Virus record (IMG/VR): IMGVR_UViG_3300008216_000009 | Location: 31,607-95,606 of that record | Origin: a virus | Reading direction: 5' to 3' (one strand) | DNA length: 64,000 bases | In this document: positions 1 through 64,000 of the stretch, one piece after another | How positions within the stretch are numbered: the first letter of the stretch is position 1 | How the letters are laid out: each line of letters opens with the position of its first letter | Made by a program: the position numbers and the translations under genes | The notes under the pieces: generated by a model | Seen by the model: the letters and a program-made list of their open reading frames with translations, nothing else | What the model was told of the DNA's origin: nothing | The model's database searches: none

Positions 1-1
1 G

Positions 2-619
2 GCACGTAATGCTGCTGATCGCTATGGGTTTCCATTTTTCATAGGTGGCACCTCTTTCATACCATTCGAGAATTTTGATCTGCTGAAAGAGGCCATAGAG
101 AAAGAACGAACGACTTTTTTTGAGCATGTTGATAAGTTCATAAGTAGGTATGAAGATCATCGAAACGAGTATCTGGAAGCGTATCCTCAACATGCAGGTT
201 CTCTGGCTATGCACTATCCAGATGTTGATTTTGTTCGGAGTAAGTTCAAGTTTGAGACAATCTACTATGCTGCGAACATTGGGAGTGTTATGGGGGCCGA
301 TGGCACGGCAGAGGATATGTATCTGTCTTGGGCCGTAAATTCAATGAACACTCTTAGGGCTGAAGCACGTCAGATAGCCGATAGAATAATAGAGGCGGAT
401 GCGAACGGCGGTAAGATAGATGGTCGTAATATGCGTCCCGTCCAGGGTCTGAGAGATAGAGTATCTGCAATGGATCTGTTGGAAGATCCTGATCTTAAGA
501 GAGCAATCTTAGCATTGTCAGTGTCTCCTCCTGAGGGCATGAAGGAATATGCCAAAGAGTTGAAGGATGCTGCTGTGGATGTAAATCCTCTGTTTGTTAG
601 AAGGATTTTAATAGATTAA
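2..619 (+). CDS. DUF3150-like protein, 5'-truncated
   Basis: Frame is open from base 2 (ARNAADRYGFPFFIGGTSFIP...F...VDKF..RY...YP..D.VRSKFKF), upstream of the ORF-track start at 209. Pattern recalls DUF3150. Ends in FVRRILID. Confidence 0.55.
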   Translation, partial: ARNAADRYGFPFFIGGTSFIPFENFDLLKEAIEKERTTFFEHVDKFISRYEDHRNEYLEAYPQHAGSLAMHYPDVDFVRSKFKFETIYYAANIGSVMGADGTAEDMYLSWAVNSMNTLRAEARQIADRIIEADANGGKIDGRNMRPVQGLRDRVSAMDLLEDPDLKRAILALSVSPPEGMKEYAKELKDAAVDVNPLFVRRILID

Positions 620-629
620 AAAGGGAGAC

Positions 630-887
630 ATGATGGGAAAGGCTATACAAGAAATTCAAAGTCAGAACGGCAACGGTACATATAACATAGTTCTTGGTAA
701 GGATTATCGAATCTATTGCACATGCAAGGCTTGGCAGTTCAGTAGGCCACCGATCAAAGAGTGCAAGCACCTACGAGAGCTATTCGATGTAGCTATTGAG
801 GGACAGAGCGTTATGGTGGCCCTCCAGAAGCCGAAAGAGCCAAAGAGAAACGAGGGAATGTTCATCCGTAGGATTCTCATAGATTAA
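630..887 (+). CDS. SWIM zinc-finger protein
   Basis: Y.I......IYCTCKAW...ECKHL matches CxC-xn-CxH SWIM motif; SD GGGAG upstream. Ends in FIRRILID. Confidence 0.8.
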   Translation: MMGKAIQEIQSQNGNGTYNIVLGKDYRIYCTCKAWQFSRPPIKECKHLRELFDVAIEGQSVMVALQKPKEPKRNEGMFIRRILID

Positions 888-904
888 TAAAAAAATTGAA
901 GTGC

Positions 905-933
905 TTGACTTGTATAGATATTTCCTATATAAT
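905..933 (+). promoter_or_regulatory. sigma70-type promoter TTGACT-N17-TATAAT with A-rich UP element
   Basis: TTGACT 905-910, TATAAT 928-933, 17-bp spacer, A-tract upstream, intergenic. Confidence 0.85.
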
Positions 934-960
934 GGGAACAAAGAAAAGGAAGTTTAGAAA

Positions 961-1269
961 ATGCCGTGCTACATAACATATCGAACTTACACAACTATTA
1001 AGGATTCTGATTACGTTTCATTTTTGGATGCTGTCAGGTCTCTTGGTTACCAAGTGTCCACACTAGGATCGGTTATTGAGATAGATGGTGGTCGTGTAAC
1101 TCTTAATCAATCGGGTGGCGGGTATGAGCTTGTTGGAGATAGAACTTTATGCGGTAAGTTTTTGCAGGAGCATAAACTCCGTAAGGCCGAAAAGGACGCA
1201 AGAAAGAAGGGTCAACGCACTAAGAGGTTGGTCAAGGCTAATGGTGATATAGCATTGGAGATTGCATAA
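961..1269 (+). CDS. DUF1257/Ycf35-like protein
   Basis: T.IKD...FLDAVRSLGY, GYELVGD, FLQ, A.KKG, NGDI.L resemble DUF1257; adjacent to a DUF2997-like gene, the usual pairing. Confidence 0.65.
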   Translation: MPCYITYRTYTTIKDSDYVSFLDAVRSLGYQVSTLGSVIEIDGGRVTLNQSGGGYELVGDRTLCGKFLQEHKLRKAEKDARKKGQRTKRLVKANGDIALEIA

Positions 1270-1463
1270 TGGCAAATAAGAAATTGATTTTGACATTCTC
1301 AGCTTCTGGTACTGAAATAACGGCGGAGCTTGAGGGGTTCCCTCCTGGGGCTACTGCTGAGAAAGAGGCGGATAAGTACCTAAAGGGTATAGCTGTTAAG
1401 GATAAGGTCGGACATCGCCCGCACAAACATACAAAGGAAGGTCAGGTAGTCTACACAGGCTAG
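1269..1463 (+). CDS. DUF2997-like small protein
   Basis: K.LILTFSASG.EITAELEGF.G pattern; TAATG overlap with the previous gene. Confidence 0.55.
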   Translation: MANKKLILTFSASGTEITAELEGFPPGATAEKEADKYLKGIAVKDKVGHRPHKHTKEGQVVYTG

Positions 1464-1465
1464 TT

Positions 1466-2083
1466 ATGAATACTTTTAATGACAAAAACATAGAGCATTC
1501 ACGTTCGAAGACTCAGAAGCTGCATCCCAAGGAAACGTCTGCTTCAGCGGTTGATACGTGGTCTGGGATATCTTTTGTCAGTACGCCCACCTCTGAGACT
1601 ATTCCAGCCAAATGGGTATTCGTCTTTTTTGATTTACCTAGTGAGGAGTTTACTAGACGAGTAGCCTTACATAGGCAGTTCCGTAAGGTCGGTTTGGCAA
1701 TGCATTCTCAGAGTGTTTACTTTATGCCGTATAGCCGACTGGCCTATAAAGCTGTTAGTGGCATAGATGAGAGCCTCATGGTGATAAGGGCAAATATTGA
1801 AGACAATAAATCAGTCCTTCTCGTTGGTTTGTATCAAAGGCTTATAGAGTCTCTGTTTCTAGAGGTTGAGAATAAGGTAGAGGAGCTTGCAGAGGCTAAG
1901 GCCGATTCTGATAATACTCGTGGATATACAAAGAGGTATAAGAAAATGTTGGAGCGTCTTGACGATCTAAAATCTGTTGTCAAGTCTGTCCCATCTGATT
2001 CATATACACAACGCATCAAATTATTGGAGTTAATGGTAGAAGAGATTGATGAAAGAGCACCCGGGGTGGGAGTTAGTTATTAA
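1466..2083 (+). CDS. Cas2/PaaX/ChrB-N-like ferredoxin-fold protein with C-terminal helical region
   Basis: WVFVFFDLP...RRVALHRQFRKVGLAMHSQSVY matches the Cas2/VapD-fold signature (FDLP, MHxQSVY). Confidence 0.65.
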   Translation: MNTFNDKNIEHSRSKTQKLHPKETSASAVDTWSGISFVSTPTSETIPAKWVFVFFDLPSEEFTRRVALHRQFRKVGLAMHSQSVYFMPYSRLAYKAVSGIDESLMVIRANIEDNKSVLLVGLYQRLIESLFLEVENKVEELAEAKADSDNTRGYTKRYKKMLERLDDLKSVVKSVPSDSYTQRIKLLELMVEEIDERAPGVGVSY

Positions 2084-2093
2084 GGAGAATTGA

Positions 2094-2222
2094 ATGTCAG
2101 TAACTAGACAGCCTATAGAAGACAAGCAAGCATATACGATATTACTAGAGTGTAAATATGCTCCAATCTTAGATTGGTTTAATTATTGTCCAATGTGTGA
2201 GCATCCTGTTAAGAAAGGATAG
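2094..2222 (+). CDS. small hypothetical protein (42 aa) with CPMC motif, absent from ORF track
   Basis: SD AAGGAG, ATG 2094, MSVTRQPIEDKQAYTILLECKYAPILDWFNYCPMCEHPVKKG*. Confidence 0.55.
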   Translation: MSVTRQPIEDKQAYTILLECKYAPILDWFNYCPMCEHPVKKG

Positions 2223-2859
2223 GGTGGAGTCCATAGAAAAAATCGCCACATTTCCCGATGCTCCAGCTATAGAGTATCAGGATTTACGTGTTCCATTTTT
2301 AGAGATAAATACTCGTGAACAGTGGCAATATTTTGTCAGAAATATAGACAATGGAACATACATCCTGGTTCACGATGTGGATGTTTGGCATAGAACACGA
2401 GGAGTGATTCGTCCAGAACAAAGATGTTTTTTATATGATAAAATTTTACGGAAATTGGGATCCTGGGATGGATCCCATATTATTTCTAGGCATGATTCTC
2501 GTAAACGTTTGTGGGTTACTGTTTCCCTTCCTGATTATTTTTGTGATGTTTGTGGTAAGCGCATTAAGCCCTATAGAAAAGTATGTCAGTCATGCCGTAT
2601 AAAGCAATATCATAGGGACAGGCCGTTTTTTCCCAGAAGAGAGCCTGTTGAGATTAGCATTGGAGACTATGATCTTGAATCGGCCTACCGCCAATTTAAG
2701 ATGATTTCGAGGCATCAACGTTTAGTTGTTACTCATTTGGACTGCAATGGAGTGGATAGGTGCCTTCATGTACGGTATTATTTCCATAGATACCGCCAAA
2801 CATTGCCTAAGCGTACTTCCAAAGTGTCTGGTAATATAACTGAGGTAGTTCAACTTTAA
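2197..2859 (+). CDS. hypothetical protein with zinc ribbon
   Basis: CDVCG...CQSC motif. True start may be GTG near 2224. Confidence 0.55.
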   Translation: MSILLRKDRVESIEKIATFPDAPAIEYQDLRVPFLEINTREQWQYFVRNIDNGTYILVHDVDVWHRTRGVIRPEQRCFLYDKILRKLGSWDGSHIISRHDSRKRLWVTVSLPDYFCDVCGKRIKPYRKVCQSCRIKQYHRDRPFFPRREPVEISIGDYDLESAYRQFKMISRHQRLVVTHLDCNGVDRCLHVRYYFHRYRQTLPKRTSKVSGNITEVVQL

Positions 2860-3008
2860 TGTGTGTGATATGTGGGGAGTCTGTTGATCGTCAGGAATGT
2901 GATTTTTGTGGCGAATCAGTGTGTGATGATTGCATTATAGAGTCAGAAGGCATTTCAAACGACAGCTTTTGTTCTGAGGATTGTGCTAGGGATTTTGGTG
3001 AAGGTTAG
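2859..3008 (+). CDS. small Cys-rich zinc-finger protein (49 aa), absent from ORF track
   Basis: TAATG overlap; MCVICGESVDRQECDFCGESVCDDCIIESEGISNDSFCSEDCARDFGEG*, four Cys pairs. Confidence 0.7.
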   Translation: MCVICGESVDRQECDFCGESVCDDCIIESEGISNDSFCSEDCARDFGEG

Positions 3009-3048
3009 AGGTGTTTCAAAAAGCTCACTTTTTTCGGTGAGAAATTGT

Positions 3049-3077
3049 TTTACATTTAACATTTAAATAGGTATACT
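3049..3077 (+). promoter_or_regulatory. putative sigma70-type promoter for the head module, TTTACA-N17-TATACT
   Basis: Intergenic, AT-rich, 17-bp spacer. Confidence 0.6.
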
Positions 3078-3114
3078 CAGAATAATCGCTGTGGCGGTAA
3101 GGTAAGGTAAGGCT

Positions 3115-3354
3115 ATGGAATGGGAAGATCGGTTTGATACATCTGTAAAGGCGTTAGTTAGGGAAATACTGACTATTTTGGAGAGTGTTATAGTTGTGGA
3201 TAGCCAAAGGAAGGCTCTCCGTACAATAATGCGGAAAACAATTTATACTATTACAGATAACTTAAAAGAGGATATTATTTCTGAGGTCGGACCCATAAAA
3301 CCTGCTTCTGTCGCAGATAAGCAGGAATTCACGTTCCCCAGAGGAGAACAGTAA
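3115..3354 (+). CDS. hypothetical protein
   Basis: Helical 79-aa ORF, GGTAAGG-repeat RBS, coupled to the next gene. Confidence 0.7.
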   Translation: MEWEDRFDTSVKALVREILTILESVIVVDSQRKALRTIMRKTIYTITDNLKEDIISEVGPIKPASVADKQEFTFPRGEQ

Positions 3355-3929
3355 TGCCTGATCACCAGGGAAGACAGGATTTTCCAGAGGTAGCCGACGA
3401 AAAAATTAATATAGGTACTTTTAACGAGTGGGCACCTTTGGGGGTTTCAGATATATATTCTCCCAAGGAGGAGCCAAAGTTGCGGGATCAGGTGATGCTT
3501 GATCAAGCTGCCATGCTCAAAGAAATTGTAAGCATGATCGAAAGTTTTAGTGGCAAGAAGTCCACCGCTAAGAAAGTTGAAGATCCCTATAAAGGGTCTT
3601 CAATCAAGAAGGCCACCGGGTGGACTATGGATAAGCAAAATCCTGAAGTTCAAAGTGAGGGCTTCGGAAATGATGCTTATTATAGACCTCCCAGTAAGAA
3701 AGAACTTTCCACAGGTCATGCTTCTATGAGGGGCGAAAAGTCTGAATGGGATACTCATGGTAAGCCAAAAACATCTGGGGTTAATAAACAGGAGTTTGAA
3801 AAGTCTGGATTTGAGATGTGTGCAAAGTGTGGAGACAAGTTGGAGAAGGGCGGTGGTTGCCCTCCCTGCGACGAAAAAGAAACTTTAGAGAAGTCAATTG
3901 TTAAGTCTATAAATACTTATCTGAGGTAA
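3354..3929 (+). CDS. putative internal head protein
   Basis: Charged, several Phi-x-K-[SAQ] sites, CAKC/CPPC ribbon, C-terminal IVKSINTYLR tag. Confidence 0.5.
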   Translation: MPDHQGRQDFPEVADEKINIGTFNEWAPLGVSDIYSPKEEPKLRDQVMLDQAAMLKEIVSMIESFSGKKSTAKKVEDPYKGSSIKKATGWTMDKQNPEVQSEGFGNDAYYRPPSKKELSTGHASMRGEKSEWDTHGKPKTSGVNKQEFEKSGFEMCAKCGDKLEKGGGCPPCDEKETLEKSIVKSINTYLR

Positions 3930-3934
3930 ATATA

Positions 3935-4567
3935 GTGCCAGCCGAATCTGAGTCCCAGAGAAGGGCTGCTGGTGCGGCTTTAGGAGCAAAACGGGGTGGT
4001 TCTGTTAAAAGCCTTCGTGGGTCTTCTAAAGGTATGTATGAAAGTATGACTGAGGACGAACTGGAAGATTTCGCCAGCAAATCCCTTCAGTCGTCTCCTT
4101 CCAGGGAGGGAGAACCAAGCCACGTCCCTTCGTTGCCTAAAGCTACTGAATCTTTGAGTACCTTAGATAAATCTGCCAGTTTAAATATTCTCGTTAAGAC
4201 TATAGATTTTTACTTGAAAGAGGGTTCTCAATCCTCTATTGCCGGGTTTACCTCTAAGAATTTTGATATTTGTCCTAATGCTGTAAATGTTTTCAGGAAG
4301 TTAGAGGGTAGTGTCAATTCGAAGACGAAAGACTCCATTGTATTTGCGGCTAAGGCGACTGATGATTTTTTGGGCGTAGAGAAAAAGGCAGTATCAAGCA
4401 AGTCTGCTTCTCTGGATGATATAGAAAATATGGTAAACCTCATGCAAGCCGCCCATTTTCATTCTGGAGAGGTAAGTAGTCTCATAGGAGAAGATCTATC
4501 TACCGATTTTTCCTTTTCTACTGGGCATCTTATTACGGTAATGGGGCATTATGAGTCGGAACAGTAG
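3935..4567 (+). CDS. DUF3008-domain fusion protein, putative internal head protein
   Basis: MPAESESQRRAAGAALGAKRG...MYESMTEDELEDFAS matches DUF3008; second domain starts near SKNFDICP. Confidence 0.7.
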   Translation: MPAESESQRRAAGAALGAKRGGSVKSLRGSSKGMYESMTEDELEDFASKSLQSSPSREGEPSHVPSLPKATESLSTLDKSASLNILVKTIDFYLKEGSQSSIAGFTSKNFDICPNAVNVFRKLEGSVNSKTKDSIVFAAKATDDFLGVEKKAVSSKSASLDDIENMVNLMQAAHFHSGEVSSLIGEDLSTDFSFSTGHLITVMGHYESEQ

Positions 4568-6143
4568 GAGACCCCGTACCACTGTTTCAGAATTAGAAGT
4601 CTCTATCATAGGGGCTATAGATGGGTATTTTTTAAAATATGGGTGGGGCGATGAGGATTTTGTAGATGGTGACATGGGTGATGCGGGCAGATGGGTTACT
4701 ACCACTCCCGATGTTAAGGAAACTAAACAAGTAGCCTCCCCTAGTGACACTCCAGTGGAGTCCCCAGAGCTTCCAGCCGACGTTGAAATGCCAGAAGCCG
4801 TAGGTAAGGACTGGAGCAGCGGGAAAACTCCTGCCCCAGTCAGCCAGAGCTATAGCATGGACTTCTACGGCGGTGGAAATGAGGAGGATTTTGCAGCCGC
4901 CCCAGAGTGGATAACCCAGGAGCGGGAGGGTGGGTACTCCGCAGGAGCCGTTTCAACCCCGAAGGTAACATCACAACCTGTTCAAACGACGGAGGAGTAT
5001 TATGATGCTGATATTGCGGAGGAGACACTTACGCCTTATGTAGCCCCAGTATCCACTGTGGACACTTCTAGTTATGAGGATGCAGATGCTTATGCATCCG
5101 AATATGAGTCAAATATACCCATTCCCCCTACCGTAGAACCTTCTCCGACTAGTGACCTGGATTCGGATGTGGCGGCTTATGAACCTTATGATAGTCAAGA
5201 AGAATGGTTGGGGGGGTATGTAGCCCCTGCCGCAGGGTCATCATCGGTTGACCCAGTCGATACCTATTCGTCTGGACAATGGGATGATGACCCTGAGGCA
5301 GATATTCACGGAGATTTCCCTAATTATGGTGGGGGATCACCCATTACTTCCCAGCCTTCACCTATCCCTGTAGACACTTCTAGTTATGAGGATGCTGATA
5401 CCGAATGGACATATGATTTTCCTAGTCAGACAACTGACCCCCTCCCTCCTGTTAGCAATGCAGATCCTACACCCGATTATGGGGATGCTGATCAGAGCTA
5501 TGACCCGAATTTAGAGCCACTTATACCAATAACAGACAACACTGTGGGGAGTGTAGATCCTATAGATACAGTAGCTATAGGAGTTACCGATCCCGATAAT
5601 GTTGCCATAGATCATAGAGGTCCCGGTTCGTCTGGTTCTAGTGGTAATATGGGTGGTTCCTCAGGAACCATTGATAATGATCAAACCGACTCCGTTGTCC
5701 CTGGAGAACATGAAGACGACGGCGGCAACTGGTTCACGAATTTCCCAGGTAATGTTGTCGATGTTGGTGGTGATGTGGTTAGTGGTGGAAAAGATCTTGT
5801 TTCGGGTGCCTATAATACTGTCACCGATGCGGCGGGTAAGGTTTATGACCTAGCGTCTGCTGGGGTGGGCAGTGGGATTGATATCGCAGGTAATTTCGTA
5901 GATACTGCTGCATCAGCAGCAGGTTTACTGCCGTGGACTGAGTCCAACCTGAATATACATGATTCAGGCACCACATCATCCGCCAACACTGCTGTTGCTC
6001 ACCTGGGCACAGGTGGGTCTGGCCCAGGTACTCCTGCTTACATACCCGACAGGGACGGCTACGATAAGAGTAAGAGTCGTACATGGGGCCATGAAGATGA
6101 TAGTATAAAGGAAATAACCAGCTATTTAGAGCGGTACGGATAG
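4551..6143 (+). CDS. acidic low-complexity protein, putative internal head/ejection protein
   Basis: 530 aa, rich in D/E/S/T/P/G, internal VDTSSYEDAD repeats, tag-like helices at both ends. Confidence 0.55.
   Translation: MSRNSRRPRTTVSELEVSIIGAIDGYFLKYGWGDEDFVDGDMGDAGRWVTTTPDVKETKQVASPSDTPVESPELPADVEMPEAVGKDWSSGKTPAPVSQSYSMDFYGGGNEEDFAAAPEWITQEREGGYSAGAVSTPKVTSQPVQTTEEYYDADIAEETLTPYVAPVSTVDTSSYEDADAYASEYESNIPIPPTVEPSPTSDLDSDVAAYEPYDSQEEWLGGYVAPAAGSSSVDPVDTYSSGQWDDDPEADIHGDFPNYGGGSPITSQPSPIPVDTSSYEDADTEWTYDFPSQTTDPLPPVSNADPTPDYGDADQSYDPNLEPLIPITDNTVGSVDPIDTVAIGVTDPDNVAIDHRGPGSSGSSGNMGGSSGTIDNDQTDSVVPGEHEDDGGNWFTNFPGNVVDVGGDVVSGGKDLVSGAYNTVTDAAGKVYDLASAGVGSGIDIAGNFVDTAASAAGLLPWTESNLNIHDSGTTSSANTAVAHLGTGGSGPGTPAYIPDRDGYDKSKSRTWGHEDDSIKEITSYLERYG
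5061..5395 (+). repeat. 23-bp exact direct repeat GACACTTCTAGTTATGAGGATGC (5061-5083 and 5373-5395)
   Basis: Read directly; in-frame, encodes DTSSYEDA. Confidence 0.9.
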
Positions 6144-6170
6144 GGTGTTCAATCTAAAGGTAAGGGGATT

Positions 6171-6497
6171 GTGGGAATTATGACTTTAGTCAACAAGGTT
6201 AAGAGATCAAAGGGAATACAGGAAGTAGAGAAAAAACGAAAACTTAACATAGCCTGGATCCTTGAAAATAAGGGAGATCTGTTAGAGAATTATCCTAATC
6301 GTTGGGTAGTAGTGGACGATGAGTCAATACAGTTGGTAGAGATTGATTTCTCTAATATGTATCGAAATATGAGAAATCGTGGATTGAATGACACATTGGT
6401 TTATTATTACGTTATTGAGTTGGATCCGCCCCCAATATTTGTGACCCCAGTGGAGATAGAATATGACTGGTCAGAAAAAGCCGGATGGTACAATTGA
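6171..6497 (+). CDS. DUF5678-like protein
   Basis: W..EN...LLENYPNRWVVV pattern. Confidence 0.55.
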   Translation: MGIMTLVNKVKRSKGIQEVEKKRKLNIAWILENKGDLLENYPNRWVVVDDESIQLVEIDFSNMYRNMRNRGLNDTLVYYYVIELDPPPIFVTPVEIEYDWSEKAGWYN

Positions 6498-7440
6498 TAG
6501 GACATTTCTTCAGGGATTAGACCTAATGCTTGGGTCTTTGATACAGAAGAATGATGTTCTGGGGGAAGAACCTATCCCAGATTCAAATGGGGATGTTGAT
6601 GTTGGCTCTGTACTTGAAGATGCTGATAATGGGGCAATGGACAAGCAAAAAGATGATGAATCTTCAGAATCTGCTACATCTGAAACAGATTCACTTGAAG
6701 TCGCTACTGATCTAGGAGACAAGACCAATCTTCCTCCAGAGATGGGGCGTAAAGAGGACAAGGGCGAGGAGGGACTTGTTGACGATGGGTCAATAGCTGA
6801 GCCTATGTTACGTCGTAGGGAAATTCGAAAAGCTGTATTGGGGGGTATGGATCGTGGTGTAGATCTTTTTCAATTATGGGCTGATGTAGACAAGGTAATA
6901 GAGAAATCTTCAGATTATTCTCCTCATACATCGGATGTAGATATTTTGAAATCATTCGATTTATGTGAGTGCACTAAAACTGAGGACATAGTTGAGGGAA
7001 CCCTCGTTTATAAGATGCTTACAGATAGAGGTAGCCGACCTTCCAGTGAGTGGTGGAATGAATGTGTTACGTTTGCAAAGAGTATAGAGGGCATGGAAGA
7101 ACCTGCATTTTTTGCAGCTTTTATGTATTACGAGCCTGATAATTTCAATCCTGAGAATTTTATGAAGGGATTGAATGACACTGGGGGCACGCCGAGGGCA
7201 TCTGGACGTGGGGTATCTCACGATACCGAAATAGATGAGAATATAGGGGCGGCTGGTGGTCAGGCTATTGACGGTCTGGGTATGTCTAATGACGGAGAAG
7301 GGTTCGACAAGGAGTTTATGGAGGGCGGGGGCAACACTTCGGGCGGCTCTGCGTCTGTTAAGCATTGCAGTCATGACGGCAAGAATTTTGAAGATGAATG
7401 TGACTGCCCAAACCATGAAGATCCTGTACACAAGACTTGA
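6463..7440 (+). CDS. acidic putative internal head protein
   Basis: Many Phi-x-K sites (IQKN, MDKQ, IRKA, IEKS, ILKS, FAKS, FMKG); RPSSEWWNEC motif; Cys/His-rich C-terminus. Confidence 0.55.
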   Translation: MTGQKKPDGTIDRTFLQGLDLMLGSLIQKNDVLGEEPIPDSNGDVDVGSVLEDADNGAMDKQKDDESSESATSETDSLEVATDLGDKTNLPPEMGRKEDKGEEGLVDDGSIAEPMLRRREIRKAVLGGMDRGVDLFQLWADVDKVIEKSSDYSPHTSDVDILKSFDLCECTKTEDIVEGTLVYKMLTDRGSRPSSEWWNECVTFAKSIEGMEEPAFFAAFMYYEPDNFNPENFMKGLNDTGGTPRASGRGVSHDTEIDENIGAAGGQAIDGLGMSNDGEGFDKEFMEGGGNTSGGSASVKHCSHDGKNFEDECDCPNHEDPVHKT

Positions 7441-7446
7441 GCGTAG

Positions 7447-7475
7447 TTTCGCTTCGACGTGATCGAAGTGAGGAG
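7447..7475 (+). promoter_or_regulatory. RNA hairpin occluding the SD of the protease polyprotein
   Basis: TTTCGCTTCGA-CGTGA-TCGAAGTGAGG forms an 11-bp stem (3 G-U pairs) that includes GAGG of SD GAGGAG, ahead of ATG 7479. Confidence 0.5.
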
Positions 7476-7478
7476 CAT

Positions 7479-10400
7479 ATGACACAAGAGCTACTTAAAC
7501 ATGTTGATGAGATGATTGAATCTGTGATTGTCTCAGAGCTTGGGTTCTTTCAGGACAATAATTACACCATCGATCTTTCTGTGAAGACTGAAGATGGTGA
7601 GGATTCTTTTTTTGTGCGCCGGAACGGTGCTGTTCTCTATGCTGGACCTGACGGAGCGAAGGCCGCTTCCCAGTTTTATTCTCAGATAGCTCAGGTTCAT
7701 GAGGATGACCAGAACGGTGCTGATCCAGATTTTGCTACTCTGAGAGAAATTTTAGAGGCTCGAAACCAGCATGTGAAAGAGGCTCTTTCTCAACTGGGCC
7801 ACACGGATTTGGCCCGGTCTTTGAGTAAACTTACTTTCAAATCTATTGATAATGAATGGCACGATATATTCTTTTCTCCCGATGCTACAGAGGAGATAAT
7901 CAAGGGAGAGCGTGTAGAGAAGCTTATACCTGCCGTTATCGGAGCGGCTTTAGGGGCAGTGGGCCAGGTTGCGGGTACAGTAGTGGATGCTGCTACGAAT
8001 GTGGAAGCTTCGGATCCAGATGAGACCAAGCCAAAAAGTAAGGCTCCTAAAGTGGGGGGTGTAGATAAATCTGTTTCTGACAATCTTATTTACACTGAGG
8101 ATGATCGTTCTGAGGAAGCAAAAGATTTAGAGAGTCCAGCCAATTTTGATGAGGCTGCCAGCAAACCCAATCTTATTATGCGTCAGGAGCTTGAGAACAC
8201 TTCTGAATACCAGGGAGTGTTCTTCTTCATTAAAAATTCTTTTGAAGAGCTTCTCTTTGTGAAGCGCACTGGTGCTCCTTATTGGGAACTTCCCGGCGGA
8301 TTAAAGAAGGAGGACGAATCTCTTAGAGATGCATTGAAGCGTCAGATTGCCCTATTAAACTTAAAAGCACGACAGGCAAAACAACTTGGCTCTGTCAGTA
8401 TGGGTGAGGGCCATGTAAGTGGGATGATATTTGCGGTATCGGTGTCTGGTCAGATAGTTCTTCCTGATAAATATGATTCACTCACATGGGTCTCCGTAGG
8501 AAGTTTGGCGAATGTGCCATTGGCCCCTGATTACAATATCGATGAATTAAAGGACATGATCACTACCTCTATGGATGATCCTGAGGATAGGCTTTATCTG
8601 TCCACCAATGTTAGCAATGATATTTACAAACAACGAGATATAACTGATTTAGGTGATCCATTTCAGTCGGTGGGCGATAATTATGTTCCTCCTGGGGTTC
8701 GTGGCTCAGTTGTTCAAGATGGGGTTCGTGGAGGTGTCCAAGCTAGAGAGATAGGGGACAATCTGAAACATCTTCGTAACCAAGTCGGACTTAAACACCA
8801 TGAGGAGTCTGAGGGTGTTTTTAAGTACCCAGACAATAATCCAATACCTGAGGGTGAGGATGAAGATCTGGATCCCGGAAGGGAGCATGTTGAGGAGGAG
8901 AATAACCCCTATCTACATAAGAGTCGGGACGGTTCTCGACAGTCATATATGGGTCTTAGACAGTCATATATGGGCCTTAGACAGCCAGTAAATAAGGAAT
9001 CTCCTGTGTGGGAGACGGAGACCGATAGTGAGTATGTCGAGAAATTCGATACCCAAGGTTGGGATCCCGGTCACCCAGAAACAATAAATGATAGTCGCAT
9101 GCAACCTAGAGGTATTCCTCAGGAGCGGCTAAGTGAGCGTATTGAGAAGGGTGAAGATGAGGGAATAGGGGCTAAAAGAACACTTGTAAAGGTTAATGAG
9201 TACTCTAAAAGACTTATAGATATTTTAGGTGACAATGAAGAAATAGATTTTTGGGTTCTCGATAAGATTTCTCGTACAGGCTCCTATATGAGCGATATAT
9301 ATCATCATTTGACTGATTCTAGGAAACTTGATGTTCAGCAGAAAGCATATCCTTTCACGGTAGACAGGCCGGAAGATATGCAGGATCCGATTTCTGCTCA
9401 ACGCAAAAAAGACAAATTATCTCCTGCCAGTGAGGAAGCTCTTTCCAGTGCAGAGGCTGGGACCGGTACTCAAGCTTTTAGTTCTGGAGCAGTAGTAGAT
9501 TTACCTGAATCTATGGATGCTGAGATAGGTGTTCAACCGCATGCCGTACAGGGTTCTGGATCTGAGGGTGTTGAGGGGGGTGGAGATGGGAGCATAGATA
9601 TGATTCCAACTCCAGATGCCTCTATGAATATTGATGAGGCCGAGAAGGCTTCGGAGTTCGATTCAAGATTGAGATCCCTTAGAAAGAAAGATCCACTTGT
9701 TAGAAAAGATACTGTTGGATCATATGATGATCACCATCATGATAGATTATCCAAAGTAAATACTTTTGAATCTAGGTTGGTTGAGTTAAAAGAAGGTGGA
9801 GGTGATGGTGGGGGAGGTGGCAGTTTTGGTGGGGATGGCGGTAGTGGAACTGCTATGACCTCTGGTGGAACTCACACTGCTACATATGGTGGTGGGGGGA
9901 CTTCTACTGCTTATGACAGTTCTTTGAAGCCCAAATCAGCCGAAGTAACTAAATCTGATTCTGACAAAGAAGAAGAAAAAGAGTCTGAAGTAGAAACTAT
10001 ATTTGAGAATGTAGCTGAAACTGTAGATAGCAGTTTGGAGAAAAATGCTGATGTTTACGGCACTACGGAGGGGCTATCTCAGCTACCAGCCCCAGACGTG
10101 CCTGAGCTTGGACAGACCAAAGATCCTAAAAAATCTAATTCAATAGATAGGCATAGGCCGGGGGATTCAGAGTCTAGAAGAAGGATGGACGGTAGGGGTG
10201 TTCGTAATGAACCGTTTCCTCCTGGGCAGGAGCCTATAGGGGATGATGTCAGTAATTTAGTTATTGCTGAGAATGAGGATACTTACAAGCCCGCAGAGCT
10301 TGAAGAGAGGGCCGAGAACGAAATTGTCCGAAGAAAATTCATAGACGAAGATTCTCATAGGATTCGTACTAATGATATGGCTGCGGAGCAATATACGAAT

Positions 10401-11129
10401 TTATCCTATGATACTCGTCTTACACCTGAGAACCAGCTAGGCGACGCTGTTTCGGGTGTTGTAGCGACTTTGCTTTCTCCCATGCTGGCAAAGAGTGGAG
10501 ACGATCCTAGTAATATAGATGTGGGTCTTATGAAAGTCCTGGTTCCCGATGGTATCGAGAAACAGACTGATTTCATGGACACCAAGAATACTCTGGTTGT
10601 TGCTGGGTGGGGGAATTATTACGTCATAGATCAAGAGGGCCACAGAATTGGTATAGAGGGAATGAGGCGAGCTTTAGAGGAATTTTTAAAGCGTCCAGAA
10701 TATGCCAATGTGAATATTTTCCATTCTGGGATACAGGTAGGTCAGATTCTTCCAGAATTCACTGATGAGCACGGTAAATTATGGAAAACTGAAGTAAGAC
10801 CTGAGGGAATGTTTGTTGTGGCTGCCATTAGAAATGATCTTGAAGTTGCTCGTAAGGCTATGAGAGAGATAATGAAAGGCACTTTACGGGGATTCAGTAT
10901 TGCGGGTAATGCTAAAGATAAAGAGTTGAAGTGTGACCATGGTAAATGCTGGACCGAGGTTACAGATATGGAAATGTATGAAGTCACCCTTTGTGTTCAG
11001 CCTATGAATCAAAATTCTTACATAACAGACATTCTTCAAATGCCGGACGCACAAGTATGCCCAGATTGCTATGAGGGTGTTCAAGTTGAGTACGATTCGA
11101 ACCTTAATATTCAGGGTGTTAGTATCTAA
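7479..11129 (+). CDS. prohead maturation protease polyprotein (degenerate Nudix domain, acidic linkers, C-terminal HK97/herpes-fold serine protease)
   Basis: C-terminal domain LVVAGW...IDQEG...NIFHS..QVG...GMFV...GTLRGFSIAG...YEVTLC..PMN with His/Ser catalytic motifs; lies upstream of scaffold and capsid genes. ATG 7479 has SD GAGGAG (ORF track starts at 7437). Confidence 0.85.
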   Translation: MTQELLKHVDEMIESVIVSELGFFQDNNYTIDLSVKTEDGEDSFFVRRNGAVLYAGPDGAKAASQFYSQIAQVHEDDQNGADPDFATLREILEARNQHVKEALSQLGHTDLARSLSKLTFKSIDNEWHDIFFSPDATEEIIKGERVEKLIPAVIGAALGAVGQVAGTVVDAATNVEASDPDETKPKSKAPKVGGVDKSVSDNLIYTEDDRSEEAKDLESPANFDEAASKPNLIMRQELENTSEYQGVFFFIKNSFEELLFVKRTGAPYWELPGGLKKEDESLRDALKRQIALLNLKARQAKQLGSVSMGEGHVSGMIFAVSVSGQIVLPDKYDSLTWVSVGSLANVPLAPDYNIDELKDMITTSMDDPEDRLYLSTNVSNDIYKQRDITDLGDPFQSVGDNYVPPGVRGSVVQDGVRGGVQAREIGDNLKHLRNQVGLKHHEESEGVFKYPDNNPIPEGEDEDLDPGREHVEEENNPYLHKSRDGSRQSYMGLRQSYMGLRQPVNKESPVWETETDSEYVEKFDTQGWDPGHPETINDSRMQPRGIPQERLSERIEKGEDEGIGAKRTLVKVNEYSKRLIDILGDNEEIDFWVLDKISRTGSYMSDIYHHLTDSRKLDVQQKAYPFTVDRPEDMQDPISAQRKKDKLSPASEEALSSAEAGTGTQAFSSGAVVDLPESMDAEIGVQPHAVQGSGSEGVEGGGDGSIDMIPTPDASMNIDEAEKASEFDSRLRSLRKKDPLVRKDTVGSYDDHHHDRLSKVNTFESRLVELKEGGGDGGGGGSFGGDGGSGTAMTSGGTHTATYGGGGTSTAYDSSLKPKSAEVTKSDSDKEEEKESEVETIFENVAETVDSSLEKNADVYGTTEGLSQLPAPDVPELGQTKDPKKSNSIDRHRPGDSESRRRMDGRGVRNEPFPPGQEPIGDDVSNLVIAENEDTYKPAELEERAENEIVRRKFIDEDSHRIRTNDMAAEQYTNLSYDTRLTPENQLGDAVSGVVATLLSPMLAKSGDDPSNIDVGLMKVLVPDGIEKQTDFMDTKNTLVVAGWGNYYVIDQEGHRIGIEGMRRALEEFLKRPEYANVNIFHSGIQVGQILPEFTDEHGKLWKTEVRPEGMFVVAAIRNDLEVARKAMREIMKGTLRGFSIAGNAKDKELKCDHGKCWTEVTDMEMYEVTLCVQPMNQNSYITDILQMPDAQVCPDCYEGVQVEYDSNLNIQGVSI
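8938..8984 (+). repeat. 21-bp in-frame tandem duplication (RQSYMGL x2)
   Basis: GACAGTCATATATGGGTCTTA / GACAGTCATATATGGGCCTTA / GACAG, one mismatch. Confidence 0.95.
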
Positions 11130-11160
11130 ATTTTCAATTTATAGACTTTTTGCAAAAAAC

Positions 11161-11190
11161 TTTACATCTGTAACACTTAGTCGTTATAGT
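11161..11190 (+). promoter_or_regulatory. putative promoter TTTACA-N18-TATAGT upstream of scaffold/capsid
   Basis: Intergenic, preceded by an A-tract; same -35 as the 3049 promoter; strong SD AAGGAGGT follows. Confidence 0.5.
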
Positions 11191-11220
11191 ATTTAGTAAC
11201 CTTTGAAGGAGGTATGAGGA

Positions 11221-12279
11221 ATGGCAAATCGCCAAGAAGAACTGTTGCCTATTCTCAAGGCTCTTCGGGAGTATATATCCAAGGAGTATGCGGTAAATTA
11301 TCCCCCGCATGTCCGTGGTGAAGATGCTTCCAACAAGGAACTTCCTGCTAACTGGCAGGATAAGCTCGACCCCATCACGGGTGGAGACACTGTGGGTAGG
11401 GACAAATTCGGATCTCAGGGCCAGAATACGACAAAAGCTGGCTCACAGTCCGAAGATGCCTATATCCATAAGTCTGAATTGGAGCAGATCCTTAAGGATT
11501 TTGTTTCCAAGCACTACGTGGATGGTATGGACGTTCAGCAACGTGGCGCACGTGGCGACAATGCTGGATTTGCCTACCCGGGTGAAGAGCGAAGAGTTCC
11601 TGAGGGCTTAGAGAAGCACCATGGGGAAGAGATGGAGAAGAACGAGGAAGAGTTGAACGGGAACGGATTCCCGCCGCCAGCAGAAGAGGAAGAGAATGGT
11701 CTTCCTACTATGGAAGAGGCTGGCGAAGAGGAAGAAGATGACGTGCTGGGCGAGGAAGAGGAAGACGAGGAGATAGAGGGCGTTGCTGCGGGCAATATGG
11801 CCTATAGCAAGGACCGAGCAGTTTCAAATCTTCTCAAAGATATTAAGGGTCTTCTAGTTCAGAAGCAGACCGAGAGGTCTGAGTTTGGCAGTCTTAAGAA
11901 AGAGTTGGACATCATAAAGAAGTCCATGCCCAATCAGATCAAGCAGGGTGTCACTGCTGGGATGAAGAAGTTCAATTTGAATCCTAGTGTTAGTGATCAG
12001 GCTACAAGGGTTCCAGTTGGGGCGGCTTCCCCTCCTGCAGCCTCGCCTATGCCTGACAAGAGAATCGGCGTTGAGGGAGAGTCTTTTGCTAAGACGGATC
12101 CCGAAGCCAATTGGGCAGCCCAGGAACAGTTTACTAACGCCGTTGAGACGATTTTGAGCGGTAACGACGCTGACGACATTCGAGGCACCTTCAAGAAGGT
12201 TAACTCGATGAGGAATCAGTCTGGTGAGCTTACGCCGCAAACCCTGTACTACTATCCTAGGAACGGGGGCGCACAGTAA
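11221..12279 (+). CDS. capsid scaffolding protein
   Basis: Between protease and MCP; Glu-rich linker, coiled-coil segment, many Phi-x-K sites. Confidence 0.75.
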   Translation: MANRQEELLPILKALREYISKEYAVNYPPHVRGEDASNKELPANWQDKLDPITGGDTVGRDKFGSQGQNTTKAGSQSEDAYIHKSELEQILKDFVSKHYVDGMDVQQRGARGDNAGFAYPGEERRVPEGLEKHHGEEMEKNEEELNGNGFPPPAEEEENGLPTMEEAGEEEEDDVLGEEEEDEEIEGVAAGNMAYSKDRAVSNLLKDIKGLLVQKQTERSEFGSLKKELDIIKKSMPNQIKQGVTAGMKKFNLNPSVSDQATRVPVGAASPPAASPMPDKRIGVEGESFAKTDPEANWAAQEQFTNAVETILSGNDADDIRGTFKKVNSMRNQSGELTPQTLYYYPRNGGAQ

Positions 12280-13595
12280 TGACAACGCAGAATGATCTCT
12301 CCATAGCTGAATATATCGGTGCTGCCGAGCGAAACCTTCGCTCAAGTCTGATGCCGCCTGGGTACTTTGCTAAGCAGACGTACCTGCAGGTATCGGACGT
12401 GTTCACGGCGACTTATGGCCGCAAGGTCTGGGACGCATTGAACAACCAGACCCGGTTCTGGAACATACTTCGAAAGGTACAGTGGGGTCCCACAACTGGT
12501 TGGCGTGTTCGCTCCGACAGGGGTTCGAACCGCTCTCGACCAGTGACTGAGACTGGAGCACTTCCTACTGTCGATGTCTCTGCCTATCAGGCAGTCGATT
12601 CGGCACCAAGGATTATGGCTACAGACTTTGGTGTCTCACTCAAGTCCCAGATTATGTCTGGGTTGGAAGGTGGCATGGGCGACAACCTTGCGGTTGAGCA
12701 AGAAGCTGCTGCAAGGGACCACATCAAGGAGCTTAACTCTGAGCTTCTTCTTCGCTCCAACGGAATTGTCACCACAGGTGGTGCCTCTGCTACAGGGGCA
12801 GTGTTAGGTGCTGGTAATACGTTCCGAATTGGTGACACCATTAGTGACACGGGTCTCAGTGATGCTTCAAAGGTAATTTCGGGCATCTCTGGTAACGTTC
12901 TTACTTATACTGGTGGTGGAAACCTTACAGACGGTGCTATCGCTTATGCGAAAGCCCGTGCTGGTCTGACCTCGATTGATGACATCGTTGAGCAGGACGC
13001 TCGTACTATTGCGGGTGTTACCCTAGGCTCTGGCATCGGGGCAGATGTTTACAACCAGTCCACTAGGACGGCGGGTGCGTGGAATGCTGCTGCAACTGTT
13101 CTTGCGAATAGTGGCACAGGCAGGAACCTTACCCTGTCTCTCCTAGACCAGGCCATTAGGGAAGTTCGTATCAATGGTGCGGATCCCGACGTAATCCTTA
13201 TGGGTTACGACCAGTTCGACAGGCTTTCTTCACTCCTACAGGCGCAGCAGCGTTACATGGACTGGGGCGAGTTCGTTGTAAAGGTTGGCGACGAGAGTAC
13301 CCTTCCCGGTTCGCATGCTGGGTTCCAGGTTTCGACCTATAGGGGTATTCCAGTCATCGTGGATCCCGACATCCAGACTTCCTACACGGCTGCGGATGCC
13401 GAACTTGGCTCTAACGTGTACGTGCTTGACACGAGGTATCTGGAACTCGCTATTGCTGCTCCTACGCAGTACATCGATAACAGGGACTTCTTCCAGGCGA
13501 ACGCCTTTGTCCTTCGTGGACTCTTCTACACCATTGGTGAGTTGAGGGCACTTCGTATGGATACACACTCCAAGATCACGGATTTGAATGCTTAG
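12279..13595 (+). CDS. major capsid protein (HK97 fold)
   Basis: YGRKVW..LN, GWRV, LTLSLLD, G..PDVILMGYD, LLQAQQR, AGF.V.TY.GIP, Y.LDT.YL, PTQY, GEL motifs; followed by a terminator; likely propeptide cleavage at FAK/Q. Confidence 0.9.
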   Translation: MTTQNDLSIAEYIGAAERNLRSSLMPPGYFAKQTYLQVSDVFTATYGRKVWDALNNQTRFWNILRKVQWGPTTGWRVRSDRGSNRSRPVTETGALPTVDVSAYQAVDSAPRIMATDFGVSLKSQIMSGLEGGMGDNLAVEQEAAARDHIKELNSELLLRSNGIVTTGGASATGAVLGAGNTFRIGDTISDTGLSDASKVISGISGNVLTYTGGGNLTDGAIAYAKARAGLTSIDDIVEQDARTIAGVTLGSGIGADVYNQSTRTAGAWNAAATVLANSGTGRNLTLSLLDQAIREVRINGADPDVILMGYDQFDRLSSLLQAQQRYMDWGEFVVKVGDESTLPGSHAGFQVSTYRGIPVIVDPDIQTSYTAADAELGSNVYVLDTRYLELAIAAPTQYIDNRDFFQANAFVLRGLFYTIGELRALRMDTHSKITDLNA

Positions 13596-13611
13596 TTAGG
13601 GGTTTATTAGT

Positions 13612-13656
13612 GGGTAGGTAGGGGATCTCAAAGTCCCCTACCTACTCTAGAGTTTT
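13612..13656 (+). terminator. intrinsic terminator after MCP
   Basis: GTAGGTAGGGGA-loop-TCCCCTACCTAC 12-bp stem, then a T-rich tail. Confidence 0.75.
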
Positions 13657-13753
13657 AACAACAAAATTTAGTCAGTTTTTCTTGTCATGAGTATCCGAGG
13701 GAAACCTTGGAGAGGTTGGTATAGGTGGAAGTGGCAGGAAAAGGAGTTTTTAG

Positions 13754-14140
13754 ATGGCTGTTACATGGACAACGACAATAATTCACCGAAGTGTTTTTGG
13801 TAACAAGAGAATTGTTACCGCAGACATAGAAGCTACTGGCACGAGCACCGTCACAGCGACGGGAGATGCCTATGCTCCATCTGAGCTAGGTCTTACAGGC
13901 TTTGACATAGTCATGATGAGTGGATTCACCCTCAGTAATACGGGAGGGGCTACTCAAACAGCGGCACAGTCTGTGACTGCTGCTGATACAGGATATTTCC
14001 CTGTATATAACTATACCCAAGAGTCAATATCTACCCATCATCTGGGGCCAGCAGATCTGTCTTCGGTGGGTCCTAGCATTGTTGCTACTGGCATCAATAT
14101 AACTGGTGCCAAGATAAGGCTCATGGCAGTAGGTTACTAG
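13754..14140 (+). CDS. virion structural protein, possibly head decoration
   Basis: Directly after MCP; beta-rich, VFGNKR...ELGL...IRLMAVGY. Confidence 0.6.
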   Translation: MAVTWTTTIIHRSVFGNKRIVTADIEATGTSTVTATGDAYAPSELGLTGFDIVMMSGFTLSNTGGATQTAAQSVTAADTGYFPVYNYTQESISTHHLGPADLSSVGPSIVATGINITGAKIRLMAVGY

Positions 14141-14213
14141 TTTTTACAACTGAATATTGGGTTTTGGGGTGGTACGAGTCAGCTCGACTACTGAATTTTT
14201 GACTAGAATTAGA

Positions 14214-14246
14214 AAAATGGGGTAGTCGTTTTGGCTACCCCATTTT
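14214..14246 (+). terminator. intrinsic, possibly bidirectional terminator
   Basis: AAAATGGGGTAG...CTACCCCATTTT perfect 12-bp inverted repeat with A and T flanks. Confidence 0.8.
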
Positions 14247-14259
14247 GTATTGGAGAGAT

Positions 14260-14364
14260 ATGGCAAGACGTAACTGGACACAGTGTAAGTGCGGAGCAAA
14301 GTTGCACGTGAAGAAGGGCGAAAAGATGTGTTATCCGTGTAGGGTTAAGGAGAGGAAAGAATAG
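14260..14364 (+). CDS. 34-aa basic Cys-rich peptide, absent from ORF track
   Basis: SD GGAG; MARRNWTQCKCGAKLHVKKGEKMCYPCRVKERKE*. Confidence 0.6.
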   Translation: MARRNWTQCKCGAKLHVKKGEKMCYPCRVKERKE

Positions 14365-14373
14365 GGTAGGGTT

Positions 14374-14568
14374 ATGAAAAATTTAAGTTTATTTATGGGC
14401 AAAATAAGACCTCAAATTTTCTTAGCACTATGTATTTTAGGAATAGTGGCGATATTAGGAATTTGGCACGGTCTTAATGAGGTCACGGTTGGCTGTATAG
14501 CGGGTATAATTGCGTTAGCAAAAGATGTTTTACAGGTAGATTCTGGTAATGGGGCTGAGGAAGAGTAG
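14374..14568 (+). CDS. small two-TM membrane protein, holin-like
   Basis: Two hydrophobic helices and an acidic tail. Confidence 0.55.
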   Translation: MKNLSLFMGKIRPQIFLALCILGIVAILGIWHGLNEVTVGCIAGIIALAKDVLQVDSGNGAEEE

Positions 14569-14579
14569 GGGGTTAAGGT

Positions 14580-14933
14580 ATGGTGGAGGAGCAAGAATCT
14601 ACAAAGGAAGAAGTTGGTTTAACAAGGAGAGAGTTAGAGACTGAGCTTGTAGGTGCGAAAGCTAAAATTGTAGAGCTTGAAGCAAAGACTAAAACTACAC
14701 TTACAGGCTCTCAATTTCTGACAATCGTACTCGTAGGCCCGTTATTTTTGGCTTTCGTAACACTTGGAGTGTTGATTGTGTGGAAAACGACATCAAAACC
14801 TGCAGAAATTGCGCCACACCTGGATATAATTCTTGTAGCGTTCGCAATTTTCGCCAATCCTGTGACGGCAGCGGCTGGTGTGATTGTGGGTATGATGCAG
14901 GATGACGTGAGAAAGAAGAATGAGGAAAAGTAA
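14580..14933 (+). CDS. two-TM membrane protein with N-terminal coiled coil, holin-like
   Basis: FLTIVLVGPLFLAFVTLGVLIVW and IILVAFAIFANPVTAAAGVIVG helices. Confidence 0.55.
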   Translation: MVEEQESTKEEVGLTRRELETELVGAKAKIVELEAKTKTTLTGSQFLTIVLVGPLFLAFVTLGVLIVWKTTSKPAEIAPHLDIILVAFAIFANPVTAAAGVIVGMMQDDVRKKNEEK

Positions 14934-14969
14934 GTGACTGAGTAGACCGATTGTCTCTAAGGAGTAATC

Positions 14970-15875
14970 ATGAGTGACGATAAACAAAAGAAATTTAGAA
15001 ATAAAAAGTTTTCTTTGCGTCTTCCTTCTTTTACAAGTATTAAGCTGGGGGGATTTGGGTCTTTTAAGCTCCCTGTTTTTGGGAAAATACGTAATCCTTT
15101 CCCGACAGGGCTTTATCTTGGTGGCGGGAAACTAATTGTAATTTCTCTTGCTACCGTGTCTCTTGGATTCGTAGCGTCTATGTTCCTTTTGCTAAGTAAA
15201 GGAGAGCAGGAGATTACTTGGCCCATGACTGGGGCGGTTTACGAAGCTCCTAGTATGATTGGGGCCAGAGTTGTAGACGAAGAAACTCCTATGGAAGCCT
15301 CACAGACGTTGCAGATTAACCTTCCAGGCGGAATACGCCTGGATGAGATTAATCTGGTAAACATTTCTCTGGGTAAGGCTGCTCTAGCTACTGCTTTTCA
15401 GATTGCTGGAACTAGTACGGCTTACATTGTTGTTGATGATTTAATAATTAAAAATTCAGAGTTCCCAAGTATGGACTTTGCGAATTCTGAGTTCTACGCC
15501 ATTAATGCAACCACCTCTGTAGTAGCTGCAGGTCATACTTTTAACATGACGGCTACAACTACTCTCTCAGACATCACTATTGGTAGTGGTAGGGGTGTTG
15601 CTTCTTACGATGCTAAGGACATGGTAGTTGACAGAATTATAATTGAATGCACAGGCAGTTCAGATTGCGTCATTGATACGATAACTATTGATGGTGTCAA
15701 AACATGGATAGGCACCTTTGACTTGGATTATGTTAAAGCCGGAACACTTACCCTAGAAACCCTTAGAGTTGGTGATGATGGAGACATTAATTCGGCTGAT
15801 CTTGTGATTAACAGTACAGTTTATTTCACCTCTGTAACGGATGGCGTGGTAGAGGAGCCTGTAAATATAAAATAG
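14970..15875 (+). CDS. membrane-anchored beta-strand-rich protein
   Basis: Basic N-terminus, one TM helix, Ile/Asp-rich beta-solenoid-like ectodomain. Confidence 0.6.
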   Translation: MSDDKQKKFRNKKFSLRLPSFTSIKLGGFGSFKLPVFGKIRNPFPTGLYLGGGKLIVISLATVSLGFVASMFLLLSKGEQEITWPMTGAVYEAPSMIGARVVDEETPMEASQTLQINLPGGIRLDEINLVNISLGKAALATAFQIAGTSTAYIVVDDLIIKNSEFPSMDFANSEFYAINATTSVVAAGHTFNMTATTTLSDITIGSGRGVASYDAKDMVVDRIIIECTGSSDCVIDTITIDGVKTWIGTFDLDYVKAGTLTLETLRVGDDGDINSADLVINSTVYFTSVTDGVVEEPVNIK

Positions 15876-15917
15876 GCTGAGGGTATTATTAATAGGTTAA
15901 GGTAAAGGGAGAGAGAG

Positions 15918-16094
15918 ATGGTTATTTTAGGAGCGATACGTTTGGGATTGGCAATAGCAAGTAGGTTGAAAGATATGGAGGATCGTATCTCATTATTAGG
16001 TACGCTGACTTTAGCTGTGGGTGATGATGGAAAAGTTACGCCTATTGAGTGGGCTACTATAGGTAAACGCCTAGGTGTGTTTGATGTTAAGTAA
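15918..16094 (+). CDS. 58-aa hypothetical protein, absent from ORF track
   Basis: Purine-rich RBS, ATG 15918, MVILGAIRLGLAIASRLKDMEDRISLLGTLTLAVGDDGKVTPIEWATIGKRLGVFDVK*. Confidence 0.65.
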   Translation: MVILGAIRLGLAIASRLKDMEDRISLLGTLTLAVGDDGKVTPIEWATIGKRLGVFDVK

Positions 16095-16272
16095 ATTGAT
16101 GTCCTGGTTTGTTGGAAGAAGCGGTAAATTGAAGGGCCATGAATTTGGTGTAGTCAGGTTTGGCCCCCAAGAATTGCCTATGGTTCCTTTCAAGCATCCT
16201 CATATAGGAAAGGTTAAACTTTTTTATGTGGACGCTAAGGTCAGGGACAGACTGTCAAAGGTAAATAAATAA
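16075..16272 (+). CDS. hypothetical protein
   Basis: Fills the gap and is coupled to the next gene; true start probably later (MSWFVG). Confidence 0.5.
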   Translation: MCLMLSKLMSWFVGRSGKLKGHEFGVVRFGPQELPMVPFKHPHIGKVKLFYVDAKVRDRLSKVNK

Positions 16273-16601
16273 TGCCAGCACCTACTTTACGTACAAATAT
16301 TGAATTGATGCAGCCCCTACCTAATTACAGGGGGTTTACCACTACTACTTCTAGTGCGTCTGCTACTACTGTTATTGATGTTTCCTCTGTTATGGAGGAA
16401 GCCAACAGAATCACATTCGTAGTGGAGTTAGGGGATCTGTACATCAATTTTAATGGTGCGGCTACCAGTGACGGTACTTCTATGATAGTTCCAGCCGGGA
16501 CCGGTTATACAGAGGAGATGATGCGGATAACTGGGTTGATTTCAATTATGCGGGTTGGGACTACAAATGGTCGTATTCGTGGTTGTGTGTGGGGGAGGTA
16601 G
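16272..16601 (+). CDS. small beta-sandwich virion protein, paralog 1
   Basis: Shares IELMQP, YINFNG.AT..GTSM..PAGTGYTEE with the next gene. Confidence 0.7.
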   Translation: MPAPTLRTNIELMQPLPNYRGFTTTTSSASATTVIDVSSVMEEANRITFVVELGDLYINFNGAATSDGTSMIVPAGTGYTEEMMRITGLISIMRVGTTNGRIRGCVWGR

Positions 16602-16961
16602 GTGACTTATCCACACGCAGGAAAATCTGATGAAGTAATAAAGCTTCGCCTAGATATAGAGTTGATGCAGCCGTATGAGGCTTTTAAACCTTTTACGTTG
16701 ACCACTAGTGGAGATACCGCAGAAACGATTTTTACAGTTTCAGAATTTATGACAGAAGCGAATCACATTACGTTGGTTGTTGATCGGGCAGATATGTATA
16801 TAAATTTTAACGGAGATGCCACAACATCTGGTACTTCTATGTTGCTCCCCGCTGGTACTGGGTACACAGAGGAGTTCATTAGGCTGACTGGGAAGATTTC
16901 AGTGGTACGTGCGGGTTTATTAAATGCGAGGATAATTGGTGCTGTTTGGGGCACAAACTAA
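16602..16961 (+). CDS. small beta-sandwich virion protein, paralog 2
   Basis: Clear tandem paralog of 16272-16601. Confidence 0.7.
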   Translation: MTYPHAGKSDEVIKLRLDIELMQPYEAFKPFTLTTSGDTAETIFTVSEFMTEANHITLVVDRADMYINFNGDATTSGTSMLLPAGTGYTEEFIRLTGKISVVRAGLLNARIIGAVWGTN

Positions 16962-16982
16962 TAGAGTTATGGGGGGCTTAGA

Positions 16983-17945
16983 ATGCCATTAGACAAAGGT
17001 TTTGAGTTTCGTTTTGGGGAGCACGAATTTCGGACAGTACGGGAATCGATTGCTGCTCCAGTTAAGTTTGTTCCTTTTAGTAAGACTTTAGCAACTACTA
17101 ATACTGCTGAGGATTTGTTGACCACTGATCCTGATGTACCTGCGTATAATTTGGTTACTAATCCCCATATGGTTGGCAGCGGGACTCCTCCTGCAGGATG
17201 GACTGCTGTCAGTGCTACGGTGACTAGGGTAACCACTACTCCTAGGGTAGGCAGTCATTCCATGTCAGTTGAGACAGGCAATGCGGTGGCTGCTGAGGGT
17301 GCTTACTTTGAAGCAGCAGATATTCCACCCGGGAATTACGCCTTATCTGTCTATTTGAGGCGTGATGGTGGGGGGACTGCATATGTTAGGGCTTCCAGTG
17401 ATGGTGGTACTACATTTACTAATGGCAATGTAGTCACTATGGCAAATAACTGGAACGGTAGAAGTACAGTATTTCATAAGGTTAAGACTACCGAGACGAG
17501 TATTAGGCTTTATGTAGTTACCAATACCCAACAAAATATCACGTACTTAGTAGATTCTGCTCAAATAGAGCCATCGTGGCACGTAGTTATGGGGAGTGGA
17601 ACTTCAACTAGGGATCCCAATCCTCCCGTAGCGGCAGTTACTGCAGTTGTAGATCCTCTCAGTGACAGATTCTCACGGTGGCTTGGTACTACTGATGCGT
17701 CTAATTCAGTTCGTGAGCCAGGATTGAATGAGATTCATTACGTATATATGTGGGCAAGCCATGATACCTACGTAGATTTTGATAGGACGGTAGCTATTCG
17801 CACGGCTACTCCGTTGGGATATTATTTGACCGCTGGGATAGCCTATGCCCTAGATATACATAAAATAGTTAAGAATAATATTTCCTTTGTTAATGCGTCA
17901 GGAAGTGAAACACCTAAGGTCATCGGTTATGCGATGGGCTTTTAG
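16983..17945 (+). CDS. virion protein with inserted carbohydrate-binding-module-like domain
   Basis: NLVTNP...GW...GSHSM.V...Y.LSVYLR...W...VDSAQIE is a CBM4/9-like pattern. Confidence 0.65.
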   Translation: MPLDKGFEFRFGEHEFRTVRESIAAPVKFVPFSKTLATTNTAEDLLTTDPDVPAYNLVTNPHMVGSGTPPAGWTAVSATVTRVTTTPRVGSHSMSVETGNAVAAEGAYFEAADIPPGNYALSVYLRRDGGGTAYVRASSDGGTTFTNGNVVTMANNWNGRSTVFHKVKTTETSIRLYVVTNTQQNITYLVDSAQIEPSWHVVMGSGTSTRDPNPPVAAVTAVVDPLSDRFSRWLGTTDASNSVREPGLNEIHYVYMWASHDTYVDFDRTVAIRTATPLGYYLTAGIAYALDIHKIVKNNISFVNASGSETPKVIGYAMGF

Positions 17946-17957
17946 GGAGGATCCTAG

Positions 17958-18644
17958 ATGGGACTTTTCAATGTATATACAGTTTCGAACGCCTACAGGA
18001 GTGATTATTTTCAGTATCTGAGCGAACAGTGGGCAAACGACACCGATGAATTCACTGGGGCTTGGAATCGTAGCAGCACTTCTTTAATTACTCGTGTCAA
18101 AACTGATACGGATATGCCGAAGGCGCAGATTGCATTAACGTCTAACACGGCTGCACGTCTTCGAACTATTTTTACTTTTAGGGCCACTCCCGGTAAGTTT
18201 ACTGGAGCGGGTTCTACTACCATGGTTCGGGGTACTTTCATTGAGTGGGAAGCTAAATTATCTAATGTAGCTAACGTAGATAACTCCATTTTCTTTATGG
18301 GAGTGAATGCTTCTGCATCAGCTACGAGAGCAACCACTAATTTAATTGCATTTGGGTTATCCAGTGATAGTTTAATGGCTGTTTCTGATAATGCGGGTAC
18401 TGAGACTACCACCGCTATTTCAGGTATAACTTTGGCTGATCGTAATATGTATCGTCTGTCTATAACGGGTGGACAGATAGAATATTCTGTTAATGGAAAT
18501 ATTCTGGCTACTCACACTACTAATATTCCCGATGTAATTGGGTATCTTCAATTTAACCACGATACAGAGGCAGGGGCTTCTAATTTAGATATAGGTTTTG
18601 TTCATGTGTTTTATCGTGGTGTTGAGGATACTAGATCCTTTTAG
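17958..18644 (+). CDS. lectin/concanavalin-like virion protein
   Basis: EWEAK...FFMG...YRLSI.....EYSVNG..LATHTTNIP beta-sandwich pattern. Confidence 0.55.
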   Translation: MGLFNVYTVSNAYRSDYFQYLSEQWANDTDEFTGAWNRSSTSLITRVKTDTDMPKAQIALTSNTAARLRTIFTFRATPGKFTGAGSTTMVRGTFIEWEAKLSNVANVDNSIFFMGVNASASATRATTNLIAFGLSSDSLMAVSDNAGTETTTAISGITLADRNMYRLSITGGQIEYSVNGNILATHTTNIPDVIGYLQFNHDTEAGASNLDIGFVHVFYRGVEDTRSF

Positions 18645-18656
18645 GGGGGGCTATAG

Positions 18657-21600
18657 ATGCCTGTTGATCTGAGACAAATATCATTTTATCCGCTAAAGCG
18701 GCAATATATCGTTAGTGATTCTGAGCCTGGAATAGAGGTCGTTCAGAGCGGAAGCGGTGCCTATTTAAAATGCACTGATGAGAATGATGCGGTTGTTTTC
18801 CAAGTAGCGAATGATGGATTAATCTCATCTGCTGCTGGAGCGGCTGAGTATTCGACACTCCAGTCCTCCTCTGGAACTCCAATCACACTGGTTGCTCAGG
18901 GATCCAATCAGGATGTGCGGTTTATGCACACCGCCAACAGCACTGCCAATGTGATGATGTTCCTTGACGGGGCCACCAAGCATATGAGTATAGGTGGTGC
19001 CCATGACTCTACTCCTGACAGTAGGCTCCATGTTTTTGGTGCTACCGCAGGAAGTGTTACAGCAGTAACAGATACAATCATAACTGCTGAGAATGATGAT
19101 AATGCTTTTATCAGCCTCTTAGCTCCAACCTCTAGCGGAATTCTATTCGGAGATGTGGCTGATGCGGATATAGGCCGTATCACCTACACCCATTCTGATA
19201 ATGCTTTAAATCTTTATGTATCTGCTTCTCAACAGTTTGCTTATACCGACGCTACTTTGCAGTTCAAAAAGGCTACGAGTCTTACAACCAGTGCTGGTGC
19301 ATTAACTATTGCCCCAGTATCGGGTGCTCATTTAGATCTTACTCTGGGTGGTGCGGGTGATCTTAGGGTAAACACAAGTCAACTCTATGTGGACACGAGT
19401 GCTGCCAGGGTTGGTGTGAATACGGCTACTCCTTCTGCTGGGTTAGAGGTAGTGGTTTCTGAATCTGCTACTGTCCCTGCTCTTATGGTTCAGAATTCTT
19501 TTAATGCTGCTTCTAATCAGGTAGCAGTTTTTAGGGGGTCTAATAGAGGCACGGCTGCAGATAACGATAGTTCTTACATCACTTATGAGATGGAAGATTC
19601 GGCTGGAAATATGGTGGAAGTTGGTCGCCAGATATGGCAGATCAATGATGTAACCAGCAATACGAAAGATTCTAAGTTCACCTGGCAGGTTATGGTGAAC
19701 AATACTTTAACTGACATGTTGGAGATTAGTTCTTCAGCCGCTGCTGTACCAACTGCCACGTTTGCCAGCGGTGATGCCATATTCAATGACAATGTTTCTA
19801 TTAGATTAGGGACTGCTGGTGTAGAGGCCGATCTTTCTTCCAATGGGACCGATGTTAAGTGGGAATTTGCTGCTACTGCTGATCTTCTCATTGGTAGAGC
19901 TAGTTCACCTGCTCCTGATGGGCTTGTACACATATGGGCAGCGACTGCTGGTTCGGTGCAAGCTCCTACGGATTCATTGCTCACTCTTGAGAAAGATGAC
20001 AATGCATACATTACTTTTTTGGCTCCTACTGTCAGCGGTATTAATTTTGGCGATGCTGCCGATAATAATGTTGGTAGTATTACTTATACTCATTCAAGCA
20101 ATACTTTAAATACCACCATCAATGCCGCTTCCCAGTTAAATCATACTGATGGGGCATTTGCCTTTGCCAAAGCCACAACGGTCAGTACTTCTTCTGGAAC
20201 TCTGACTATAAATGCATTCACCGCTGGCGGTGCCATAAATTTTGCTAGTCAGGCAATGACTAGTGTAGATATAAACTCTGGGACTATTGGCGGGGTTACG
20301 ATTGATGGTACTTCTACGGCTACGGCTGATGTTACTTTCAATGACAATGTAAAAGTGACATTAGGCACTGGTGGAGATGTAGATGTCTACTATGACGCTA
20401 CTGATATGGTCATCAATACCCGGGTTGCTGGCACTGGAGATTTAGTAACACACAGTCAGATTGTCTGGGGTACTGGAGTAGCTGTAACAGCCGCTGACTA
20501 TTCCATAGGCAGGGATGCTGATGGTACGAATCAGATGCATCTTAATGTGCCCTCCAGTTCTGGATGGGAATTTTCGATAAATGACACTGCCAAGCTCACT
20601 TATGCTACTGGTGCATTTAACTTTACTGAAGCTACTTCGATTACCACTTCTGCAGGTCAATTGACTATTGATGGTGCTGGTGGGGTTGTTATTAATGAGG
20701 ACGGAGATGATGAGGATTTTCGCATTGAGACTAATAGCAATGCCAATACCTTAGTTATAGATGCCAACACATTTGGTGGTACGGGTTCGATTGGACTAGG
20801 AAATGCAGTAGTAAATACTGCTTACCTACGAATAGCTCCCATAGCGATTACATCGACTGCTGACCAGCCGTATGCTGCGGTACGAATCGCTCCTGTTGGT
20901 GTAACGGTTCCTAGTGGAACATCCTCAGTAGTCTCTAGCCTTACTGTAGTAGAGCCAGTTATATCTGCCACAGGCACGGTGACGGTTGCTGCTACAGTTT
21001 ATATTCAGAATGCACCTACTGAGGGTACTAATGATTATGCTCTCTTTGTAGATGCTGGGGCTACTCGACTTGATGGAACCTTAACCGCTAGTGGCGGCGG
21101 AGCACTAACTGGAACATGGTCTGATCTTGGAACTGTAAGCACCATAGATATAAATGGTGGGTCTATAGATGGGATTACATTAGGGACTAATGCTGCTGTT
21201 ACTCAAGCTGTAATTGATGATATTGACCTAAACGGCAAGGTCATCACCATGACAGGCAGTAGCAGCGACACGGCAGTATTCACTGCTGGCACTAACGGCA
21301 CGTTAAGTATAGTAACCACTGACGCTGCCGCTGCCGCCGCAAATATTCAGATCACTGCTGATGGCACAGTGGACATAGATTCGGCTGGGGTACTCACATT
21401 AGATTCTGGAGCAGCTATTAATTTAGAACCTGCAGCAGGGTCAGCTATTCTTCTTGACGGGACAATCAGCATTGATGGCGGTGCAGTGACAGGGGTGGTA
21501 AGTATTTTCCAAACCGATGTAAAAATTGGTGAGGATGATGAGACCAAGATAGATTTTGAGACTGTTAACACTATTAATTTCTATGTAAACAATGCTAAAG

Positions 21601-24600
21601 ATTTAGTTTTATCTGAAAATGCCTTAACTCCCGGCACAAGTGATGGCACTGCTTTGGGAACTACGTCTCTGATGTGGTCTGACTTATTCCTAGCAAGTGG
21701 GAGTGTAGTCAACTTCAATAATGGAGATGTAACGCTCACTCATTCAGCTAATACTCTTACCTTAGCGGGGGGGACACTAGCTGCTGCCGCCATAACAGGC
21801 ACCACGATTGATGCTTCGACTGACTTTACGATTGGAAGTACGGTTATTACAGACGATGTAATAACTTTCACCCCAAGCTCCAGCGATACCGTAACACTGA
21901 CCTCTTCTACAAATGGAGCCTTTTCACTTGTAACAGTTGATGACGCTGCGGCAGCAGCTAACATTCAGATTACCGCCGATGGGACAGTAGATATAGATTC
22001 TGCAGGAGTGCTGACCTTAGATTCTGGTGCCGCTATTAATTTAGAGCCAGCGGGGGGATCTGCCATTCTGCTTGATGGGACAATCAGCGTTGACGCTGGG
22101 GTAGTAACAGGCGCAACAAGCATTACATCCACAGCATTTCTAGGGACTCTTGATGGAGTTGTGGGAGGGAATACTCCCGCTGCAATTACAGGCACAGCCA
22201 TTATAGGCACAACAATAGATGCCACTACCGATTTTACTATCGGTTCTCTTGTTATTACTGATGATTCAATAGTAATGACTCCAACTGCCAGTGATACAGT
22301 AACTATTGCTGGTGCCGCTAATGGAGCCTTCTCTATTGTTACTGTAGATGCTGGTGCTGCAGCGGCTAATATTCAGATTACTGCCGATGGAACGGTAGAT
22401 ATAGATTCTGCGGGTGTTCTCACTCTGGATTCAGGAGCGGCGATCAATCTAGAACCTGCGGCAGGGTCTGCGATCCTTTTGGATGGAACTATAAGTGTCG
22501 ATGCGGGGGTGGTCACTAATGCGACTAGTATTACTTCAACAGATTTTGTTGGAAATATAACTGGAACCGTTCTTACTGCGACTCAAAACAGTATTACCAC
22601 CATGACGGGTTTGGTTACCACTGGAGCTTTGAATGCTGGTTCTATCACCTCTGGATTCACTTCTATAGATGTAGGATCAGGAGCCATAACCACAACTGGC
22701 ACCGTTACGACTGGTGCGCTTGCCATAAATGGCAACATTACTACAGCCGCTGCTCGTACCTGGACTCTGTTGGATAACGATGCCACTGCTCTTAGTTTTG
22801 ATGCTTCTGGTAAAACAGGTATGCTCGTTTTTGATACTAGAAATGGTTCTGAACGAGTAACTCTGAGTGGCAATGTGTTGGTATCTGGAGACTTTGAGGT
22901 AGCTGGTTCTAGTACAACAGTCAGTACGACTGTCATAGTTGCCGATCCATTAGTAGCTCTGGCAACGACTAACACTGGCAATGCAGTTGATATTGGATTT
23001 TTTGGTAGGTATCGCACAAATGGTACAAACCTCTACACAGGGTTTGTTTGGGATGCAAACGTTTCCAAGTACATTCTTTTCCATGGAAATCAGGCTGCAC
23101 CTGACACAACTGTAAACACAGGTGGAACAGGGTACACCGCTTCTACACTAGTTCTTGGAACTCTTGAGTCATCGAATATTGCTGCCCATACCTTAACGGG
23201 TAAGCTGACTGCTGGTTCTGTAGAGATAGAAGGATCAGGTTTCGATATAAATGGCGGAGATATGACTGGTGTCACTATCTCTGGAGCTTTGACATGGTCT
23301 GCTGCCCAGGATTTAAACAATCAGGCGTTAACTAATATCAATGTGGATTCGGGTGCTATAGATGGAGTAACTCTAGGCACTAACTCTGCAATAACTAATG
23401 CAGTTATTGATGATGTGGCTATCAATGGCAAGGTAATCACTATGACAGGTAGTGCCAGTGATACTGCGACCATGACCGCAGCCACTAACGGTGCTTTTTC
23501 TCTCGTTACGGTTGATGCTGCTGCCGCTGCTGCAAATATCCAAATCACGGCAGACGGAACAGTGGATATAGATTCCGCTGGAGCATTAACACTGGATTCT
23601 GGGGCTGCGATTAATCTGGAACCTGCCTCTGGGTCTGTAATCTTGTTGGACGGCACAATAAGTGTTGATGCTGGTGTAGTAACGGGAGTTACGGCGTTTA
23701 CCTCCGCTACGATTGATGCTACTACTGATTTTACGATTGGTTCCCTTATTATTACTGACGATCAGATACAAATGACTCCAACTGCCAGCGATACAATAAC
23801 TATTGCTGGCGCAGCTAATGGAGCCTTTTCTATTGTTACCGTCGATGACGCAGCGGCTGCTGCCAACATTCAGATCACTGCTGATGGTACGGTAGACATT
23901 GATTCAGCGGGAGTCCTGACATTAGACTCAGGTGCTGCTATCAATATAGAACCTGCGGGTGGGTCCGCTATTTTACTTGATGGCACTATTAGTATAGATG
24001 CGGGAGTGGTGACCGGGGCGACCAGCATCACTTCTACGGCATTTCTAGGTACTCTTGATGGCGTTATAGGAGGAAACACCCCTGCGGCGATTACAGGTAC
24101 AACCATTGATGCAACTACTGACTTTACTATAGGTAGTACGGTTATTACTGACGATGTAATCACATTTACTCCAAGTTCTAGTGACACTGTAACTATGACC
24201 TCCAGTACGAATGGAGCCTTTTCCTTAGTTACAGTTGACAATGCCGCTGCTGCTGCAAATATCCAAATTACAGCGGATGGAACTGTAGATATAGACTCAG
24301 CGGGTGTTCTCACTCTGGATTCAGGAGCGGCTATTAACATAGAACCTGCTGGTGGTTCTGCCATTCTGCTCGACGGAACTATCAGTATTGATGCAGGTGT
24401 GGTTATTGGAGCAACCAGCATCACTTCCACTAATTTTGTAGGAACTGTCACTACAGCTACTCAAAATAGTATTACCACTATGACGGGCTTGGTTACTACA
24501 GGAGCCTTGAACTCAGGTTCAATAGCCAGTGGGTTTGGGGCAATAGATATTGGTTCGGATAACCTAACTGCCACAGGCACGATATCGCTGGGAGCGACCA

Positions 24601-25853
24601 GTTTTAACGATCAGAACCTGACAAATGTAGGGGGCATAGCATTAGATACGATTACTTCTGATGCTGGTGCTGGAATCACTATTACGCCTACTACGGATAC
24701 TTTCTTTTCTAATGGTACTGGTGTGGTAATAGGACATACGGCTCAGTTGACTGTTTCCGCTGCAGACGGTGCTACTCCCCGTCAACCAGAGTTTCAGATA
24801 GCTGGAACTGTAGGCACTATAGATGGGGCAGCATTGATTACCACCTTCAATACGAATGGGGCGGGTATTGGGAACGCATCGACATTGAATTTCGCTAAGA
24901 GTAGAGGCAGTTTTGGTACTGTTGGCACGGCAGTGGGGGTTACTGATTCTCTTGGTACGATAGTTGCATATGGTGATGATGGTACTGATATGTATTCACC
25001 TGCCGCAGCCATTCATTTTGAGGTTGATGGCACAGTTGGAACGGGTGTAATGCCAGGGAAAATAGCGTTCTACACGACTCCAGCTAGTTCAGAAGCTTTA
25101 GCAGAGAGAGTGCGTATTGATGCTCTTGGTCGTGTCTTTATAGGGGACACTACTATTGGCACTTCGGTAGATATGGATACAGCGGGATTGGTCATAAATC
25201 AAGCAGGTGGGGATAAGCATATATTGGCTCTTAAATCATCCGATGTGGGTCATGGTATGACCACCGTTGCCGAGACTGATACTTATGGTTTTATTGAGAA
25301 GAGCGATACTATGGGTGGTTTACGTATAGAAGGTCTTAAAGCTTCTGGTGGCACTCATTCTGGATTATCCATGAGGGGTGTCATAGATGGTACGCAAAAC
25401 AGCACTAAAGGGACTGCTGGGACTGGCACTATAACTTTAGATACTGCCATTAGGAATGGAACTGGGGTAACAGCAGTAGGAGCTAACGGTAATATATTTT
25501 CTATTCGAAATAATGGAGCGACTAGGTTCATATTTGATGCTGAAGGCGATTTTTATTCAGATGCCAGTATCAATGCTGATTTCTACGATGACTACAATGA
25601 CCCTGTGCTAGTAAGAGATTTGGATTTAGCCATTACGCAGCGGTTTGATCAGTGGACTCAGTACAACAGGGCAGATGTGGAGAGAGCCAAGTTAGTTCAC
25701 TTCGATGAGAAGGATCAGCCCTTCGTTAACTGGACTAGGGTATGGAAGCTCCACAATGGTGCAATCTGGCAATTATATGAGAAAATGGAGAGGTTAGAAG
25801 AAGAGAATAAGTCCTTGAAAGAAAATCTCTCAAAGATGTTGACGGAGGGTTAA
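18657..25853 (+). CDS. giant repetitive fibre protein (2398 aa) with C-terminal chaperone-like coiled-coil domain
   Basis: Rich in T/G/A/S/D beta repeats, six near-identical ~65-aa repeats, C-terminal ...GAIWQLYEKMERLEEEN. Confidence 0.85.
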   Translation: MPVDLRQISFYPLKRQYIVSDSEPGIEVVQSGSGAYLKCTDENDAVVFQVANDGLISSAAGAAEYSTLQSSSGTPITLVAQGSNQDVRFMHTANSTANVMMFLDGATKHMSIGGAHDSTPDSRLHVFGATAGSVTAVTDTIITAENDDNAFISLLAPTSSGILFGDVADADIGRITYTHSDNALNLYVSASQQFAYTDATLQFKKATSLTTSAGALTIAPVSGAHLDLTLGGAGDLRVNTSQLYVDTSAARVGVNTATPSAGLEVVVSESATVPALMVQNSFNAASNQVAVFRGSNRGTAADNDSSYITYEMEDSAGNMVEVGRQIWQINDVTSNTKDSKFTWQVMVNNTLTDMLEISSSAAAVPTATFASGDAIFNDNVSIRLGTAGVEADLSSNGTDVKWEFAATADLLIGRASSPAPDGLVHIWAATAGSVQAPTDSLLTLEKDDNAYITFLAPTVSGINFGDAADNNVGSITYTHSSNTLNTTINAASQLNHTDGAFAFAKATTVSTSSGTLTINAFTAGGAINFASQAMTSVDINSGTIGGVTIDGTSTATADVTFNDNVKVTLGTGGDVDVYYDATDMVINTRVAGTGDLVTHSQIVWGTGVAVTAADYSIGRDADGTNQMHLNVPSSSGWEFSINDTAKLTYATGAFNFTEATSITTSAGQLTIDGAGGVVINEDGDDEDFRIETNSNANTLVIDANTFGGTGSIGLGNAVVNTAYLRIAPIAITSTADQPYAAVRIAPVGVTVPSGTSSVVSSLTVVEPVISATGTVTVAATVYIQNAPTEGTNDYALFVDAGATRLDGTLTASGGGALTGTWSDLGTVSTIDINGGSIDGITLGTNAAVTQAVIDDIDLNGKVITMTGSSSDTAVFTAGTNGTLSIVTTDAAAAAANIQITADGTVDIDSAGVLTLDSGAAINLEPAAGSAILLDGTISIDGGAVTGVVSIFQTDVKIGEDDETKIDFETVNTINFYVNNAKDLVLSENALTPGTSDGTALGTTSLMWSDLFLASGSVVNFNNGDVTLTHSANTLTLAGGTLAAAAITGTTIDASTDFTIGSTVITDDVITFTPSSSDTVTLTSSTNGAFSLVTVDDAAAAANIQITADGTVDIDSAGVLTLDSGAAINLEPAGGSAILLDGTISVDAGVVTGATSITSTAFLGTLDGVVGGNTPAAITGTAIIGTTIDATTDFTIGSLVITDDSIVMTPTASDTVTIAGAANGAFSIVTVDAGAAAANIQITADGTVDIDSAGVLTLDSGAAINLEPAAGSAILLDGTISVDAGVVTNATSITSTDFVGNITGTVLTATQNSITTMTGLVTTGALNAGSITSGFTSIDVGSGAITTTGTVTTGALAINGNITTAAARTWTLLDNDATALSFDASGKTGMLVFDTRNGSERVTLSGNVLVSGDFEVAGSSTTVSTTVIVADPLVALATTNTGNAVDIGFFGRYRTNGTNLYTGFVWDANVSKYILFHGNQAAPDTTVNTGGTGYTASTLVLGTLESSNIAAHTLTGKLTAGSVEIEGSGFDINGGDMTGVTISGALTWSAAQDLNNQALTNINVDSGAIDGVTLGTNSAITNAVIDDVAINGKVITMTGSASDTATMTAATNGAFSLVTVDAAAAAANIQITADGTVDIDSAGALTLDSGAAINLEPASGSVILLDGTISVDAGVVTGVTAFTSATIDATTDFTIGSLIITDDQIQMTPTASDTITIAGAANGAFSIVTVDDAAAAANIQITADGTVDIDSAGVLTLDSGAAINIEPAGGSAILLDGTISIDAGVVTGATSITSTAFLGTLDGVIGGNTPAAITGTTIDATTDFTIGSTVITDDVITFTPSSSDTVTMTSSTNGAFSLVTVDNAAAAANIQITADGTVDIDSAGVLTLDSGAAINIEPAGGSAILLDGTISIDAGVVIGATSITSTNFVGTVTTATQNSITTMTGLVTTGALNSGSIASGFGAIDIGSDNLTATGTISLGATSFNDQNLTNVGGIALDTITSDAGAGITITPTTDTFFSNGTGVVIGHTAQLTVSAADGATPRQPEFQIAGTVGTIDGAALITTFNTNGAGIGNASTLNFAKSRGSFGTVGTAVGVTDSLGTIVAYGDDGTDMYSPAAAIHFEVDGTVGTGVMPGKIAFYTTPASSEALAERVRIDALGRVFIGDTTIGTSVDMDTAGLVINQAGGDKHILALKSSDVGHGMTTVAETDTYGFIEKSDTMGGLRIEGLKASGGTHSGLSMRGVIDGTQNSTKGTAGTGTITLDTAIRNGTGVTAVGANGNIFSIRNNGATRFIFDAEGDFYSDASINADFYDDYNDPVLVRDLDLAITQRFDQWTQYNRADVERAKLVHFDEKDQPFVNWTRVWKLHNGAIWQLYEKMERLEEENKSLKENLSKMLTEG
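21297..24410 (+). repeat. six copies of a ~65-aa repeat (AAAANIQITADGTVDIDSAGVLTLDSGAAINLEPAxGSAILLDGTIS)
   Basis: Copies start near 21297, 21915, 22323, 23490, 23820 and 24213. Confidence 0.95.
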
Positions 25854-28800
25854 ATGGGAATCTCTCTATCAGGTTTAACTGAATCATCTACTGGAAATCT
25901 GACCATCTCTGCTGGATCAGGTAATGATGTCCTGATTGGGAATGGTTCAACTCAGATTTTTATAGATGGCGGCACTGATACTTTAGGTATTGGTGGCACT
26001 GCGGTATCAGGATCACGCCTTAACATCGAGACTGGGGCGGTTGCCCTAGATTTTATTACTTCTACTGGCACGGCGGTCAATGTGATCGCTGACACTGTCA
26101 ATGATACTAGCGGTGCAGCTACGCTTGCTATTGTTCCTACTGTCCAGATAGGGGTAATGACATATACCTCTACCAACTCTATGACTTATACCGACACAGC
26201 TTCTTTATATATTGCTGGGATTCCCGCTGCTTCCACTAATGTAACGTTCACGAATGCTGCATATGCGCTCTGGGTTGATGCTGGAGCAGTTAGATTTGAT
26301 GATCGCACATTCTGGATCGGTGGCATCGCTTACGAATTTCCCGCAGACAATGGCAATGCAAATGAGATGTTGTTAACTGATGGGAGCGGGAACCTTTCCT
26401 GGTCGTCAGTAGCCAGTGCTTCCGTGGCTACTACGGTAACGGTTACAGACAATGAGGACACAAATGAGAACAATCTGATTCCATTTGTAGCCAACGCAGC
26501 TACTTCTACTGGCAATCATGGACTGGAGATGGATGGAGATTTCACCTACAGTCCCAATACAGGAAGGCTTACTGCTACCCAGCTATCTGGAACCCTGCAA
26601 ACTGCGGCTCAAGGTAATGTTACTAGTCTTGGAACTTTGACTGGGTTGGGTTTATCGGGCGACATTTCACTTGCTGCTGCTGCTATCGTTTGGACGAGTG
26701 GCGCAACTACCGTTGGTAGTGAATATAGTATTCAGCAAGACTCTGCTGGGACTGACCATCTTCAGTTTAATGTGCCAAGTGGTAAGGGATTCAAGTTCTC
26801 CATAAATGCTGTTGAAGAGGTTATTTGGTCTACAGGGGCACTTGCTTTTCAGCAAGCAACGACTCTCAGTACAACGGCAGGTAACTTAACTCTTTCTGCT
26901 GCTACTGGAGCGGATGTACTGATTGGTGATAACGCTACGATTTTATATGTGGATGGTGGTACAGGTACTGTAGGTATTGGAGCAGCAGCCACTGCGATCA
27001 ATCAGGTAAAGATTGCAAGTGCACTTGAAACTGCAGACAGCAATATGCTCTACGCCTATAGGAGTTACACGGACGCTACCAATAACACCATTCAGGGCAT
27101 TAGGGTAGAGCAACAGAGAGGTAGAACCAGTGCAGCCTTTACAGGCAGTTCTCTTGGTATAAAAGTCACCAATCAGTTAGCGGATGGCAACAGGCAAGCA
27201 TGGACTAGAGCGGTTGGTGGTTTAGTTGGCGTTGATGTGTTGTTGGGTTCTGGTGGCGCAAACGCTACAGGTACTGTGACGGCAGCGGTAGGATTTAACT
27301 CCTATATTACGATGGCTGGCTATGGTGCTAATGCGACTACCACCAATTATATAGGCTTTAGGGACGCTGGCTTGGGTAATGGGACAACTACCAATAGGTA
27401 TGGTTTTTATGTAGCCGAAACTTCTGGAACAGTTACCAACAATTACGGACTTTATGTAGAAGAATTAACTCAAGGTAGCTCCCTAGACTATTCTATCTAT
27501 ACCGCTGGTGCTACGCCAAGCTATTTTGGTGGCAATGTAACTCTAGCTGGCAGTAGTAATAACAACACTGTCTTAGATATACAGGTTCCCGGTACTGGTG
27601 ATCCGACAATAACCTTTACTGGTGCTGGTACTTCAGTTGATTGGCATATAGGTGTTGATAACAGTCATGCTAGCGAGGGTTTATATCTTGGTAAGGGAAC
27701 TGCGGTTGGAACTGATGCTTATATAAGACTTGATGGAAGATACTCTGCTGGGAGTTTCCTAATAGGGTTGGCCCATGACCCTGCCGCTATCACTTTAGCT
27801 GAAGCATCTAATTCTCGTCTATATATGACATACATTGCGGGAAATACCGTAAGGTTCACTGGCGGCACACAGATGACTTCAGTAGACGGGTCTACTCTTT
27901 ATGTAGATGCACCCAGTCTTGTAAGTGGAAATAATGCTGCCATAACAATAGATGCATATAACACTATCTATACAAAAACTCCTCGTGAAAATGATGGTTA
28001 CGTTGCCCTCACTACTGCCGCAGCAATAAGAATTTCTGATGGCGGCAATGCTAGTCATCCCGCTGCAAATAACATTGGTTTATATGTAGAAAGTTTAACT
28101 ACTGGTACTAATGATTATAGTGTTTATACTGCTGGTACTACACCAAGTAATTTTGGTGGGGCCATCCACGCTGACGGTGCTATAACTGGTGCTAGTTCAT
28201 TGGATATTGCTGGTAGGGCTGCTATCGGTTCTGGCGCAAGCGTTGGAGCAACTACTGGGCTGCATGTCAACGAGCAACAGACAGACCCTGCTGGCCTTGT
28301 AGGAACCATCTCGTACATTATTCCCACACTGTCTTCTGGAGCGAGTGCGAATATCTTTCAAGGCTTCCGTGTAGTCAACGATCTACGTGGTAACCAGAAC
28401 TATACAGAGACAGAGAATGGGGCGCAGACAGGGAATGCTGGCATCAGCATAGATATGATTAATCGGGCTACTGCCACTGTCACTGAAATGTTCGGAGTGA
28501 CTGCCCATATCAGGAAATTTTCAACTGGAGCGGTGACAACCGCAGCAGCTTACAAGGTCGGAACTTGGGGAAACTTCAACTCAACTAATGCCATTACTAC
28601 TTTAAGCGGATTGCATGTTACCAACCCGACTGCGACAGGAGGGATAACTACCCTCTATGGTATCAAGATAGATGACCTGACGACTGCTGGTACGGAGTGG
28701 TCAGTCTACACTGGTTCAGCCCCAAGTTATTTTGGTGGGTCGGTTACTGCAACTAGCACGATTTCCCATACCGGGGCATCCCACAACCACGAACTCGATG

Positions 28801-30425
28801 GTAGCGGCGGCTCTGTCTCGCATCTAATCTCAAACACCGGGACGGCTGCGAATGATGTGGCGTATCTGGAGTTAAAGACCGCAGGGGTTACTCACGGGAC
28901 ATATACGGCTCCACATGTTCGCTTTACCACTGGCGCAGGGGCATCACCACATAATTGGTACACAGGCACTGACCTGACGCAGTACGAAGCTGACACGTTC
29001 CATATCGGGACTGGCACTACCGTTGGGAGCAATGCGAGGGTTTCCATCAGTAGCCAGAATGGTCGTAATGTACCGGGGTTCCGAATAGACCCAACAGACT
29101 GGACTTCTAGCGGGACGACCAGCGATGTGGGTGGGTACACGTTCAGAACTCTGGCGCATAACATCACTTGGAGCAGCGACCCAGGTGATAACAATGGGGC
29201 GAAGTGGCAGATTAACTCGATGGCGGGCGGGACGATGGTGAACAGTTCCTCCGCTCAGACGTTTGGTTCGGCGATGGGAGCGACTACACTTCACGTCACC
29301 CCGCCTTCGGCTGGTTCTAACATCACGTTCACCCACGCTTCGGGTATCAATATCGCCAACGTCGCATCGGCAGGGACGACCACGAATCTGTACGGCATAT
29401 ATATTGATGACCTGAGTGGCGGTGCCACTAACTATGCTATTTATACCGCTGGGAGTGATGCCGTTAGTCTTGGTGGTGTCGTAACTATTCGTGGTAGTCA
29501 ATCGTACCTTGAAGTTTTGGAGGCTCCTCAAAATAATGGTGTAACCATAAAAGGGAACGCTAATCCAGCCTTGCTTATTCAAGAAGACAGTCAAGAACAG
29601 TGGATACTCTATGGTGCTGGTAGTGGGTTATATTTGAAGCGGGATGGGACTATACAGTGGGCTTTCTTTGCAGATGGTGACATGCACCCCTACGGTCATA
29701 TAAGGATGAAAAATAGTAAAGCTATTTATGATGTAGGAGCTAGTGGTAACAACTGGACGGCAAATGCTCTGACTATTACAGGTACATATAACGGTGAACA
29801 GAGTCTCCAGGTTTGGAATACGGATAATGATGTGTCACACACAACCTCTCATTCACTGCTGTATCTGGTGACTTTTGGGTCAGGCGACTCTAAAATTAAA
29901 TACGCCACTGGGGTCAATTTTTCACATGGAATTGACCATAGCGAAAGCCGTTGGGTGCTGTCTCGTGGTCATGCTCTTGGCAGCACTGATGTCATGCGTG
30001 TTACTACTGCCGGGGCAACTACATTCGACTCCGTAGGTTCAGAGTTTACCCCTGACTATGTTTGTGATAGTTGTGGCAGGGCCGAGATAGAATCCTTTGA
30101 GTGCTGTGGCACAGTAGCATGGCATGATGATGTTCTGGCCCTCAGAGAGATGAAACTTAGCCAATCAGGTATTGACCATATGGCTAAACTTGGTGTCCTT
30201 GAGATTGATGGCCCCGATGATGCAGACCCCGGCTGGACGGGCATCAACTATCAGAAGGCGCAGTACTTCACTTGGGCTGGCATGTACCAGAACCGCCAGC
30301 GGATGGATGCTCAGTACGATGAACACGAAAGTCGTTTTGGTGAAAAAATACGGAAATTAGAAACCCTTCTCAAAAAGATGCTGGGTGAAAAAGAATATAC
30401 CTTACTCATGGATCAGATTGAGTAG
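25854..30425 (+). CDS. second fibre / receptor-binding protein (1523 aa) with C-terminal chaperone-like domain
   Basis: Repeated N.GLY.E.L..G..DYS.YTAG..PSYFGG elements; C-terminal helical/coiled-coil domain. Confidence 0.85.
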   Translation: MGISLSGLTESSTGNLTISAGSGNDVLIGNGSTQIFIDGGTDTLGIGGTAVSGSRLNIETGAVALDFITSTGTAVNVIADTVNDTSGAATLAIVPTVQIGVMTYTSTNSMTYTDTASLYIAGIPAASTNVTFTNAAYALWVDAGAVRFDDRTFWIGGIAYEFPADNGNANEMLLTDGSGNLSWSSVASASVATTVTVTDNEDTNENNLIPFVANAATSTGNHGLEMDGDFTYSPNTGRLTATQLSGTLQTAAQGNVTSLGTLTGLGLSGDISLAAAAIVWTSGATTVGSEYSIQQDSAGTDHLQFNVPSGKGFKFSINAVEEVIWSTGALAFQQATTLSTTAGNLTLSAATGADVLIGDNATILYVDGGTGTVGIGAAATAINQVKIASALETADSNMLYAYRSYTDATNNTIQGIRVEQQRGRTSAAFTGSSLGIKVTNQLADGNRQAWTRAVGGLVGVDVLLGSGGANATGTVTAAVGFNSYITMAGYGANATTTNYIGFRDAGLGNGTTTNRYGFYVAETSGTVTNNYGLYVEELTQGSSLDYSIYTAGATPSYFGGNVTLAGSSNNNTVLDIQVPGTGDPTITFTGAGTSVDWHIGVDNSHASEGLYLGKGTAVGTDAYIRLDGRYSAGSFLIGLAHDPAAITLAEASNSRLYMTYIAGNTVRFTGGTQMTSVDGSTLYVDAPSLVSGNNAAITIDAYNTIYTKTPRENDGYVALTTAAAIRISDGGNASHPAANNIGLYVESLTTGTNDYSVYTAGTTPSNFGGAIHADGAITGASSLDIAGRAAIGSGASVGATTGLHVNEQQTDPAGLVGTISYIIPTLSSGASANIFQGFRVVNDLRGNQNYTETENGAQTGNAGISIDMINRATATVTEMFGVTAHIRKFSTGAVTTAAAYKVGTWGNFNSTNAITTLSGLHVTNPTATGGITTLYGIKIDDLTTAGTEWSVYTGSAPSYFGGSVTATSTISHTGASHNHELDGSGGSVSHLISNTGTAANDVAYLELKTAGVTHGTYTAPHVRFTTGAGASPHNWYTGTDLTQYEADTFHIGTGTTVGSNARVSISSQNGRNVPGFRIDPTDWTSSGTTSDVGGYTFRTLAHNITWSSDPGDNNGAKWQINSMAGGTMVNSSSAQTFGSAMGATTLHVTPPSAGSNITFTHASGINIANVASAGTTTNLYGIYIDDLSGGATNYAIYTAGSDAVSLGGVVTIRGSQSYLEVLEAPQNNGVTIKGNANPALLIQEDSQEQWILYGAGSGLYLKRDGTIQWAFFADGDMHPYGHIRMKNSKAIYDVGASGNNWTANALTITGTYNGEQSLQVWNTDNDVSHTTSHSLLYLVTFGSGDSKIKYATGVNFSHGIDHSESRWVLSRGHALGSTDVMRVTTAGATTFDSVGSEFTPDYVCDSCGRAEIESFECCGTVAWHDDVLALREMKLSQSGIDHMAKLGVLEIDGPDDADPGWTGINYQKAQYFTWAGMYQNRQRMDAQYDEHESRFGEKIRKLETLLKKMLGEKEYTLLMDQIE

Positions 30426-30452
30426 AGAATAATTTATTTAAAGGAGGTTAAG

Positions 30453-30650
30453 ATGACAAACGATGAAGCATTAGAGATATTAAGGATTAAAGTAAATGCG
30501 GTAAATGACGCAATTAATGATATTAATAAATATAGAGCAGAATCAGTTAGCTGGCTTAATGATTATAAGACTACTGTTAAGGATTTAGTTAAAGCAAATG
30601 CAGTTACTGTAGGGGCTAACCTTTCTGCGTGGGAAGGGTTGGATAGCTAA
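30453..30650 (+). CDS. hypothetical protein
   Basis: Strong SD AAGGAGG; helical 65 aa. Confidence 0.7.
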   Translation: MTNDEALEILRIKVNAVNDAINDINKYRAESVSWLNDYKTTVKDLVKANAVTVGANLSAWEGLDS

Positions 30651-30690
30651 AAGGTAGTAAAATAATATGATAGGGGAGATGTAACTTTTT

Positions 30691-31188
30691 ATGTCTGATG
30701 TACATAATGAGGATATGATTCTTAGTTTGAACACCGCTCTTTCTAGTGTGAGAGAGGCATTGGATACAACTGTTAAAATTGAGCAAGATCCTAGTATGTC
30801 TACGAGTGATCGTAATTCCAATGTAGTTATAGTGAAAGCTGCCGTCGCCAATGCGATAAGTACTTTACAGAACTGTGGCAGTGAGAACTTTTTAGGTACT
30901 GCATCTCCCGATCCTCAGGTCACAACGCTCAATGTGATTGGGGCGGGTACTTTTGTGGCAGGTTCCGGTGATGTTAATTTACTTGCTGCGGCTGACTTTA
31001 TGGATCATAATGGGGTTGTTACCGCCACTTCCGAAGAGGTGACCGTGGTTTGGGCTAGTTCGGATAGCAGTATAGGTCCTGTAAATTCATCTAGTGGTAT
31101 TTTTACTCCGTTAGCTCCAGGAAATATCACAATCTCTGCTAGATATGTTAATGGAGCAGTCGCTAGTGTTCCGATGATTGTTACATAA
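30691..31188 (+). CDS. Ig-like (Big_2) domain protein
   Basis: VVWASSDSSIGPVNSSSGIFTPLAPGNITISARY matches Big_2 W.SSD..vA.V..G.vt....G.a.Ita. Confidence 0.8.
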   Translation: MSDVHNEDMILSLNTALSSVREALDTTVKIEQDPSMSTSDRNSNVVIVKAAVANAISTLQNCGSENFLGTASPDPQVTTLNVIGAGTFVAGSGDVNLLAAADFMDHNGVVTATSEEVTVVWASSDSSIGPVNSSSGIFTPLAPGNITISARYVNGAVASVPMIVT

Positions 31189-31250
31189 GATGAAGTATAA
31201 TGTTGTTAGGTTAGGGACGGAATTATTTTATAAAGGTTGGAGGTAAGGAC

Positions 31251-31829
31251 ATGGTTACGGGAAAAGCAGATATAAATGTAGTGTCGGATGATGAGGATAG
31301 GGGGCCATTGGTAGAGGATGAGGATTTTGCTGCAGCGAAAGCTTCTATAGAAGAGAAGGCAGAGAGTCTTGGTGACAGTCCTGAAGATGTACTGGCCTTT
31401 TTAGAGGCCGATGAGGATGAGGAATCAGAGGAGTCGTATTACGATTCACGTGTCCCTATTGCTAGGGATATACGTCCTGTGATTGCGGCATGGCATGAGT
31501 ATAAGAATGCTATGGCGCAGGTCAAGACAACTTATAAGTTGTGGAAAATAGAAGCTAATGATCTTGGTGGAGAAAGTGATCAGCGTCGAGATGCAATAGT
31601 ACAGAATGCCGCTAGGATTAAAAGGGCTTTGGATGTTATTGAAAAAGAACTTAAGGAAGTATTCCCTAAGCTAAAAGGAGCCGCTTTTTTGACCCGTTCT
31701 GAAATCATAGTTTTGCCTAGGTGGATGCATAAATTGTTAGGAATAACTATTGAAGCCAGTGCCGATGAACGTGAATCGGCCCAGGCAGACCTACAAAAAC
31801 AATTGGATGGAGCAAACGAAGCAGAATGA
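31251..31829 (+). CDS. hypothetical acidic/helical protein
   Basis: SD GGAGG; ATGA overlap with the next gene. Confidence 0.7.
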   Translation: MVTGKADINVVSDDEDRGPLVEDEDFAAAKASIEEKAESLGDSPEDVLAFLEADEDEESEESYYDSRVPIARDIRPVIAAWHEYKNAMAQVKTTYKLWKIEANDLGGESDQRRDAIVQNAARIKRALDVIEKELKEVFPKLKGAAFLTRSEIIVLPRWMHKLLGITIEASADERESAQADLQKQLDGANEAE

Positions 31830-32938
31830 TACCCTGGGATTCAATATATCTGTGGGATAGCAGCGCAAATGCGTATGTTGATTTAGAGTTTTCAGCGTCG
31901 GATATTCCCGGCACTGCTACTGAAATCATGGGGCAGACTACGGATAAAATTTATCTGGGTCTGGACAGAAAGTTTCCCGCAGCTTTCTTTGAGCTAGATA
32001 CTCTGGGTTCGTATAACGATACTCCTGATTATGAGTATTACAATGGATCTGCCTGGGCCAATCTTCCTTTACTTAAGACCTATGCGTTTGATGCGGATGG
32101 CGTAGTGCAGTGGAGAATGCCCAGTAATTGGTCAACTGTTCTTTTAGCTGGAATAGAGAATACAAATACTAACCTAAAATCAGGTTCTACTGGGGATACG
32201 ACAAGTGGTACTGCTCGTTATTGGATTCGAGTAAGTGTTTCAACTGTAACAACTGCAGCTACTTTGTCTAGATCGTATCCTTTTCCCTCGTATGCTTATA
32301 CTACTCCCACACTAATTTCTCAGTTTCTGCAATTACGGACTGATTTCTCAGCTACTACTTCGCCATCTAAAGCAGAAGTGGAGTCCTTGATACAGAGAAA
32401 TGAGAGTCGCATAGACAGGTACTCAACGAGTTCATGGAAACCTAACTATAGGCACGAAGAGTTGTATGAGTTCAGTAGGTACGGACTTGTATTGAAGCGA
32501 CAACCTGTACTCAAGTTCCTTGAATTAGCTGTTTGGGATGGATCTAAGTACAATGTTCTTACAGAAGGTAGGACCAGTGACTACTTCGTTGATCCCCAGA
32601 CAGGTATTGTTCCACTAACTAGATTATTATCTATTCCTTTTACCTACACTAGAAGTGCAATCTACACTTGGGGATTTGGTGAGTTCAAGAGGGCTATAAG
32701 ATGCAGTTATATATGGGGCACCGATACTGACGACAGTATGTACAACGTGGGTTACGGTCAGGTGGAAGATATTACGACAAAGTTTGTTGCGGCAGACATA
32801 ATAACTAATTATGACTATACGACTCTCATACCTCAGGGTACTGACAGGTATTCGTTAGAGCAGAAAGTTAGTCAATGGCGTGAATCCTCTGAGGAACGTT
32901 TAGAGGAGCTACGCAAGGTCAGGGTTTGGGTCCCATGA
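31826..32938 (+). CDS. head-tail adaptor (gp6/gp15-like) with extra N-terminal beta domain
   Basis: YTTP...FS.TT.PS..EVE.LI...E.RID.Y...W, E.Y, P.L....L, Y..D...G, Y.WG pattern; position before tail genes. Confidence 0.7.
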   Translation: MIPWDSIYLWDSSANAYVDLEFSASDIPGTATEIMGQTTDKIYLGLDRKFPAAFFELDTLGSYNDTPDYEYYNGSAWANLPLLKTYAFDADGVVQWRMPSNWSTVLLAGIENTNTNLKSGSTGDTTSGTARYWIRVSVSTVTTAATLSRSYPFPSYAYTTPTLISQFLQLRTDFSATTSPSKAEVESLIQRNESRIDRYSTSSWKPNYRHEELYEFSRYGLVLKRQPVLKFLELAVWDGSKYNVLTEGRTSDYFVDPQTGIVPLTRLLSIPFTYTRSAIYTWGFGEFKRAIRCSYIWGTDTDDSMYNVGYGQVEDITTKFVAADIITNYDYTTLIPQGTDRYSLEQKVSQWRESSEERLEELRKVRVWVP

Positions 32939-33873
32939 CTACTCTTACGTATACTCCCCGGGGATTTCCTACCGAGTTACTCAAGAATTTAGTGAGTACT
33001 TATTGGGATACTCGTGGCGGCAATATTACAAAACCTACCATCATTGAAAAACCACCTCCTGATTACCAGAGGGCGGACCTTAGAAATGATGGAGACCATC
33101 TTTTGGTTTCTTTGGAGGGGCAGTCTACTGAATATATAAGTCTTGCTTTTCAGCATGTAGCAAGAACCATAAATCTTGATGTTCAATTCAATGTTTTTAC
33201 ATCTCGTCAACGATTTTATGATTATGTTGACGAGGTCCAACGTATTATCTTTGCTAAACAGTTTGACCCGACTGATTATCTATTGGATGGATTCGAGTCT
33301 TATGCAAATACAGCGGCAGCACAGGCTGTTTGGGGGGATACCACAACCAATTCCACAATATCTCTTTTAACTAGTGCTAGAAAATACGGTACTAATTCAA
33401 TGAGAGTAGTCGTAGGATCTGGTGGTAATGGGGAAGCTTACAGGGCACTGCCTACAGATGTTCCAAATCCCTATCCAAGAAGATTGCAACAAATAAGATT
33501 TTTCGGTAAGATTGATTCATCGTCAGATGTTATAGGTGTGACACTTAGACAGTCCACGAACAGGGGCAGTTTGTATCGAACATGGAATACGACTATCGAT
33601 ACTACAACTTTTAAGCAGTATGTCATAAATATAGATACAACTGCAGATGCGTCGGCGGGTACATGGGATCCTACGGTCATAGATGAAATTGCTTTTACGG
33701 GCTTAGCAGCGAACAGGACTTTTGATATAGATCATGTAGATTTGGCTACTAATGAGTTCCAGTTTTTACAATTTAATAGCTATAAAGAAAATGTTGATAC
33801 CTTTAACTATTTCTCAGGTAATGTAAAATGTGCCTATCGGAGCCACGGGGATCCCGTGGATAAGTTGGAATAA
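32926..33873 (+). CDS. neck/tail-terminator-like protein with inserted CBM-like domain
   Basis: Synteny; internal LLDGFESY...W...G.NSMRV...DIDHVDL CBM-like segment. Start probably ATG 32935. Confidence 0.55.
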   Translation: MGPMTTLTYTPRGFPTELLKNLVSTYWDTRGGNITKPTIIEKPPPDYQRADLRNDGDHLLVSLEGQSTEYISLAFQHVARTINLDVQFNVFTSRQRFYDYVDEVQRIIFAKQFDPTDYLLDGFESYANTAAAQAVWGDTTTNSTISLLTSARKYGTNSMRVVVGSGGNGEAYRALPTDVPNPYPRRLQQIRFFGKIDSSSDVIGVTLRQSTNRGSLYRTWNTTIDTTTFKQYVINIDTTADASAGTWDPTVIDEIAFTGLAANRTFDIDHVDLATNEFQFLQFNSYKENVDTFNYFSGNVKCAYRSHGDPVDKLE

Positions 33874-34400
33874 TGCCAAGTACCTTAAAAGTTGACCTAG
33901 CTAAAGATGCGGTAGAGCATACGATATCTAAAATTACTCGCAGTGTGTCCGAGATGATAGCTCCTCAGTTGGAGGACCAACTTGAAGAAGTAGCTAACGA
34001 AAAAATATGGGCGCATCCTCAGATCAAGGATAATAATATTCCTTCAACCAGTTTGGCTGCATCTGTGTTTTACGACATAAATCCTGATGGTAATATTAAA
34101 TTGACTTTAACTATTCTCAATGATGAGATTGAGGGTACAAAAGATATTGAAGTGGATGAATATACTAGACATCAAGTTACTAAGGATCCTAAAGAGGTGG
34201 CTCTTGTTAGATCAACTACTGGCAGCTTTGAACCCAAAGGTGAGGGAAAAGTTTCCAGACATAAGAGAAGTTTGGTGAATAAGAGACATTTTCAATTAAA
34301 AGACGGGTCGTGGATCACTAGTTCAAGAGTTCCTGCTGAAATATTAAGTGAAGTAGTTGAAGAAACTCTCAAAGAAATCCTCGGAGGGGAGTCTAAATAA
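33873..34400 (+). CDS. putative tail completion protein
   Basis: Synteny between neck and tail tube genes; translationally coupled. Confidence 0.45.
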   Translation: MPSTLKVDLAKDAVEHTISKITRSVSEMIAPQLEDQLEEVANEKIWAHPQIKDNNIPSTSLAASVFYDINPDGNIKLTLTILNDEIEGTKDIEVDEYTRHQVTKDPKEVALVRSTTGSFEPKGEGKVSRHKRSLVNKRHFQLKDGSWITSSRVPAEILSEVVEETLKEILGGESK

Positions 34401-36112
34401 TGCCACAAGGAAGATTTAGAGCAGATCTGGTCGATATAGGATGGGCACCAGAACATACATATGGAGTGAACCCACCCACTAGTGAATTGAGCACGGATGA
34501 TGCTGGAGTATCAGCAAAAGCTCTATTCCGTCAATGGGGAATAGTTAATGGTGGTGTTAATCTTCCTAACCCCTCCTTTGCATGGACTCCGTTCTTTGGT
34601 ATCGGTGTTGATAATAGGAATATGTTATTCCCGATCCAGGGTCAAGAGACTTTGGAGGGGGGAATTCCGTCTGCCATGCTTTGCCACGATTCGAGTCGAA
34701 TGGCATTCGAGCAGATGTATGGGTTGATTTTCAATGCTTGGAATGCCGCTCTTACGACTCCTGTCGTAGTAACGTCTACTACTGCTACATGGGCCGATGC
34801 TACTGCTACAACAGGTATTTCTTCGGGAGTCCATCATATCACTTTCGCTTCCCCCACTACTCCCAGTGGCGGTAGCCTGTCATTAATAAATTTTGACGAA
34901 ATGGGGCCACCGTTTGGGGGCACAAGAACCCAGGTTCAGTCAGATCCTCCTACCCACATAATTTTGGTTGGAAGTGCGGGAGAGGCTCCCAATCCCTGGG
35001 ATTCCACGTGGGCGTATATAGGGGCCGACGCTGGATCAACCGGAAAAGTAAATGTTTATCAGGATAGGGATCTAGCAATTTCTGGCTGGAATGGAAAAGC
35101 ACCTACAGGTGGAGCGGCTACTAGGTATTCTGTTCATAGTGTAGAACGGGATGCGGGGGCAGCAGAGAAAGCAGACGGTATTTTCAGGGGAACACATGCC
35201 ACTGATCCTAAGACGGTTTACGTGCGTCCCACTCTAGTTCAGCCTTCGTTCGTACTTGGGGCTAAATTCCGGGCAGATGATGGTAGTAACTTCATAACTA
35301 ACTATTCGGGTTGCAAGGTTTCTAGGTTCACCATTTCTATGGATGAGGGTGCTCCAGTTACCTTTAACTACGATTTCATTGCTCAGGATATGAAACATAA
35401 CATTGGTGAGGATGACGGTACTGGTTCTGCTACGGATGTAGCTCGTTACCTTGTAAAGGGTACTGGAGCAGCCAATACTCTGGATATTCAACCAATGAGA
35501 CTCTCACGGGTTGTTGAGCAGCCCTATTTCTTCACTGGGGCTGAGATTAAGCTACATGGCACCGCCTTTGCTAGGCTCAGGAGCTTCAGCATATCGGTAG
35601 ATAATGCGCTTGATCCTAGGTATTACGTAACACAGAATGCGGGGGCTTCAGGTACTCTCCATGATAGGCAGATTCTCTATGAGATCCTTGAAGGCAGGAG
35701 AACTATTACGATATCTGGTTCTGTTGACATGGATAACACGGGTAGTGTTACTGCTGGAGGGACGGCTGGTCGCCCCACAGATGCTAAATTACTACAGTAT
35801 GTCTTGAATCAGGGCTTTATGGACGCTGATCAGAGGGATATGCAAGCCTTGAAGGGCATATCAATTGAAGTAGAGCTTAGGAAGATAAAGGATTCTTCAA
35901 CTGCTGCTTCTACAGGGCACGATAAGATACTTCTCACCCTTCCAGATCCAGGTACAGTCTCTGCAAATGAGGGTCAGACTTATGGGGTTGGATTGTATCT
36001 AAACAGTGCTGGGCACGCTATTCCGGCTCCGCCTTCTGTCCATATACCCGTAGATTTTGATGGTCAAGCAGCCAGTATGGGTATACAGTTTTTAGACAAT
36101 GCAGCTTCCTAG
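34400..36112 (+). CDS. major tail tube protein
   Basis: E.TYGV.P N-terminus, Y.GCKV..F.I...EG.PV, PYFF, RSFSISVDN.L.PRYY, EGRR.IT.S; lies upstream of chaperones and TMP; no sheath gene seen. Confidence 0.8.
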   Translation: MPQGRFRADLVDIGWAPEHTYGVNPPTSELSTDDAGVSAKALFRQWGIVNGGVNLPNPSFAWTPFFGIGVDNRNMLFPIQGQETLEGGIPSAMLCHDSSRMAFEQMYGLIFNAWNAALTTPVVVTSTTATWADATATTGISSGVHHITFASPTTPSGGSLSLINFDEMGPPFGGTRTQVQSDPPTHIILVGSAGEAPNPWDSTWAYIGADAGSTGKVNVYQDRDLAISGWNGKAPTGGAATRYSVHSVERDAGAAEKADGIFRGTHATDPKTVYVRPTLVQPSFVLGAKFRADDGSNFITNYSGCKVSRFTISMDEGAPVTFNYDFIAQDMKHNIGEDDGTGSATDVARYLVKGTGAANTLDIQPMRLSRVVEQPYFFTGAEIKLHGTAFARLRSFSISVDNALDPRYYVTQNAGASGTLHDRQILYEILEGRRTITISGSVDMDNTGSVTAGGTAGRPTDAKLLQYVLNQGFMDADQRDMQALKGISIEVELRKIKDSSTAASTGHDKILLTLPDPGTVSANEGQTYGVGLYLNSAGHAIPAPPSVHIPVDFDGQAASMGIQFLDNAAS

Positions 36113-36125
36113 AGGGAGGGTTTAA

Positions 36126-36419
36126 ATGGTTACTGAAGATACTACTACTTCTACGGAACAACCTGTAGAAGAAGAAAAGGTTTCTAAGAAGTCGAAATCT
36201 AAGAAGTCTAAGTATGACTTTACAGAGAGTGATGTGGACAACATTACGAATATGCGTGTTCATATCGTTCGAGTCAAAGAGACTGACGATGATGGGAATA
36301 GGGCGTGGAAAGAATATAAAGTAGCGGCTACTGGAGAGAAGGCTGCTCTTAAACTTATCGGTCACAATAACTACGATCCATTCAATACGACTGATGGAGG
36401 TAGTTACGAAGACGAGTAG
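36126..36419 (+). CDS. hypothetical protein
   Basis: SD GGAGG; charged 97 aa. Confidence 0.7.
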   Translation: MVTEDTTTSTEQPVEEEKVSKKSKSKKSKYDFTESDVDNITNMRVHIVRVKETDDDGNRAWKEYKVAATGEKAALKLIGHNNYDPFNTTDGGSYEDE

Positions 36420-36471
36420 GGTTTAAAATTTACCCAGTTTTGTACTGGGAAGGTTTAGGAGAGGTGAAGGT

Positions 36472-36912
36472 ATGGTAGAGGAGAAGCGGGGACCCGGAAG
36501 GCCCAAGAAGGTACAGGATCAAGGATTGGATGAGGAACAGGGGAATCAGCAGGGAAACGAAGAGGAGTTAAAAGAGGGGACGGATCCCTCTGTACTTTTT
36601 GCTGATTCGATTGAGCATAGTCTGGAGTTGCAGTATCAAGGCAAGAAGTGGACTTTTTATTACAGGGACATGACCTGGGGTGAAAAGAACGAATGCGTAG
36701 ATGCTGCTCAGGTATGGGATAGCGGAGATTTCAGCTTTTCTATATCTAAATACTATGTAATGGCTCTACAGAAGATGCTTATTCGAAGCCCTGTCCGACC
36801 CATAACAGAGACTACTCTGTCACGGTTAAATCGTGAAATAGGGGAAGCTCTAACTTCCATCGTTCCTAACCCGATGGAGGTGGGTACGGTTGAAGCAATA
36901 AAAAAAGTATAG
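36472..36912 (+). CDS. tail assembly chaperone (gpG-like)
   Basis: Between tail tube and TMP; ends at a slippery A-run. Confidence 0.8.
   Translation: MVEEKRGPGRPKKVQDQGLDEEQGNQQGNEEELKEGTDPSVLFADSIEHSLELQYQGKKWTFYYRDMTWGEKNECVDAAQVWDSGDFSFSISKYYVMALQKMLIRSPVRPITETTLSRLNREIGEALTSIVPNPMEVGTVEAIKKV
36900..36907 (+). other. programmed -1 frameshift site A_AAA_AAA(G)
   Basis: Zero frame ATA AAA AAA GTA TAG; the -1 frame (AGT ATA GAG GAT GAA GAT AAT GTA GCG GTA ATG) is open into ORF 36936-37211. Confidence 0.85.
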
Positions 36913-37211
36913 AGGATGAAGATAATGTAGCGGTAATGCGGTACAAGATGGAGATTCTGCTCCGGTTTTCGGGCTATACAATGGAGGAAGTGCACTCCAT
37001 GTCCGAAGAAGGTGTGTGGAAAAGGTGGTTTGCAGCATCTTCATTTTGGCAAGAAACGCTAGGTGCTATCTTCGGTGGCTTGGGTTTGGGAGACGGATCG
37101 AGTGGATCCACCCCTCCTATGCCTAATTTAGACCCCCCTTCTAGCCCCAAGTCTCCATTTCAGGGGACTCAGGGGTCGAGTAGTACTCCTTATCAATTTC
37201 CCAATTCGTAA
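36900..37211 (+). CDS. gpT-like extension of the tail chaperone, expressed as a G-T fusion
   Basis: In the -1 frame of the slippery site; G.T.EEV..M.....W motif typical of gpT segments. Confidence 0.75.
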   Translation, partial: KKSIEDEDNVAVMRYKMEILLRFSGYTMEEVHSMSEEGVWKRWFAASSFWQETLGAIFGGLGLGDGSSGSTPPMPNLDPPSSPKSPFQGTQGSSSTPYQFPNS

Positions 37212-37247
37212 TTGTATTTAAATTTGTATTTTTAGTGGGAGCATAGA

Positions 37248-39956
37248 ATGGTTACTGCAGAGGGCACGTTAAATGTAGTCCATAAGATAGGGCAGGGCTT
37301 GGGTGAGTTTATGGGGGGTGCCAAGCTAGCGGGCCAGGGCAAACAACCCGAAAAAACGCCAACGGGCATGGGTATGGCTGGCGGCATGGGCATGAAGGCA
37401 TTGCTGGGTACTGAAGGTTTCGGCGGCCTCAAGAAAACGATGGTGGGAATGTCTGGTCCCATTGGTAAGATGGGTGGGGCGATGATGAAGGGTGGGGTTA
37501 TAGGCATAGCTACTGGGGCTATAACCGGGATAATGAGCATACTCTCTAAAGCTCTTGGTAGCAGTTCTATTTTTACTGGGGTAGCGGCCCAGTTCTGGAA
37601 AATTGCTGGTGTCATGGTGGATATGCTATTGATGCCACTTCTTCCTTATATGATGAAATTTATTCAGTGGATGATGTCCTCTGTTATGCCACAGATTATG
37701 AAGATATCTAGTGCTATTGGTAAGGCTTTAGATGGAGATATAGGGCCATTACTGTCGGCACTTGGTAGTTGGTATAAATTCATTTTTATGGATATCTACG
37801 CTAGGATTTTAAATGGTTTTGGAAGATTTCTTTTGGATATAATCGTTGTAGCCTTTAAAAACGCAAATCCATTACAGAAAGACACGACACTTAAGGAATA
37901 TAGGGCAGAGAGGAAACAGAAGGAAAAGAAAGCAAAAGAGGAAAGTATTACTGGTGAAACGGGAACCCATAAAGAGGCTTGGGCACAAACCAAGCATCAA
38001 GCTAAGACAGATCTGCAAAATCTTGCAAAACCTTTTGTTGCTATAGGCAGCAAAGTACGAGAATTTGTCTCAAATATGGAATCGGAGGCCGACAAAACTG
38101 AAACGGGTTTAACCAAGTTTGTGGATAAGGAGAAGAATACTGGTAAGTCTTTTTGGAGTAGATGGTCGAATATCATGTATAAGTTCAGTATTCTTCCCAA
38201 TATTAAAAAAGATACTGAAGGATTTATGACAAATATATCCGATGAGTCGGGCGGTGTCAGAGATTTTCTTTTTGGTTGGATCGGGAAAATAAATTGGGGT
38301 ATTTTTGGAGCCATTGGAGGTAAAATTAAGGACGCTGCTTCGGCAGTATGGGGGTCTATCTCTGGATTCTTTACAGGAACAGGTGCTGATGGAGAAGAAG
38401 TATCTCCTTCTATCCCCGGCATACTTTCTAAATTAAATCCTCTTAATTGGTTTCCCAAGTTGACGGATTTTGGTGCGGGAATTGCGAGCTTTATTTCAAA
38501 TGCAGCTTCGTCAGCATGGGGAGCTATTACGGGGTTCTTTACTGGCACAGATTCGGAAGGCAAACAAGCATCTCCCTCCATCCCTGGCATACTTAGTAAG
38601 CTAAATCCCTTGAATTGGTTCCCAAAGTTACTTGATATAGATATTTTTGGCACGGTATGGGGCGCAGCCACGGGTGTGTGGAATGCCATTAAGGGATTCT
38701 TTACTGGTAAAGATGGGGACGGTAAAGCTGTATCTCCCTCTATAACTGGCATACTTCCAGATATTCCCAGTCTTGGTGACATAATAAGCGGTATGGGAGA
38801 CATTGCTGGAATAATAAAGCAAAAAGCGGTAGACATATGGAATGGGGTTAAAAAATGGTTCACTGAGACTCTTCCTGGAATGATACCTGGTATGGGTAGT
38901 TTTTCAAAGGAAGTTGAATATGAGATGCCCGGTGGAGCGACAATCACAACTTTTACAAAGGGTTCAGGAATTCTGGGTGCTCTTGAGAAGGTATTTGGTG
39001 TTGCAATGGATATTGCAGGAAAGGTGAAAGAATTCGCTCAGAAAATTTGGGATGGGGTTAAAACATTCTTTACTGAGACGTTGCCCGGTAAGATTCCATC
39101 GTGGTCTGAGATTGTAGATAAAGTAAAAGAGGTCTGGGCAGCTACTACAGATTTTGCTGGAGATGTGGGTACGTCGGTAAAGGAATGGGCAAAGGGTCTC
39201 TGGGGTAGTTGGAGTGACAAGACGGGCATTGCTGGGATAATTCCCAACATGATAGACAAACTAAAAAGTATAGATGTTATGGGATCTATCGGAGATCTTT
39301 TTAAAATTCAGGTTGAAGGTACTTGGTCGGAGATGGGCAAGCTTCAGGACAAGTTTGGTGGGACTAAGTCGTATAAAGGTAAAGAGGACGGGAAATATAT
39401 ATATGAGTTGGAGCTAGGTGTAGGAGATATACTCAAATTAATGGGTTCAATGGTAAAAGATCAGGCCATGAGACCCATAAACTGGTTAAAGGAAAAATAT
39501 AATGCTTTAAAGACCTTCATGGCTGGTATTTCGCTGCCCGATCTGTCGTGGAGTAGTATCAAAGACACATTGAAGGACATGGTTAATCTTCTTATTGGAG
39601 GAATAAATAAGGCTATACTGTGGCTTATAGAGAAATGGAATAATACTATCGGTCTAATAAAAATTCCATTCACAGATTGGGGGTTTAAAATAGACAATCC
39701 CGAATCTTATCAAATACCCACGTGGCATACGGGTGGTATTGTCCCTGGGGGGCCGGGTTCTCAAATTCCAGCTATGTTGCAGGGTGGTGAGCAAGTGATC
39801 CCCCGCAGTCAGAGGCAAAATCAGGGAAGTGGTGGGGGAACTAATCAAGTATTTAATATAAGTATCAGTAGTACTTTTTCTCCCGGAGACATAATTAAGA
39901 GCATTACTCAATCGGGGGCTACGGATGAGATAGCCTATCTTAATACAGTGGGTTAG
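37248..39956 (+). CDS. tape measure protein
   Basis: 902 aa, helical with periodic W/F, hydrophobic segment, three GFFTG.D..G...SPSI.GIL repeats, C-terminal HTGGIVPG...AMLQGGEQVIP. Confidence 0.9.
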   Translation: MVTAEGTLNVVHKIGQGLGEFMGGAKLAGQGKQPEKTPTGMGMAGGMGMKALLGTEGFGGLKKTMVGMSGPIGKMGGAMMKGGVIGIATGAITGIMSILSKALGSSSIFTGVAAQFWKIAGVMVDMLLMPLLPYMMKFIQWMMSSVMPQIMKISSAIGKALDGDIGPLLSALGSWYKFIFMDIYARILNGFGRFLLDIIVVAFKNANPLQKDTTLKEYRAERKQKEKKAKEESITGETGTHKEAWAQTKHQAKTDLQNLAKPFVAIGSKVREFVSNMESEADKTETGLTKFVDKEKNTGKSFWSRWSNIMYKFSILPNIKKDTEGFMTNISDESGGVRDFLFGWIGKINWGIFGAIGGKIKDAASAVWGSISGFFTGTGADGEEVSPSIPGILSKLNPLNWFPKLTDFGAGIASFISNAASSAWGAITGFFTGTDSEGKQASPSIPGILSKLNPLNWFPKLLDIDIFGTVWGAATGVWNAIKGFFTGKDGDGKAVSPSITGILPDIPSLGDIISGMGDIAGIIKQKAVDIWNGVKKWFTETLPGMIPGMGSFSKEVEYEMPGGATITTFTKGSGILGALEKVFGVAMDIAGKVKEFAQKIWDGVKTFFTETLPGKIPSWSEIVDKVKEVWAATTDFAGDVGTSVKEWAKGLWGSWSDKTGIAGIIPNMIDKLKSIDVMGSIGDLFKIQVEGTWSEMGKLQDKFGGTKSYKGKEDGKYIYELELGVGDILKLMGSMVKDQAMRPINWLKEKYNALKTFMAGISLPDLSWSSIKDTLKDMVNLLIGGINKAILWLIEKWNNTIGLIKIPFTDWGFKIDNPESYQIPTWHTGGIVPGGPGSQIPAMLQGGEQVIPRSQRQNQGSGGGTNQVFNISISSTFSPGDIIKSITQSGATDEIAYLNTVG

Positions 39957-39958
39957 AC

Positions 39959-41593
39959 ATGGCTGGTGAAACTAAAGTAATTTTACAGGCGGCTAGTGAT
40001 GCATGGATGGGAGTACGTGCAGATATTACTGCTATTCATATCGCTAATGGATATGGGGCCACGTCTCAGATACCACTGATACAGCTTAGTAATGGTTTGT
40101 GCATACCGAATGGAACTCACATACAGATAGCCGATAGTTTAGAGCCTGGTTTAAACGGCAATGTTTATCGAGTATCGAATTACCCAGGACATCTCAGTAC
40201 CAGCTATTTCAATGGGAGCGATTTTTATTTAAGGGCCACAACTGGACACCCAGAAACAAGTGCATCAGTAATTGGTTTTGATGCAAGTGCTAGAGGGGCG
40301 GGGGGTGAGGTGGTGTGGTTTTTTGACGATGATGACCCTCGTAAGATGTATGGTCTTCCCTACCATTATGTAACTCATAAGGGAACTCATCAGGCGGCCT
40401 GGACTACTGGATCTCAGGCGGCGAGAAGTCGTAAATTTGCAGTTGATAATGATTACGGGCCGGAATTGACTGGTCAAGAATTTATATACAGAACAAAATG
40501 GGATTGGATAGCCCCAGCTTCTGCATCTTCGGGTGGTGGAGCGATACCCGGATATGGATTTGCTGACAGATCGGACTCATTTAAGACAGGGGGAACTCTT
40601 GTCTCCAAGTGTGAGGCCGTTAGTGGAGAAAATTATGAGGCTATAATCCACACTAATGCGCCTCATGGGGCAGAATCTGGAGATCTCTTTACTACTAGAG
40701 ATTTTAATGTGAATAAATTAGGTTCTTTAGTGGTCGATATTGGGAGCGGTAATGTAAATACTATTCCAGACGTTACTTCCGTATTCCAGGTGTACTCTGT
40801 TCTTGATAAGCTGAGATTTACTGCCCACAAAACTGCCAATCAGAATCTCAAGACTCATTTAGCTCTTGATTGCACTACTACGGGTACTGCTACTTTTGGT
40901 GCAAGTAGAGGAGCCAAAGTAGTGTTTCCAGGAAAATCAACTCATTCCGATGAGTATTACTCAACTCCTTCTAGGATGCCCACTACTACTAAATTTCAGT
41001 TGAATGTGACCGATATTTCTCATTCGTTTAATGACATGGTAACTGTAACCCCGATGATGAAAACTTCTTGGGATGGGAAGCTTCACGAACAGATTCAAAC
41101 TCTTGGATATAGCATTGGAATGAGAAAAGAGACCATGAAGCTCAGTGGAACTATGAGAGATACTGGCAATATAAGTGCTACCAACCTTAGAAAACAGGTT
41201 TTGATGAATATTTGTCGTACTCAGTGGTTGAAGATATCCGGTTTTTGGGGAGGTAAACCAGGGGTTAATAAAGGTAACGGATATCTGCATTCTAGTCCAG
41301 ACAACACGAATTTTAAGGGCAAGGGTAATTCGGGTCCAGTAAATCCCAGATCTTATCCCTGTCTAACTATATATGATCCGACTGATCAGAGTTCCAGCAA
41401 TAATCTGTTGGTAGATTTAAACCCTGATTCGGGATACAACATATATCGAGGGATAATAAAAAGTCTGTCTTTTACTCAGGTGGGGGGAAAACCTGATATA
41501 TGGGATTGGTCTATGGATTTTGTGATTATGAGTAATGAAAAACCAGCATCAGGAACTTTGGATTATGAGGCTCCAGAGGAGGGGGAAGGTTAA
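39959..41593 (+). CDS. distal-tail (Dit-like) protein with N-terminal extension, paralog A
   Basis: Follows TMP; C-terminal domain shares motifs with the next gene. Confidence 0.6.
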   Translation: MAGETKVILQAASDAWMGVRADITAIHIANGYGATSQIPLIQLSNGLCIPNGTHIQIADSLEPGLNGNVYRVSNYPGHLSTSYFNGSDFYLRATTGHPETSASVIGFDASARGAGGEVVWFFDDDDPRKMYGLPYHYVTHKGTHQAAWTTGSQAARSRKFAVDNDYGPELTGQEFIYRTKWDWIAPASASSGGGAIPGYGFADRSDSFKTGGTLVSKCEAVSGENYEAIIHTNAPHGAESGDLFTTRDFNVNKLGSLVVDIGSGNVNTIPDVTSVFQVYSVLDKLRFTAHKTANQNLKTHLALDCTTTGTATFGASRGAKVVFPGKSTHSDEYYSTPSRMPTTTKFQLNVTDISHSFNDMVTVTPMMKTSWDGKLHEQIQTLGYSIGMRKETMKLSGTMRDTGNISATNLRKQVLMNICRTQWLKISGFWGGKPGVNKGNGYLHSSPDNTNFKGKGNSGPVNPRSYPCLTIYDPTDQSSSNNLLVDLNPDSGYNIYRGIIKSLSFTQVGGKPDIWDWSMDFVIMSNEKPASGTLDYEAPEEGEG

Positions 41594-42672
41594 TGGCTCC
41601 CGTCTCAAATGAAGGATTGAAAGGTTTAGAGTGGAAAGTTGTTCTTTCCACTATCAGTGACTGGGAAGATTGGGTTACTAATGATGGTGTACAGACGTTA
41701 GCCGTGCCCGCATTTGGTCTTGATGATCCCAAGGCCGAAGAATTTGGAGATTACATATTAGAAGAGGCCGATAATACTCAATATACAGTAGCCAATACCG
41801 ATGATTTAGGAAAGTTACAGCAACCCAATCATTATCAAGATAGTCTCCACAGGTATGTCATAGACAAGACAGCTAGGGCTGCCCAGTCTGGTTATAGCGG
41901 GACTGCAGCGGATATTGAATTTGAACTCGATGTCTCAACTATTACTCATAGTTGGCAGGGACTTTCATCCCCTATGGATCTGATAGCTATAAACCCTTTT
42001 TGGAATCAAGAGGGTCAAGATATGGAAAAAATGGCTACTGTTGTCTATCAAATGAATCAATTAACTATGGATTTGGGGATGATGTCTGAAAGTATAACCC
42101 TAAGGGGTACTCTTATTGACAGGGACAATCCTCCCCATCAAACGGCTTCTGGAGCACCTCATGTTCGTAAGCAACAGTTGCTTGATATGGCTAGGGGTCA
42201 ATGGATAGGTAATCAGGGTGTTGGTACTGATCCAGACGAAAAACAAACAAATATGATGACTCCGAATCGCTGGTTGTCTCTAACCATAGGACGTGCCCAT
42301 AGCAGAACTCAAAAAGATGAAGAAAACAACTATGTTGAAAAGTTCTGGGATGGAGATGAACCTTCTAATGATTTTCGGGGGAAAGAGCGTTTGAGAACTG
42401 ATAATGCTCCTACTAGTACAGCCAATAATGGCAATAGAAAAGCTTTGACATACGGTAATAACCGTTATCCCGCAGAGGATTCATGGGTAGATGATCATGT
42501 TCTGAGGGATTGGGACTATAAGATGCATTATGACGGGCGTAATCGGTATAGGGGGGCAATAAGATCTCTTCAATTGAGTTTGAAGGGAGGTAGGCCTGAT
42601 ATTTGGGATTTCAACATAACTTTTTCGGTAGTTAAGAATGAGACTATTATTAGAAATTTAGAGACCGAATAG
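41593..42672 (+). CDS. distal-tail (Dit-like) protein, paralog B
   Basis: E...L.GT..D, RKQ.L, QW, YRG.I.SL, GG.PDIWD shared with 39959-41593. Confidence 0.6.
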   Translation: MAPVSNEGLKGLEWKVVLSTISDWEDWVTNDGVQTLAVPAFGLDDPKAEEFGDYILEEADNTQYTVANTDDLGKLQQPNHYQDSLHRYVIDKTARAAQSGYSGTAADIEFELDVSTITHSWQGLSSPMDLIAINPFWNQEGQDMEKMATVVYQMNQLTMDLGMMSESITLRGTLIDRDNPPHQTASGAPHVRKQQLLDMARGQWIGNQGVGTDPDEKQTNMMTPNRWLSLTIGRAHSRTQKDEENNYVEKFWDGDEPSNDFRGKERLRTDNAPTSTANNGNRKALTYGNNRYPAEDSWVDDHVLRDWDYKMHYDGRNRYRGAIRSLQLSLKGGRPDIWDFNITFSVVKNETIIRNLETE

Positions 42673-42704
42673 GATTACTATTATAATTTTGGAGAAGTAG
42701 ATTT

Positions 42705-45700
42705 ATGGCTTTTTCAGGCACACGATTCCAACGGTCTGGGGGACGGATAGTAGACGGGACTGACACTGTTTACCCATCCAATCTGACTCTTAAAGGTTCA
42801 GAGGGGTGGATTACAGAAGATGCTCTTGTAACTGTCTCTATTTCAGATAGCCTTGGTTTGCGTGGTCGTGTATGCAGGGTCGCCATAAGTAACCCTCAGA
42901 ATTTTAAAGACAATATCTATTCTGTGATGCACAGGGTACGAGTTTTAGATGAATTTGGGCTAGTTATTTTTTCTGGCAGGATAGTAGATATACGCCCAGA
43001 ATTTGGTCGATCTGAATTACATATAACTTGCGTTGATTATCTGGGAGATATTTCTGATAGAACAGTTGTGGCTGATGGAGACGGTGGAAGCTATTCTGGG
43101 AAATCAAGAACTCATATTGTAAATCAGATTCTATATAACGAGACTTATCGAAACACGGCTCTTTCTTTTACTGTAAATTCGAACGTTTTTCTGGTTTATG
43201 TGGATCACATTAGAACTCTTTTATCCAGAGTAAAGACAGATCCATCTAACTATATAGAAAAATTAACCTCTAAGTATGCTACCAAGGATAACTGGACTGA
43301 TGATAGTGTAAGCACGAGTGGCCCCGGTGCCCTTAATCCAGATACTCCCTTTAAGTACGACTATAGGGGAATAAAAACTGGATTAGAGGCTATCCAGGAT
43401 CTGGCATCTGCTGATAATCAACAAGATTTGATGGTTCTGGGTACTGTTAGTGATACGTATGTGAGACCTGATTTAGGAATAAATCAGGCAACTACATTTA
43501 CTCGTCATTGGAAAGATTTTACTGCCGACATAAACGAGGGTGAAGCGGCTTTCATACCCTTACATAATTCTGCTGCGTATAACATGTTGTACATAGGAAG
43601 TAATTCTAAATTCAATGGAGTTACTTATACGTTCCACCAACGTGGAAATTCTATGGAAGATAGTGATTATGGGTCAATGACCTGGCAGTATTGGGACGGA
43701 ACTGCTTGGCACAATTTCACTCCCCATCATGATAATAATTTCGAGGCTATTGCTAATGATAACTATGGGTACACCGCTTGGGACCACACTCGTCTATATA
43801 ACTGGCAACGACGGGATCTAGCAGCTACCAAAGATTTAGCTTTAAATTTTGGTGCGGGAACGAATTATGTATATGACACAAGTGCCAATACTGATAAGGC
43901 TACATCTAATATTAATAGTAGTGGTGTTTTGGTTAAGGGTGATGAGGTAGAGAGTGAGGGGTTTGATGAGGATATGGGGGTAAGTGCTGGAACCGCTCAT
44001 GGTTTGGTAGACAGTACTTATAGATATTGGGTAAGAGTGGGAGTTGCTTCTATTACAACCCGGGGACGGATAGCAACATTAAAACTTTACACTGATCGAT
44101 CAGATTCTACCGATTCCCGCAGGGGAATAAAGACTCTGGTCCGTGATTTTCGTAGTACGGATTCAGTATTCCCCGATGCTATTTGGAAATACACGACTCC
44201 TACAGATGCTGATATGGATGCTGGGGGGACGTGGAGTGATGAGGGGAGAAACACCTCAAATGTGAGAGTTTTGTGGAGTGATGGAAATTCCGAATCTTCT
44301 ACTTTTTGTGCAAGTAGGCAAGAAAAGTGGTTCCTAGGTACTGAGGAGCCTCATAGTGGTTTTGAGCTTCATGCTACTCAAGGATCGAAACTCTCTATTT
44401 CTTTTATAGGAACCAGTACTGGCGACGACATTAAAATTTCAACCGATGATGTTCATGGATTGGCTACTGGAGATTATGTACTTATAGCGGGTTCCGATTG
44501 TGAACCTATAATTGATAATTTTTTGGGTAAAATCACCAACGATGCCGGAACTTCGGTTGATTCTAAGCCTTATGCGGTTACAGTTGTCAACACTACTACT
44601 TTCACCATAGACATAACGGCGAGTATAACTGGAGATTTGACGGTGACCGAGTCAGGTGAATCTGGTTTTGTTGTGACTGGAATACCTAATTATTCTCAAT
44701 ATTTGGGTTGGTATTATTGGGATGCTACTAATGGCGATTGGCAGAACTGGGATACTGGTAGTGCTGGTACGACTGCTACTATTAATGTTGATTCTTCTTC
44801 AGGTAATGGTCTAGATAGGGAACACTGGACATGGGATAGAGGCGCACCTGGGCCTATTCCGCATTGGTATGCTGAGGTTCGTTTTAATACTCGAACTATG
44901 GCTACTGGGGGTATGGCTGACAACATTAAAGAGGATTTCGGTATTAATACTCCAATGGCCCATTCTGGGCTGAATTTCGATCAGGATTACCGTGTTTCGC
45001 CCTTTGCTGGAGACTCTACGGAGTTTTTACCTTCAATCGCTGTAACCATTGCTAGTGTAGCTGATACTGGAGATACAACGAGGTTAACTACCTCCGCTGC
45101 CCATACTTTGAAGGTGGGTGATTGGGTAAAACTATCTAGTACAGGCACTACTCCTAAGATAGATGGTATTTATGAGATATCCGCTATAAATCAGGCCAGT
45201 GGCACTAATTTTGATATACGTGATTTAGCTGTAACTGGTACTGGAGCAGTGACATGTACTGGTTATACCTATCCTCCTAACGGTAAATCTTTATATTGGA
45301 CAAAGATTCAATGGTTGACTCCTACGGCCCCTACTAATCCAGCAGAACTTGTCAGTATTCGTACTGCAGATCAGGCCCATTTGAAGTATTACGACAGGGG
45401 TAAAGAGCCTTGGAAGGTTAATAGGGGTACGGCAAGTACTTTTACTGCTACTGCTGCGGGTCGTTATGGGTGGGCTGGGACAGCTTCAAGCTGCCAAACA
45501 CCACTAGATTTCTTTGCTATGCATGATGCAAGTACGAATCTGCTTGAGAGTAACTCTTTGAGCCTATCTGCGGTTTCTATGCTCAGTGGGAGTCATACTG
45601 ATAGTGTAACTACTCTAACCTTAGAGTCGGGTAGTGCTTTTTATACTCAGGCTAATGCTGATTTCCCCACTACTGGCTCAGTAGAGCTATACGATCCAAC

Positions 45701-48185
45701 AAATGGGACAAATGAAATAGTTTCTTACACTGGAGTAAGTAGCAATACTCTTACAGGGGTAGTACGGGGAAGGGATGGTACAACTGCAGTAGCTCATGCT
45801 GACAATACTATAGTCAGCAGCCATGTGAAGGGGAGAAATCAGCAGGTACGTTATTTTTCTGCTCACTCATTTACCGTCACAGATATAGCTATTTCCGATC
45901 CAGTCGATACTACGGCGACTATAACAGTTGGTCATAATATGGATCCTACTGGATCATATGCAGTAGAAACTTTTTCGTTACAGTCTGGGGATCAGGTAAC
46001 GTTTACGGGTACTGATAGTACTCCAACAATTAATGCTCAATACACTATTACCAATGTTCTTACTCCGACAGAAGATAACACCTCTAAGTTCACCATAACT
46101 CATGGAGCAAATGTAACGGCGGTTGGTGGTGCAGGTACTTGTTTTGTGTTAAGTGGTTCTGGATTGGCTCTTTTCCCAACAGGTCAGGCTGCTGGGGATA
46201 TGGCATTCTTTGGTGCTCACGAGCCATTCACCCAGCTTCGTTTCCATATATACAATGGAGCCAGTCTGACTTCTACCGCTGAGTTTGCTGTGACATGGGA
46301 ATATTTTAATTATGCCTATGGTTGGAGTACCCTGCCGGACTTATTCGACGGAACTGATGGGTTTAAATGTGCCCCAGAGTCATTTGCAGAAGTCCATTGG
46401 AGCATGCCCAACAATTGGAGACCGGGGCAACCTGGAATGATAGACAACACCAGCAATACTGCTGGTGTTGATCATAGGGGAGATTGGGGGGCGGGTCAGA
46501 CGGGATTTTATGTGAGGGCAAGAATATCCACTGATAGCGGTACTGTGGGAGTGGTATCTGCGAGACAGATTTTATATGGACCTAATAATTGGGACAATGT
46601 AACTAAGGATACTGGAACCATAACTGGGGTGACTGATACTAGGCATTCATCTCCTCAGAAGTACGGTCTGACTTTGTCTTCTGGTAGTTTGGCTGGAGAC
46701 CATACTATTCAGATGCTTGGTTATTCGGTGGGTGATAGGCCGTCCGAGTTTGTGAATAAGGTAGTTGTACGTGGGCAGTCTGGTGCGTATGGGACTGCTG
46801 TAGATGATGAATCAGTCACTAATTTTCATGTAATAAGAGAGAAGAATTATTACGATACTACCATCACTAATTCTGTTCAGGCTGAACAACGTGCGAATAG
46901 GCTGTTAAATGCTCTTCGCCCTGGAGGGAGTATTGAGTCTATTAGAGAATGTCATGTTTCAACACAAAGTTGGCCTGTATATTCCTATAATGGTCATCCC
47001 CAGGCGGTTCAGGTTGGGGACCTTGTAAATATAGTGATTCCTATAAAAGGTATATATAACGAATCCTGGTTGCTTGCTTCTATAGCATATGATCCATTGG
47101 CTTCGGCGTGTCAGATGGTTCTTTATAGGGATTTAGATAGGGTCATAGAAGCGGGAGCAAGTGATAAGAAGGTTTTACGTGATCTCTCATCACGTACAAG
47201 AGAATTAGCCAGAGCATCTTTCACTACACTAGATACTGTAGTGGAACATGGCATGGATTTCCTCCCAGAGGGGCCGTCTAGGATAGTTGGACGTTTTTCA
47301 TATGACCCTGTAGGAACATTTGGTAGTGTTGTTACCAGTGGGGGCGGTGCCAGAGAACAGGCCGACGACTACCGTTGGAATTTTAATGTTTATTCAGATT
47401 ATGCGGCTGGAAAATCGGATCGAACTCAATTGAGAATTGATACTACCCAGGTTCGCCCAGATATTGTTGCTACTGGAACCAATGTTAGACAGGTTGATGG
47501 GGCTGGAATTACTCTATTGGGTAGGGAGCAGATAACGGGGGGCAGCAATGCTAATGATGCTGCACAGGAGGGATCTGGGTCTGGAGATAACATTGAGGGT
47601 GAGAATCTAAATGTTCCTTCTAATGCAGCAGAGCAGACTAGAAGGGATCATTTTTACCCAGAGGATAAAGAAGCGACCATATATCTCAGAACTCACGATC
47701 AAGCCGCAAATAGTGCGGGTTCTCAGCTTGGAAACGGTCTTTATGTAGCTCACAGGGGAATTTTTAACTACAGCGACTATGGGGATGATGACAATACTTC
47801 TACTTCGGCAGATGGGACGAGATTCCCAATTGACCTACATCATGAACTATTTGTAGGAGTTTCCGGGGTTGCTAGGGTTACCAACGGCAATAATGGAAAA
47901 GTTTCTCTATCTAAGATACTTCCTAATTTGAAATCTCGCCCCATGGTCTTTTTACAGGTTGAAACTAGCAGACATACGACCCAAGCTGGTTGTTATGCAG
48001 AGGTAGATAGCTGGGTCACAGCTACCGTAGATAGCAAGGTGGTATTCCAAGGTTTTAGGATAGCCGCTAAGACTGCCGATGGCACTGAGTATGATGAGAC
48101 TGATGGATCTGGACTAAATATTATGTATCTAGTGGTATTTAACTCTTCTAGAGGTGGTAGGCATTACGATGGCGGACTTGCATAG
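42705..48185 (+). CDS. tail tip / baseplate hub protein (1826 aa) with multiple inserted adhesion-like domains
   Basis: N-terminal IFSGRI.D.......L.ITCVDYL and later NKVVVRG...D..S...F...E...D..I.....AEQRA..LL...VGD.V hub motifs, separated by a large insertion. Confidence 0.8.
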   Translation: MAFSGTRFQRSGGRIVDGTDTVYPSNLTLKGSEGWITEDALVTVSISDSLGLRGRVCRVAISNPQNFKDNIYSVMHRVRVLDEFGLVIFSGRIVDIRPEFGRSELHITCVDYLGDISDRTVVADGDGGSYSGKSRTHIVNQILYNETYRNTALSFTVNSNVFLVYVDHIRTLLSRVKTDPSNYIEKLTSKYATKDNWTDDSVSTSGPGALNPDTPFKYDYRGIKTGLEAIQDLASADNQQDLMVLGTVSDTYVRPDLGINQATTFTRHWKDFTADINEGEAAFIPLHNSAAYNMLYIGSNSKFNGVTYTFHQRGNSMEDSDYGSMTWQYWDGTAWHNFTPHHDNNFEAIANDNYGYTAWDHTRLYNWQRRDLAATKDLALNFGAGTNYVYDTSANTDKATSNINSSGVLVKGDEVESEGFDEDMGVSAGTAHGLVDSTYRYWVRVGVASITTRGRIATLKLYTDRSDSTDSRRGIKTLVRDFRSTDSVFPDAIWKYTTPTDADMDAGGTWSDEGRNTSNVRVLWSDGNSESSTFCASRQEKWFLGTEEPHSGFELHATQGSKLSISFIGTSTGDDIKISTDDVHGLATGDYVLIAGSDCEPIIDNFLGKITNDAGTSVDSKPYAVTVVNTTTFTIDITASITGDLTVTESGESGFVVTGIPNYSQYLGWYYWDATNGDWQNWDTGSAGTTATINVDSSSGNGLDREHWTWDRGAPGPIPHWYAEVRFNTRTMATGGMADNIKEDFGINTPMAHSGLNFDQDYRVSPFAGDSTEFLPSIAVTIASVADTGDTTRLTTSAAHTLKVGDWVKLSSTGTTPKIDGIYEISAINQASGTNFDIRDLAVTGTGAVTCTGYTYPPNGKSLYWTKIQWLTPTAPTNPAELVSIRTADQAHLKYYDRGKEPWKVNRGTASTFTATAAGRYGWAGTASSCQTPLDFFAMHDASTNLLESNSLSLSAVSMLSGSHTDSVTTLTLESGSAFYTQANADFPTTGSVELYDPTNGTNEIVSYTGVSSNTLTGVVRGRDGTTAVAHADNTIVSSHVKGRNQQVRYFSAHSFTVTDIAISDPVDTTATITVGHNMDPTGSYAVETFSLQSGDQVTFTGTDSTPTINAQYTITNVLTPTEDNTSKFTITHGANVTAVGGAGTCFVLSGSGLALFPTGQAAGDMAFFGAHEPFTQLRFHIYNGASLTSTAEFAVTWEYFNYAYGWSTLPDLFDGTDGFKCAPESFAEVHWSMPNNWRPGQPGMIDNTSNTAGVDHRGDWGAGQTGFYVRARISTDSGTVGVVSARQILYGPNNWDNVTKDTGTITGVTDTRHSSPQKYGLTLSSGSLAGDHTIQMLGYSVGDRPSEFVNKVVVRGQSGAYGTAVDDESVTNFHVIREKNYYDTTITNSVQAEQRANRLLNALRPGGSIESIRECHVSTQSWPVYSYNGHPQAVQVGDLVNIVIPIKGIYNESWLLASIAYDPLASACQMVLYRDLDRVIEAGASDKKVLRDLSSRTRELARASFTTLDTVVEHGMDFLPEGPSRIVGRFSYDPVGTFGSVVTSGGGAREQADDYRWNFNVYSDYAAGKSDRTQLRIDTTQVRPDIVATGTNVRQVDGAGITLLGREQITGGSNANDAAQEGSGSGDNIEGENLNVPSNAAEQTRRDHFYPEDKEATIYLRTHDQAANSAGSQLGNGLYVAHRGIFNYSDYGDDDNTSTSADGTRFPIDLHHELFVGVSGVARVTNGNNGKVSLSKILPNLKSRPMVFLQVETSRHTTQAGCYAEVDSWVTATVDSKVVFQGFRIAAKTADGTEYDETDGSGLNIMYLVVFNSSRGGRHYDGGLA

Positions 48186-48396
48186 AACGTTTCCTCAAAG
48201 GGTCAGTGGGGTTCGAAGGGTACGTCGCAAAGAGTACCCAATTGAGATGAGGGCGGCTAATTCTGCATCACAGTCCGCTGAGAAGGGTACGGAGTTATGG
48301 GACTCCCTGTATAAGGCAAAAATTCTGGAGTACAGGCTGGATAAAAAGATCTCAGTAATGAAGGATGCCGCAGATTCTATACGACTAAATGGATAA
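48154..48396 (+). CDS. hypothetical protein
   Basis: Short basic ORF ending the structural operon; start probably at MADLH. Confidence 0.5.
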   Translation: MVGITMADLHRTFPQRVSGVRRVRRKEYPIEMRAANSASQSAEKGTELWDSLYKAKILEYRLDKKISVMKDAADSIRLNG

Positions 48397-48406
48397 AAGA
48401 AGGTGC

Positions 48407-48435
48407 TTGACACGTGATCTAGCTTCAGGTATGAT
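48407..48435 (+). promoter_or_regulatory. sigma70-type promoter TTGACA-N17-TATGAT for the replication operon
   Basis: TTGACA 48407-48412, TATGAT 48430-48435, intergenic, preceded by GTGC as in the 905 promoter. Confidence 0.85.
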
Positions 48436-48520
48436 GCCCGTAACAAAACTTTAGAAATAGGCAAATTCGAGCACAACACATAATTGTGCTTCTATGCCGT
48501 AAATCAAAGAAAAGGCAACT

Positions 48521-49816
48521 ATGCTAGAGCCATCTCAGGCTGAGAAGATACTACTCTCTTCGATTCAGACCCCTACCCACCTCTACTCTCTTCAGCAAAA
48601 GTATGGTATTACGTCTGAATCGTTTTTCTATTTCCAAGAACCAGCAAAATTTATTTTTGATTACATAATTGATCAGGGTTCTGCTCCCACTCCCACGCTA
48701 ATCTCCTCGACTTTTGCGAATACGGCTACGCCGTTTGACCCCGCCCCCATAGATAATTTCGACTACATTGCACAGCAATATGCCACGATAAATACTCGTC
48801 AAAAAGCATACATGGCAATTGCAACTGCCCAAAAATGGCTCCAAGAGTCTCCTAATGACGGCGTGATGCTGCTCTCAAAGACTTTGGAGCGAATAGCAAA
48901 GCCAGATACCACCCATAGATCCTCTCTTGAACGTACTACTGAGAGTCGATGGCAGTCGTACTTGGCTAGAAGGGATGATGAAACGGTGAATCGGATAAAA
49001 ACTGGAATACAACCGCTAGATGAGAACAACATCTGGCTACAGAAACAGCAATTAGTTGGCATTCAAGCTGACACTAAGATTGGTAAATCCTGGATAGCGT
49101 GGAAATGTGCTTCCCAAGCATTTGAAGAGGGGCATAAAGTTCTACTTATTAGCCCCGAATTATCGGCTTTGGAAATGGGCATACGCTCAGATGTAATTTT
49201 GTCTACGTTATTTGGATATACACTGTCGTATCAAGCTATACAGAGGGGTGATCCTTCGATTGGTGATGAGTATAAATCTTATCTAGAGTCTATTTCGGCA
49301 AACAAAGAAGACCGATGGATACAATACGACCAAGTTTTCAACCTGAAGCCATCTCCGTCAGAGTTGGACACGGTTATCACTCAAGAATCGCCTGATGTTG
49401 TAATTGTAGACGGTATATATCTATTGCGATCTGATGAGAAGTTAACTGCTGCGTGGGAACAAATTAGAAGCATTTCAATAAGTTTAAAATCTCTGGCGGT
49501 GAAACATAATGTACTCGTATATGCGACAAATCAAATTAATAGACATGGTGCTCAAAAAAGTCAGGACAATGATGGAGAACCGCCCCCGCCTACAGATACC
49601 GCATACGGTTTCGATTTTGCCCGGACTGTTGACATTCTCTTTGGAGTTGGGGCTAGATCGCTTGAGGACACAACTCGCAAAATTAATGTTCCACTTGCCC
49701 GGTCTGGGCCGAGCTTTAATGACAGCTTTGAGATCACCTTTGTACCCGATCAAGGCGACATTGGGCGTACAGTTTCAAGTGCTCCTCCGAATCTTATTGA
49801 TAGTTCTGAGTGGTAG
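48521..49816 (+). CDS. dnaB: DnaB-like replicative helicase
   Basis: IKTG...LD, Walker A ADTKIGKS, ISPEL, Walker B VIVDGIYLL, LK.LA.K.N..V...NQ.NR. Confidence 0.9.
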   Translation: MLEPSQAEKILLSSIQTPTHLYSLQQKYGITSESFFYFQEPAKFIFDYIIDQGSAPTPTLISSTFANTATPFDPAPIDNFDYIAQQYATINTRQKAYMAIATAQKWLQESPNDGVMLLSKTLERIAKPDTTHRSSLERTTESRWQSYLARRDDETVNRIKTGIQPLDENNIWLQKQQLVGIQADTKIGKSWIAWKCASQAFEEGHKVLLISPELSALEMGIRSDVILSTLFGYTLSYQAIQRGDPSIGDEYKSYLESISANKEDRWIQYDQVFNLKPSPSELDTVITQESPDVVIVDGIYLLRSDEKLTAAWEQIRSISISLKSLAVKHNVLVYATNQINRHGAQKSQDNDGEPPPPTDTAYGFDFARTVDILFGVGARSLEDTTRKINVPLARSGPSFNDSFEITFVPDQGDIGRTVSSAPPNLIDSSEW

Positions 49817-49988
49817 TCTTTATTTATCTATAGTTGGTTTTATTGTTTGGGGGTCATTTTGGATAGCGGGGGAGGAAAATATTTATTTGGGGATAATTGC
49901 AGGGACATTCTTTTTTAGTGTGTTAACACTAAGTGTGTCTCTTTTGATATTGGCAGTTTTGGGACGGGTGCAGAATGACAATACGTGA
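49797..49988 (+). CDS. small two-TM membrane protein, start uncertain
   Basis: 3' part of ORF 49509-49988 fills the dnaB-primase gap and encodes two hydrophobic helices. Confidence 0.45.
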   Translation: MIVLSGSLYLSIVGFIVWGSFWIAGEENIYLGIIAGTFFFSVLTLSVSLLILAVLGRVQNDNT

Positions 49989-50895
49989 ATTTCTCTCACA
50001 AATAGCTCAATTGAAAGTTGCTAAGTCAACTGGAGATGAGGTTCTGGCCTATTGCCCCTGGCATGATGATCAGAATGCGTCTCTAGCTATAAATCATGTC
50101 AAGGGCATGTTCCACTGTTTTTCGGGTTGCGTGAAGGGGTCTGGGGGGCTTCTTAGCCTGTTTGAGAAGTTGGATGAAACTGGAGTGGTGGCGAATAAGT
50201 ATCTAACGCTGTTTGCAGCCGACATATCTAATTTCATGCCAGTAATTGATTTTGATCATGATGCTGATATTGAGTCCGATGACGGTTACGATGTGATGTC
50301 GTTGCCGTTAGCAGAGAAAAACGAGTATTTGATGGGACGAGGAATTACGGATGAGACTGTTCGTAGGTTTGACCTCCGATATCATGCCGATGATGACTGT
50401 ATTGTTATACCGATTTGTATGAGAGGAGAGTTGATTGGTTATATTCGTCGCAATATAAGCTCTAATCCCAAATACCTAAATTCCAATAGTCTGCCAAGGG
50501 ACATACTCATCTATCCGTTTGATTTGTTTGAACCTAACAGTAGCACGGTGTACGTTTGTGAGGGACCGTTTGATGCTATTAAGGCCCACCAATTAGGGCT
50601 TAGAAATACGGTCTGCACTCTGGGTGGAGTGATTTCTGACAATCAGTGTAGGTTGCTGGGAGAGTTAGGGAGTCACATAGTCCTATGTGTGGACAAGGAT
50701 GATTCGGGTGTGCGTATCACCGAAACAAATACTAAAAAATTAGTAGGTAAATATGGGTTTTCTGTTGACTACACAACCGCTCCGGGACAGGCAAAAGATT
50801 TTGGAGATGCGGTTGATTTAAGTAATTTAAAAATCATAAGTCCATACGAATTAAAAGCAATAAACAGAGATCTGGAATACATAATAAGGAGCTAA
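49975..50895 (+). CDS. dnaG: DnaG-type primase (CHC2 zinc finger + TOPRIM)
   Basis: CPWHDD..AS...FHCFSGC, YL..RGI, PKYLNS, VCEGPFDA, D.DDSG. Confidence 0.95.
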   Translation: MTIREFLSQIAQLKVAKSTGDEVLAYCPWHDDQNASLAINHVKGMFHCFSGCVKGSGGLLSLFEKLDETGVVANKYLTLFAADISNFMPVIDFDHDADIESDDGYDVMSLPLAEKNEYLMGRGITDETVRRFDLRYHADDDCIVIPICMRGELIGYIRRNISSNPKYLNSNSLPRDILIYPFDLFEPNSSTVYVCEGPFDAIKAHQLGLRNTVCTLGGVISDNQCRLLGELGSHIVLCVDKDDSGVRITETNTKKLVGKYGFSVDYTTAPGQAKDFGDAVDLSNLKIISPYELKAINRDLEYIIRS

Positions 50896-50897
50896 AA

Positions 50898-51926
50898 ATG
50901 CCATTGATGGATGAGTTTGAAAAAAGAGGATCTACTTCAAGAGGCGGCGGCGGTTCGAGTGCTAATCAGATGTGGATGCATGAGGTGCGCCCCAGAAATG
51001 TAGGGGAATTTGCGGTCATTAGATTTATTTCCCCATTTGGAAACCCAAAGGGGGGCGATACACCTAAAAATATACTGGCAGATGAATCATTTTATATGTA
51101 CCACGCTGGTCAGAGTGCTGCAGGTAAGCGGTTCACGGATTATCTGTACTGCGGGGATCTGAACCAGGACTCCACGGGTCATGTGATTGAACCCAGTAAA
51201 TGTCGCTGCCAGCTACTTGGGTATGATGAGCCGCCTTGTTATGTGGATGGAAAACCATCTAGGAATAGTAATGGTACTCCTGACGGATTTAACTCTGCGG
51301 TGAAACAGCGGTATCACTATTGGGTTCTGCACTACTATTCCTTCCATCTCTCTCAGAATCCAGCCGTAGATGAGAATAGTTCAGATTATAACGCTCCATG
51401 GGCAGTCTCTCGCAGAGAATCGGGGGAAGTGGATGTTTGGGACGAGATGCAGGTGGGCAGTAAAACATATTACAGAGAGACTGTCATGAAGCCGCAATTG
51501 TTGAAAATCGCCCGTCCTACAAGGGAGAGTCTACGTACTCATGCCGAGAGGTATGGAGATATAACTACCAAAGTCTACGAGTTCCACAAGCAACAGGATT
51601 CAAGTGGGCGGGGGTTTATTAACTATCCTGTGTTCCCAAGCGATATTGAGGTTCCTAAACTCGGCAAGGAACGTGTACAAGAGGCTATCAAAGATCTGCC
51701 TCGTTTAGACAGGATAGCCTCTGGTCAGATCCAGGGGCTAGATTTAGTAGCCTTTACGGTGGAAGACAAAGAGGCACACCAGGAAGCGATGGATAAGATT
51801 TCAGACTCTCTGCCTGATGTTTCAGAGGAAATTAAACAGCCAGATGAGTCGGAGGAATCTGATACGGGGACCGATCCGTTCTCAACAATGGGCAATACTG
51901 ATACTGAAGTCCTTGAAGATTTTTAA
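50898..51926 (+). CDS. single-stranded DNA-binding protein (gp32-like, putative)
   Basis: Position in replication operon, IRF...H...C...C motif, acidic tail ending EVLEDF. Confidence 0.65.
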   Translation: MPLMDEFEKRGSTSRGGGGSSANQMWMHEVRPRNVGEFAVIRFISPFGNPKGGDTPKNILADESFYMYHAGQSAAGKRFTDYLYCGDLNQDSTGHVIEPSKCRCQLLGYDEPPCYVDGKPSRNSNGTPDGFNSAVKQRYHYWVLHYYSFHLSQNPAVDENSSDYNAPWAVSRRESGEVDVWDEMQVGSKTYYRETVMKPQLLKIARPTRESLRTHAERYGDITTKVYEFHKQQDSSGRGFINYPVFPSDIEVPKLGKERVQEAIKDLPRLDRIASGQIQGLDLVAFTVEDKEAHQEAMDKISDSLPDVSEEIKQPDESEESDTGTDPFSTMGNTDTEVLEDF

Positions 51927-51950
51927 AAAGGGAAATGAGGTAAAAATACT

Positions 51951-52301
51951 ATGTCTAAAGTGAGTGTGACGTTAGGTTTGACGCTAAAGATGAACAGCGG
52001 CGGGGGTTACAACTTCTTCCGCCCGGAGATAACTATCTCAGATATTGAAACTGAGACGGATATCGCTCCTCAGATTGAGAGGAGTTTGGCTGCTATCAAG
52101 GAGGTGTGGGCAGCTATTGAAGAGAACATGGATACGATTGTGGATTCTTCTGAATTGGCTGAGAAGCCTTCGGCCTTGACAGAGATTCATCGACGTATAG
52201 CCGAATTTGAAGCAGATGTGAGCGAGTTGAAGACTCGACTTGCTGCTGGTGATGGAGCAGTCATGAGCGTATCTGACAGTGATAAGGATACAGATTGGTA
52301 A
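51951..52301 (+). CDS. hypothetical phage protein
   Basis: KVSVTLG.T.....YN..R.EI motif common in phage replication regions; C-terminal coiled coil. Confidence 0.65.
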   Translation: MSKVSVTLGLTLKMNSGGGYNFFRPEITISDIETETDIAPQIERSLAAIKEVWAAIEENMDTIVDSSELAEKPSALTEIHRRIAEFEADVSELKTRLAAGDGAVMSVSDSDKDTDW

Positions 52302-53374
52302 AAATAGATAGAACTCTTTTACATAGTAGCCTGAGCTACATCAACACCAATTCCAAAAAGCAAAAAAATGAGGCATTGGTGGGCCAGGTTTCTGATGGAA
52401 TTTTACGGCTTTGGCAACCCGGATTCGTCCGAGTATGGGATGCCATACCTGTGGAAGAGTCGGAGCCTATGTTTTTCACAGTTGAATGTGACAAGCTCAC
52501 TAAGATTGTGAATGCCTGTACCAGTAGTGTTATTTCGATGTCTGTCAAGGATAAGAAATTAAATATTTCCTTCGGTAAATCGAGAGTACGATTACCGTTT
52601 CTTGAGAGCGTGGAAACTGGAGTTGATCCTCCTCCCGACACTGTAAGTCAGATTGTGGTTGGGAACGATTTTATACACTCTCTTAGCCAGGGTCTGAATT
52701 TCTTGGCTAGAACTGAGCATGCTCCGGCTCTTACCTGTTATTACGTTTCTCCTTTATCCTCTGGATTGTTGAGGATAACTGCGAGCGATGCGATGAAATT
52801 GTATATATCAGACCTTGAGTATGATGATGCTCAAACGTTTGAGTCCTTTTTGCTCCCTAGGGAGTGTGGACTCCTCATGACCAAGATATTTTCTAGGTCT
52901 AAAGAGATATCTATAGGTCTTACGGAGAGGGGAATATTAGTTTTGTCCGAGGTGGGGAGTGAGAGAGTCGTAGTTTCTCCCCCTTACAGTGGGAAATATC
53001 CAGATATGTCCAGATTGATAGATGAATCGTCTGATAAACTTTTTAAGGCCAATAAGAAAGAGCTTCAGAACATGCTTCAGCTTGTCAATATTACATCAGA
53101 TATGAAGCAGGTCAGATTTAGTCAGGTGAATAGTAGTTTGGAACTGTATGCTACTAAGTCTCAGATTGAGACTGATTTGGTGCTGAACAATGTGGAGATT
53201 TTCAAGGAATTTGACGACATGAACTTCAATGCCGAGTTTTTTGGTGCGTGTGTAGCTGCGGTGGATGGAGATGATGTAATTATTAGCAACGCCAATGAAC
53301 GAATGAAAGCATACAGGATTGACAATGACGAAAGACAAGAATCCTATTGTCTCGTCCAAGCCCTATCAAGTTGA
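52295..53374 (+). CDS. dnaN: DNA sliding clamp (beta subunit-like)
   Basis: 359 aa three-domain size; ASDAMKL (cf. ATDGHRL), GKYPD..RLI, FNAEFF. Confidence 0.8.
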   Translation: MVKIDRTLLHSSLSYINTNSKKQKNEALVGQVSDGILRLWQPGFVRVWDAIPVEESEPMFFTVECDKLTKIVNACTSSVISMSVKDKKLNISFGKSRVRLPFLESVETGVDPPPDTVSQIVVGNDFIHSLSQGLNFLARTEHAPALTCYYVSPLSSGLLRITASDAMKLYISDLEYDDAQTFESFLLPRECGLLMTKIFSRSKEISIGLTERGILVLSEVGSERVVVSPPYSGKYPDMSRLIDESSDKLFKANKKELQNMLQLVNITSDMKQVRFSQVNSSLELYATKSQIETDLVLNNVEIFKEFDDMNFNAEFFGACVAAVDGDDVIISNANERMKAYRIDNDERQESYCLVQALSS

Positions 53375-55103
53375 GAATCTTGATCTTTTAAAGACTGAGA
53401 TTTTAAACAGCCATGATGATTATGTGGCGGTGGACACTGAGACTTCGGGATTAAATTGGACAGTAGACAGGGCGTTCGGGGTAGCATTTGCCTGGGATGA
53501 CCGATCTACCTTTATTAGAAACTCTACGTTTGGCGTAGAGAAGATAGGCATTCTCCTCAGGGATCTTTTTGCCTGTGATGGCAAGACTTTCGTCTATCAC
53601 AATGCAGAATTCGATTTGCATATGATACGGGAAACTTACGGTGTTGCTCCCTCCAAGAATGTTATTGATACGCTACGTGTTTCCCATTTGCTCAACTCTT
53701 CTACCAGCAATGCCTTGAAGACGTGGGGAGAGGAGAACTACGGCATTGCAGCTACATATCACGAAGATTTGGTATCTGAGTATTTGAAGCAGTACAAATT
53801 AAAGAGTTATGAGCATGTTCCTGCGGAGGTGATGGATCCATATGCAGCGAATGACACTGTTTTAACGAAAGCTCTTGCCTATAAATATGTACCTGTAGTG
53901 AAGAAACAAGCTGGAAGATTATTTGATCTGGAAATGAAGTTGATCCCTGTGGTAATGGATATGGAACGAGAGGGTATCCTGATTGACCAGGAGTACATAC
54001 AGGAGCTACAACAACGGGTTGTAGACCGTCAGAGAGGTCTGACCGATCAAATATATAAGGTAATTGGAAAACCTATAGATATAGGGTCTAGCAAGCAGCT
54101 AGGGAATTATTTCTATGATCGTTTGAATATAGGTAAATCAATCGATAAAAAGAATAATAAAAGTGTCTTTATCACAGAAAAAGGGAATTGGTCTACAGGT
54201 GAGAAGGCTTTAAAGGCTATCAGGCATACTGAGGGGTCCGTGGTAGCTCAGTATTTGTTGAAATGGAGAGAGCTTGAAAAGGTAAATAATACTTATTTAC
54301 GTTCTTATCTTAGGCTTGTCCATAACGGTAGAATCCATGCTCGATGGAATGCATGCGGCACTATTACGGGGCGATTTTCTGGATCTAATCCAAATCTTAT
54401 GCAGGTTCCTAAGGATCCCAAGATTCGTAGAATATTCATTCCAGATGAATTGTTTATAGACATGGACTTCAGCCAGATTGAATTGAAATTGATGGCCCAT
54501 GTTTCCAAGCAAGGCAGTATGATTGATGCTTTTGTTGCTGGACATGATATGCATTCTTATACTGCGGCTCAGATACTGAACAAGCCCATAGACCAGATAG
54601 ACAAAGATAGCAATGAGAGGAAAGTAGCCAAGGCCATTAATTTTGGGGTTATTTATGGCATTGGAACGAAGGGTTTAGCCGATCTTGCGGAAATACCAAT
54701 GAGTTCAGCCAAAAGGTATTTGAATGTTTATTGGGATAGTTATCCGAGTATAAGATCATATTTTGATGAGCAAAAGGCATCTGCCGAAAAGAATGGGTAT
54801 GTCCACACATTATTTGGTCGTAGGATTTCAGTGACCGACAGATTCCACGCTGCTCCGAATTATGTCATCCAGGGGACTGGGGGAGATATGATGAAGTTGA
54901 GCCTCTATAAGGCTTGGCTTTACGTGAAGAGTGTTGGTGGGTCTATACGGAACACTATCCACGATCAAATTTTATATGATGGGATGGATATCAAGCATGT
55001 GGAGCCTCTTCGAGAGATAATGCAGGATTATAGTTTTTCGATGCCTATAACAGTAGACGTTCAGACTTCCAAGAAAAGCTGGGGAGATTTATATGACAAC
55101 TAA
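53319..55103 (+). CDS. polA: family A DNA polymerase with 3'-5' exonuclease
   Basis: Exo AVDTETSGL, HNAEFD, YAAND; TGRFS...PNL.Q.P, motif A DFSQIE, motif B R..AK.INFG.IYG, motif C IHDQ. Confidence 0.97.
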   Translation: MTMTKDKNPIVSSKPYQVENLDLLKTEILNSHDDYVAVDTETSGLNWTVDRAFGVAFAWDDRSTFIRNSTFGVEKIGILLRDLFACDGKTFVYHNAEFDLHMIRETYGVAPSKNVIDTLRVSHLLNSSTSNALKTWGEENYGIAATYHEDLVSEYLKQYKLKSYEHVPAEVMDPYAANDTVLTKALAYKYVPVVKKQAGRLFDLEMKLIPVVMDMEREGILIDQEYIQELQQRVVDRQRGLTDQIYKVIGKPIDIGSSKQLGNYFYDRLNIGKSIDKKNNKSVFITEKGNWSTGEKALKAIRHTEGSVVAQYLLKWRELEKVNNTYLRSYLRLVHNGRIHARWNACGTITGRFSGSNPNLMQVPKDPKIRRIFIPDELFIDMDFSQIELKLMAHVSKQGSMIDAFVAGHDMHSYTAAQILNKPIDQIDKDSNERKVAKAINFGVIYGIGTKGLADLAEIPMSSAKRYLNVYWDSYPSIRSYFDEQKASAEKNGYVHTLFGRRISVTDRFHAAPNYVIQGTGGDMMKLSLYKAWLYVKSVGGSIRNTIHDQILYDGMDIKHVEPLREIMQDYSFSMPITVDVQTSKKSWGDLYDN

Positions 55104-56049
55104 GAATAAAACAGGTATTCAGGATATAGTTAAAGTAATCAATAAAAAGCTGAAGACAAATATATCTATAGGGGACTCTGAATCCCTAGAGATTAAGCGT
55201 ATAGAGACTGGTATCCCTCCCTTTGATCAAATGTTGGGTGGGGGAATTCCTCGACAATCGGTAACTGAATTTTTTGGGTATCATGGTAGTGGCAAGACAT
55301 ACATAGCTCAACGAATAATGGCCTATGCACAGTCTCAGGGGCTTCGGTGTGGTTTTGTTGATGCAGAATGGGCTTTTGAGCCTATATGGGCTGAGACAAT
55401 AGGTCTAAAAACCGAAGAATTAATTGTTTCCAGACCTCACACAGGAGAATCTGCTTTAGATATCTTGCTGGCTCTTTGTGAGAGTGGATTGGATTTGGTA
55501 GTTTTAGATTCCATCGCTGCTCTTCTCCCTACGGCTGAGGCTGAGGGGAGTATGGAAGATATGCAGATGGGTCTTCATGCACGTTTGATGAATAAGATAT
55601 TTCGAAAACTTCCTATAGCTATGAGTGCTACAACTCCAGGCACTGCCGTAATCATGATCAATCAGATTAGGGCGGGATTGGGAGGATACATAACTAAAGA
55701 ATCATTGCCGGGGGGCAAAGGGCAAGAGTTCTTTAGTAGAATTATGGTACGTATGGCGAAGGGTGAGTCTATAGGAGACAGGGGATTCTACATTAAGATG
55801 AGAACTCCCAAGAATAAAACTTTTAAGCCCCTGCAGGAATGTTTGGTTCCTTTTTATTATGATGGTCAACAAAATCCCACATACGAGTTATTCTCTACGG
55901 CTCTTGATTTGGGGGTTATAGAGCGTAGAGGGGCCACGTATACTTTTAATGGGATTAAGGCTATAGGTAAGGATAACTTTGTTTCCTCTATGAAAGATAA
56001 CAAAGATTTGTATGAAGAAATTAAAACACTGGTAAGGAGTAAGGTATGA
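55093..56049 (+). CDS. recA: RecA/UvsX recombinase
   Basis: GGGIPR, GYHGSGKT, FVDAE, DSIAAL.P..E.EG, ARLM, INQIR, PGG. Confidence 0.95.
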   Translation: MTTKNKTGIQDIVKVINKKLKTNISIGDSESLEIKRIETGIPPFDQMLGGGIPRQSVTEFFGYHGSGKTYIAQRIMAYAQSQGLRCGFVDAEWAFEPIWAETIGLKTEELIVSRPHTGESALDILLALCESGLDLVVLDSIAALLPTAEAEGSMEDMQMGLHARLMNKIFRKLPIAMSATTPGTAVIMINQIRAGLGGYITKESLPGGKGQEFFSRIMVRMAKGESIGDRGFYIKMRTPKNKTFKPLQECLVPFYYDGQQNPTYELFSTALDLGVIERRGATYTFNGIKAIGKDNFVSSMKDNKDLYEEIKTLVRSKV

Positions 56050-56522
56050 CTACTGAGAGGGATGTTGCGAGTTTAGCTGAGGATATTCAGACCATGGTGG
56101 GATCCTATACCTCTTTCATGGAGGGTATCGCATTACAGGATTCAGAACTAGCCTGGGAATTAGCCGAGAAGTATGCCGATAGATTGAGAGACATGACACG
56201 GGAGGCTTTTGCTGATCTTGCATCGGAAGCTAGTGAGGGTCTTAGGAAGCCAGCCAAGAAGAAGCGTAGGAAGAAGGCATCAAAAGTCTCTGAGGTAGCT
56301 CCAGTCGATACTTCCAATGCAGTCCCTATGGGGGCTGAGGAATTGCCAGAGAACCCAGGTTCTTTGCTTTCCCAGATACAGGATCCCGATCAAGTTGATT
56401 TAGCTCTAGATAGGTCTATGCGGGAGCAGACTATAACTGAGCGATCCGAGGGCAGGGAACCTCCTAGTACTTTCAATCGTAATAATCCAACTATGAAACG
56501 TATACCTAACAGTGAGAGATGA
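56046..56522 (+). CDS. hypothetical protein
   Basis: ATGA-coupled; helical N-terminus and a basic patch. Confidence 0.7.
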   Translation: MTTERDVASLAEDIQTMVGSYTSFMEGIALQDSELAWELAEKYADRLRDMTREAFADLASEASEGLRKPAKKKRRKKASKVSEVAPVDTSNAVPMGAEELPENPGSLLSQIQDPDQVDLALDRSMREQTITERSEGREPPSTFNRNNPTMKRIPNSER

Positions 56523-56829
56523 TGCTTTTAAGACTGATACTAAGCATCAGCTACTCATAAATAAGTGGATAGAAGAGCTTGGTATAGGAACAGTCATTGA
56601 GCAGCCGTTTGGTGCTTATTCTGTGGACATATTTATTCCAGATTTAAATCTAGGGATAGAAGTGGATGGTCCTTATCACCTGAAGAAACGTGATTTAAAA
56701 CGGGATGAATATCTAAAACAGGCACATGGTGTTGATATCTGGAGAATCCCCATCAAAAAGATGGGGGCCGGGTATAAAGATAAATTTTTATCTAGACTAA
56801 TGATTAGAGTAGAGGAGTTGGATAGCTAA
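56512..56829 (+). CDS. DUF559/Vsr-like endonuclease
   Basis: Y.VDIFIP.L.L.IEVDGPYH...RD..RD.YL.....I.RI. Confidence 0.85.
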   Translation: MRDDAFKTDTKHQLLINKWIEELGIGTVIEQPFGAYSVDIFIPDLNLGIEVDGPYHLKKRDLKRDEYLKQAHGVDIWRIPIKKMGAGYKDKFLSRLMIRVEELDS

Positions 56830-57513
56830 ATGCCTTTAATAGATAGTGTTTCAAATTTTCAAAAACATTGGTTAGAGCGAACTTTTGATGAGTATGATCA
56901 GACAACTCAAAGAGAGCCGAAGAAGAGAGATTATTTTACTCCGTCGAATGCCCATTGGTGTCCCAGAGCTATTTGGTATCACTCTATGGGGTATGAACAA
57001 GATCCTATTGAGGCCAATTCTCTGAGACGTATGGGAGTTGGAACTGTTTATCATGAGTTCCTCCAGGAGAAGCTAAAAAAAGCTGGAGTACTTGTGAGTA
57101 TGGAGGAAGAGGTCACCTGGGATGATCCTAAGATCGTTGGTCACTATGATGGGATTATAAAAAATCCTGAGACTGATGAAGATTTTCTGTTGGAGATAAA
57201 GAGTAGATCGGATAATAAAAGAGCGGTGAATTACTTACCTCGTGCAGAACATATTCTTCAGTGGAATCTGTATTCTGCCATGACTAAAGTTGTTAAGGGG
57301 ATCATTTTCTACATCAATAAAAATACTCAGGAATATAATATCTATGAGACTCAAAGGAACGATCAAATCATAAGTAAGGTGTTTAAGAAGTTGAGGAAAA
57401 TACGAGACTATGTGAGTCGTGGTGAAATAGTACCTTACCAGCCCAAGGAAAATCACGATTGGTGCAATTTTAAAACTACATGTGAAAGAGATTTTTTTAT
57501 AAAGGGGAAGTAG
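56830..57513 (+). CDS. Cas4-like PD-(D/E)xK exonuclease
   Basis: PS...CPR..W, GT..HE, GHYDG, EIKS, Q..LY, C-terminal H.WC.F...C. Confidence 0.85.
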   Translation: MPLIDSVSNFQKHWLERTFDEYDQTTQREPKKRDYFTPSNAHWCPRAIWYHSMGYEQDPIEANSLRRMGVGTVYHEFLQEKLKKAGVLVSMEEEVTWDDPKIVGHYDGIIKNPETDEDFLLEIKSRSDNKRAVNYLPRAEHILQWNLYSAMTKVVKGIIFYINKNTQEYNIYETQRNDQIISKVFKKLRKIRDYVSRGEIVPYQPKENHDWCNFKTTCERDFFIKGK

Positions 57514-57990
57514 ATGAATCTGGATACTTTGCAGGTAAAGGCAAAGGAAATAGGACAGGGGCTGGAGAATTTTCCAGAACCTAGTATTCCCCTAGACGGG
57601 GATTCGTATGAGTTCCCTAATAATGCCGATAATTTGAGTGATGAACAACTTGATTCATGGTTGATGTTTTTTGGAGCTTGGCGTGGATATGTCATCAATC
57701 AAATTGCTCAGAGGGACGGTGAGGTCAGTTTATTGGGGGAGGGATTTGATTTGATGATGTCTTCTAAGTCTGCTGATCTTGAGGCTGTAGCTACTAAACG
57801 ACTTCTTAAAGAATCCTTACGAGGAACTATACTCAATGAGAATTCAGACTTATTGAATTTGAGTAAAAAGATAATGGTTCTCAAGGCCGAATTAAAGGTT
57901 TTAAAGGGTCGTTTGAGCTTGTATGATGTTCAATTTGAAGCTATTTCTAGGGTCATTACTCGTCGTGGGCAGGAACGTCAAAGGGCATGA
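57514..57990 (+). CDS. helical recombination-mediator-like (UvsY-like) protein
   Basis: Coiled coil ending SR.ITRR; position among recombination genes. Confidence 0.45.
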   Translation: MNLDTLQVKAKEIGQGLENFPEPSIPLDGDSYEFPNNADNLSDEQLDSWLMFFGAWRGYVINQIAQRDGEVSLLGEGFDLMMSSKSADLEAVATKRLLKESLRGTILNENSDLLNLSKKIMVLKAELKVLKGRLSLYDVQFEAISRVITRRGQERQRA

Positions 57991-58457
57991 AGAGAGTTTA
58001 CGGTATAGATATTTCCACCTCAAAAATAGCCGTTGCACGTCTAGTCGATAGTGATTTTGATGTGATAGAATTCCGAGCACGATCACGGTCTTGGGAAACA
58101 AGACTAGCTCAATTATATAAAGAGTTCTTCTCTTACGTAGAGAAGGAAATAACCTCGGATGACTTCGTGTGTGTTGAAGATATACCGATGGTTCAGAATA
58201 GAAAAGGTTTGATTAAGTTAGTCCATGTTTTGGCTATGTGTCGTGTTGTTTTCTTTCATCACGACATAGATTGTTTCCCGGTTAATGTGAGCACGTGGAA
58301 AAAGGATGTCGTGGGAGATGGTAGGGCAGATAAAGACAAGATTAAAATGATGGCGTTGCAGATTTTTGGTAAGAGCATTGGAAAGTATTCTCAAGATTCT
58401 ATTGATGCTCTTATGATTGCTAAGTGGGGCCAATTGCGTTTTAACTCGATAGGGTAA
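57987..58457 (+). CDS. ruvC: RuvC-like Holliday junction resolvase
   Basis: GIDIS, VED, V.VSTWKK..VG.G.A.K, D..DA..IA. Confidence 0.9.
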   Translation: MKRVYGIDISTSKIAVARLVDSDFDVIEFRARSRSWETRLAQLYKEFFSYVEKEITSDDFVCVEDIPMVQNRKGLIKLVHVLAMCRVVFFHHDIDCFPVNVSTWKKDVVGDGRADKDKIKMMALQIFGKSIGKYSQDSIDALMIAKWGQLRFNSIG

Positions 58458-58478
58458 AATTTTAAAGGAGAGGGTGAA

Positions 58479-60788
58479 ATGACTGTTGGTACTACTGGCA
58501 ATTTTACGGAGAATGCGGTTTCGGTATTGGAGAAAAGATATCTTCTTAAAGACGGTGAGGAGACGGAGTCTCCAGAGAAAATGTTTTCACGTGTATCAAA
58601 ATGTCTATCTGAGGTAGAGAGTAATTATCGTGTATCAGGCAAGGAGATACGTGAATTAGAGAAGTCATTCTTCGAATTAATGTGGAGTTTGGATTTTGTG
58701 CCGAACTCCCCTACGTTGATGAACGCTGGTACAGGCCAAGGTACTTTGAGTGCTTGCTATGTTTTGGACATAGATGATTCCATGGAGGGCATCACTACTA
58801 CTATCAAGGATCAGGCTTTTATTGAAAAGTTTGGTGGTGGAGTTGGGTTTGCTTTGAGCGGCATTCGGCCTAAAGGTAGACCAATTACTACCACCCAGGG
58901 GGCTGCTTGTGGACCCATAGCCGTTCTTCGTGTTCTTTCTGAAGTAGGCAATCTTATCACCCAGGGCGGTAAACGTGCTGGTGCCCATATGGCTATCATG
59001 AGTGTTTACCATCCAGATATAGAAGAGTTTATAACTTGTAAGAATGTTGAAGGCCGTATAGATAATTTCAACATATCCGTTGGGGCTGATTCGAATTTCA
59101 TGGAAGCAGTGAAGAATGATCAATATATAAACTTTACCTGGCCTCTAGATAAGAATAGATATTATGAGGATCAGCTTGATGCTGATCGTAAACAACCGGG
59201 AAAATCTATGAAGGCTCGTGATTTATTCAACAAGATTGTTTCTGGTGCCTGGAAAAATGGAGAACCGGGCATGGTCTGGTTAGATAGGATTAACGAAGAC
59301 AATACTACTCCACAGATTGGCAGAATAAATGCCACTAATCCTTGTGGGGAGCAGCCTCTTTTATCTGGGGAATCTTGCAACTTAGGGAGTATTAATTTAG
59401 GAAATTTCTATTTAGAAAATGAGGGAGGTTCTTATGGTTTTGATAGTAGTAGATTCGATGAAACTGTAAAGCTCAGTGTTCGTCTACTAGATAATGTGGT
59501 TGATGCTAATAATCATCCCACCGATAAGACTCGTGAGATGAACAAGCTTACTCGAAAGATAGGTCTGGGAGTTATGGGGTGGGCTGATTTACTTACTAAG
59601 TTGGGAATTCCATATGATTCAGAAGAGGCTCTTGAACTCGGAAATTTGATTGCTAGCAATCTTAAAGATACTGCTGACAAGGAAAGTTCTCGTTTGGGTA
59701 AATTAAAGGGCAATTTCCCCGCTTTTGATGAATCTACACTGAATAAGAAGAATGGGGGCAAATGGGATTATATGAGAAATGCCTGGAGGCTTTCCATTGC
59801 CCCTACTGGAACCATAAGTATGATTGCTGATGCTTCATCAGGTATAGAGCCTCATTTTTCTCTTTCCTATAAGAAGCACAATATGTCTTCTCAGCTTGAA
59901 AATACAGAGTTATATTATATAAATAAATATTTATTAGATTATGTACCTGACGGGTTGGATGTAGATAAATATCTTGGATCGGGTAAGGCATTGATTGATT
60001 TTGTTCCAAATGATAGAAAAAATCATTTTCGCACTTCTAATGATATTACTCCTGAATGGCATGTAAAAATGCAGTCAATTTGGCAGCATCATGTTGATAG
60101 TGGGATCTCCAAGACTATAAATATGCCTTTTGAGTCCTCTGAGGAGGACGTAGACAAGGCGTATAGATTAGCTTGGTCTTCTGGGTGTAAGGGCATCACT
60201 GTCTACCGAAATGGATCTAGACAGAAAGAGGTACTTGTATCTACAGAGCTTAATATAGGTGCGTCGGATACAGATGGGCTTTTGCCTATTCAAGTATCGG
60301 TTAATTTTGATAGACCTGAGGTTTTGGATGGTCAGACTTGGAAAGTACCTACAGGGCATGGAAATATGTACGTCAATTTAAGTTTCCATGAGAATAGACT
60401 TGTGGAGTTATTCGCTAATGTAGGGAAGAGTGGGGCCAGCACAAATGCACAGATAGAGGCTTTGGGTAGAGTAATCTCTACGGCGTTACAGCATGGTGTA
60501 CCTGCCCCTGATTTAGCTAAGCAGTTGAGAGGAATTAATTCAGATAAACCTGTATATCATAAAGGCAGATTGATACGATCCACGCCTGACGCAATTGCTT
60601 GGGTACTTGATCAGGTGTCTGATAAGGTTCAAAGCAGCACTGATGTTCAACATAGTTTCCAAGAGAGTGTAGAGCCTATTTTTATGTCGGAGGATAGGGT
60701 GGAGTGTCCAGATTGCGATAGCGATTCTATGGTGCAGGAAGAAGGTTGCATGAAATGCTATTCATGTGGATATTCTGCTTGTAATTGA
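58479..60788 (+). CDS. nrdJ: class II (adenosylcobalamin-dependent) ribonucleotide reductase
   Basis: PNSPTLMNAG, LSACY, GGGVG, TNPCGEQPL....CNLGS.NL, IAPTGTIS, ISKT.N, KG.TVYR.GSR, TSCPD-like domain, C-terminal CxxC...CxxCG.S.C; no R2 gene. Confidence 0.95.
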   Translation: MTVGTTGNFTENAVSVLEKRYLLKDGEETESPEKMFSRVSKCLSEVESNYRVSGKEIRELEKSFFELMWSLDFVPNSPTLMNAGTGQGTLSACYVLDIDDSMEGITTTIKDQAFIEKFGGGVGFALSGIRPKGRPITTTQGAACGPIAVLRVLSEVGNLITQGGKRAGAHMAIMSVYHPDIEEFITCKNVEGRIDNFNISVGADSNFMEAVKNDQYINFTWPLDKNRYYEDQLDADRKQPGKSMKARDLFNKIVSGAWKNGEPGMVWLDRINEDNTTPQIGRINATNPCGEQPLLSGESCNLGSINLGNFYLENEGGSYGFDSSRFDETVKLSVRLLDNVVDANNHPTDKTREMNKLTRKIGLGVMGWADLLTKLGIPYDSEEALELGNLIASNLKDTADKESSRLGKLKGNFPAFDESTLNKKNGGKWDYMRNAWRLSIAPTGTISMIADASSGIEPHFSLSYKKHNMSSQLENTELYYINKYLLDYVPDGLDVDKYLGSGKALIDFVPNDRKNHFRTSNDITPEWHVKMQSIWQHHVDSGISKTINMPFESSEEDVDKAYRLAWSSGCKGITVYRNGSRQKEVLVSTELNIGASDTDGLLPIQVSVNFDRPEVLDGQTWKVPTGHGNMYVNLSFHENRLVELFANVGKSGASTNAQIEALGRVISTALQHGVPAPDLAKQLRGINSDKPVYHKGRLIRSTPDAIAWVLDQVSDKVQSSTDVQHSFQESVEPIFMSEDRVECPDCDSDSMVQEEGCMKCYSCGYSACN

Positions 60789-60993
60789 TATGTTAAGAAA
60801 TAAAAAAGCTTCAGTTGCCGTTAGTAGTGCTATAGTAGTAGTTATGGTTGCGGCAGCGGGATATTGCATTGCTAAAAGGTTAGATGGTTGGAATAAGTCT
60901 AAAGATGAATTAGGAGCTATACCGTGGGATGTGCCAAAAGAGTACACGTCTTGGAAAACTTTTTTTAGGAATCCAAAAACAGGGCAGATCTAA
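60766..60993 (+). CDS. small single-TM membrane protein
   Basis: VAVSSAIVVVMVAAAGYCI helix; start may be ATG 60790. Confidence 0.55.
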   Translation: MDILLVIDMLRNKKASVAVSSAIVVVMVAAAGYCIAKRLDGWNKSKDELGAIPWDVPKEYTSWKTFFRNPKTGQI

Positions 60994-61018
60994 AGCATCT
61001 ATTTTAAGGGGTTAGACA

Positions 61019-61432
61019 ATGGGATTACTCAGTTCTATAACTAAACTTTTTCAGAAAGATCCCCCGGTAAGTGAGTGTTGTGTGGATGGGGTATGCGTCT
61101 GTTCGTCTGATGGAGATGATCTGGTTTCAGATGTTACTGTAGCTACCACCACTGCTACCTCGGCGGGTGTTGTTACGATTTCTACAGATACTGATGTTCC
61201 TACTTCCACATCATCTACGCCCAGTACTGTAGAGTTTACGCCCCAATCTGTTGCTTCTGCTGATGAAATAAACATAGCACTGGAGACGGCTGCTGAGGCC
61301 GATAGGGAAGCAGCAGAGAATTATACTCCAACTCCTCCACCTGCTGCTCCACCAAAGAAGAAGAGAGCTAATGCTAAAAAAGCCAGTTCAAAATTGAATC
61401 GTAAATCAACTACTAGAAAGAAGAAGAGTTGA
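61019..61432 (+). CDS. hypothetical protein with Cys cluster, S/T linker and Lys-rich tail
   Basis: ECCVDGVCVC; PKKKRANAKKASSKLNRKSTTRKKKS; TGATG overlap with the next gene. Confidence 0.65.
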   Translation: MGLLSSITKLFQKDPPVSECCVDGVCVCSSDGDDLVSDVTVATTTATSAGVVTISTDTDVPTSTSSTPSTVEFTPQSVASADEINIALETAAEADREAAENYTPTPPPAAPPKKKRANAKKASSKLNRKSTTRKKKS

Positions 61433-61665
61433 TGGTAGAGATATATACAAGTATGGGTTGAGGTCCCTGCCACATGACGAAAGCGTGGCTTTCGGGCAAG
61501 GGAATCTCTTTTACTGAATTTAACATTTCTGTGGATATGGATGCTGGTGCACGTCTGCGAGATTTGGGGTACAGGTCAACACCAGTAGTTCGCATAGGAA
61601 ATGAGTTTATTGTTGGCTACAGTCCCCAAAAACTTGAGGCTGCTTGCAATACATATGGGCTATGA
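61432..61665 (+). CDS. nrdH: glutaredoxin/NrdH-like redoxin, probable selenoprotein (U-G-P-C; TGA at 61459-61461)
   Basis: MVEIYTSMG*GPCHMTKAWLSGKGISFTEFNI...LGYRSTPVVRIG...VGY; the TGA sits exactly at the first Cys of CxxC; ATG overlaps the upstream stop (TGATG). Confidence 0.85.
61460..61508 (+). promoter_or_regulatory. bacterial-type SECIS-like hairpin
   Basis: GCCAC (61469-73) pairs with GTGGC (61485-89), apical C-GAAA-G loop 17 nt after TGA; outer TCCCT/AGGGA pairing. Confidence 0.65.
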
Positions 61666-64000
61666 CTCAAGAAAAATATAGACTATCTGAGATTCTGACC
61701 CTTCTTGCCTCTACAGAGTATCTATATAAGCAGGGGATAACTTCTCACGTCCCCCCAGAAAAACGCTACTACCACCCTGAAGGGAAACATACAGGACCCA
61801 GGGGTGGTCGTTTTTCTATTATTGGGGTAGAGACAGATCCTCATGGAAATCCACTTGGTCAGCCCGTTCCCACTCTGGCTCCGGGCATGGAGAATGAAAG
61901 TGTACGGGCCTGGATAGAGAGGGATTCCGAAGCTCAGCATGTTCTAAACACCCTATCTCAGTACGGCGATCCCTATGTGGTCGGTGGGGGCGTTAGAGAT
62001 GCATTACTCGGAGTACCAAGTAAAGACGTAGATATTGAAGTTTATGGTTTGACCATCGATGAGCTATCAGACATTGTCCAAAAGGATTTGGGGGGCAAGC
62101 AGAATCAGGTAGGCAAGATCTACGGTGTATTCAAAGTTGGGGATTTTGATATCTCCCTACCTAGGACTGAGACTAAGGTTGGAGATAAGCATACCGATTT
62201 TGATGTGGAGCCTAACCCTAATTTATCTCCAGAATTAGCGGCTAGACGTAGAGATTTTACGATCAATGCGTTGATGTACGATTATAAAAATGACAAAGTG
62301 TTGGATTTTTTTGGGGGCATACAGGATTTAGAAGCGAAACGTATCAAACATGTAAGCCCGGAAACCTTTGTTGAGGATCCACTCCGTGTTTACAGGGCTG
62401 CACAGTTTGCTTCTCGGTTTGATTTTTCTATAGATCCATCTACCCAGGAACTGGCTCGTTCGATGGATTTGTCTGAGATATCTAATGAGCGGGTTTTTGG
62501 GGAATTCGAAAAGTTATTATTGAAGTCCCCTACCCCATCTACAGGTATACAGGCACTGGATGATATGGGAGTGCTGGATACCCAGTTCTCAGAAATCTCT
62601 GCACTGAAGGATACTCACCAACGTAGTGATTACCACGCTGAAGGTGATGTATTTATTCACACTAAGATGACTCTGGATAAAGCAGCAGAGATTATCCAAC
62701 GTTTTCCAGATGAAAAAGATAAAACCATTATCATGCTGGCTGCGTTATGTCATGACCTGGGTAAGCCTGAGACCACTACCTCAGATGGTAGGGCTATCGG
62801 TCATGAGGCAGCGGGTGTTCCCATAACAGAGGAATTCCTGGGCAAGTTAACTAATGACAGGGACATCTTAGCCACAGTTCCCTCTCTAGTTGAGAATCAC
62901 CTCAAGCCTCTTCAATATCATCGAGACGGGGCTTCAGATGCCGCTTTCAGGCGATTAATCAATAAGCATGGGACTGAGTACCTAAATCTTCTTTCTGCTG
63001 TGTCTGAGGCCGATGCAAGTGGAAGATTAGTTAAAAATCCTGATGGTTCGATGACTGAGCATGGAAATGAGGAGAATGTTTGGTTCCGGGATCGAATTAA
63101 GCAGGTTTCTGAGGCTGGTGGATTAAAAGAGGGGAAGATAGCTCCCCTTCTAACAGGCAATGATCTGAAGGGTCTTGGCTTTAAAGAAGGGCGTGAGCTT
63201 GGAGACATCCTTCGTGATGTTCAAGGGCAGCAGGAAGAGGGAGAGATAGCTTCTGCTGATGAAGCTTTGGATTACGTTAGAAATAAGTATCAATTTGCTA
63301 CAGAGCATTTATCTAAACAGGGAATAACTCCGTCCCAAGAGTGGACTTCAGGATTTGTTCCACCTGAAAAACGTTTCTACCATATGGAAGGCACCCATAC
63401 GGGTCCTAGAGGCGGCAGATTTTCTATCATAGGTACAGAAGTAAATGAACATGGTGATTCCTTAGGTCAACTTTCACAGGCACAACCTCCTGGCCCTCAT
63501 GATATAAGCGAACTTCCGATGCCCCCTCAGCAGGGTAACATCCTTCCACAGCCGGAAGATGCTGTTATTTCTTCAGAAGCAGAAGAACGAGAGTGGATTG
63601 AAGATAATATTGAGTATGATTGGAGTATGGCTGATGAGGGAGAGGAAGTTGCTCGTGTTATATGGGGGTCAAAGGCTGGAGATACTTTAGAAGTATATGA
63701 TTTAGACAGTGTGGGATATGCAGATGGGCCATCCGGGCTTAGAGGCATACATGTAGGTGATCCAGATTTTTGGAGACAGCAGTTACAAGATGATTATGGA
63801 TTAGATGCTGCTGACGCACAGACCATAAAAATACGTACTGAGGAGGGAGATGCGTATTTACCTGATCAGCAATATAACATACCTCCCGAAGTTGGAGAGG
63901 CTGGAGAGGCAAACGTATTAGTCACAAAACGTACTCAGCTAGAGTACGGTAAAGATTGGGTGTTTGAGGGGGAGAGTTTTGAGCCTAAGCCTCAACAGGC
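61662..64000 (+). CDS. cca: polyprotein: leader + class II CCA-adding tRNA nucleotidyltransferase with HD domain + leader + further domain; 3'-truncated, absent from ORF track
   Basis: ATGA overlap, frame open to window end; VGGGVRDALLG...KDVDIEV, RRRDFTINA, DFFGG..DL, EDPLRV.R..QF..RF, ERV..E..K, H.EGDV..HT, LCHDLGKP, GHE. Confidence 0.92.
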   Translation, partial: MTQEKYRLSEILTLLASTEYLYKQGITSHVPPEKRYYHPEGKHTGPRGGRFSIIGVETDPHGNPLGQPVPTLAPGMENESVRAWIERDSEAQHVLNTLSQYGDPYVVGGGVRDALLGVPSKDVDIEVYGLTIDELSDIVQKDLGGKQNQVGKIYGVFKVGDFDISLPRTETKVGDKHTDFDVEPNPNLSPELAARRRDFTINALMYDYKNDKVLDFFGGIQDLEAKRIKHVSPETFVEDPLRVYRAAQFASRFDFSIDPSTQELARSMDLSEISNERVFGEFEKLLLKSPTPSTGIQALDDMGVLDTQFSEISALKDTHQRSDYHAEGDVFIHTKMTLDKAAEIIQRFPDEKDKTIIMLAALCHDLGKPETTTSDGRAIGHEAAGVPITEEFLGKLTNDRDILATVPSLVENHLKPLQYHRDGASDAAFRRLINKHGTEYLNLLSAVSEADASGRLVKNPDGSMTEHGNEENVWFRDRIKQVSEAGGLKEGKIAPLLTGNDLKGLGFKEGRELGDILRDVQGQQEEGEIASADEALDYVRNKYQFATEHLSKQGITPSQEWTSGFVPPEKRFYHMEGTHTGPRGGRFSIIGTEVNEHGDSLGQLSQAQPPGPHDISELPMPPQQGNILPQPEDAVISSEAEEREWIEDNIEYDWSMADEGEEVARVIWGSKAGDTLEVYDLDSVGYADGPSGLRGIHVGDPDFWRQQLQDDYGLDAADAQTIKIRTEEGDAYLPDQQYNIPPEVGEAGEANVLVTKRTQLEYGKDWVFEGESFEPKPQQ
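61713..63470 (+). repeat. duplicated ~50-aa leader (TE.L.KQGIT...VPPEKR.YH.EG.HTGPRGGRFSIIG.E...HG..LGQ) at 61713-61862 and 63300-63470
   Basis: Translated directly; copies flank the CCA enzyme. Confidence 0.92.

Follow-up and report, generated by a model that had tools for sequence, protein, structure and literature searches.

The window, that is the whole 64,000-nucleotide stretch of DNA analysed here, covers roughly two thirds of a marine bacteriophage genome; the phage is large and siphovirus-like. This genome probably combines a virion module of an archaeal-virus family with bacterial host-facing machinery. Its lineage, one of large tailed viruses from the sea, is widespread, and the same combination recurs in independent genomes. 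Particles would be built from the protease, major capsid protein (MCP), neck protein, tail tube, tail chaperone and tape measure protein, together with the portal encoded by sister genomes. An array of near-consensus promoters could allow the host's sigma-70 RNA polymerase to read the early genes, with transcripts ended by intrinsic terminators. The virus encodes a bacterial-type tRNA-Tyr and a CCA-adding enzyme of class II. Its own DnaB, DnaG, beta clamp and PolA could copy and repair the DNA, aided by RecA, RuvC and its ribonucleotide reductase.

The 95.6-kb record containing the window is incomplete and appears to be truncated: its terminase-portal block is missing, and neither the portal nor the large terminase (TerL) was found in the window or elsewhere in the record. 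Both are encoded by the sister genomes G001 (141 kb, with terminal repeats (DTR), from a different sample) and G002, which are collinear with the window, so that gene order is kept across three assemblies. The sister genomes span 88–141 kb. Replication genes and promoters were compared in three genomes of the MCP clade, namely the present one (G000), G001 and G002; the deeper members of this clade (P0134, P0135 and P0162) are unlabelled. Phage searches were performed against 50,697 phage records. The features of the window are listed in Table 1.

Table 1. Features of the window, in positions of the whole stretch.
Feature	Position	Strand	Basis or remark
Multidomain head protein, 1230 aa	7437..11129	+	NUDIX-like domain, aa 261–379; C-terminal prohead serine protease, aa ~1031–1221 (nt 10527–11129)
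Sigma-70-like promoter, TTTACA-N18-TATAGT	11161..11190	+	10/12; between ORFs 7437–11129 and 11221–12279
ORF of 352 aa just 5' of the MCP gene	11221..12279	+	52% identity to the syntenic G001 ORF
MCP, HK97 fold	12279..13595	+	PF17236, phrog_24667, tblastn, profile, tree, predicted structure
Seven ORFs (109–320 aa) 3' of the MCP gene	13754..18644	+	G001 synteny, 35–73% identity
Two giant ORFs (2398 and 1523 aa) between head and tail genes	18657..30425	+	Weak DUF3540 match only
Neck/tail-completion protein, common to haloviruses and magroviruses	31826..32938	+	phrog_17057, 6e-16
Tail tube protein, 570 aa	34400..36112	+	Pfam Phage_tube_2, 5e-12
Tail assembly chaperone	36472..36912	+	Blastp to HVTV-1 and HCTV-5 tail assembly chaperones, 1e-8
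Tape measure protein, 902 aa	37248..39956	+	Position; weak blastp to halovirus tape measure proteins, 3e-5
Putative distal tail/fibre proteins (544, 359 and 1826 aa)	39959..48185	+	Position; G001 synteny
Sigma-70-like promoter 5' of dnaB, TTGACA-N17-TATGAT	48407..48435	+	11/12, consensus match
DnaB-family replicative helicase	48521..49816	+	Pfam DnaB_C, 4e-13
DnaG-type primase, CHC2 zinc ribbon and Toprim	49975..50895	+	Pfam
Beta-type sliding clamp	52295..53374	+	phrog_947 processivity factor, 5e-27; weak Pfam DNA_pol3_beta
Family A DNA polymerase with 3'-5' exonuclease	53319..55103	+	Pfam DNA_pol_A, 2e-83
Bacterial-type RecA with RecA C-terminal domain	55093..56049	+	Pfam RecA, 4e-52; RecA_C, 4e-8
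PD-(D/E)XK nuclease, 158-aa ORF, RuvC-like resolvase	56830..58457	+	Pfam
Ribonucleotide reductase, C-terminal TSCPD domain, consistent with class II (NrdJ)	58479..60788	+	Pfam

The head protein carrying the protease has weak Pfam matches to NUDIX and Peptidase_S78 and matches the PHROGs head maturation protease (1e-8). The motifs listed in the original prediction (LVVAG, HSGIQVG, GKLWKTEV..GMFVV..RND.E.AR and LRGFSIAG) are all located in the protease domain; position 10560, where the region described there begins, also lies inside it. This domain shows 34–35% identity to magrovirus proteases (1e-27) and 30% to the HCTV-1 protease; haloviruses are matched at 3e-9 and Streptomyces phages at 3e-6 (29% identity). 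The ORF preceding the MCP gene has no family match in Pfam or PHROGs and is probably the scaffold, judging by its position. The MCP is recognized by Pfam (3e-10) and PHROGs (9e-12), and in the alignment it contains each of the predicted motifs: YGRKVWDALN, GWRV, LLQAQQR, AGFQVSTYRGIP and PTQY. An insertion of ~80 aa (aa ~160–245) is missing from the archaeal-virus homologs. The predicted structure (pLDDT only 63.7) was matched by Foldseek to HK97, SU10, Mic1 and VP1 capsids and to encapsulins; this HK97-fold MCP agrees with a place in the tailed dsDNA virus class Caudoviricetes. The seven following ORFs are presumed to be putative head-completion or connector proteins. The Pfam and PHROGs scan covered five of them (all but ORFs 16272–16601 and 16602–16961) and returned no match.

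The resemblance of the head motifs to those of archaeal viruses, noted in the original prediction, was confirmed and lies far beyond what chance would give. In tblastn the MCP matched ten phage records: nine belong to archaeal viruses, namely Druskaviridae haloviruses and a Methanofastidiosa virus, and the tenth, a weak match (6e-4), to actinophage DS1. Two more distant representatives of the MCP family matched archaeal viruses only. A profile of the window MCP clade recognized MCPs of PolB-encoding viruses of 69–98 kb at 1e-43 to 5e-52; the latter value belongs to a PolB virus, and five magrovirus-type genomes of ~95 kb were found at 1e-43 to 1e-46. Haloviruses were matched by the profile at 1e-20, vir519 at 7e-19 and actinophage DS1 only at 2e-4, and the MCPs of SU10 and Streptomyces phages were unmatched. 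The refuting outcome named in the original prediction, a grouping of MCP and protease with ordinary bacteriophage clades, did not occur. The portal was assessed in the sister genomes: that of G001 matched only eight Druskaviridae records (1e-31) among the phage records, and the G001 and G002 portals show 29–31% identity to a magrovirus portal (G001, 29% at 5e-64). MCP and portal co-evolve and have been used as markers of archaeal tailed viruses (PMC8651126); here both are of the Druskaviridae/magrovirus type. By sequence, the virion genes fall into a family that is otherwise known solely in tailed viruses of archaea, namely Druskaviridae, magroviruses and viruses of methanogens. The best matches of the TerL of the lineage are Streptomyces phages (31% identity, 1e-67); the morphogenetic block is therefore not wholly "archaeal".

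The kinship extends into the neck and tail. The neck protein matched halovirus ORFs annotated as HCTV-1 gp117 and HVTV-1 gp125 and magrovirus ORFs (1e-12) in blastp. The tail tube protein matched the annotated HCTV-5 tail tube (5e-8) and magrovirus ORFs (2e-9); in tblastn against the phage records it remained unmatched. Haloviruses have matches to all five of protease, neck, tube, chaperone and tape measure; magroviruses have matches to the first three. The giant ORFs are partly conserved in G001, where they are broken into smaller ORFs. No family matches were obtained for the ORFs between the tape measure gene and dnaB.

The replisome proposed in the original prediction was confirmed by Pfam and PHROGs for all its components, and RuvC was added; such replication and recombination genes are typical of bacteria and bacteriophages. 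DnaB and PolA have homologs in G001 and G002; 4199 phage records matched PolA, and among the matches listed all are bacteriophages. PolB (PF00136) was unmatched in G000, G001 and G002 and matched in six of six PolB-type relatives. PolA, DnaB and RecA are present in the three genomes and the PolB relatives show the reverse, RecA being confined to G000–G002 in this comparison. Hence, the lineage does not possess the PolB and archaeal-type replisome of Magrovirales. The MCM Pfam model had no match even in magroviruses and is thus uninformative on replisome type. The ribonucleotide reductase, whose gene begins just past position 58457, where the region of the original prediction ends, is the sole gene outside the virion module common with the archaeal relatives.

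Sequence signals point to a bacterial host. Sites agreeing with TTGACA-N16-18-TATAAT in at least 11 of 12 positions number 22 in G000, 29 in G001 and 16 in G002 (2–4.5 expected), most of them clustered on one strand (off-strand sites: 2, 1 and 4, respectively). PolB relatives contain 4, 0 and 11 such sites (3.5–8.4 expected). The 22 predicted sites of G000 compare with 2.2 expected, and 20 of them, all with a 17-nt spacer (TTGACA-N17-TATA[AC]T), form the main array on the minus strand at genome positions 1–29 kb, just upstream of the window. The sigma-70 promoters originally reported are thus present in the window, with the strongest array lying outside it. Two 11/12 sites (905–933 and 48407–48435) and two weaker ones (3049–3077 and 11161–11190) were found in the window, all on the coding strand between the main plus-strand ORFs. 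The early region contains 34 terminator-like GC-rich hairpins followed by a T-run (17.8 ± 4.4 expected). The long variable arm, G1-C72 and A73 of tRNA-Tyr and the G73 of tRNA-Trp are bacterial identity elements. The tRNA-Tyr(GUA) encoded by the virus possesses the first three and an encoded CCA, and the tRNA-Trp of G002 has G73. A class II CCA-adding enzyme of the PolyA_pol family with an HD domain is also encoded. These predicted sigma-70 and Rho-independent signals and bacterial-type translation components, together with the DnaB/DnaG/clamp/PolA/RecA/RuvC set, agree with the bacteriophage lineage proposed at the outset; promoters, terminators and tRNA-Tyr argue against a Poseidoniales (archaeal) host, as assigned to Magrovirales. 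The sole match in a cellular genome was a 2-kb fragment binned in an Acidobacteriota MAG. A search for murein amidase (PF01510) found none. The claim of a bacterial-type SECIS was not borne out: a redoxin ORF with U-G-P-C exists, but Rfam SECIS models were unmatched and no homolog of this gene occurs in the sister genomes. The Chloroflexota host named in the original prediction remains a guess.

Druskaviridae, the haloarchaeal siphoviruses HVTV-1, HCTV-1 and HCTV-5 (~102–104 kb), possess homologous portal, protease, MCP, neck, tube, chaperone and tape measure proteins (24–30% identity), in the same order from the protease onward. Genome size is similar and a class II-type ribonucleotide reductase occurs in both. 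Unlike the window lineage, Druskaviridae have haloarchaeal hosts and no DnaB/DnaG/PolA/RecA set, their replication being PolB-based (Philosof et al., PMC5434244). In the window the MCP has its extra domain, the protease is fused into the large head protein, and the two giant ORFs part head and tail genes. The uncultured magroviruses (Magrovirales; ~95–100 kb, assigned to Marine Group II/Poseidoniales) are closest by MCP (27% identity over the full length), protease and portal; the marine habitat is common to both lineages, and magroviruses are also abundant. However, they carry PolB (split in some genomes), lack PolA, DnaB and RecA, and show no enrichment of sigma-70 promoters; an archaeal-type replisome has been described for them (PMC5434244). 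Vyasavirus brisbanense (Adrikavirales/Satyavativiridae; 87 kb; ICTV profile 2026; PP497040) is described as having a Druskaviridae-like MCP, lacking PolB and encoding "puzzling" bacteriophage-like holins and murein amidase (PMC11706807, PMC13108676). By this description, the host-interaction genes would be similarly at odds with the capsid family. Its assigned host group is Poseidoniales, and it reportedly lacks any DNA polymerase. No names of Vyasavirus-related contigs occurred among the best 80 of 359 metagenome matches. The best bacteriophage matches are large actinophages (Streptomyces phages of ~130 kb, Stanwilliamsviridae; Cellulosimicrobium phage DS1; Arthrobacter phage Jasmine). Their MCPs were missed by the clade profile or reached only the DS1 value, and their portals were not matched by the G001 portal. 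The modelled window MCP structure is about as close to the Jasmine MCP as to that of HVTV-1; the MCP family thus has remote actinophage relatives.

Such a combination could be simulated by a chimeric assembly in which an archaeal-virus structural half is joined to a bacteriophage replication half near 48.4 kb, since the record is a metagenome assembly with a functional break at 48.2–48.5 kb. The probability of this is negligible: the adjacency of the last tail ORF to dnaB, dnaG, polA and recA is kept in G001, the order from tail genes to dnaB, polA and recA in G002; contigs from three other runs, X9 (2494 nt, without differences), X10 and X14, bridge 48.1–48.9 kb without joints, and GC content and skew are unbroken across the junction. 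It is also very improbable that the virus infects an archaeon (Poseidoniales or another marine archaeon, for example) and has captured bacterial-type replication genes, its promoter-like sites being coincidental. Capsid, portal and tail genes of an archaeal-virus family, the use of MCP and portal as markers specific to archaeal viruses, and one close MCP filed under a Pacearchaeota MAG would agree with such a virus. It is contradicted by the one-strand promoter array, with arrays in both sisters and none in PolB relatives, by the enriched terminators, the bacterial-type tRNA-Tyr and the absence of PolB; moreover, RecA, RuvC, a DnaG-type primase, a beta clamp and the class II CCA enzyme replace the archaeal counterparts.

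For the origin of the combination in a bacteriophage, we somewhat favour a cross-domain event: two viruses may have recombined, or the host domain may have been switched and the replication module replaced. Such an event would have occurred after the capsid family diversified, because the window MCP is as near to magrovirus MCPs (112–127 bits) as these are to other archaeal-virus MCPs (83–116 bits to haloviruses; 60–116 with methanogen viruses included). These scores also speak against an old vertical split, in which an ancient virion-module family would have had bacterial and archaeal branches, the bacterial one never cultured, and no exchange would be needed; a split dating from the bacterial–archaeal divide should then lie deeper than those among viruses of euryarchaeal orders. 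The trees bear on both: the better model (IQ-TREE, LG+C20) leaves the window clade outside a 42-row clade with all archaeal-labelled MCPs (SH-aLRT 92), a placement which fits the old split equally well as transfer, whereas FastTree nests the window clade inside the family, and the AU test does not reject the nested topology (p=0.27). Weak but real actinophage links (the DS1 MCP, the Streptomyces phage protease and TerL, and the Jasmine MCP fold) also favour the old split, which we nevertheless consider rather doubtful. Of the original prediction, the kinship of head, neck and tail tube with archaeal viruses stands, and exchange between domains or a host switch may explain it, the window MCP being sister or nested in the trees. 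Most of the ~100 MCP representatives related to it are metagenomic proteins without a label, so that the "archaeal" part of the MCP tree may contain further bacterial members.

Particle genes hitherto known only from viruses of archaea thus stand here beside bacterial machinery. Since both occur in one lineage, capsid and portal genes alone are insufficient to call a virus "archaeal".

The DNA is best read as that of a bacteriophage carrying an archaeal-virus-type virion module. This reading, put forward in the original prediction, is supported by the matches of the virion genes together with the bacterial replisome, promoters, terminators and tRNA. The window covers positions 31607-95606 of an IMG/VR virus record of 95,606 bp. 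All substantial ORFs of the window lie on the + strand, and GC content and skew are even across its whole length. The coordinates and assignments are collected in the table.

Features of the window and of its lineage (window positions unless another genome is named)
Feature	Position	Strand	Remarks
tRNA-Tyr(GUA), 88 nt	genome 10243-10330 (L211), upstream of window	-	long variable arm, G1-C72, A73, encoded CCA
DUF3150 protein	2-619		5e-12; upstream of head genes
PaaX-like Cas2-fold domain	1466-2083		
DUF3008 protein	3935-4567		7e-18; upstream of head genes
Head block		+	family scans: 1230-aa ORF with C-terminal prohead protease domain, 352-aa probable scaffold, 438-aa MCP
Protease ORF	7437-11129	+	also with NUDIX-like domain, aa 261-379
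Major capsid protein (MCP)	12279-13595	+	~80-aa insertion, residues ~160-245
Two giant ORFs, 2398 and 1523 aa	18657-30425	+	between head and tail genes, amid a run of ORFs without assigned function; several smaller ORFs in G001
Tail block		+	family scans: neck protein, 570-aa tube, chaperone, tape measure, large distal proteins
Replication block	48.5 kb onward	+	family scans: DnaB, DnaG primase, beta-type clamp, PolA, RecA
Remainder of this block		+	family scans: PD-(D/E)XK nuclease, RuvC, TSCPD-bearing ribonucleotide reductase (RNR), CCA-adding/HD enzyme
NrdH/glutaredoxin-like ORF, 77 aa	61432-61665		TGA at first position of U-G-P-C motif; short hairpin downstream
CCA-enzyme ORF	cut by window end at 64000	+	open
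TerL and portal	G001 20631-24475 (L175); G002 37554-44066		adjoin replication/nucleotide-metabolism genes

Every MCP and protease motif quoted earlier is found in the window, and the likeness of the head genes to archaeal viruses was borne out by searches of 50,697 records of phages and archaeal viruses. Of these, the window MCP matches only 10: eight from five Druskaviridae haloviruses, one from a Methanofastidiosa virus and one from an actinophage (6e-4). A profile of its clade retrieved 504 relatives from 1.84 billion representative proteins. The profile matches the MCPs of a 69-kb PolB-encoding virus (G011, 5e-52), magrovirus-type genomes (1e-43 to 1e-46), haloviruses (1e-20), the Methanofastidiosa virus vir519 (7e-19) and actinophage DS1 (2e-4); the MCPs of E. 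coli phage SU10 and Streptomyces phage Comrade gave no match. One of these relatives (P0155/P0276, E 3e-40) is encoded by abundant genomes of ~95-98 kb, and all five of those tested carry family B polymerase (PolB, split in several) and lack PolA. This agrees with magroviruses as described in the literature (PMC5434244). Two more distant MCPs of the family match only haloarchaeal, Methanofastidiosa and Methanomassiliicoccales viruses. P0162, P0192 and P0289 were not found in IMG/VR, and the loci of the basal P0148 clade are fragments with no polymerase on them. An MCP 92% identical to that of the window is deposited as GenBank ASE99928.1 ("uncultured virus").

Other virion genes were compared by blastp, with the window's ORFs as queries and those of halovirus and magrovirus loci as targets. 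The protease has 34-35% identity to that of magroviruses (1e-27), the MCP 27% over its full length (1e-30 to 1e-35), and the neck protein is matched at 1e-12. The tail tube matches the annotated HCTV-5 tube (5e-8) and magrovirus ORFs (2e-9); the tail assembly chaperone (1e-8) and, weakly, the tape measure match haloviruses only. The portal of the sister genome G001 matches only eight Druskaviridae records (1e-31) and has 29% identity to a magrovirus portal (5e-64). TerL of the lineage yields 368 matches with bacteriophages on top, chiefly ~130-kb Streptomyces phages (31% identity, 1e-67), in agreement with the remark that TerL is the hallmark gene least specific to domain (PMC8651126). TerL and portal of the lineage have their closest relatives in Streptomyces phages and haloviruses, respectively; in G001 an early-gene block of ~40 kb separates these two genes from the protease-MCP block. 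Genome-wide, the window's genome and the sister genomes G001 and G002 have only virion genes and RNR in common with the archaeal relatives. The protease ORF homolog is 970 aa long in G001, and G002 has a separate 543-aa protease ORF. At a comparable position haloviruses encode a giant protein (~1200-1300 aa) whose annotation includes a zeta-toxin domain.

The AlphaFold model of the MCP is of moderate confidence (pLDDT 63.7) and, as modelled, matches HK97-fold capsids and encapsulins. In a viral structure library, the lineage itself aside, the predicted fold matches the MCPs of Arthrobacter phage Jasmine and HVTV-1 about equally, and a profile search of solved structures gave the Mic1 capsid as the sole, marginal match. 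The insertion is confined to the window clade and absent from the archaeal-virus homologs. It is modelled as beta-rich (pLDDT 80-90) and possibly represents an accessory or decoration-like domain.

Judging from sequence, the host is a bacterium, as indicated by three independent lines: transcription signals, translation components and replication/recombination genes. In the genome 22 sites match TTGACA-N16-18-TATAAT at no fewer than 11 of 12 positions, where shuffled sequence gives 2.2; 20 of them, all with a 17-nt spacer, lie on the - strand within the first 29 kb. G001 has 29 such sigma-70-like sites and G002 has 16, mostly in one-strand clusters, whereas the counts in three MCP relatives that encode PolB are 4, 0 and 11 (8.4, 3.5 and 7.4 expected). 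The early region contains 34 predicted hairpin-plus-T-run terminators (17.8 +/- 4.4 expected), many with GC-rich stems of 7-13 bp. Bacterial tRNA-Tyr has a long variable arm and G1-C72, whereas in its archaeal and eukaryal counterparts the variable loop is short and C1 pairs with G72; by both features the viral tRNA-Tyr is of bacterial form. Of the sister genomes, G001 has a gene for tRNA-Leu(UAA) and G002 has genes for tRNA-Met and for tRNA-Trp, the latter with the bacterial discriminator G73. The CCA enzyme belongs to class II. DnaB, the zinc-ribbon/Toprim primase, the beta clamp, PolA and RecA, all named in the original prediction, were confirmed; RecA includes its C-terminal domain, and RuvC is present as well. 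PolB was sought in the genome and is absent; the Pfam MCM model is silent even in magroviruses, and Amidase_2 is absent from all five genomes searched. A search of cellular genome contigs with one protein returned only a 2-kb fragment of a related virus (L210, CAZSDV010000125.1, 2030 bp, 80% nucleotide identity), binned in an uncultured Acidobacteriota MAG. The rest of this MAG has no further match to the window's first 20 kb, and the fragment is not counted as host evidence.

The bacterial-type SECIS proposed earlier was not corroborated: the region around 61.4 kb matches none of the Rfam SECIS models, and the Rfam scan of the window returned no family at gathering score. No homolog of the Sec-redoxin was found in G001 or G002. 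The 77-aa ORF is at most a candidate selenoprotein.

The combination of head and replication genes is free of assembly artefact. A chimeric joint near 48.4 kb had been considered at the outset, but gene order is kept in both sister genomes, and the stretch from 48.1 to 48.9 kb is bridged, with no reported joints, by contigs of three further sequencing runs, one of them (2494 nt) with zero differences. G001, a 141-kb genome with terminal repeats and an 83% identical MCP, is collinear with the window's record, and there, too, dnaB, dnaG, polA and recA lie next to the last tail gene; in G002 (MCP 49% identical) the order of tail genes, dnaB, polA and recA is kept. The window has no portal or terminase gene because a block located after the RNR gene in G001 is missing from the 95.6-kb record. 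This block, at roughly 14-34 kb of G001, includes TerL, portal and several large ORFs, so the CheckV rating of "100% complete" is wrong, and the record probably holds some two thirds of a genome. ORF 4551-6143 was rejected as TerL: it matches no family, and the TerL of the lineage sits in the absent block.

In a FastTree analysis of 118 MCPs the window clade (14 rows, support 100) falls within the family, beside the halovirus/magrovirus assemblage. Under IQ-TREE (LG+C20, 58 rows) the window clade is monophyletic (SH-aLRT 85; 98 for a 12-row core), all archaeal-labelled MCPs fall into one 42-row clade (92), and the long actinophage outgroup joins at a poorly resolved base. A constraint that joins the window clade to the marine/halovirus clade lowers the log-likelihood by 9.4 units; the AU test does not reject it (p=0.27), so that the window clade could be either sister to the archaeal clades or nested within them. 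It seems unlikely that the clade split off as early as the two domains did, since window-magrovirus pairwise scores (112-127 bits) at least equal those between magroviruses and haloviruses (83-116 bits) or methanogen viruses (60-84 bits); we infer that the MCP split would be younger than the domains. The lineage could have crossed the archaea-bacteria boundary, keeping portal, protease, capsid, neck and tube of a particle of Druskaviridae/magrovirus type and replacing the PolB replisome by DnaB-DnaG-PolA-RecA with sigma-70 early promoters; to this scenario we give somewhat less than an even chance. The combination falls among modular tailed phages, a kind already known.

MCP and portal have been used as specific markers of archaeal tailed viruses, with "only a handful" of bacterial sequences among them (Liu et al., PMC8651126), and recognizable sequence likeness between archaeal tailed viruses and bacteriophages is described as virtually nil (PMC8651126). 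The marine-dominated MCP clade of that study comprises Druskaviridae, magroviruses, thaumarchaeal viruses and Thermoplasmata viruses (PMC8651126); the present lineage falls within or next to it, yet is bacterial. MCP similarity also served as the recruiting criterion for genomes in magrovirus surveys (PMC10160649). The lineage is widespread in the sea: its MCPs form over 1000 clusters at 90% identity, and it has 109 confirmed IMG/VR matches and, for one sub-lineage, 359 metagenome matches. Adrikavirales (Vyasavirus, 87 kb) resemble it by published description in having a Druskaviridae-like MCP and lacking PolB (Prabhu et al., PMC11706807; ICTV profile, PMC13108676), and their holins and murein amidase were called "puzzling" (PMC11706807, PMC13108676). 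The contig names cited for Adrikavirales are absent from the best 80 of the 359 metagenome matches. A literature search found no paper on an archaeal-type virion module combined with a bacterial replication and expression set.

The lineage offers a concrete, testable case of one virion module, carried at 24-35% identity to its archaeal relatives, spanning both prokaryotic domains with recognisable sequence similarity. Capsid genes can thus mislead host-domain prediction, and "archaeal" virus taxa with bacterial-looking lysis genes can be re-examined by this route. The practical weight falls on host-domain prediction and on the taxonomy of marine "archaeal" viruses. If the boundary crossing is true, abundant bacteriophages would sit among marine "archaeal virus" calls based on MCP or portal, and such miscalls may reach ratified taxa, e.g., Adrikavirales with their puzzling bacterial lysis genes.

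Follow-up and report, generated by a model that had tools for sequence, protein, structure and literature searches.

The gene described here lies in a window of 64,000 nucleotides, which represents the 3' two-thirds of a single virus contig of 95,606 bp with a GC content of 44.6%. It occupies positions 61432-61665 on the + strand and encodes a redoxin of 77 residues that sequence, Pfam and fold designate as NrdH/YruB-like with a glutaredoxin fold, and whose active site would read U-G-P-C, U being a putative selenocysteine (Sec). Upstream on the + strand, the gene at 58479-60788 encodes NrdJ, a class II (adenosylcobalamin) ribonucleotide reductase (RNR) with a Cys-rich C-terminal tail (TIGR02504, 621.7 bits for a cut-off of 399.95). 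Two ORFs of the same strand stand between NrdJ and the redoxin. The first (60766-60993, 75 aa) belongs to no known family and is kept in some of the related viral loci; the second (61019-61432, 137 aa), also without a family, is rich in Thr, Ser and Pro with a Lys-rich tail and ends on a stop codon that overlaps the start of the redoxin gene. Downstream, the gene at 61662-63998 (+ strand) combines a poly(A)-polymerase/CCA-adding head with RNA-binding and HD domains and runs past the contig end. Judged from its sequence, the contig is tailed-virus DNA; its structural genes encode an HK97-type major head protein, a prohead protease domain, a tape measure protein and a minor tail protein.

The start codon of the redoxin, ATG at 61432-61434, shares its A with the stop codon of the upstream ORF (TGA, 61430-61432) in a TGATG overlap, and the redoxin stop overlaps the start of the next gene in the same compact way (ATGA). 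From 61432 the frame reads MVEIYTSMG-TGA-GPCHMTKAWL... and terminates at its own TGA at 61663-61665. The in-frame TGA (61459-61461, + strand), our candidate Sec codon, is codon 10 and stands at the position of the attacking cysteine. The second, resolving cysteine of the UGPC motif is encoded by TGC at 61468-61470 (+ strand) and forms an invariant column of the alignment (C13). In a table-11 ORF listing, the redoxin begins only at ATG 61474, with 63 aa and without the active site. A preliminary description of this DNA had remarked on that late start, which the ORF list reproduces; it had placed the true start at the ATG overlapping the upstream stop, and the TGA at the attacking cysteine of a CGPC motif, and both points agree with the coordinates and with the alignments of solved NrdH and glutaredoxin (Grx) chains.

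When the TGA is translated as a residue, the product matches the Pfam Glutaredoxin family (PF00462) with 54.3 bits, for a cut-off of 22.9, over profile positions 1-60 of 60. The NCBIfam NrdH models TIGR02194 and NF007657 gave 60.0 vs 85.75 and 38.2 vs 131 bits, respectively, and the best-scoring NCBIfam model was that of the YruB family, TIGR02196, with 71.2 bits for a cut-off of 88.55. Because these scores stay below the curated cut-offs of both NrdH and YruB, we name the redoxin NrdH-like and not NrdH. A structure model computed from a 27-sequence alignment (mean pLDDT 97.5) displays a beta-alpha-beta-alpha-beta-beta-alpha arrangement, which is the thioredoxin-fold order. The closest solved structure, given by the best Foldseek match, is NrdH from M. 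tuberculosis (4hs1, TM 0.88); other near folds are those of the NrdH-like BC3987, C. glutamicum NrdH, E. coli NrdH and cGrx1 (35-37% identity). In every solved NrdH/Grx chain that was aligned, residue 10 corresponds to the first cysteine of CxxC. A 63-aa product starting at ATG 61474 would miss the whole active site together with the first beta-strand of the fold.

Conservation of the in-frame TGA

The TGA at 61459 is not an assembly slip. Marine and hydrothermal-vent metagenomes contain the stretch in 20 sequencing runs, belonging to 19 studies; no RNA run figures among the sequencing runs listed. Contigs from 4 runs of 4 studies, two of which may be near the source sample, all display TGA at 61459-61461 and no other letter, hence neither the TGT nor the TGC that would point to an assembly error, a possibility raised in the preliminary description.

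A protein search returned 13 relatives of the redoxin. Twelve have 62-63 residues and start exactly at a Met or Val past the active site, a pattern that is expected where gene callers halt at a conserved TGA; the only relative with 77 residues contains C-G-P-C. A scan of viral contigs with the single redoxin protein gave no match, and an alignment-based scan of viral contigs gave 1 locus. We worked at the DNA level with 1 viral and 25 metagenomic loci translated through the TGA position, comprising 21 family members and 5 outgroup glutaredoxins. TGA was observed at the same codon in 20 of the 21 family members, at identities down to 48%. The exception, locus L005 (P0002), has TGT, and the outgroup glutaredoxins (L022-L026) have Cys. 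An alternation of TGA and Cys in this column, as had been anticipated, is thus what the homologues display.

Two subfamilies can be told apart. The first, subfamily A, groups the window with loci L001-L008, carries the peptide H-M-(T/A/S)-K-A-W-L-S-G and has TGA in 7 of the 8 related viral loci. In 7 of these relatives NrdJ lies just upstream and is followed by small ORFs and then by the redoxin, as in the window, where NrdJ is 0.7 kb away; L002 is too short to reach NrdJ, so the synteny count rests on 7. Since NrdJ is just upstream and 61-86% identical to that of the window, we consider these loci to be related viruses. Subfamily B (L009-L021) carries the peptide H-M-V-K-V-Y-L-S-R and has TGA in all 13 of its metagenomic members, in the context of a bacterial chromosome: the gene follows rpoC and is near CorC- and FecCD-type transporters. 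Patterns derived from subfamily B confirmed relatives in 106 stretches of GTDB species genomes. The best 80 of these 106 are all titled Dehalococcoidia, SAR202 or Chloroflexota, and among them the active-site TGA was found in 77 of the 77 SAR202/Dehalococcoidia genomes where the motif could be located. The same species genomes scanned with patterns of the viral subfamily yielded no relative, so that the viral hairpin variant described below was not encountered in the species genomes searched. Viral and Chloroflexota sequences fall on either side of a single branch of a maximum-likelihood tree, with 100/100 support. The very long outgroup branch prevents a reliable rooting, so that the tree does not tell which way the gene was transferred between virus and SAR202.

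Gene callers give only the 63-aa ORF from ATG 61474, and one could thus suppose a pseudogene or a sequencing or assembly error, from which only this C-terminal ORF, or nothing, would be made. To this idea we give practically no credit. The TGA is identical in independent assemblies from many studies, and the product would have neither the active site nor the first beta-strand. Moreover, the nine N-terminal codons ahead of the TGA are conserved at the protein level, with the peptide (V/I)-Y/F-T-S-x-G kept in the presence of synonymous variation.

Recoded phages exist, so that TGA could also be imagined as a sense codon, for Trp or Gly, in the genetic code of the virus or its host. Against this, TGA terminates 32 of the 103 long ORFs of the 95.6-kb contig, the redoxin gene itself and its neighbours included, while in long genes, NrdJ for instance, no TGA occurs in frame. 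According to ARAGORN, the only tRNA of the contig is a tRNA-Tyr, with neither a tRNA-Sec nor a suppressor tRNA over the 95.6 kb. A whole-contig scan for other TGA-interrupted genes gave 5 further cases, none with a redox motif; they resemble ordinary adjacent ORFs and nothing among them was convincing. Finally, Trp or Gly in place of the attacking cysteine would inactivate the site. As TGA is an ordinary stop here and tRNA-Tyr is found without any suppressor, we exclude an alternative code for this contig, with the barest residual doubt. The contig is nevertheless incomplete, and a virus-borne tRNA elsewhere in the genome cannot be excluded; another contig on record, of 130 kb, encodes an identical redoxin.

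The hairpin downstream of the TGA

The candidate bacterial SECIS is a hairpin at 61478-61494 (+ strand), within the codons for T-K-A-W-L-S. It consists of a 7-bp helix, CGAAAGC/GCUUUCG, closed by the loop GUG (61485-61487). When the 62 nt that begin at the UGA are folded, the minimum-free-energy structure pairs CGAAAGC (61478-84) with GCUUUCG (61488-94) around the GUG loop. These 62 nt have a z-score of -3.2, against -3.3 when only the hairpin is considered. In subfamily B, from SAR202, the helix is GUGAAAG/CUUUCAC, also of 7 bp but shifted by one pair relative to the viral one, with a 5-nt loop UGUAY. The spacing from the UGA to the apical loop is 23 nt in the virus and 22 nt in SAR202.

The preliminary description had proposed a stem-loop right after the TGA, with a GCCAC/GUGGC stem and GAAA as its loop. 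A SECIS-type hairpin does lie there, but GCCAC/GUGGC, although complementary in this copy, is neither the favoured nor the conserved fold, and GAAA is no loop, being part of the 5' arm of the CGAAAGC helix. In 70 of 78 distinct sequences the two arms of the GCCAC/GUGGC stem (11-15/27-31) do not pair. The stem also shares bases with the conserved helix, with which it competes in subfamily A, the only one where it can form; we thus rejected it as a functional element. In some minimum-free-energy folds a lower stem CCC/GGG also appears, with no co-variation visible by eye at third-codon positions.

Covariation was analyzed on 78 distinct 48-nt sequences from both subfamilies. Position 20 pairs with position 36 in all of them, as U-A in 70 and as C-G in the other 8; the pair 24:32 occurs as A-U or G-U, and four pairs are invariant. 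In the loop, column 27 is G in 77 of the 78 sequences and column 28 is U in all 78, and this G-U is kept in both subfamilies. The switch from C-G to U-A combines the replacement of Thr, Ala or Ser by Val with a synonymous change of Ser from TCG to TCA. This is essentially a single compensatory event, separating the viral from the bacterial subfamily; it leaves covariation statistics with little to rest on, and we do not rely on shuffle statistics.

It has to be kept in mind, where conservation of the hairpin is concerned, that it falls inside the conserved peptide K-A/V-W/Y-L-S. Codon usage gives a further view. Over 86 distinct bacterial genes, the synonymous entropy of the stem codons is 0-0.4 bit: Val is GTG in 86/86, Lys is AAA in 79 and AAG in 7, the second Val is GTG in 85/86, Leu is CTT in 86/86 and Ser is TCA in 86/86. 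Elsewhere in these genes, codons for Val, Leu and Ser reach 1.6-2.2 bits in most cases, and the loop codon TAY varies. Within the hairpin, the changes tolerated concern the last base of the loop and the Lys codon, where AAG instead of AAA replaces an A-U pair by G-U. We regard this synonymous constraint as stronger evidence for the hairpin than the compensatory change.

A search of Rfam with 61350-61700 gave no family match even at E up to 10; bacterial SECIS elements are scarce in Rfam. Published bSECIS criteria require a loop of 3-9 nt, an upper stem of 4-16 bp, a UGA-to-loop spacing of 16-37 nt, a G in loop position 1 or 2 followed by G or U, and an energy of at most -7.5 kcal/mol (PMC13188914). 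The viral hairpin meets those for stem (7 bp), loop (3 nt), G-U and spacing (23 nt). The energy of the 40 nt past the UGA is -13.3 kcal/mol for the virus and -10.8 kcal/mol for the subfamily B locus L013; for the minimal hairpin, the values are -6.7 and -6.5 kcal/mol. The 40-nt element thus satisfies the energy limit, whereas the bare hairpin falls short of it.

Selenocysteine machinery, host and client

No selA, selB or selD was found on the 95.6 kb of the incomplete virus contig. On the other hand, the complete machinery was observed in bacteria carrying the sister gene; the preliminary description had called for a look at the sel genes of predicted hosts. Four near-complete SAR202 genomes with the subfamily B gene contain a tRNA-Sec whose anticodon is UCA (66-70 bits, and also recognized by ARAGORN), SelB (313-341 bits for a cut-off of 242), SelA (about 550 bits) and SelD. 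The latter has one in-frame TGA and would thus itself contain Sec. At 34 nt past this SelD UGA stands a stem with a loop GUG, GUU or N-GU-N-N and compensatory changes between genomes. The SAR202 decoding system evidently reads the loop signature of the virus, which argues for compatibility but is no proof of the host.

We propose the following mechanism. The virus would infect a Sec-competent bacterium, where SelB of the host, loaded with Sec-tRNA(Sec), would bind the hairpin 61478-61494, whose loop starts with G-U, and bring Sec to the ribosome paused at the UGA 61459. Translation would then go on to the redoxin's own TGA stop, which has no hairpin. The virus would contribute nothing but the signal in its mRNA.

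Read-through of the UGA without selenium can be envisaged as well. A Cys-accepting tRNA-Sec-like molecule, a near-cognate Trp- or Cys-tRNA, or a generic read-through stimulated by the hairpin would yield a Cys or Trp protein. We have no biochemical data to oppose to this idea, and the Cys variant L005 has retained the hairpin, so that a Cys protein appears viable. Nevertheless, the spacing of the hairpin and its G-U loop match the signature of a SelB-dependent SECIS, and the bacteria of the sister family possess canonical tRNA-Sec, SelA, SelB and SelD. In addition, TGA and not TGY is kept in 97 of the 98 family members tallied, under purifying selection, which is hard to explain with a Cys product. 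Selenium-free read-through is thus improbable, without being as remote as a broken gene or a recoded TGA.

Altogether, these comparisons lead us to conclude that 61432-61665 is very probably a Sec-encoding gene with a functional SECIS, the incorporation of selenium being inferred without any biochemical data. The UGA is kept over deep divergence, with Cys in L005 and in the outgroups; the codons upstream of it are conserved and the hairpin is constrained; the viral contig has no tRNA-Sec or suppressor and the bacteria with the sister gene have the full Sec machinery. The initial proposal of a UxxC redoxin whose UGA is read as Sec by means of a bacterial-type SECIS and host machinery has therefore passed every comparative test that was run.

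The identity of the host is inferred only. An in-ORF SECIS of bacterial type, together with replication genes that are also of bacterial type (DnaB, the DnaG primase, the family A polymerase PolA, RecA and RuvC), argues for a bacterium. SAR202 is the leading candidate because the redoxin has close relatives in cells only there, as far as they were found. In GenBank the head protein comes closest to haloarchaeal tailed viruses, with no more than 22-28% identity, and no homologue of it was found in 401 Dehalococcoidia genomes. NrdJ shares at most 52% identity with Dehalococcoidia proteins; in the absence of other phyla for comparison, this similarity is not diagnostic of the host. SAR202 is a deep-ocean group, which fits with the marine and hydrothermal-vent metagenomes containing the stretch. 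Although the host has not been identified, we would put SAR202 at about an even chance.

What would be the client of this redoxin? Redoxins of the NrdH type supply ribonucleotide reductases with hydrogen and are themselves regenerated by thioredoxin reductase, and the Cys-rich C-terminal tail of class II RNRs takes electrons from such redoxins. We thus infer a route in which electrons would pass from a host enzyme of the thioredoxin-reductase type to the U-G-P-C selenol/thiol, then to the C-terminal cysteines of NrdJ and finally to its active site. This route appears the most likely one owing to the Cys-rich tail of NrdJ, the conserved gene order and the known function of NrdH-type proteins. 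Our leaning towards NrdJ as the client is nonetheless a modest one, as it rests only on the conserved neighbourhood and on known NrdH-type roles.

Indeed, a genuine selenoprotein could serve another client and behave as a general thiol/selenol oxidoreductase, acting in peroxide or disulfide stress or on another viral or host protein. The sister gene of SAR202 follows rpoC, beside transporters and with no adjacent RNR, which means that an RNR role would be specific to the viral context, where it is unproven. Between NrdJ and the redoxin stand one to three small ORFs unrelated to them, and a known bacterial Sec-glutaredoxin reduces methionine sulfoxide reductase, to judge from the title of Kim et al. 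2011. However, NrdJ is found upstream in the 7 related loci that are long enough even though its identity there is only 61-86%, the closest solved folds are NrdH-type reductants of RNRs, and NrdJ has the C-terminal tail required to accept electrons. A client other than NrdJ is in our opinion unlikely, though it has to be taken seriously, and reduction of NrdJ remains the function that we favor.

Relation to known selenoproteins and redoxins

Sec-containing glutaredoxins with a UxxC motif are an accepted family of bacterial selenoproteins, present in ocean metagenomes (PMC13188914, PMC2398784). The viral redoxin resembles one of them, cGrx1 from Clostridium (Alkaliphilus) oremlandii, in its PF00462 domain and in having Sec first in UxxC, and the solved Cys form of cGrx1 (7c10/7c12) superposes on it with a TM of 0.86-0.89 and 35-37% identity. 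As in the bacterial Sec-glutaredoxin, a hairpin within the ORF directly follows the UGA. Unlike cGrx1, to which it is about 36% identical, the redoxin is encoded by a virus beside NrdJ and has a thioredoxin-type G-P between Sec and Cys, and its closest sequence relatives belong to the SAR202 family, not to Clostridia.

A second comparison can be made with NrdH from E. coli, Corynebacterium and M. tuberculosis and with BC3987 from B. cereus. The redoxin shares with them its size, its fold (4hs1, TM 0.88; 1h75, TM 0.83), the position of CxxC at the start of helix 1 and the proximity of a ribonucleotide reductase. Its G-Y-S-P motif also corresponds in position to the G-F-R-P of NrdH. NrdH proteins use Cys, in CVQC or CMQC motifs, and serve class Ib RNRs, whereas the redoxin has UGPC and a class II RNR as its neighbour.

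The nearest counterparts are the Sec-redoxins of SAR202/Dehalococcoidia, with 48-64% identity, the same UGPC-H-M, the same hairpin position and G-U in the loop. They differ in that the SAR202 genes follow rpoC and carry GUGAAAG/CUUUCAC with UGUAY, whereas the viral genes follow NrdJ and carry CGAAAGC/GCUUUCG with GUG. We found no description of this chromosomal family in the literature searched. As for the signal itself, it agrees with the E. coli fdhF-type/bSECIS consensus in being a stem-loop within the ORF, 3' of the UGA, with a small G-U loop at 16-37 nt (PMC13188914). The viral hairpin has, however, no sequence similarity to the E. coli fdhF-type SECIS and no match in Rfam, and its recognition by a SelB is inferred.

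Virus-encoded selenoproteins are known from poxviruses, namely the glutathione peroxidase (GPx) of molluscum contagiosum and fowlpox viruses (PMC1802603). A parallel can be drawn, as both cases depend on the Sec machinery of the host. But the poxvirus proteins come from animal viruses, with a eukaryotic SECIS and a GPx fold, and the redoxin from a tailed virus, with a bacterial-type SECIS and a glutaredoxin fold. The full-text literature searched returned only eukaryotic viruses, with no selenoprotein described for a virus of bacteria, and phages or viruses are not mentioned in recent selenoprotein reviews, the GOS study or the paper on the bacterial selenoprotein database. What is most likely new is the combination: a selenoprotein type and a decoding signal that are both known, here carried by a virus of bacteria and associated with a class II RNR.

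Putting these elements together, one can picture a deep-ocean lineage of tailed viruses, probably infecting SAR202, that encodes an NrdH-like reductant containing Sec, intended for the B12-dependent RNR of the virus itself, and that borrows SelB and tRNA-Sec from the host by means of a virus-specific variant of the SECIS. This complete picture could as well prove wrong as right. If confirmed, it would mean that viruses exploit the UGA recoding of their host with a hairpin of the mRNA alone, and that a viral module of nucleotide synthesis is tied to selenium and cobalamin, both trace nutrients, in the deep ocean. It would also expose a systematic annotation error, the viral gene and about 100 SAR202 genes being annotated as fragments of 63 residues that lack the active site. 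For a virus group without any cultured relative, it would provide a mechanistic constraint on the host, which would have to be a Sec-decoding bacterium, with SAR202 as first candidate. The supply of dNTPs to the virus, and hence its burst size, would then depend on the selenium status of the host, and selenoprotein genes could serve as markers for the host range of uncultured viruses.

The bacterial sister family and SelD of SAR202

A Sec-containing NrdH-like redoxin, with the peptide UGPC-H-M-V-K-V-Y-L-S-R, is widespread in SAR202/Dehalococcoidia, as observed in matched stretches of species genomes (L027-L106) and in metagenomic loci of subfamily B, the bacterial sister family of the viral redoxin (L009-L021). 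Among the best 80 of 106 genome stretches, in most of which the redoxin match lies at about 6001-6225, the motif could be located in 77 genomes, and all 77 carry TGA at the active site. The gene typically lies downstream of rpoC, and its entries in protein databases are fragments of 62-63 residues from which the active site is missing.

One member of subfamily B, L011, was found on a contig of 8210 bases, where the redoxin gene adjoins FecCD/periplasmic-binding ABC transporter genes. Because the GC content of this contig is only 34%, far below the 57-66% of the other five loci measured, L011 may derive from another lineage.

In SAR202, SelD too is a selenoprotein, with the site C-A-G-U-A-S-K (loci L112-L116). 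In these loci, a candidate SECIS lies about 34 nt 3' of the UGA; its stem displays compensatory changes and its loop reads GUG, GUU or N-GU-N-N.

Metagenomic matches limited to the core

Several more contigs in two metagenomes, one marine and one from a hydrothermal vent (runs X14 and X15), match, at 90% or more, only a core of about 40 nt (window 61456-61497) that comprises G-UGA-GPCHM and the hairpin. Their flanks are unlike the window (for example ...K-A-W-L-S followed by Q-R-G-V-P-F-V-E) and their depth exceeds that of the virus. These contigs are probably additional family members with a viral-type hairpin, whose context is unknown.

Viral genes and the NrdJ tail

In GenBank, the major head protein (12279-13595, +) has phage relatives only among haloarchaeal tailed viruses, plus a single Methanofastidiosa virus, and shares 22-28% identity with them. 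Of bacterial type, by contrast in kind only, are the genes for replication: DnaB, DnaG, PolA, RecA and RuvC.

The start of the redoxin gene is coupled to an ORF (61019-61432, +) whose product is rich in Cys at the N-terminus, in Thr/Ser/Val/Pro over a long middle part and in Lys/Arg in the tail. This ORF had no family match, and its conservation was seen only in the closest relative, the viral locus L002. On the other side, the redoxin stop overlaps (ATGA) the start of a long ORF (61662-63998, +) with a poly(A)-polymerase/CCA-adding head as well as RNA-binding and HD domains. With at least 779 residues, and still open at the contig end, it far exceeds a CCA-adding enzyme in length.

The C-terminal tail of NrdJ (60700-60788, +) contains seven cysteines (C-P-D-C ... 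C-M-K-C-Y-S-C-G-Y-S-A-C) and resembles the zinc-finger/redox tail that many class II ribonucleotide reductases carry. It is likely that the redoxin docks at this tail.

Follow-up and report, generated by a model that had tools for sequence, protein, structure and literature searches.

A repeated leader ahead of exchangeable cargo domains in a multi-enzyme, polyvalent-type protein from an uncultured marine tailed phage

We describe a gene at the end of a stretch of viral DNA of 64,000 nucleotides (the window), which is the last 64 kb of the 95,606-bp IMG/VR record IMGVR_UViG_3300008216_000009. The virus is an uncultured marine tailed phage, and the reading frame in the window covers residues 1-779 of one of its proteins, a chain of 1762 aa that combines several enzymes. 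This protein is built of cassettes, each consisting of a family-specific junction or leader and then a cargo domain, and close relatives swap cargos at the junctions. In our opinion, the gene fits best as a variant form within the class of "polyvalent proteins", described for phages and conjugative elements by Iyer, Burroughs, Anand, de Souza and Aravind in 2017 (PMC5512222). Judging from sequence, the leader-cargo system looks like a set of swap-in cassettes for effector enzymes, which would probably be released from one another by cleavage and packaged in the virion.

The ORF listing of the window gives a 3'-open frame at 61644..63998 on the plus strand. The likely start is the ATG at 61662, which overlaps the stop of the upstream glutaredoxin gene as ATGA and agrees with the M-T-Q-E-K start seen in all homologues. 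Because the window is the final 64 kb of the record, the frame is cut by the contig end. It does not continue at the contig start, where there are stops in all frames; the contig has no terminal repeat and is not self-closing. The whole protein is nevertheless available as P0001, whose residues 1-779 are 100% identical to the product of the window ORF; the part of the gene in the window (61662..64000, plus strand) holds 779 of 1762 codons. P0001 is encoded on 6 contigs from JGI and ENA, the longest of 105 kb. An exact 32-mer from the window end matched no other viral contig. Neither the window protein, P0001, P0020 nor the topoisomerase IB-leader alignment had a match when used to scan IMG/VR, and the leader alignment had a single one, L002.

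The preliminary description, made from the sequence of the window, had proposed an ORF composed of a leader, a CCA/HD enzyme, a second leader and a further domain, and it suggested looking for more leader-plus-domain units beyond the contig. The ORF is real, the same arrangement is found identically in P0001 on the 6 contigs, and the full-length protein has three leaders, with the third leader and cargo unit lying beyond the window. Its order is as follows: a leader, a class II CCA-adding nucleotidyltransferase/HD phosphohydrolase, a leader with a truncated helix, an acidic domain (domain X), a domain with H-x-S and Y-F-T motifs, a leader, a helical region and a domain resembling ADP-ribosyltransferases (ARTs), whose R-S-E triad was read directly as a motif.

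A leader consists of an amphipathic helix with the C-terminal sequence E-[YH]-[LMF]-x-K-Q and, behind it, a His/Gly/Arg motif of about 40 aa, VPPEKRxYHxEGxHxGPRGGRFSxIG. The helix is the universal element of leaders and the GPRGG-type module occurs in four variants; the GPRGG part is probably not a targeting signal on its own. GPRGG/PPEKR sites occur in the two copies in the window, at residues ~8-70 and 546-612 counted from the ATG, and nowhere else in the six-frame translation of the genome. These two copies are preceded by LYKQ and LSKQ, respectively, as had been pointed out before. In leader 1 the helix, L-S-E-I-L-T-L-L-A-S-T-E-Y-L-Y-K-Q, lies at 61683..61733 (plus strand) and is predicted as such for the equivalent stretch of P0002; the proposed cut falls between K23 (ending at 61730) and Q24. 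Its GPRGG module (VPPEKRYYHPEGKHTGPRGGRFSIIG...GQ) follows at 61749..61859 (plus strand), and in the P0002 model this part forms short beta strands with pLDDT ~78. Comparison with P0016 and P0018 shows that most of the helix has been lost at junction 2, which reads KYQ-FATEHLSKQ and leaves the remnant A-T-E-H-L-S-K-Q at 63297..63320 (plus strand), a reading that corrects an earlier one. The proposed cut there is between K552 (ending at 63317) and Q553, and the GPRGG module of leader 2 is at 63357..63467 (plus strand).

As proteins the two window leaders are 63% identical. In the core of 40 residues, 29 residues are identical, of which only 9 are encoded by the same codon and 20 by a different one. 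It is therefore the protein sequence that is conserved, as the preliminary description had argued from synonymous differences, and the leader core appears to be under purifying selection. The leaders are also the only basic segments (pI ~8) in an otherwise acidic protein. AlphaFold2 modelling of the full P0002 junction unit gave a helix and short strands only (pLDDT 58.6), and it places K-Q, with low confidence, within the predicted helix near its C-terminal end. No match to the leader was found in the ESM Atlas or among Pfam families, including the LPD families; sequence searches of Pfam, PHROGs and the PDB likewise returned no match for the leader, domain X or the R-S-E ART-like region.

The cargo between the two window leaders is, by sequence, a class II CCA-adding/HD enzyme of the E. 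coli Cca type, and its activity is predicted from this resemblance. The nucleotidyltransferase head domain, of Pol-beta type, spans 61974..62345 (PF01743, E 1.7e-21), the PolyA_pol RNA-binding neck/body domain (PolyA_pol_RNAbd) 62421..62600 (PF12627, E 1e-7) and the HD phosphohydrolase domain, with C-H-D-L-G-K, 62649..62939 (PF01966, E 3.9e-8), all on the plus strand. The RRD and EDxxR motifs define the family of class II CCA-adding enzymes. Both nucleotide-selection motifs can be read in the head domain, as R-R-R-D-F-T-I-N and E-D-P-L-R, together with G-G-G-V-R-D and the metal-binding carboxylates of D-V-D. The CCA-adding enzymes 3h37 and 1miv in the PDB match at E ~1e-18. The best NCBIfam match, NF008137 ("multifunctional CCA addition/repair protein", E 7.5e-57), spans the head and HD domains over profile positions 4-350 of 409, and its score of 192.9 bits is far below the equivalog cut-off of 451; the enzyme is thus a divergent relative and not an equivalog. 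Its best PHROG match is phrog_2244, a group of stand-alone phage tRNA nucleotidyltransferases. The window enzyme shares with these and with E. coli Cca a class II head with GGxVRD, DxD, RRD and EDxxR and a C-terminal HD domain, but it sits between polyprotein leaders and does not stand alone.

Behind leader 2 there is a Pro-rich spacer, P-G-P-H-D-I-S-E-L-P-M-P-P-Q-Q (63489..63533, plus strand), which recurs behind type A leaders in P0002, P0003, P0016, L005 and L007. It is followed by domain X (63534..63998, plus strand), of about 153 aa and pI ~4.05, for which we detected no relatives. This domain terminates in a linker, K-P-Q-Q(-A-E-E), at the point where the contig itself stops. Its single-sequence AlphaFold2 model is unusable (pLDDT 38.5). 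For residues 625-1060 of P0001 the ESM Atlas provides a weak ART-PolyVal lead (0.86), and the H-x-S and Y-F-T motifs were seen by eye.

An exhaustive search of 1.84 billion representative proteins with a leader profile matched 14 clusters, to which the 90% clusters add further members; among 50,697 GenBank phage records there was no leader (0/50,697). Across about 25 proteins and loci of this small marine family, at least eight types of cargo are found behind the leader. Thus the modular leader-plus-cargo architecture suggested in the preliminary description is borne out, and the observation that was to count against it, a leader that never precedes varied cargo, is the opposite of what we see. 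The cargo types are the CCA/HD enzyme, the topoisomerase IB core, ART-PolyVal, the R-S-E ART-like domain, GNAT, kinase-like and HExxH peptidase-like domains, and domains of unknown type. Pfam recognizes the Topoisom_I core, DUF192 and ART-PolyVal PF18760 (in L007, E 1.6e-8, and in P0019 and P0021), and gives weak matches to GNAT, kinase, Zn-peptidase and GP88; the HExxH motif of L005 was read directly as HELAH. The leader is N-terminal in the single-cargo proteins P0005, P0008, P0012, P0020 and P0023 and internal in the multi-cargo proteins. The exchange is easy to illustrate. P0016, P0018 and L005 share a CCA/HD cargo at 84-94% identity and differ in the cargos downstream of it, and the type B leader is always upstream of the topoisomerase IB core, whatever precedes it. 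P0011, with five repeats and an E value of 1.9e-7, was also considered as a leader protein and was rejected as an unrelated repeat protein.

That the junctions may be cut is suggested by motifs elsewhere in the genome. The preliminary description drew attention to a Phi-x-K-Q pattern shared with the capsid protein and the front of the protease domain, and both instances are present. F-A-K-Q, a candidate maturation site (12366..12377, plus strand), occupies residues 30-33 of the SU10-type major capsid protein (gene 12279..13595). I-E-K-Q (10554..10565, plus strand) stands 8 residues before the protease domain of a 1230-aa NUDIX-protease polyprotein (gene 7437..11129). That domain (10587..11099, plus strand) is an S78-like prohead serine protease and the candidate processing enzyme. 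It matches the head maturation protease family phrog_9427 at E 1.3e-8; against PF04586 its E value is 1.3e-3, under the Pfam cut-off, and its homologue P0213 does carry PF04586. Among 32 capsid homologues K32 is invariant and Q33 at least 90% conserved, which is not diagnostic because the surrounding capsid region is conserved throughout. Among 27 homologues of the protease polyprotein the Lys before the domain is at least 90% conserved and the next residue varies (Q, M, S, A), so that Q at P1' is not conserved at this boundary outside close kin.

At the polyprotein junctions themselves the pattern is E at P5, Y or H at P4, L, M or F at P3, a variable P2, and K at P1 in 31 of 32. K-Q is kept where the helix is deleted (junction 2 of the window, P0006 and L005). 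At C-termini and before DUF192, where there is no GPRGG module next in the chain, K-Q is missing. Phi-x-K-Q was found 12 times in non-head proteins, and its enrichment in the head module is about 2.9-fold, with a post hoc p of 0.03. From these patterns it is plausible that the prohead protease cuts between Lys and Gln at the Phi-x-K-Q of the junctions. A helix HMM made from the junctions of other phages found, in this genome, the polyprotein only, and nothing in scaffold, capsid or other head proteins. The N-terminus of the scaffold (L-L-P-I-L-K-A-L-R-E-Y-I-S-K ... Y-P-P-H-V-R-G) had looked leader-like by eye, and this resemblance is statistically unsupported because the HMM matches only the polyprotein. 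In the PDB the capsid protein had no relative from which a mature N-terminus could be read, and the nearest cultured capsid proteins, at ~27% identity, are those of haloarchaeal viruses.

Taken as a whole, our explanation is that of a cassette-built multi-enzyme protein with polyvalent-type delivery and processing at Phi-x-K-Q, and we hold it in even balance. The polyprotein would act as a polyvalent protein and bring a battery of effector enzymes into the cell along with the DNA. The helix would serve in procapsid targeting or as a propeptide. Cutting would be done by the S78-like prohead protease after the Lys of Phi-x-K-Q, the motif common to the capsid N-terminus and the front of the protease domain, and the basic GPRGG module would be left as the new N-terminus of each enzyme. 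The CCA/HD enzyme, being available at entry, might then rebuild damaged tRNA 3' ends. Packaging, injection and a role against tRNA-damaging defence ahead of viral gene expression, as put forward in the preliminary description, are speculative. The recurrence of the pattern at junctions, capsid and protease boundary and the polyvalent-type cargos speak for this explanation. Against it speak the location of the gene at the end of a replication/RNR array, which is not typical for a late virion protein, the shortness of Phi-x-K-Q and its position inside a predicted helix, the unrelated TerL and portal of L007, the lack of a MuF or portal fusion, unlike in many polyvalent proteins, and the lack of a helix-type tag in the phage's own head proteins. 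The stronger proposal, that the helix-K-Q-GPRGG leader works as a delivery code that can be moved from enzyme to enzyme, so that whatever enzyme stands behind it is loaded into the procapsid, released by the protease and injected with the DNA, we put forward tentatively and with more doubt than belief.

There are other ways to read these data. The protein could be a giant polyvalent protein that is never cleaved, its junctions being structural or interaction linkers (nucleic-acid-binding or docking) that tether the enzymes. K-Q would then be merely part of a conserved module and the protein may be packaged whole, like the virion RNA polymerase of N4. Such a reading is consistent with conservation of the entire 60-100-aa junction and not of K-Q alone, with K-Q lying inside a helix, with basic leaders suited to DNA or RNA binding in an acidic protein, with the same junction occurring in phages that have unrelated packaging modules, and with reports that some polyvalent proteins are packaged unprocessed (PMC5512222). 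However, a variable P2 between a fixed P1 and P3 is the pattern of a protease site, and the same P3-P1 pattern is seen at the capsid N-terminus and the protease-domain boundary. Moreover, K-Q outlasts deletions of the helix, and in single-cargo genes the element is found at the extreme N-terminus, as a propeptide would be. We consider an uncleaved protein rather improbable. Alternatively, the polyprotein might not be packaged at all, but be expressed with the replication and nucleotide-metabolism genes, its enzymes acting in the cytoplasm of the infected cell and its leaders recruiting them to a common site or serving another protease, for example the HExxH domain of relatives. The gene is indeed downstream of an RNR gene and ATGA-coupled to glutaredoxin, a promoter scan found no promoter of its own, L005 has the peptidase-like cargo, and CCA-adding enzymes that stand alone in phages belong to the ordinary RNA-repair genes (phrog_2244; PMC7824862). 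On the contrary, the cargos (ART-PolyVal, R-S-E ART-like, GNAT, kinase-like, MPTase-like) are the repertoire of injected polyvalent proteins (PMC5512222), the L007 gene adjoins terminase and portal genes, and there is no obvious reason to fuse cytoplasmic enzymes behind a repeated propeptide-like leader. A cytoplasmic role thus seems to us distinctly improbable.

It could also be argued that the gene is an assembly chimera or a decaying pseudogene, the repeat being an artefact of assembly, given that the ORF runs off the contig both here and in L002 and that the L005 gene is split over two frames. But the identical 1762-aa ORF was assembled on all 6 contigs of JGI and ENA, intact related ORFs of 1171-1442 aa exist, and the repeats differ at many synonymous sites. 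The chance of an artefact is vanishingly small, and we regard this reading as effectively refuted.

To return to the packaged and processed polyprotein as proposed, it has several features in common with the polyvalent proteins of PMC5512222. Those too are very large chains joining unrelated enzymes (ARTs, GNAT, kinase, Pol-beta-superfamily nucleotidyltransferase, Zn-peptidase). Tailed phages encode them, they show strong mosaicism from one relative to the next, and delivery together with the DNA is predicted for them. A second polyvalent-like protein of our phage has a C-terminal assemblin/S78-like peptidase, an arrangement described in PMC5512222. At least two disparate effector domains are present in one polypeptide here, namely the nucleotidyltransferase and HD domains within the window and, by motif, the R-S-E ART-like domain, and relatives sharing the leader combine ART-PolyVal, GNAT, topoisomerase IB, CCA/HD and DUF192; P0001 itself has no Pfam match to the polyvalent signature domains ART-PolyVal and MPTase. 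In contrast to polyvalent proteins, ours has no MuF, portal or other known anchoring domain (Pfam finds neither MuF nor portal in the polyprotein), its domains are separated by a repeated conserved junction of 60-100 aa without a Pfam match, and its gene follows replication and RNR genes. A CCA-adding/HD enzyme is not mentioned in PMC5512222, where the term "CCA" occurs 0 times.

The internal proteins and Alt of T4 carry a capsid-targeting sequence that is removed by the prohead protease gp21 (PMC9026906, PMC9958956). That sequence is a short N-terminal helical leader with a protease consensus at its end that is common to the capsid protein, and it precedes an enzyme cargo; Alt is an R-S-E ART injected with the DNA. 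Our leader is comparable in its helix, in its enzyme cargo and in the candidate cleavage motif that also occurs in the capsid protein. Unlike in T4, the leader here is repeated inside one polypeptide, so that a single precursor would give rise to several cargos on cleavage. Moreover, Lys and not Glu is the proposed P1, and a conserved module of ~40 aa would remain on the cargo. In the giant phages phiKZ, 201phi2-1 and SPN3US, ejection or inner-body proteins are processed by the prohead protease, and, similarly, many head-internal proteins have propeptides of 20-254 residues that are cut at a shared motif, some at several sites (PMC10052503). Theirs, however, are N-terminal propeptides taken off separate gene products, and that work does not describe a precursor from which a series of different enzymes is freed via identical junctions.

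A junction of this kind also has parallels among bacterial toxins. The VENN motif of CdiA and the Rhs motifs are examples of cassette boundaries. In polymorphic toxin systems such a conserved motif demarcates swappable C-terminal cassettes (PMC3482391), and, as here, a short conserved junction marks the point at which unrelated cargos are exchanged among relatives. Polymorphic toxins differ in being secreted by bacteria and in having one variable tip and an immunity gene, whereas the phage protein has several cargos in series and we saw no immunity genes.

Even without cleavage, effector-domain cassettes exchanged at a defined junction represent a phage arrangement comparable to polymorphic toxins, and topoisomerase IB and CCA/HD are added to the known polyvalent cargo repertoire. 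If the delivery code is true, exchangeable pre-made effectors (for tRNA 3'-end repair, ARTs, topoisomerase IB) would enter the cell before viral gene expression. This would be the first tRNA CCA-repair enzyme to serve as a pre-packaged phage effector, and it would imply that tRNA-end damage meets the phage at entry. The leader together with the cut at Phi-x-K-Q would then provide a simple sequence rule for the loading and cutting of polyvalent proteins, and a compact tag of 25-100 aa that can be tested for loading foreign proteins into capsids. The immediate reach is limited because the family is rare (14 clusters per 1.84 billion) and uncultured.

As to genomic context, an array of replication, RNR and glutaredoxin genes ends with the polyprotein gene, whose translation is coupled to that of the glutaredoxin gene. 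The closest strong promoter of sigma-70-like type lies at 48407, in front of the replication genes. The L007 polyprotein is encoded directly upstream of TerS-like, TerL and portal genes, a position which equally fits the end of a preceding operon. The TerL and portal of L007 are unrelated, therefore the same junction would have to be cut by proteases of different head modules. In the record we found no TerL or portal gene with phrog_2, PF03237, PF03354, PF17289 and PF04860. The 523-aa ORF just upstream of the window encodes an AAA+ ATPase.

The polyprotein gene is on the + strand and extends in the ORF listing from 61644/61662 to the contig end, the window being the final 64 kb of a 95,606-bp IMG/VR virus record. 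The ATG at 61662 is likely its start codon. It gives the N-terminus M-T-Q-E-K, common to all homologues, and shares the sequence ATGA (61662-61665) with the stop codon of the glutaredoxin ORF upstream, an overlap that suggests translational coupling of the two; in two related loci from other contigs, L002 and L005, a gap of ~230 nt stands upstream of the polyprotein gene in place of this overlap. At the contig start all frames are stopped within a few codons, and a search for a terminal repeat found none; thus the gene is simply cut off at the contig end. Its full-length version, P0001 (1762 aa, found on six contigs of up to 105 kb from JGI and ENA), is 100% identical over residues 1-779 to the 779 residues encoded in the window.

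The preliminary description recognised a complete CCA/HD enzyme in this protein, and the database comparisons bear this out. A PolyA_pol head domain (residues 105-228, E 1.7e-21) is followed by matches to an RNA-binding domain (254-313) and an HD domain (330-426). Among NCBIfam models NF008137, 'multifunctional CCA addition/repair protein', fits best (E 7.5e-57), with a score of 193 bits that is far under the equivalog cut-off of 451. E values are about 1e-18 for CCA-adding enzymes in the PDB and 7.9e-77 for phrog_2244 (tRNA nucleotidyltransferase), and inspection of the sequence shows the motifs GGGVRD, DVD, RRRD, EDPLR and CHDLGK. Judged by these matches and motifs, the enzyme is therefore a complete, though divergent, nucleotidyltransferase of the class II CCA type that carries an HD domain. 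In L005 the polyprotein lies in two overlapping frames (L005:1128-1682 and 1606-5520), split inside the CCA head domain, the cause being a frameshift or a sequencing error.

The enzyme is flanked by two leader copies, and a six-frame search of the genome found no other such sites; in P0001 a third copy follows near residue 1074. The two window leaders share 63% protein identity. In their 40-residue core 29 residues are identical and only 9 of these use the same codon, which upholds the earlier view that conservation is at the protein level; the leaders are evidently an old duplication kept by selection on the peptide. Elsewhere the polyprotein is acidic (pI 4-5); the leaders alone are basic (pI about 8).

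Comparison of all copies defines a junction unit. An optional beta-strand or N-W element and a Lys-rich stretch at the front precede an amphipathic helix with the consensus S-[ND]-D-L-P-E-L-L-T-L-L-A-A-x-E-Y-L-x-K-Q, after which comes one of four related modules, A (VPPEKRxYHxEGxHxGPRGGRFSxIG), B (E-S-E-W-x-R-F-x-D-W-T-W ... Y-H-x-D-G-x-H-x-G-x-x-G-G-x-Y-D-V-I-G), C or D. Window leader 1 is without the N-terminal extension. Junction 2 (K-Y-Q-F-A-T-E-H-L-S-K-Q) has most of the helix deleted compared with the homologues P0016 and P0018, E-H-L-S-K-Q being kept. An AlphaFold2 model of the complete unit of P0002 (19-sequence alignment, pLDDT 58.6) shows a helix and, in the GPRGG module, two short strands, with no compact fold; the unit looks like a peptide motif and not a domain.

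A profile built from the two window leaders was scored on all 1.84 billion representative proteins and gave 14 matches; P0011 among them is an unrelated repeat protein and was rejected. A search of 90% clusters added nine leader proteins. In IMG/VR the leader occurs in the window's record and L002 only, JGI metagenomes gave five additional loci, and none was found in 50,697 GenBank phage records.

Across these homologues the leader heads varied cargos, so that the modular leader-cargo architecture, first noticed here as leader, CCA/HD enzyme and leader, is established. The CCA/HD cargo stands behind a leader in P0001, P0016, P0018 and L005; a topoisomerase IB catalytic core in P0012, P0015, P0017-P0021, P0023 and a further locus, L007; ART-PolyVal in L007, P0019 and P0021; and a helical region with an R-S-E ART-like domain, its motifs read directly, in P0001, P0008-P0010 and P0022. 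An HExxH peptidase-like domain occurs in L005, and weak matches indicate GNAT (L007), kinase-like (P0005) and GP88-like (L002) domains; several further leader-led domains are of no known type. The leader is N-terminal in single-cargo proteins and lies between cargos in multi-cargo ones. Since module B invariably precedes the topoisomerase core, regardless of what lies upstream, the module travels with its downstream cargo. Further, P0016, P0018 and L005 share a CCA/HD cargo (84-94% identity) and differ in the cargos beyond it, which is direct evidence of cassette exchange between relatives. The C-termini of P0009 and P0010 carry DUF192 behind a helix-only junction without K-Q, the sole cargo type outside the K-Q and GPRGG rule.

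A second recurring domain boundary, [PS]-Q-Q-A-E-E, is found in P0016, P0019, P0021, L002, L005 and L007, up to five times per polyprotein, and the window ends exactly on one (63987-63998); it may be a protease site, a recombination point or a plain linker. Another leader-bearing protein, P0017, combines a Cys-rich domain of no known type with topoisomerase IB. It and P0215 (1762 aa, of the P0001 cluster) are each listed on an ENA contig of exactly 32,898 bp, so one phage may encode two leader polyproteins, possibly adjacent.

Would the polyprotein be cut at Phi-x-K|Q? Of 32 distinct junctions, each with a module behind it, 31 have K and one has R at P1; P5 is occupied by E in 29, P4 by Y or H in 27 and P3 by L, M or F in 30, and P2 varies. 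K-Q is kept despite helix deletion in window junction 2, P0006 and L005, and is absent where the helix is the protein end or stands before DUF192. The SU10-type capsid protein of the same phage has G-Y-F-A-K-Q at residues 28-33; among 32 homologues, with identities down to 51%, K32 never changes and Q33 is conserved to at least 90%. In the 1230-aa NUDIX-protease polyprotein, I-E-K-Q stands eight residues ahead of the S78-like protease domain; at least 90% of 27 homologues keep this Lys, and it is followed by Q in close kin only, M, S or A taking that place in others. These observations fit a protease specificity of Phi-x-K with a loose P1' and are the strongest computational support for cleavage. 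The case for cleavage is weakened, however, as the capsid segment is conserved throughout and not at K-Q alone, the motif also occurs in non-head proteins (12 times in 16,621 residues; the head module has 7 in 3,384 residues, post hoc p = 0.03), K-Q sits within the modelled helix, and L007 has the same junction, yet unrelated TerL and portal genes. The last two points also favour an uncleaved polyprotein with the junctions as linkers; considering the near-invariant P1 beside a variable P2, and the retention of K-Q where the helix is deleted, we think this rather unlikely.

The position of the gene bears on a second alternative, a polyprotein that stays in the cytoplasm. Head genes (about 3-14 kb) and tail genes (15-48 kb) are followed by replication genes (DnaB, clamp, DNA polymerase; 48.5-58 kb) and then, all on the + strand, class II RNR, glutaredoxin and the polyprotein gene; the one strong sigma-70-like promoter nearby, at 48407, lies ahead of the replication genes. 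L002 repeats the RNR-to-polyprotein synteny and its contig again breaks inside the polyprotein gene. Downstream of its polyprotein gene, L007 has small ORFs and then TerS-like, TerL and portal genes. Five family models recognised no TerL or portal gene in the whole 95,606-bp record, and its proteins recur on longer contigs (105 and 130 kb); hence the record is probably incomplete and its CheckV completeness estimate of 100% wrong, and packaging genes may be located past the polyprotein gene. Judged by its position, the polyprotein gene may close the replication operon or be the last one ahead of the packaging module, so its place does not decide whether the protein belongs to the virion. Jumbo phages are known to carry stand-alone CCA-adding enzymes for RNA repair (PMC7824862); leader-directed packaging with prohead-protease processing has precedents in T4 internal proteins and Alt and in SPN3US and phiKZ ejection proteins (PMC9026906, PMC10052503). 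We regard the cytoplasmic alternative as unlikely, and for practical purposes an artefact can be dismissed. Predicted cleavage at Phi-x-K|Q and delivery of the products in the virion, taken together, are in our opinion the most likely mechanism, at about an even chance.

The closest known class is that of polyvalent proteins, of which we take the gene to encode a variant. Such phage proteins are mosaics that join 2-15 disparate domains, among them ART-PolyVal, GNAT, kinase, NTase and MPTase, and are predicted to be injected; some have a C-terminal assemblin-like peptidase (Iyer et al. 2017, PMC5512222); the NUDIX-protease protein of this phage likewise has a peptidase of that type at its C-terminus. 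However, a repeated conserved junction between domains, a CCA/HD cargo and a candidate cleavage motif common to the capsid protein are not described there, and the junction matched no Pfam family, LPD families included.

The NUDIX-protease protein (7437-11129) has NUDIX at about residues 261-379, long low-complexity Gly-rich stretches and the C-terminal S78-like prohead protease. It has about 70 homologues of 700-1260 aa, many with NUDIX, and a second conserved motif, K-Q-R-D-x-S-D-L-G-D-P-F-Q-S-V, follows the NUDIX part in them. At the expected portal place in the head module (4551-6143) there is a very acidic, Gly/Ser/Asp-rich low-complexity protein of 530 aa, which matched no PHROGs or Pfam family. 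Just upstream of the window (L008:2733-4304, genome 29732-31303), a 523-aa AAA+ ATPase (phrog_8638, E 5e-109) is encoded by the first gene of the + strand gene block.
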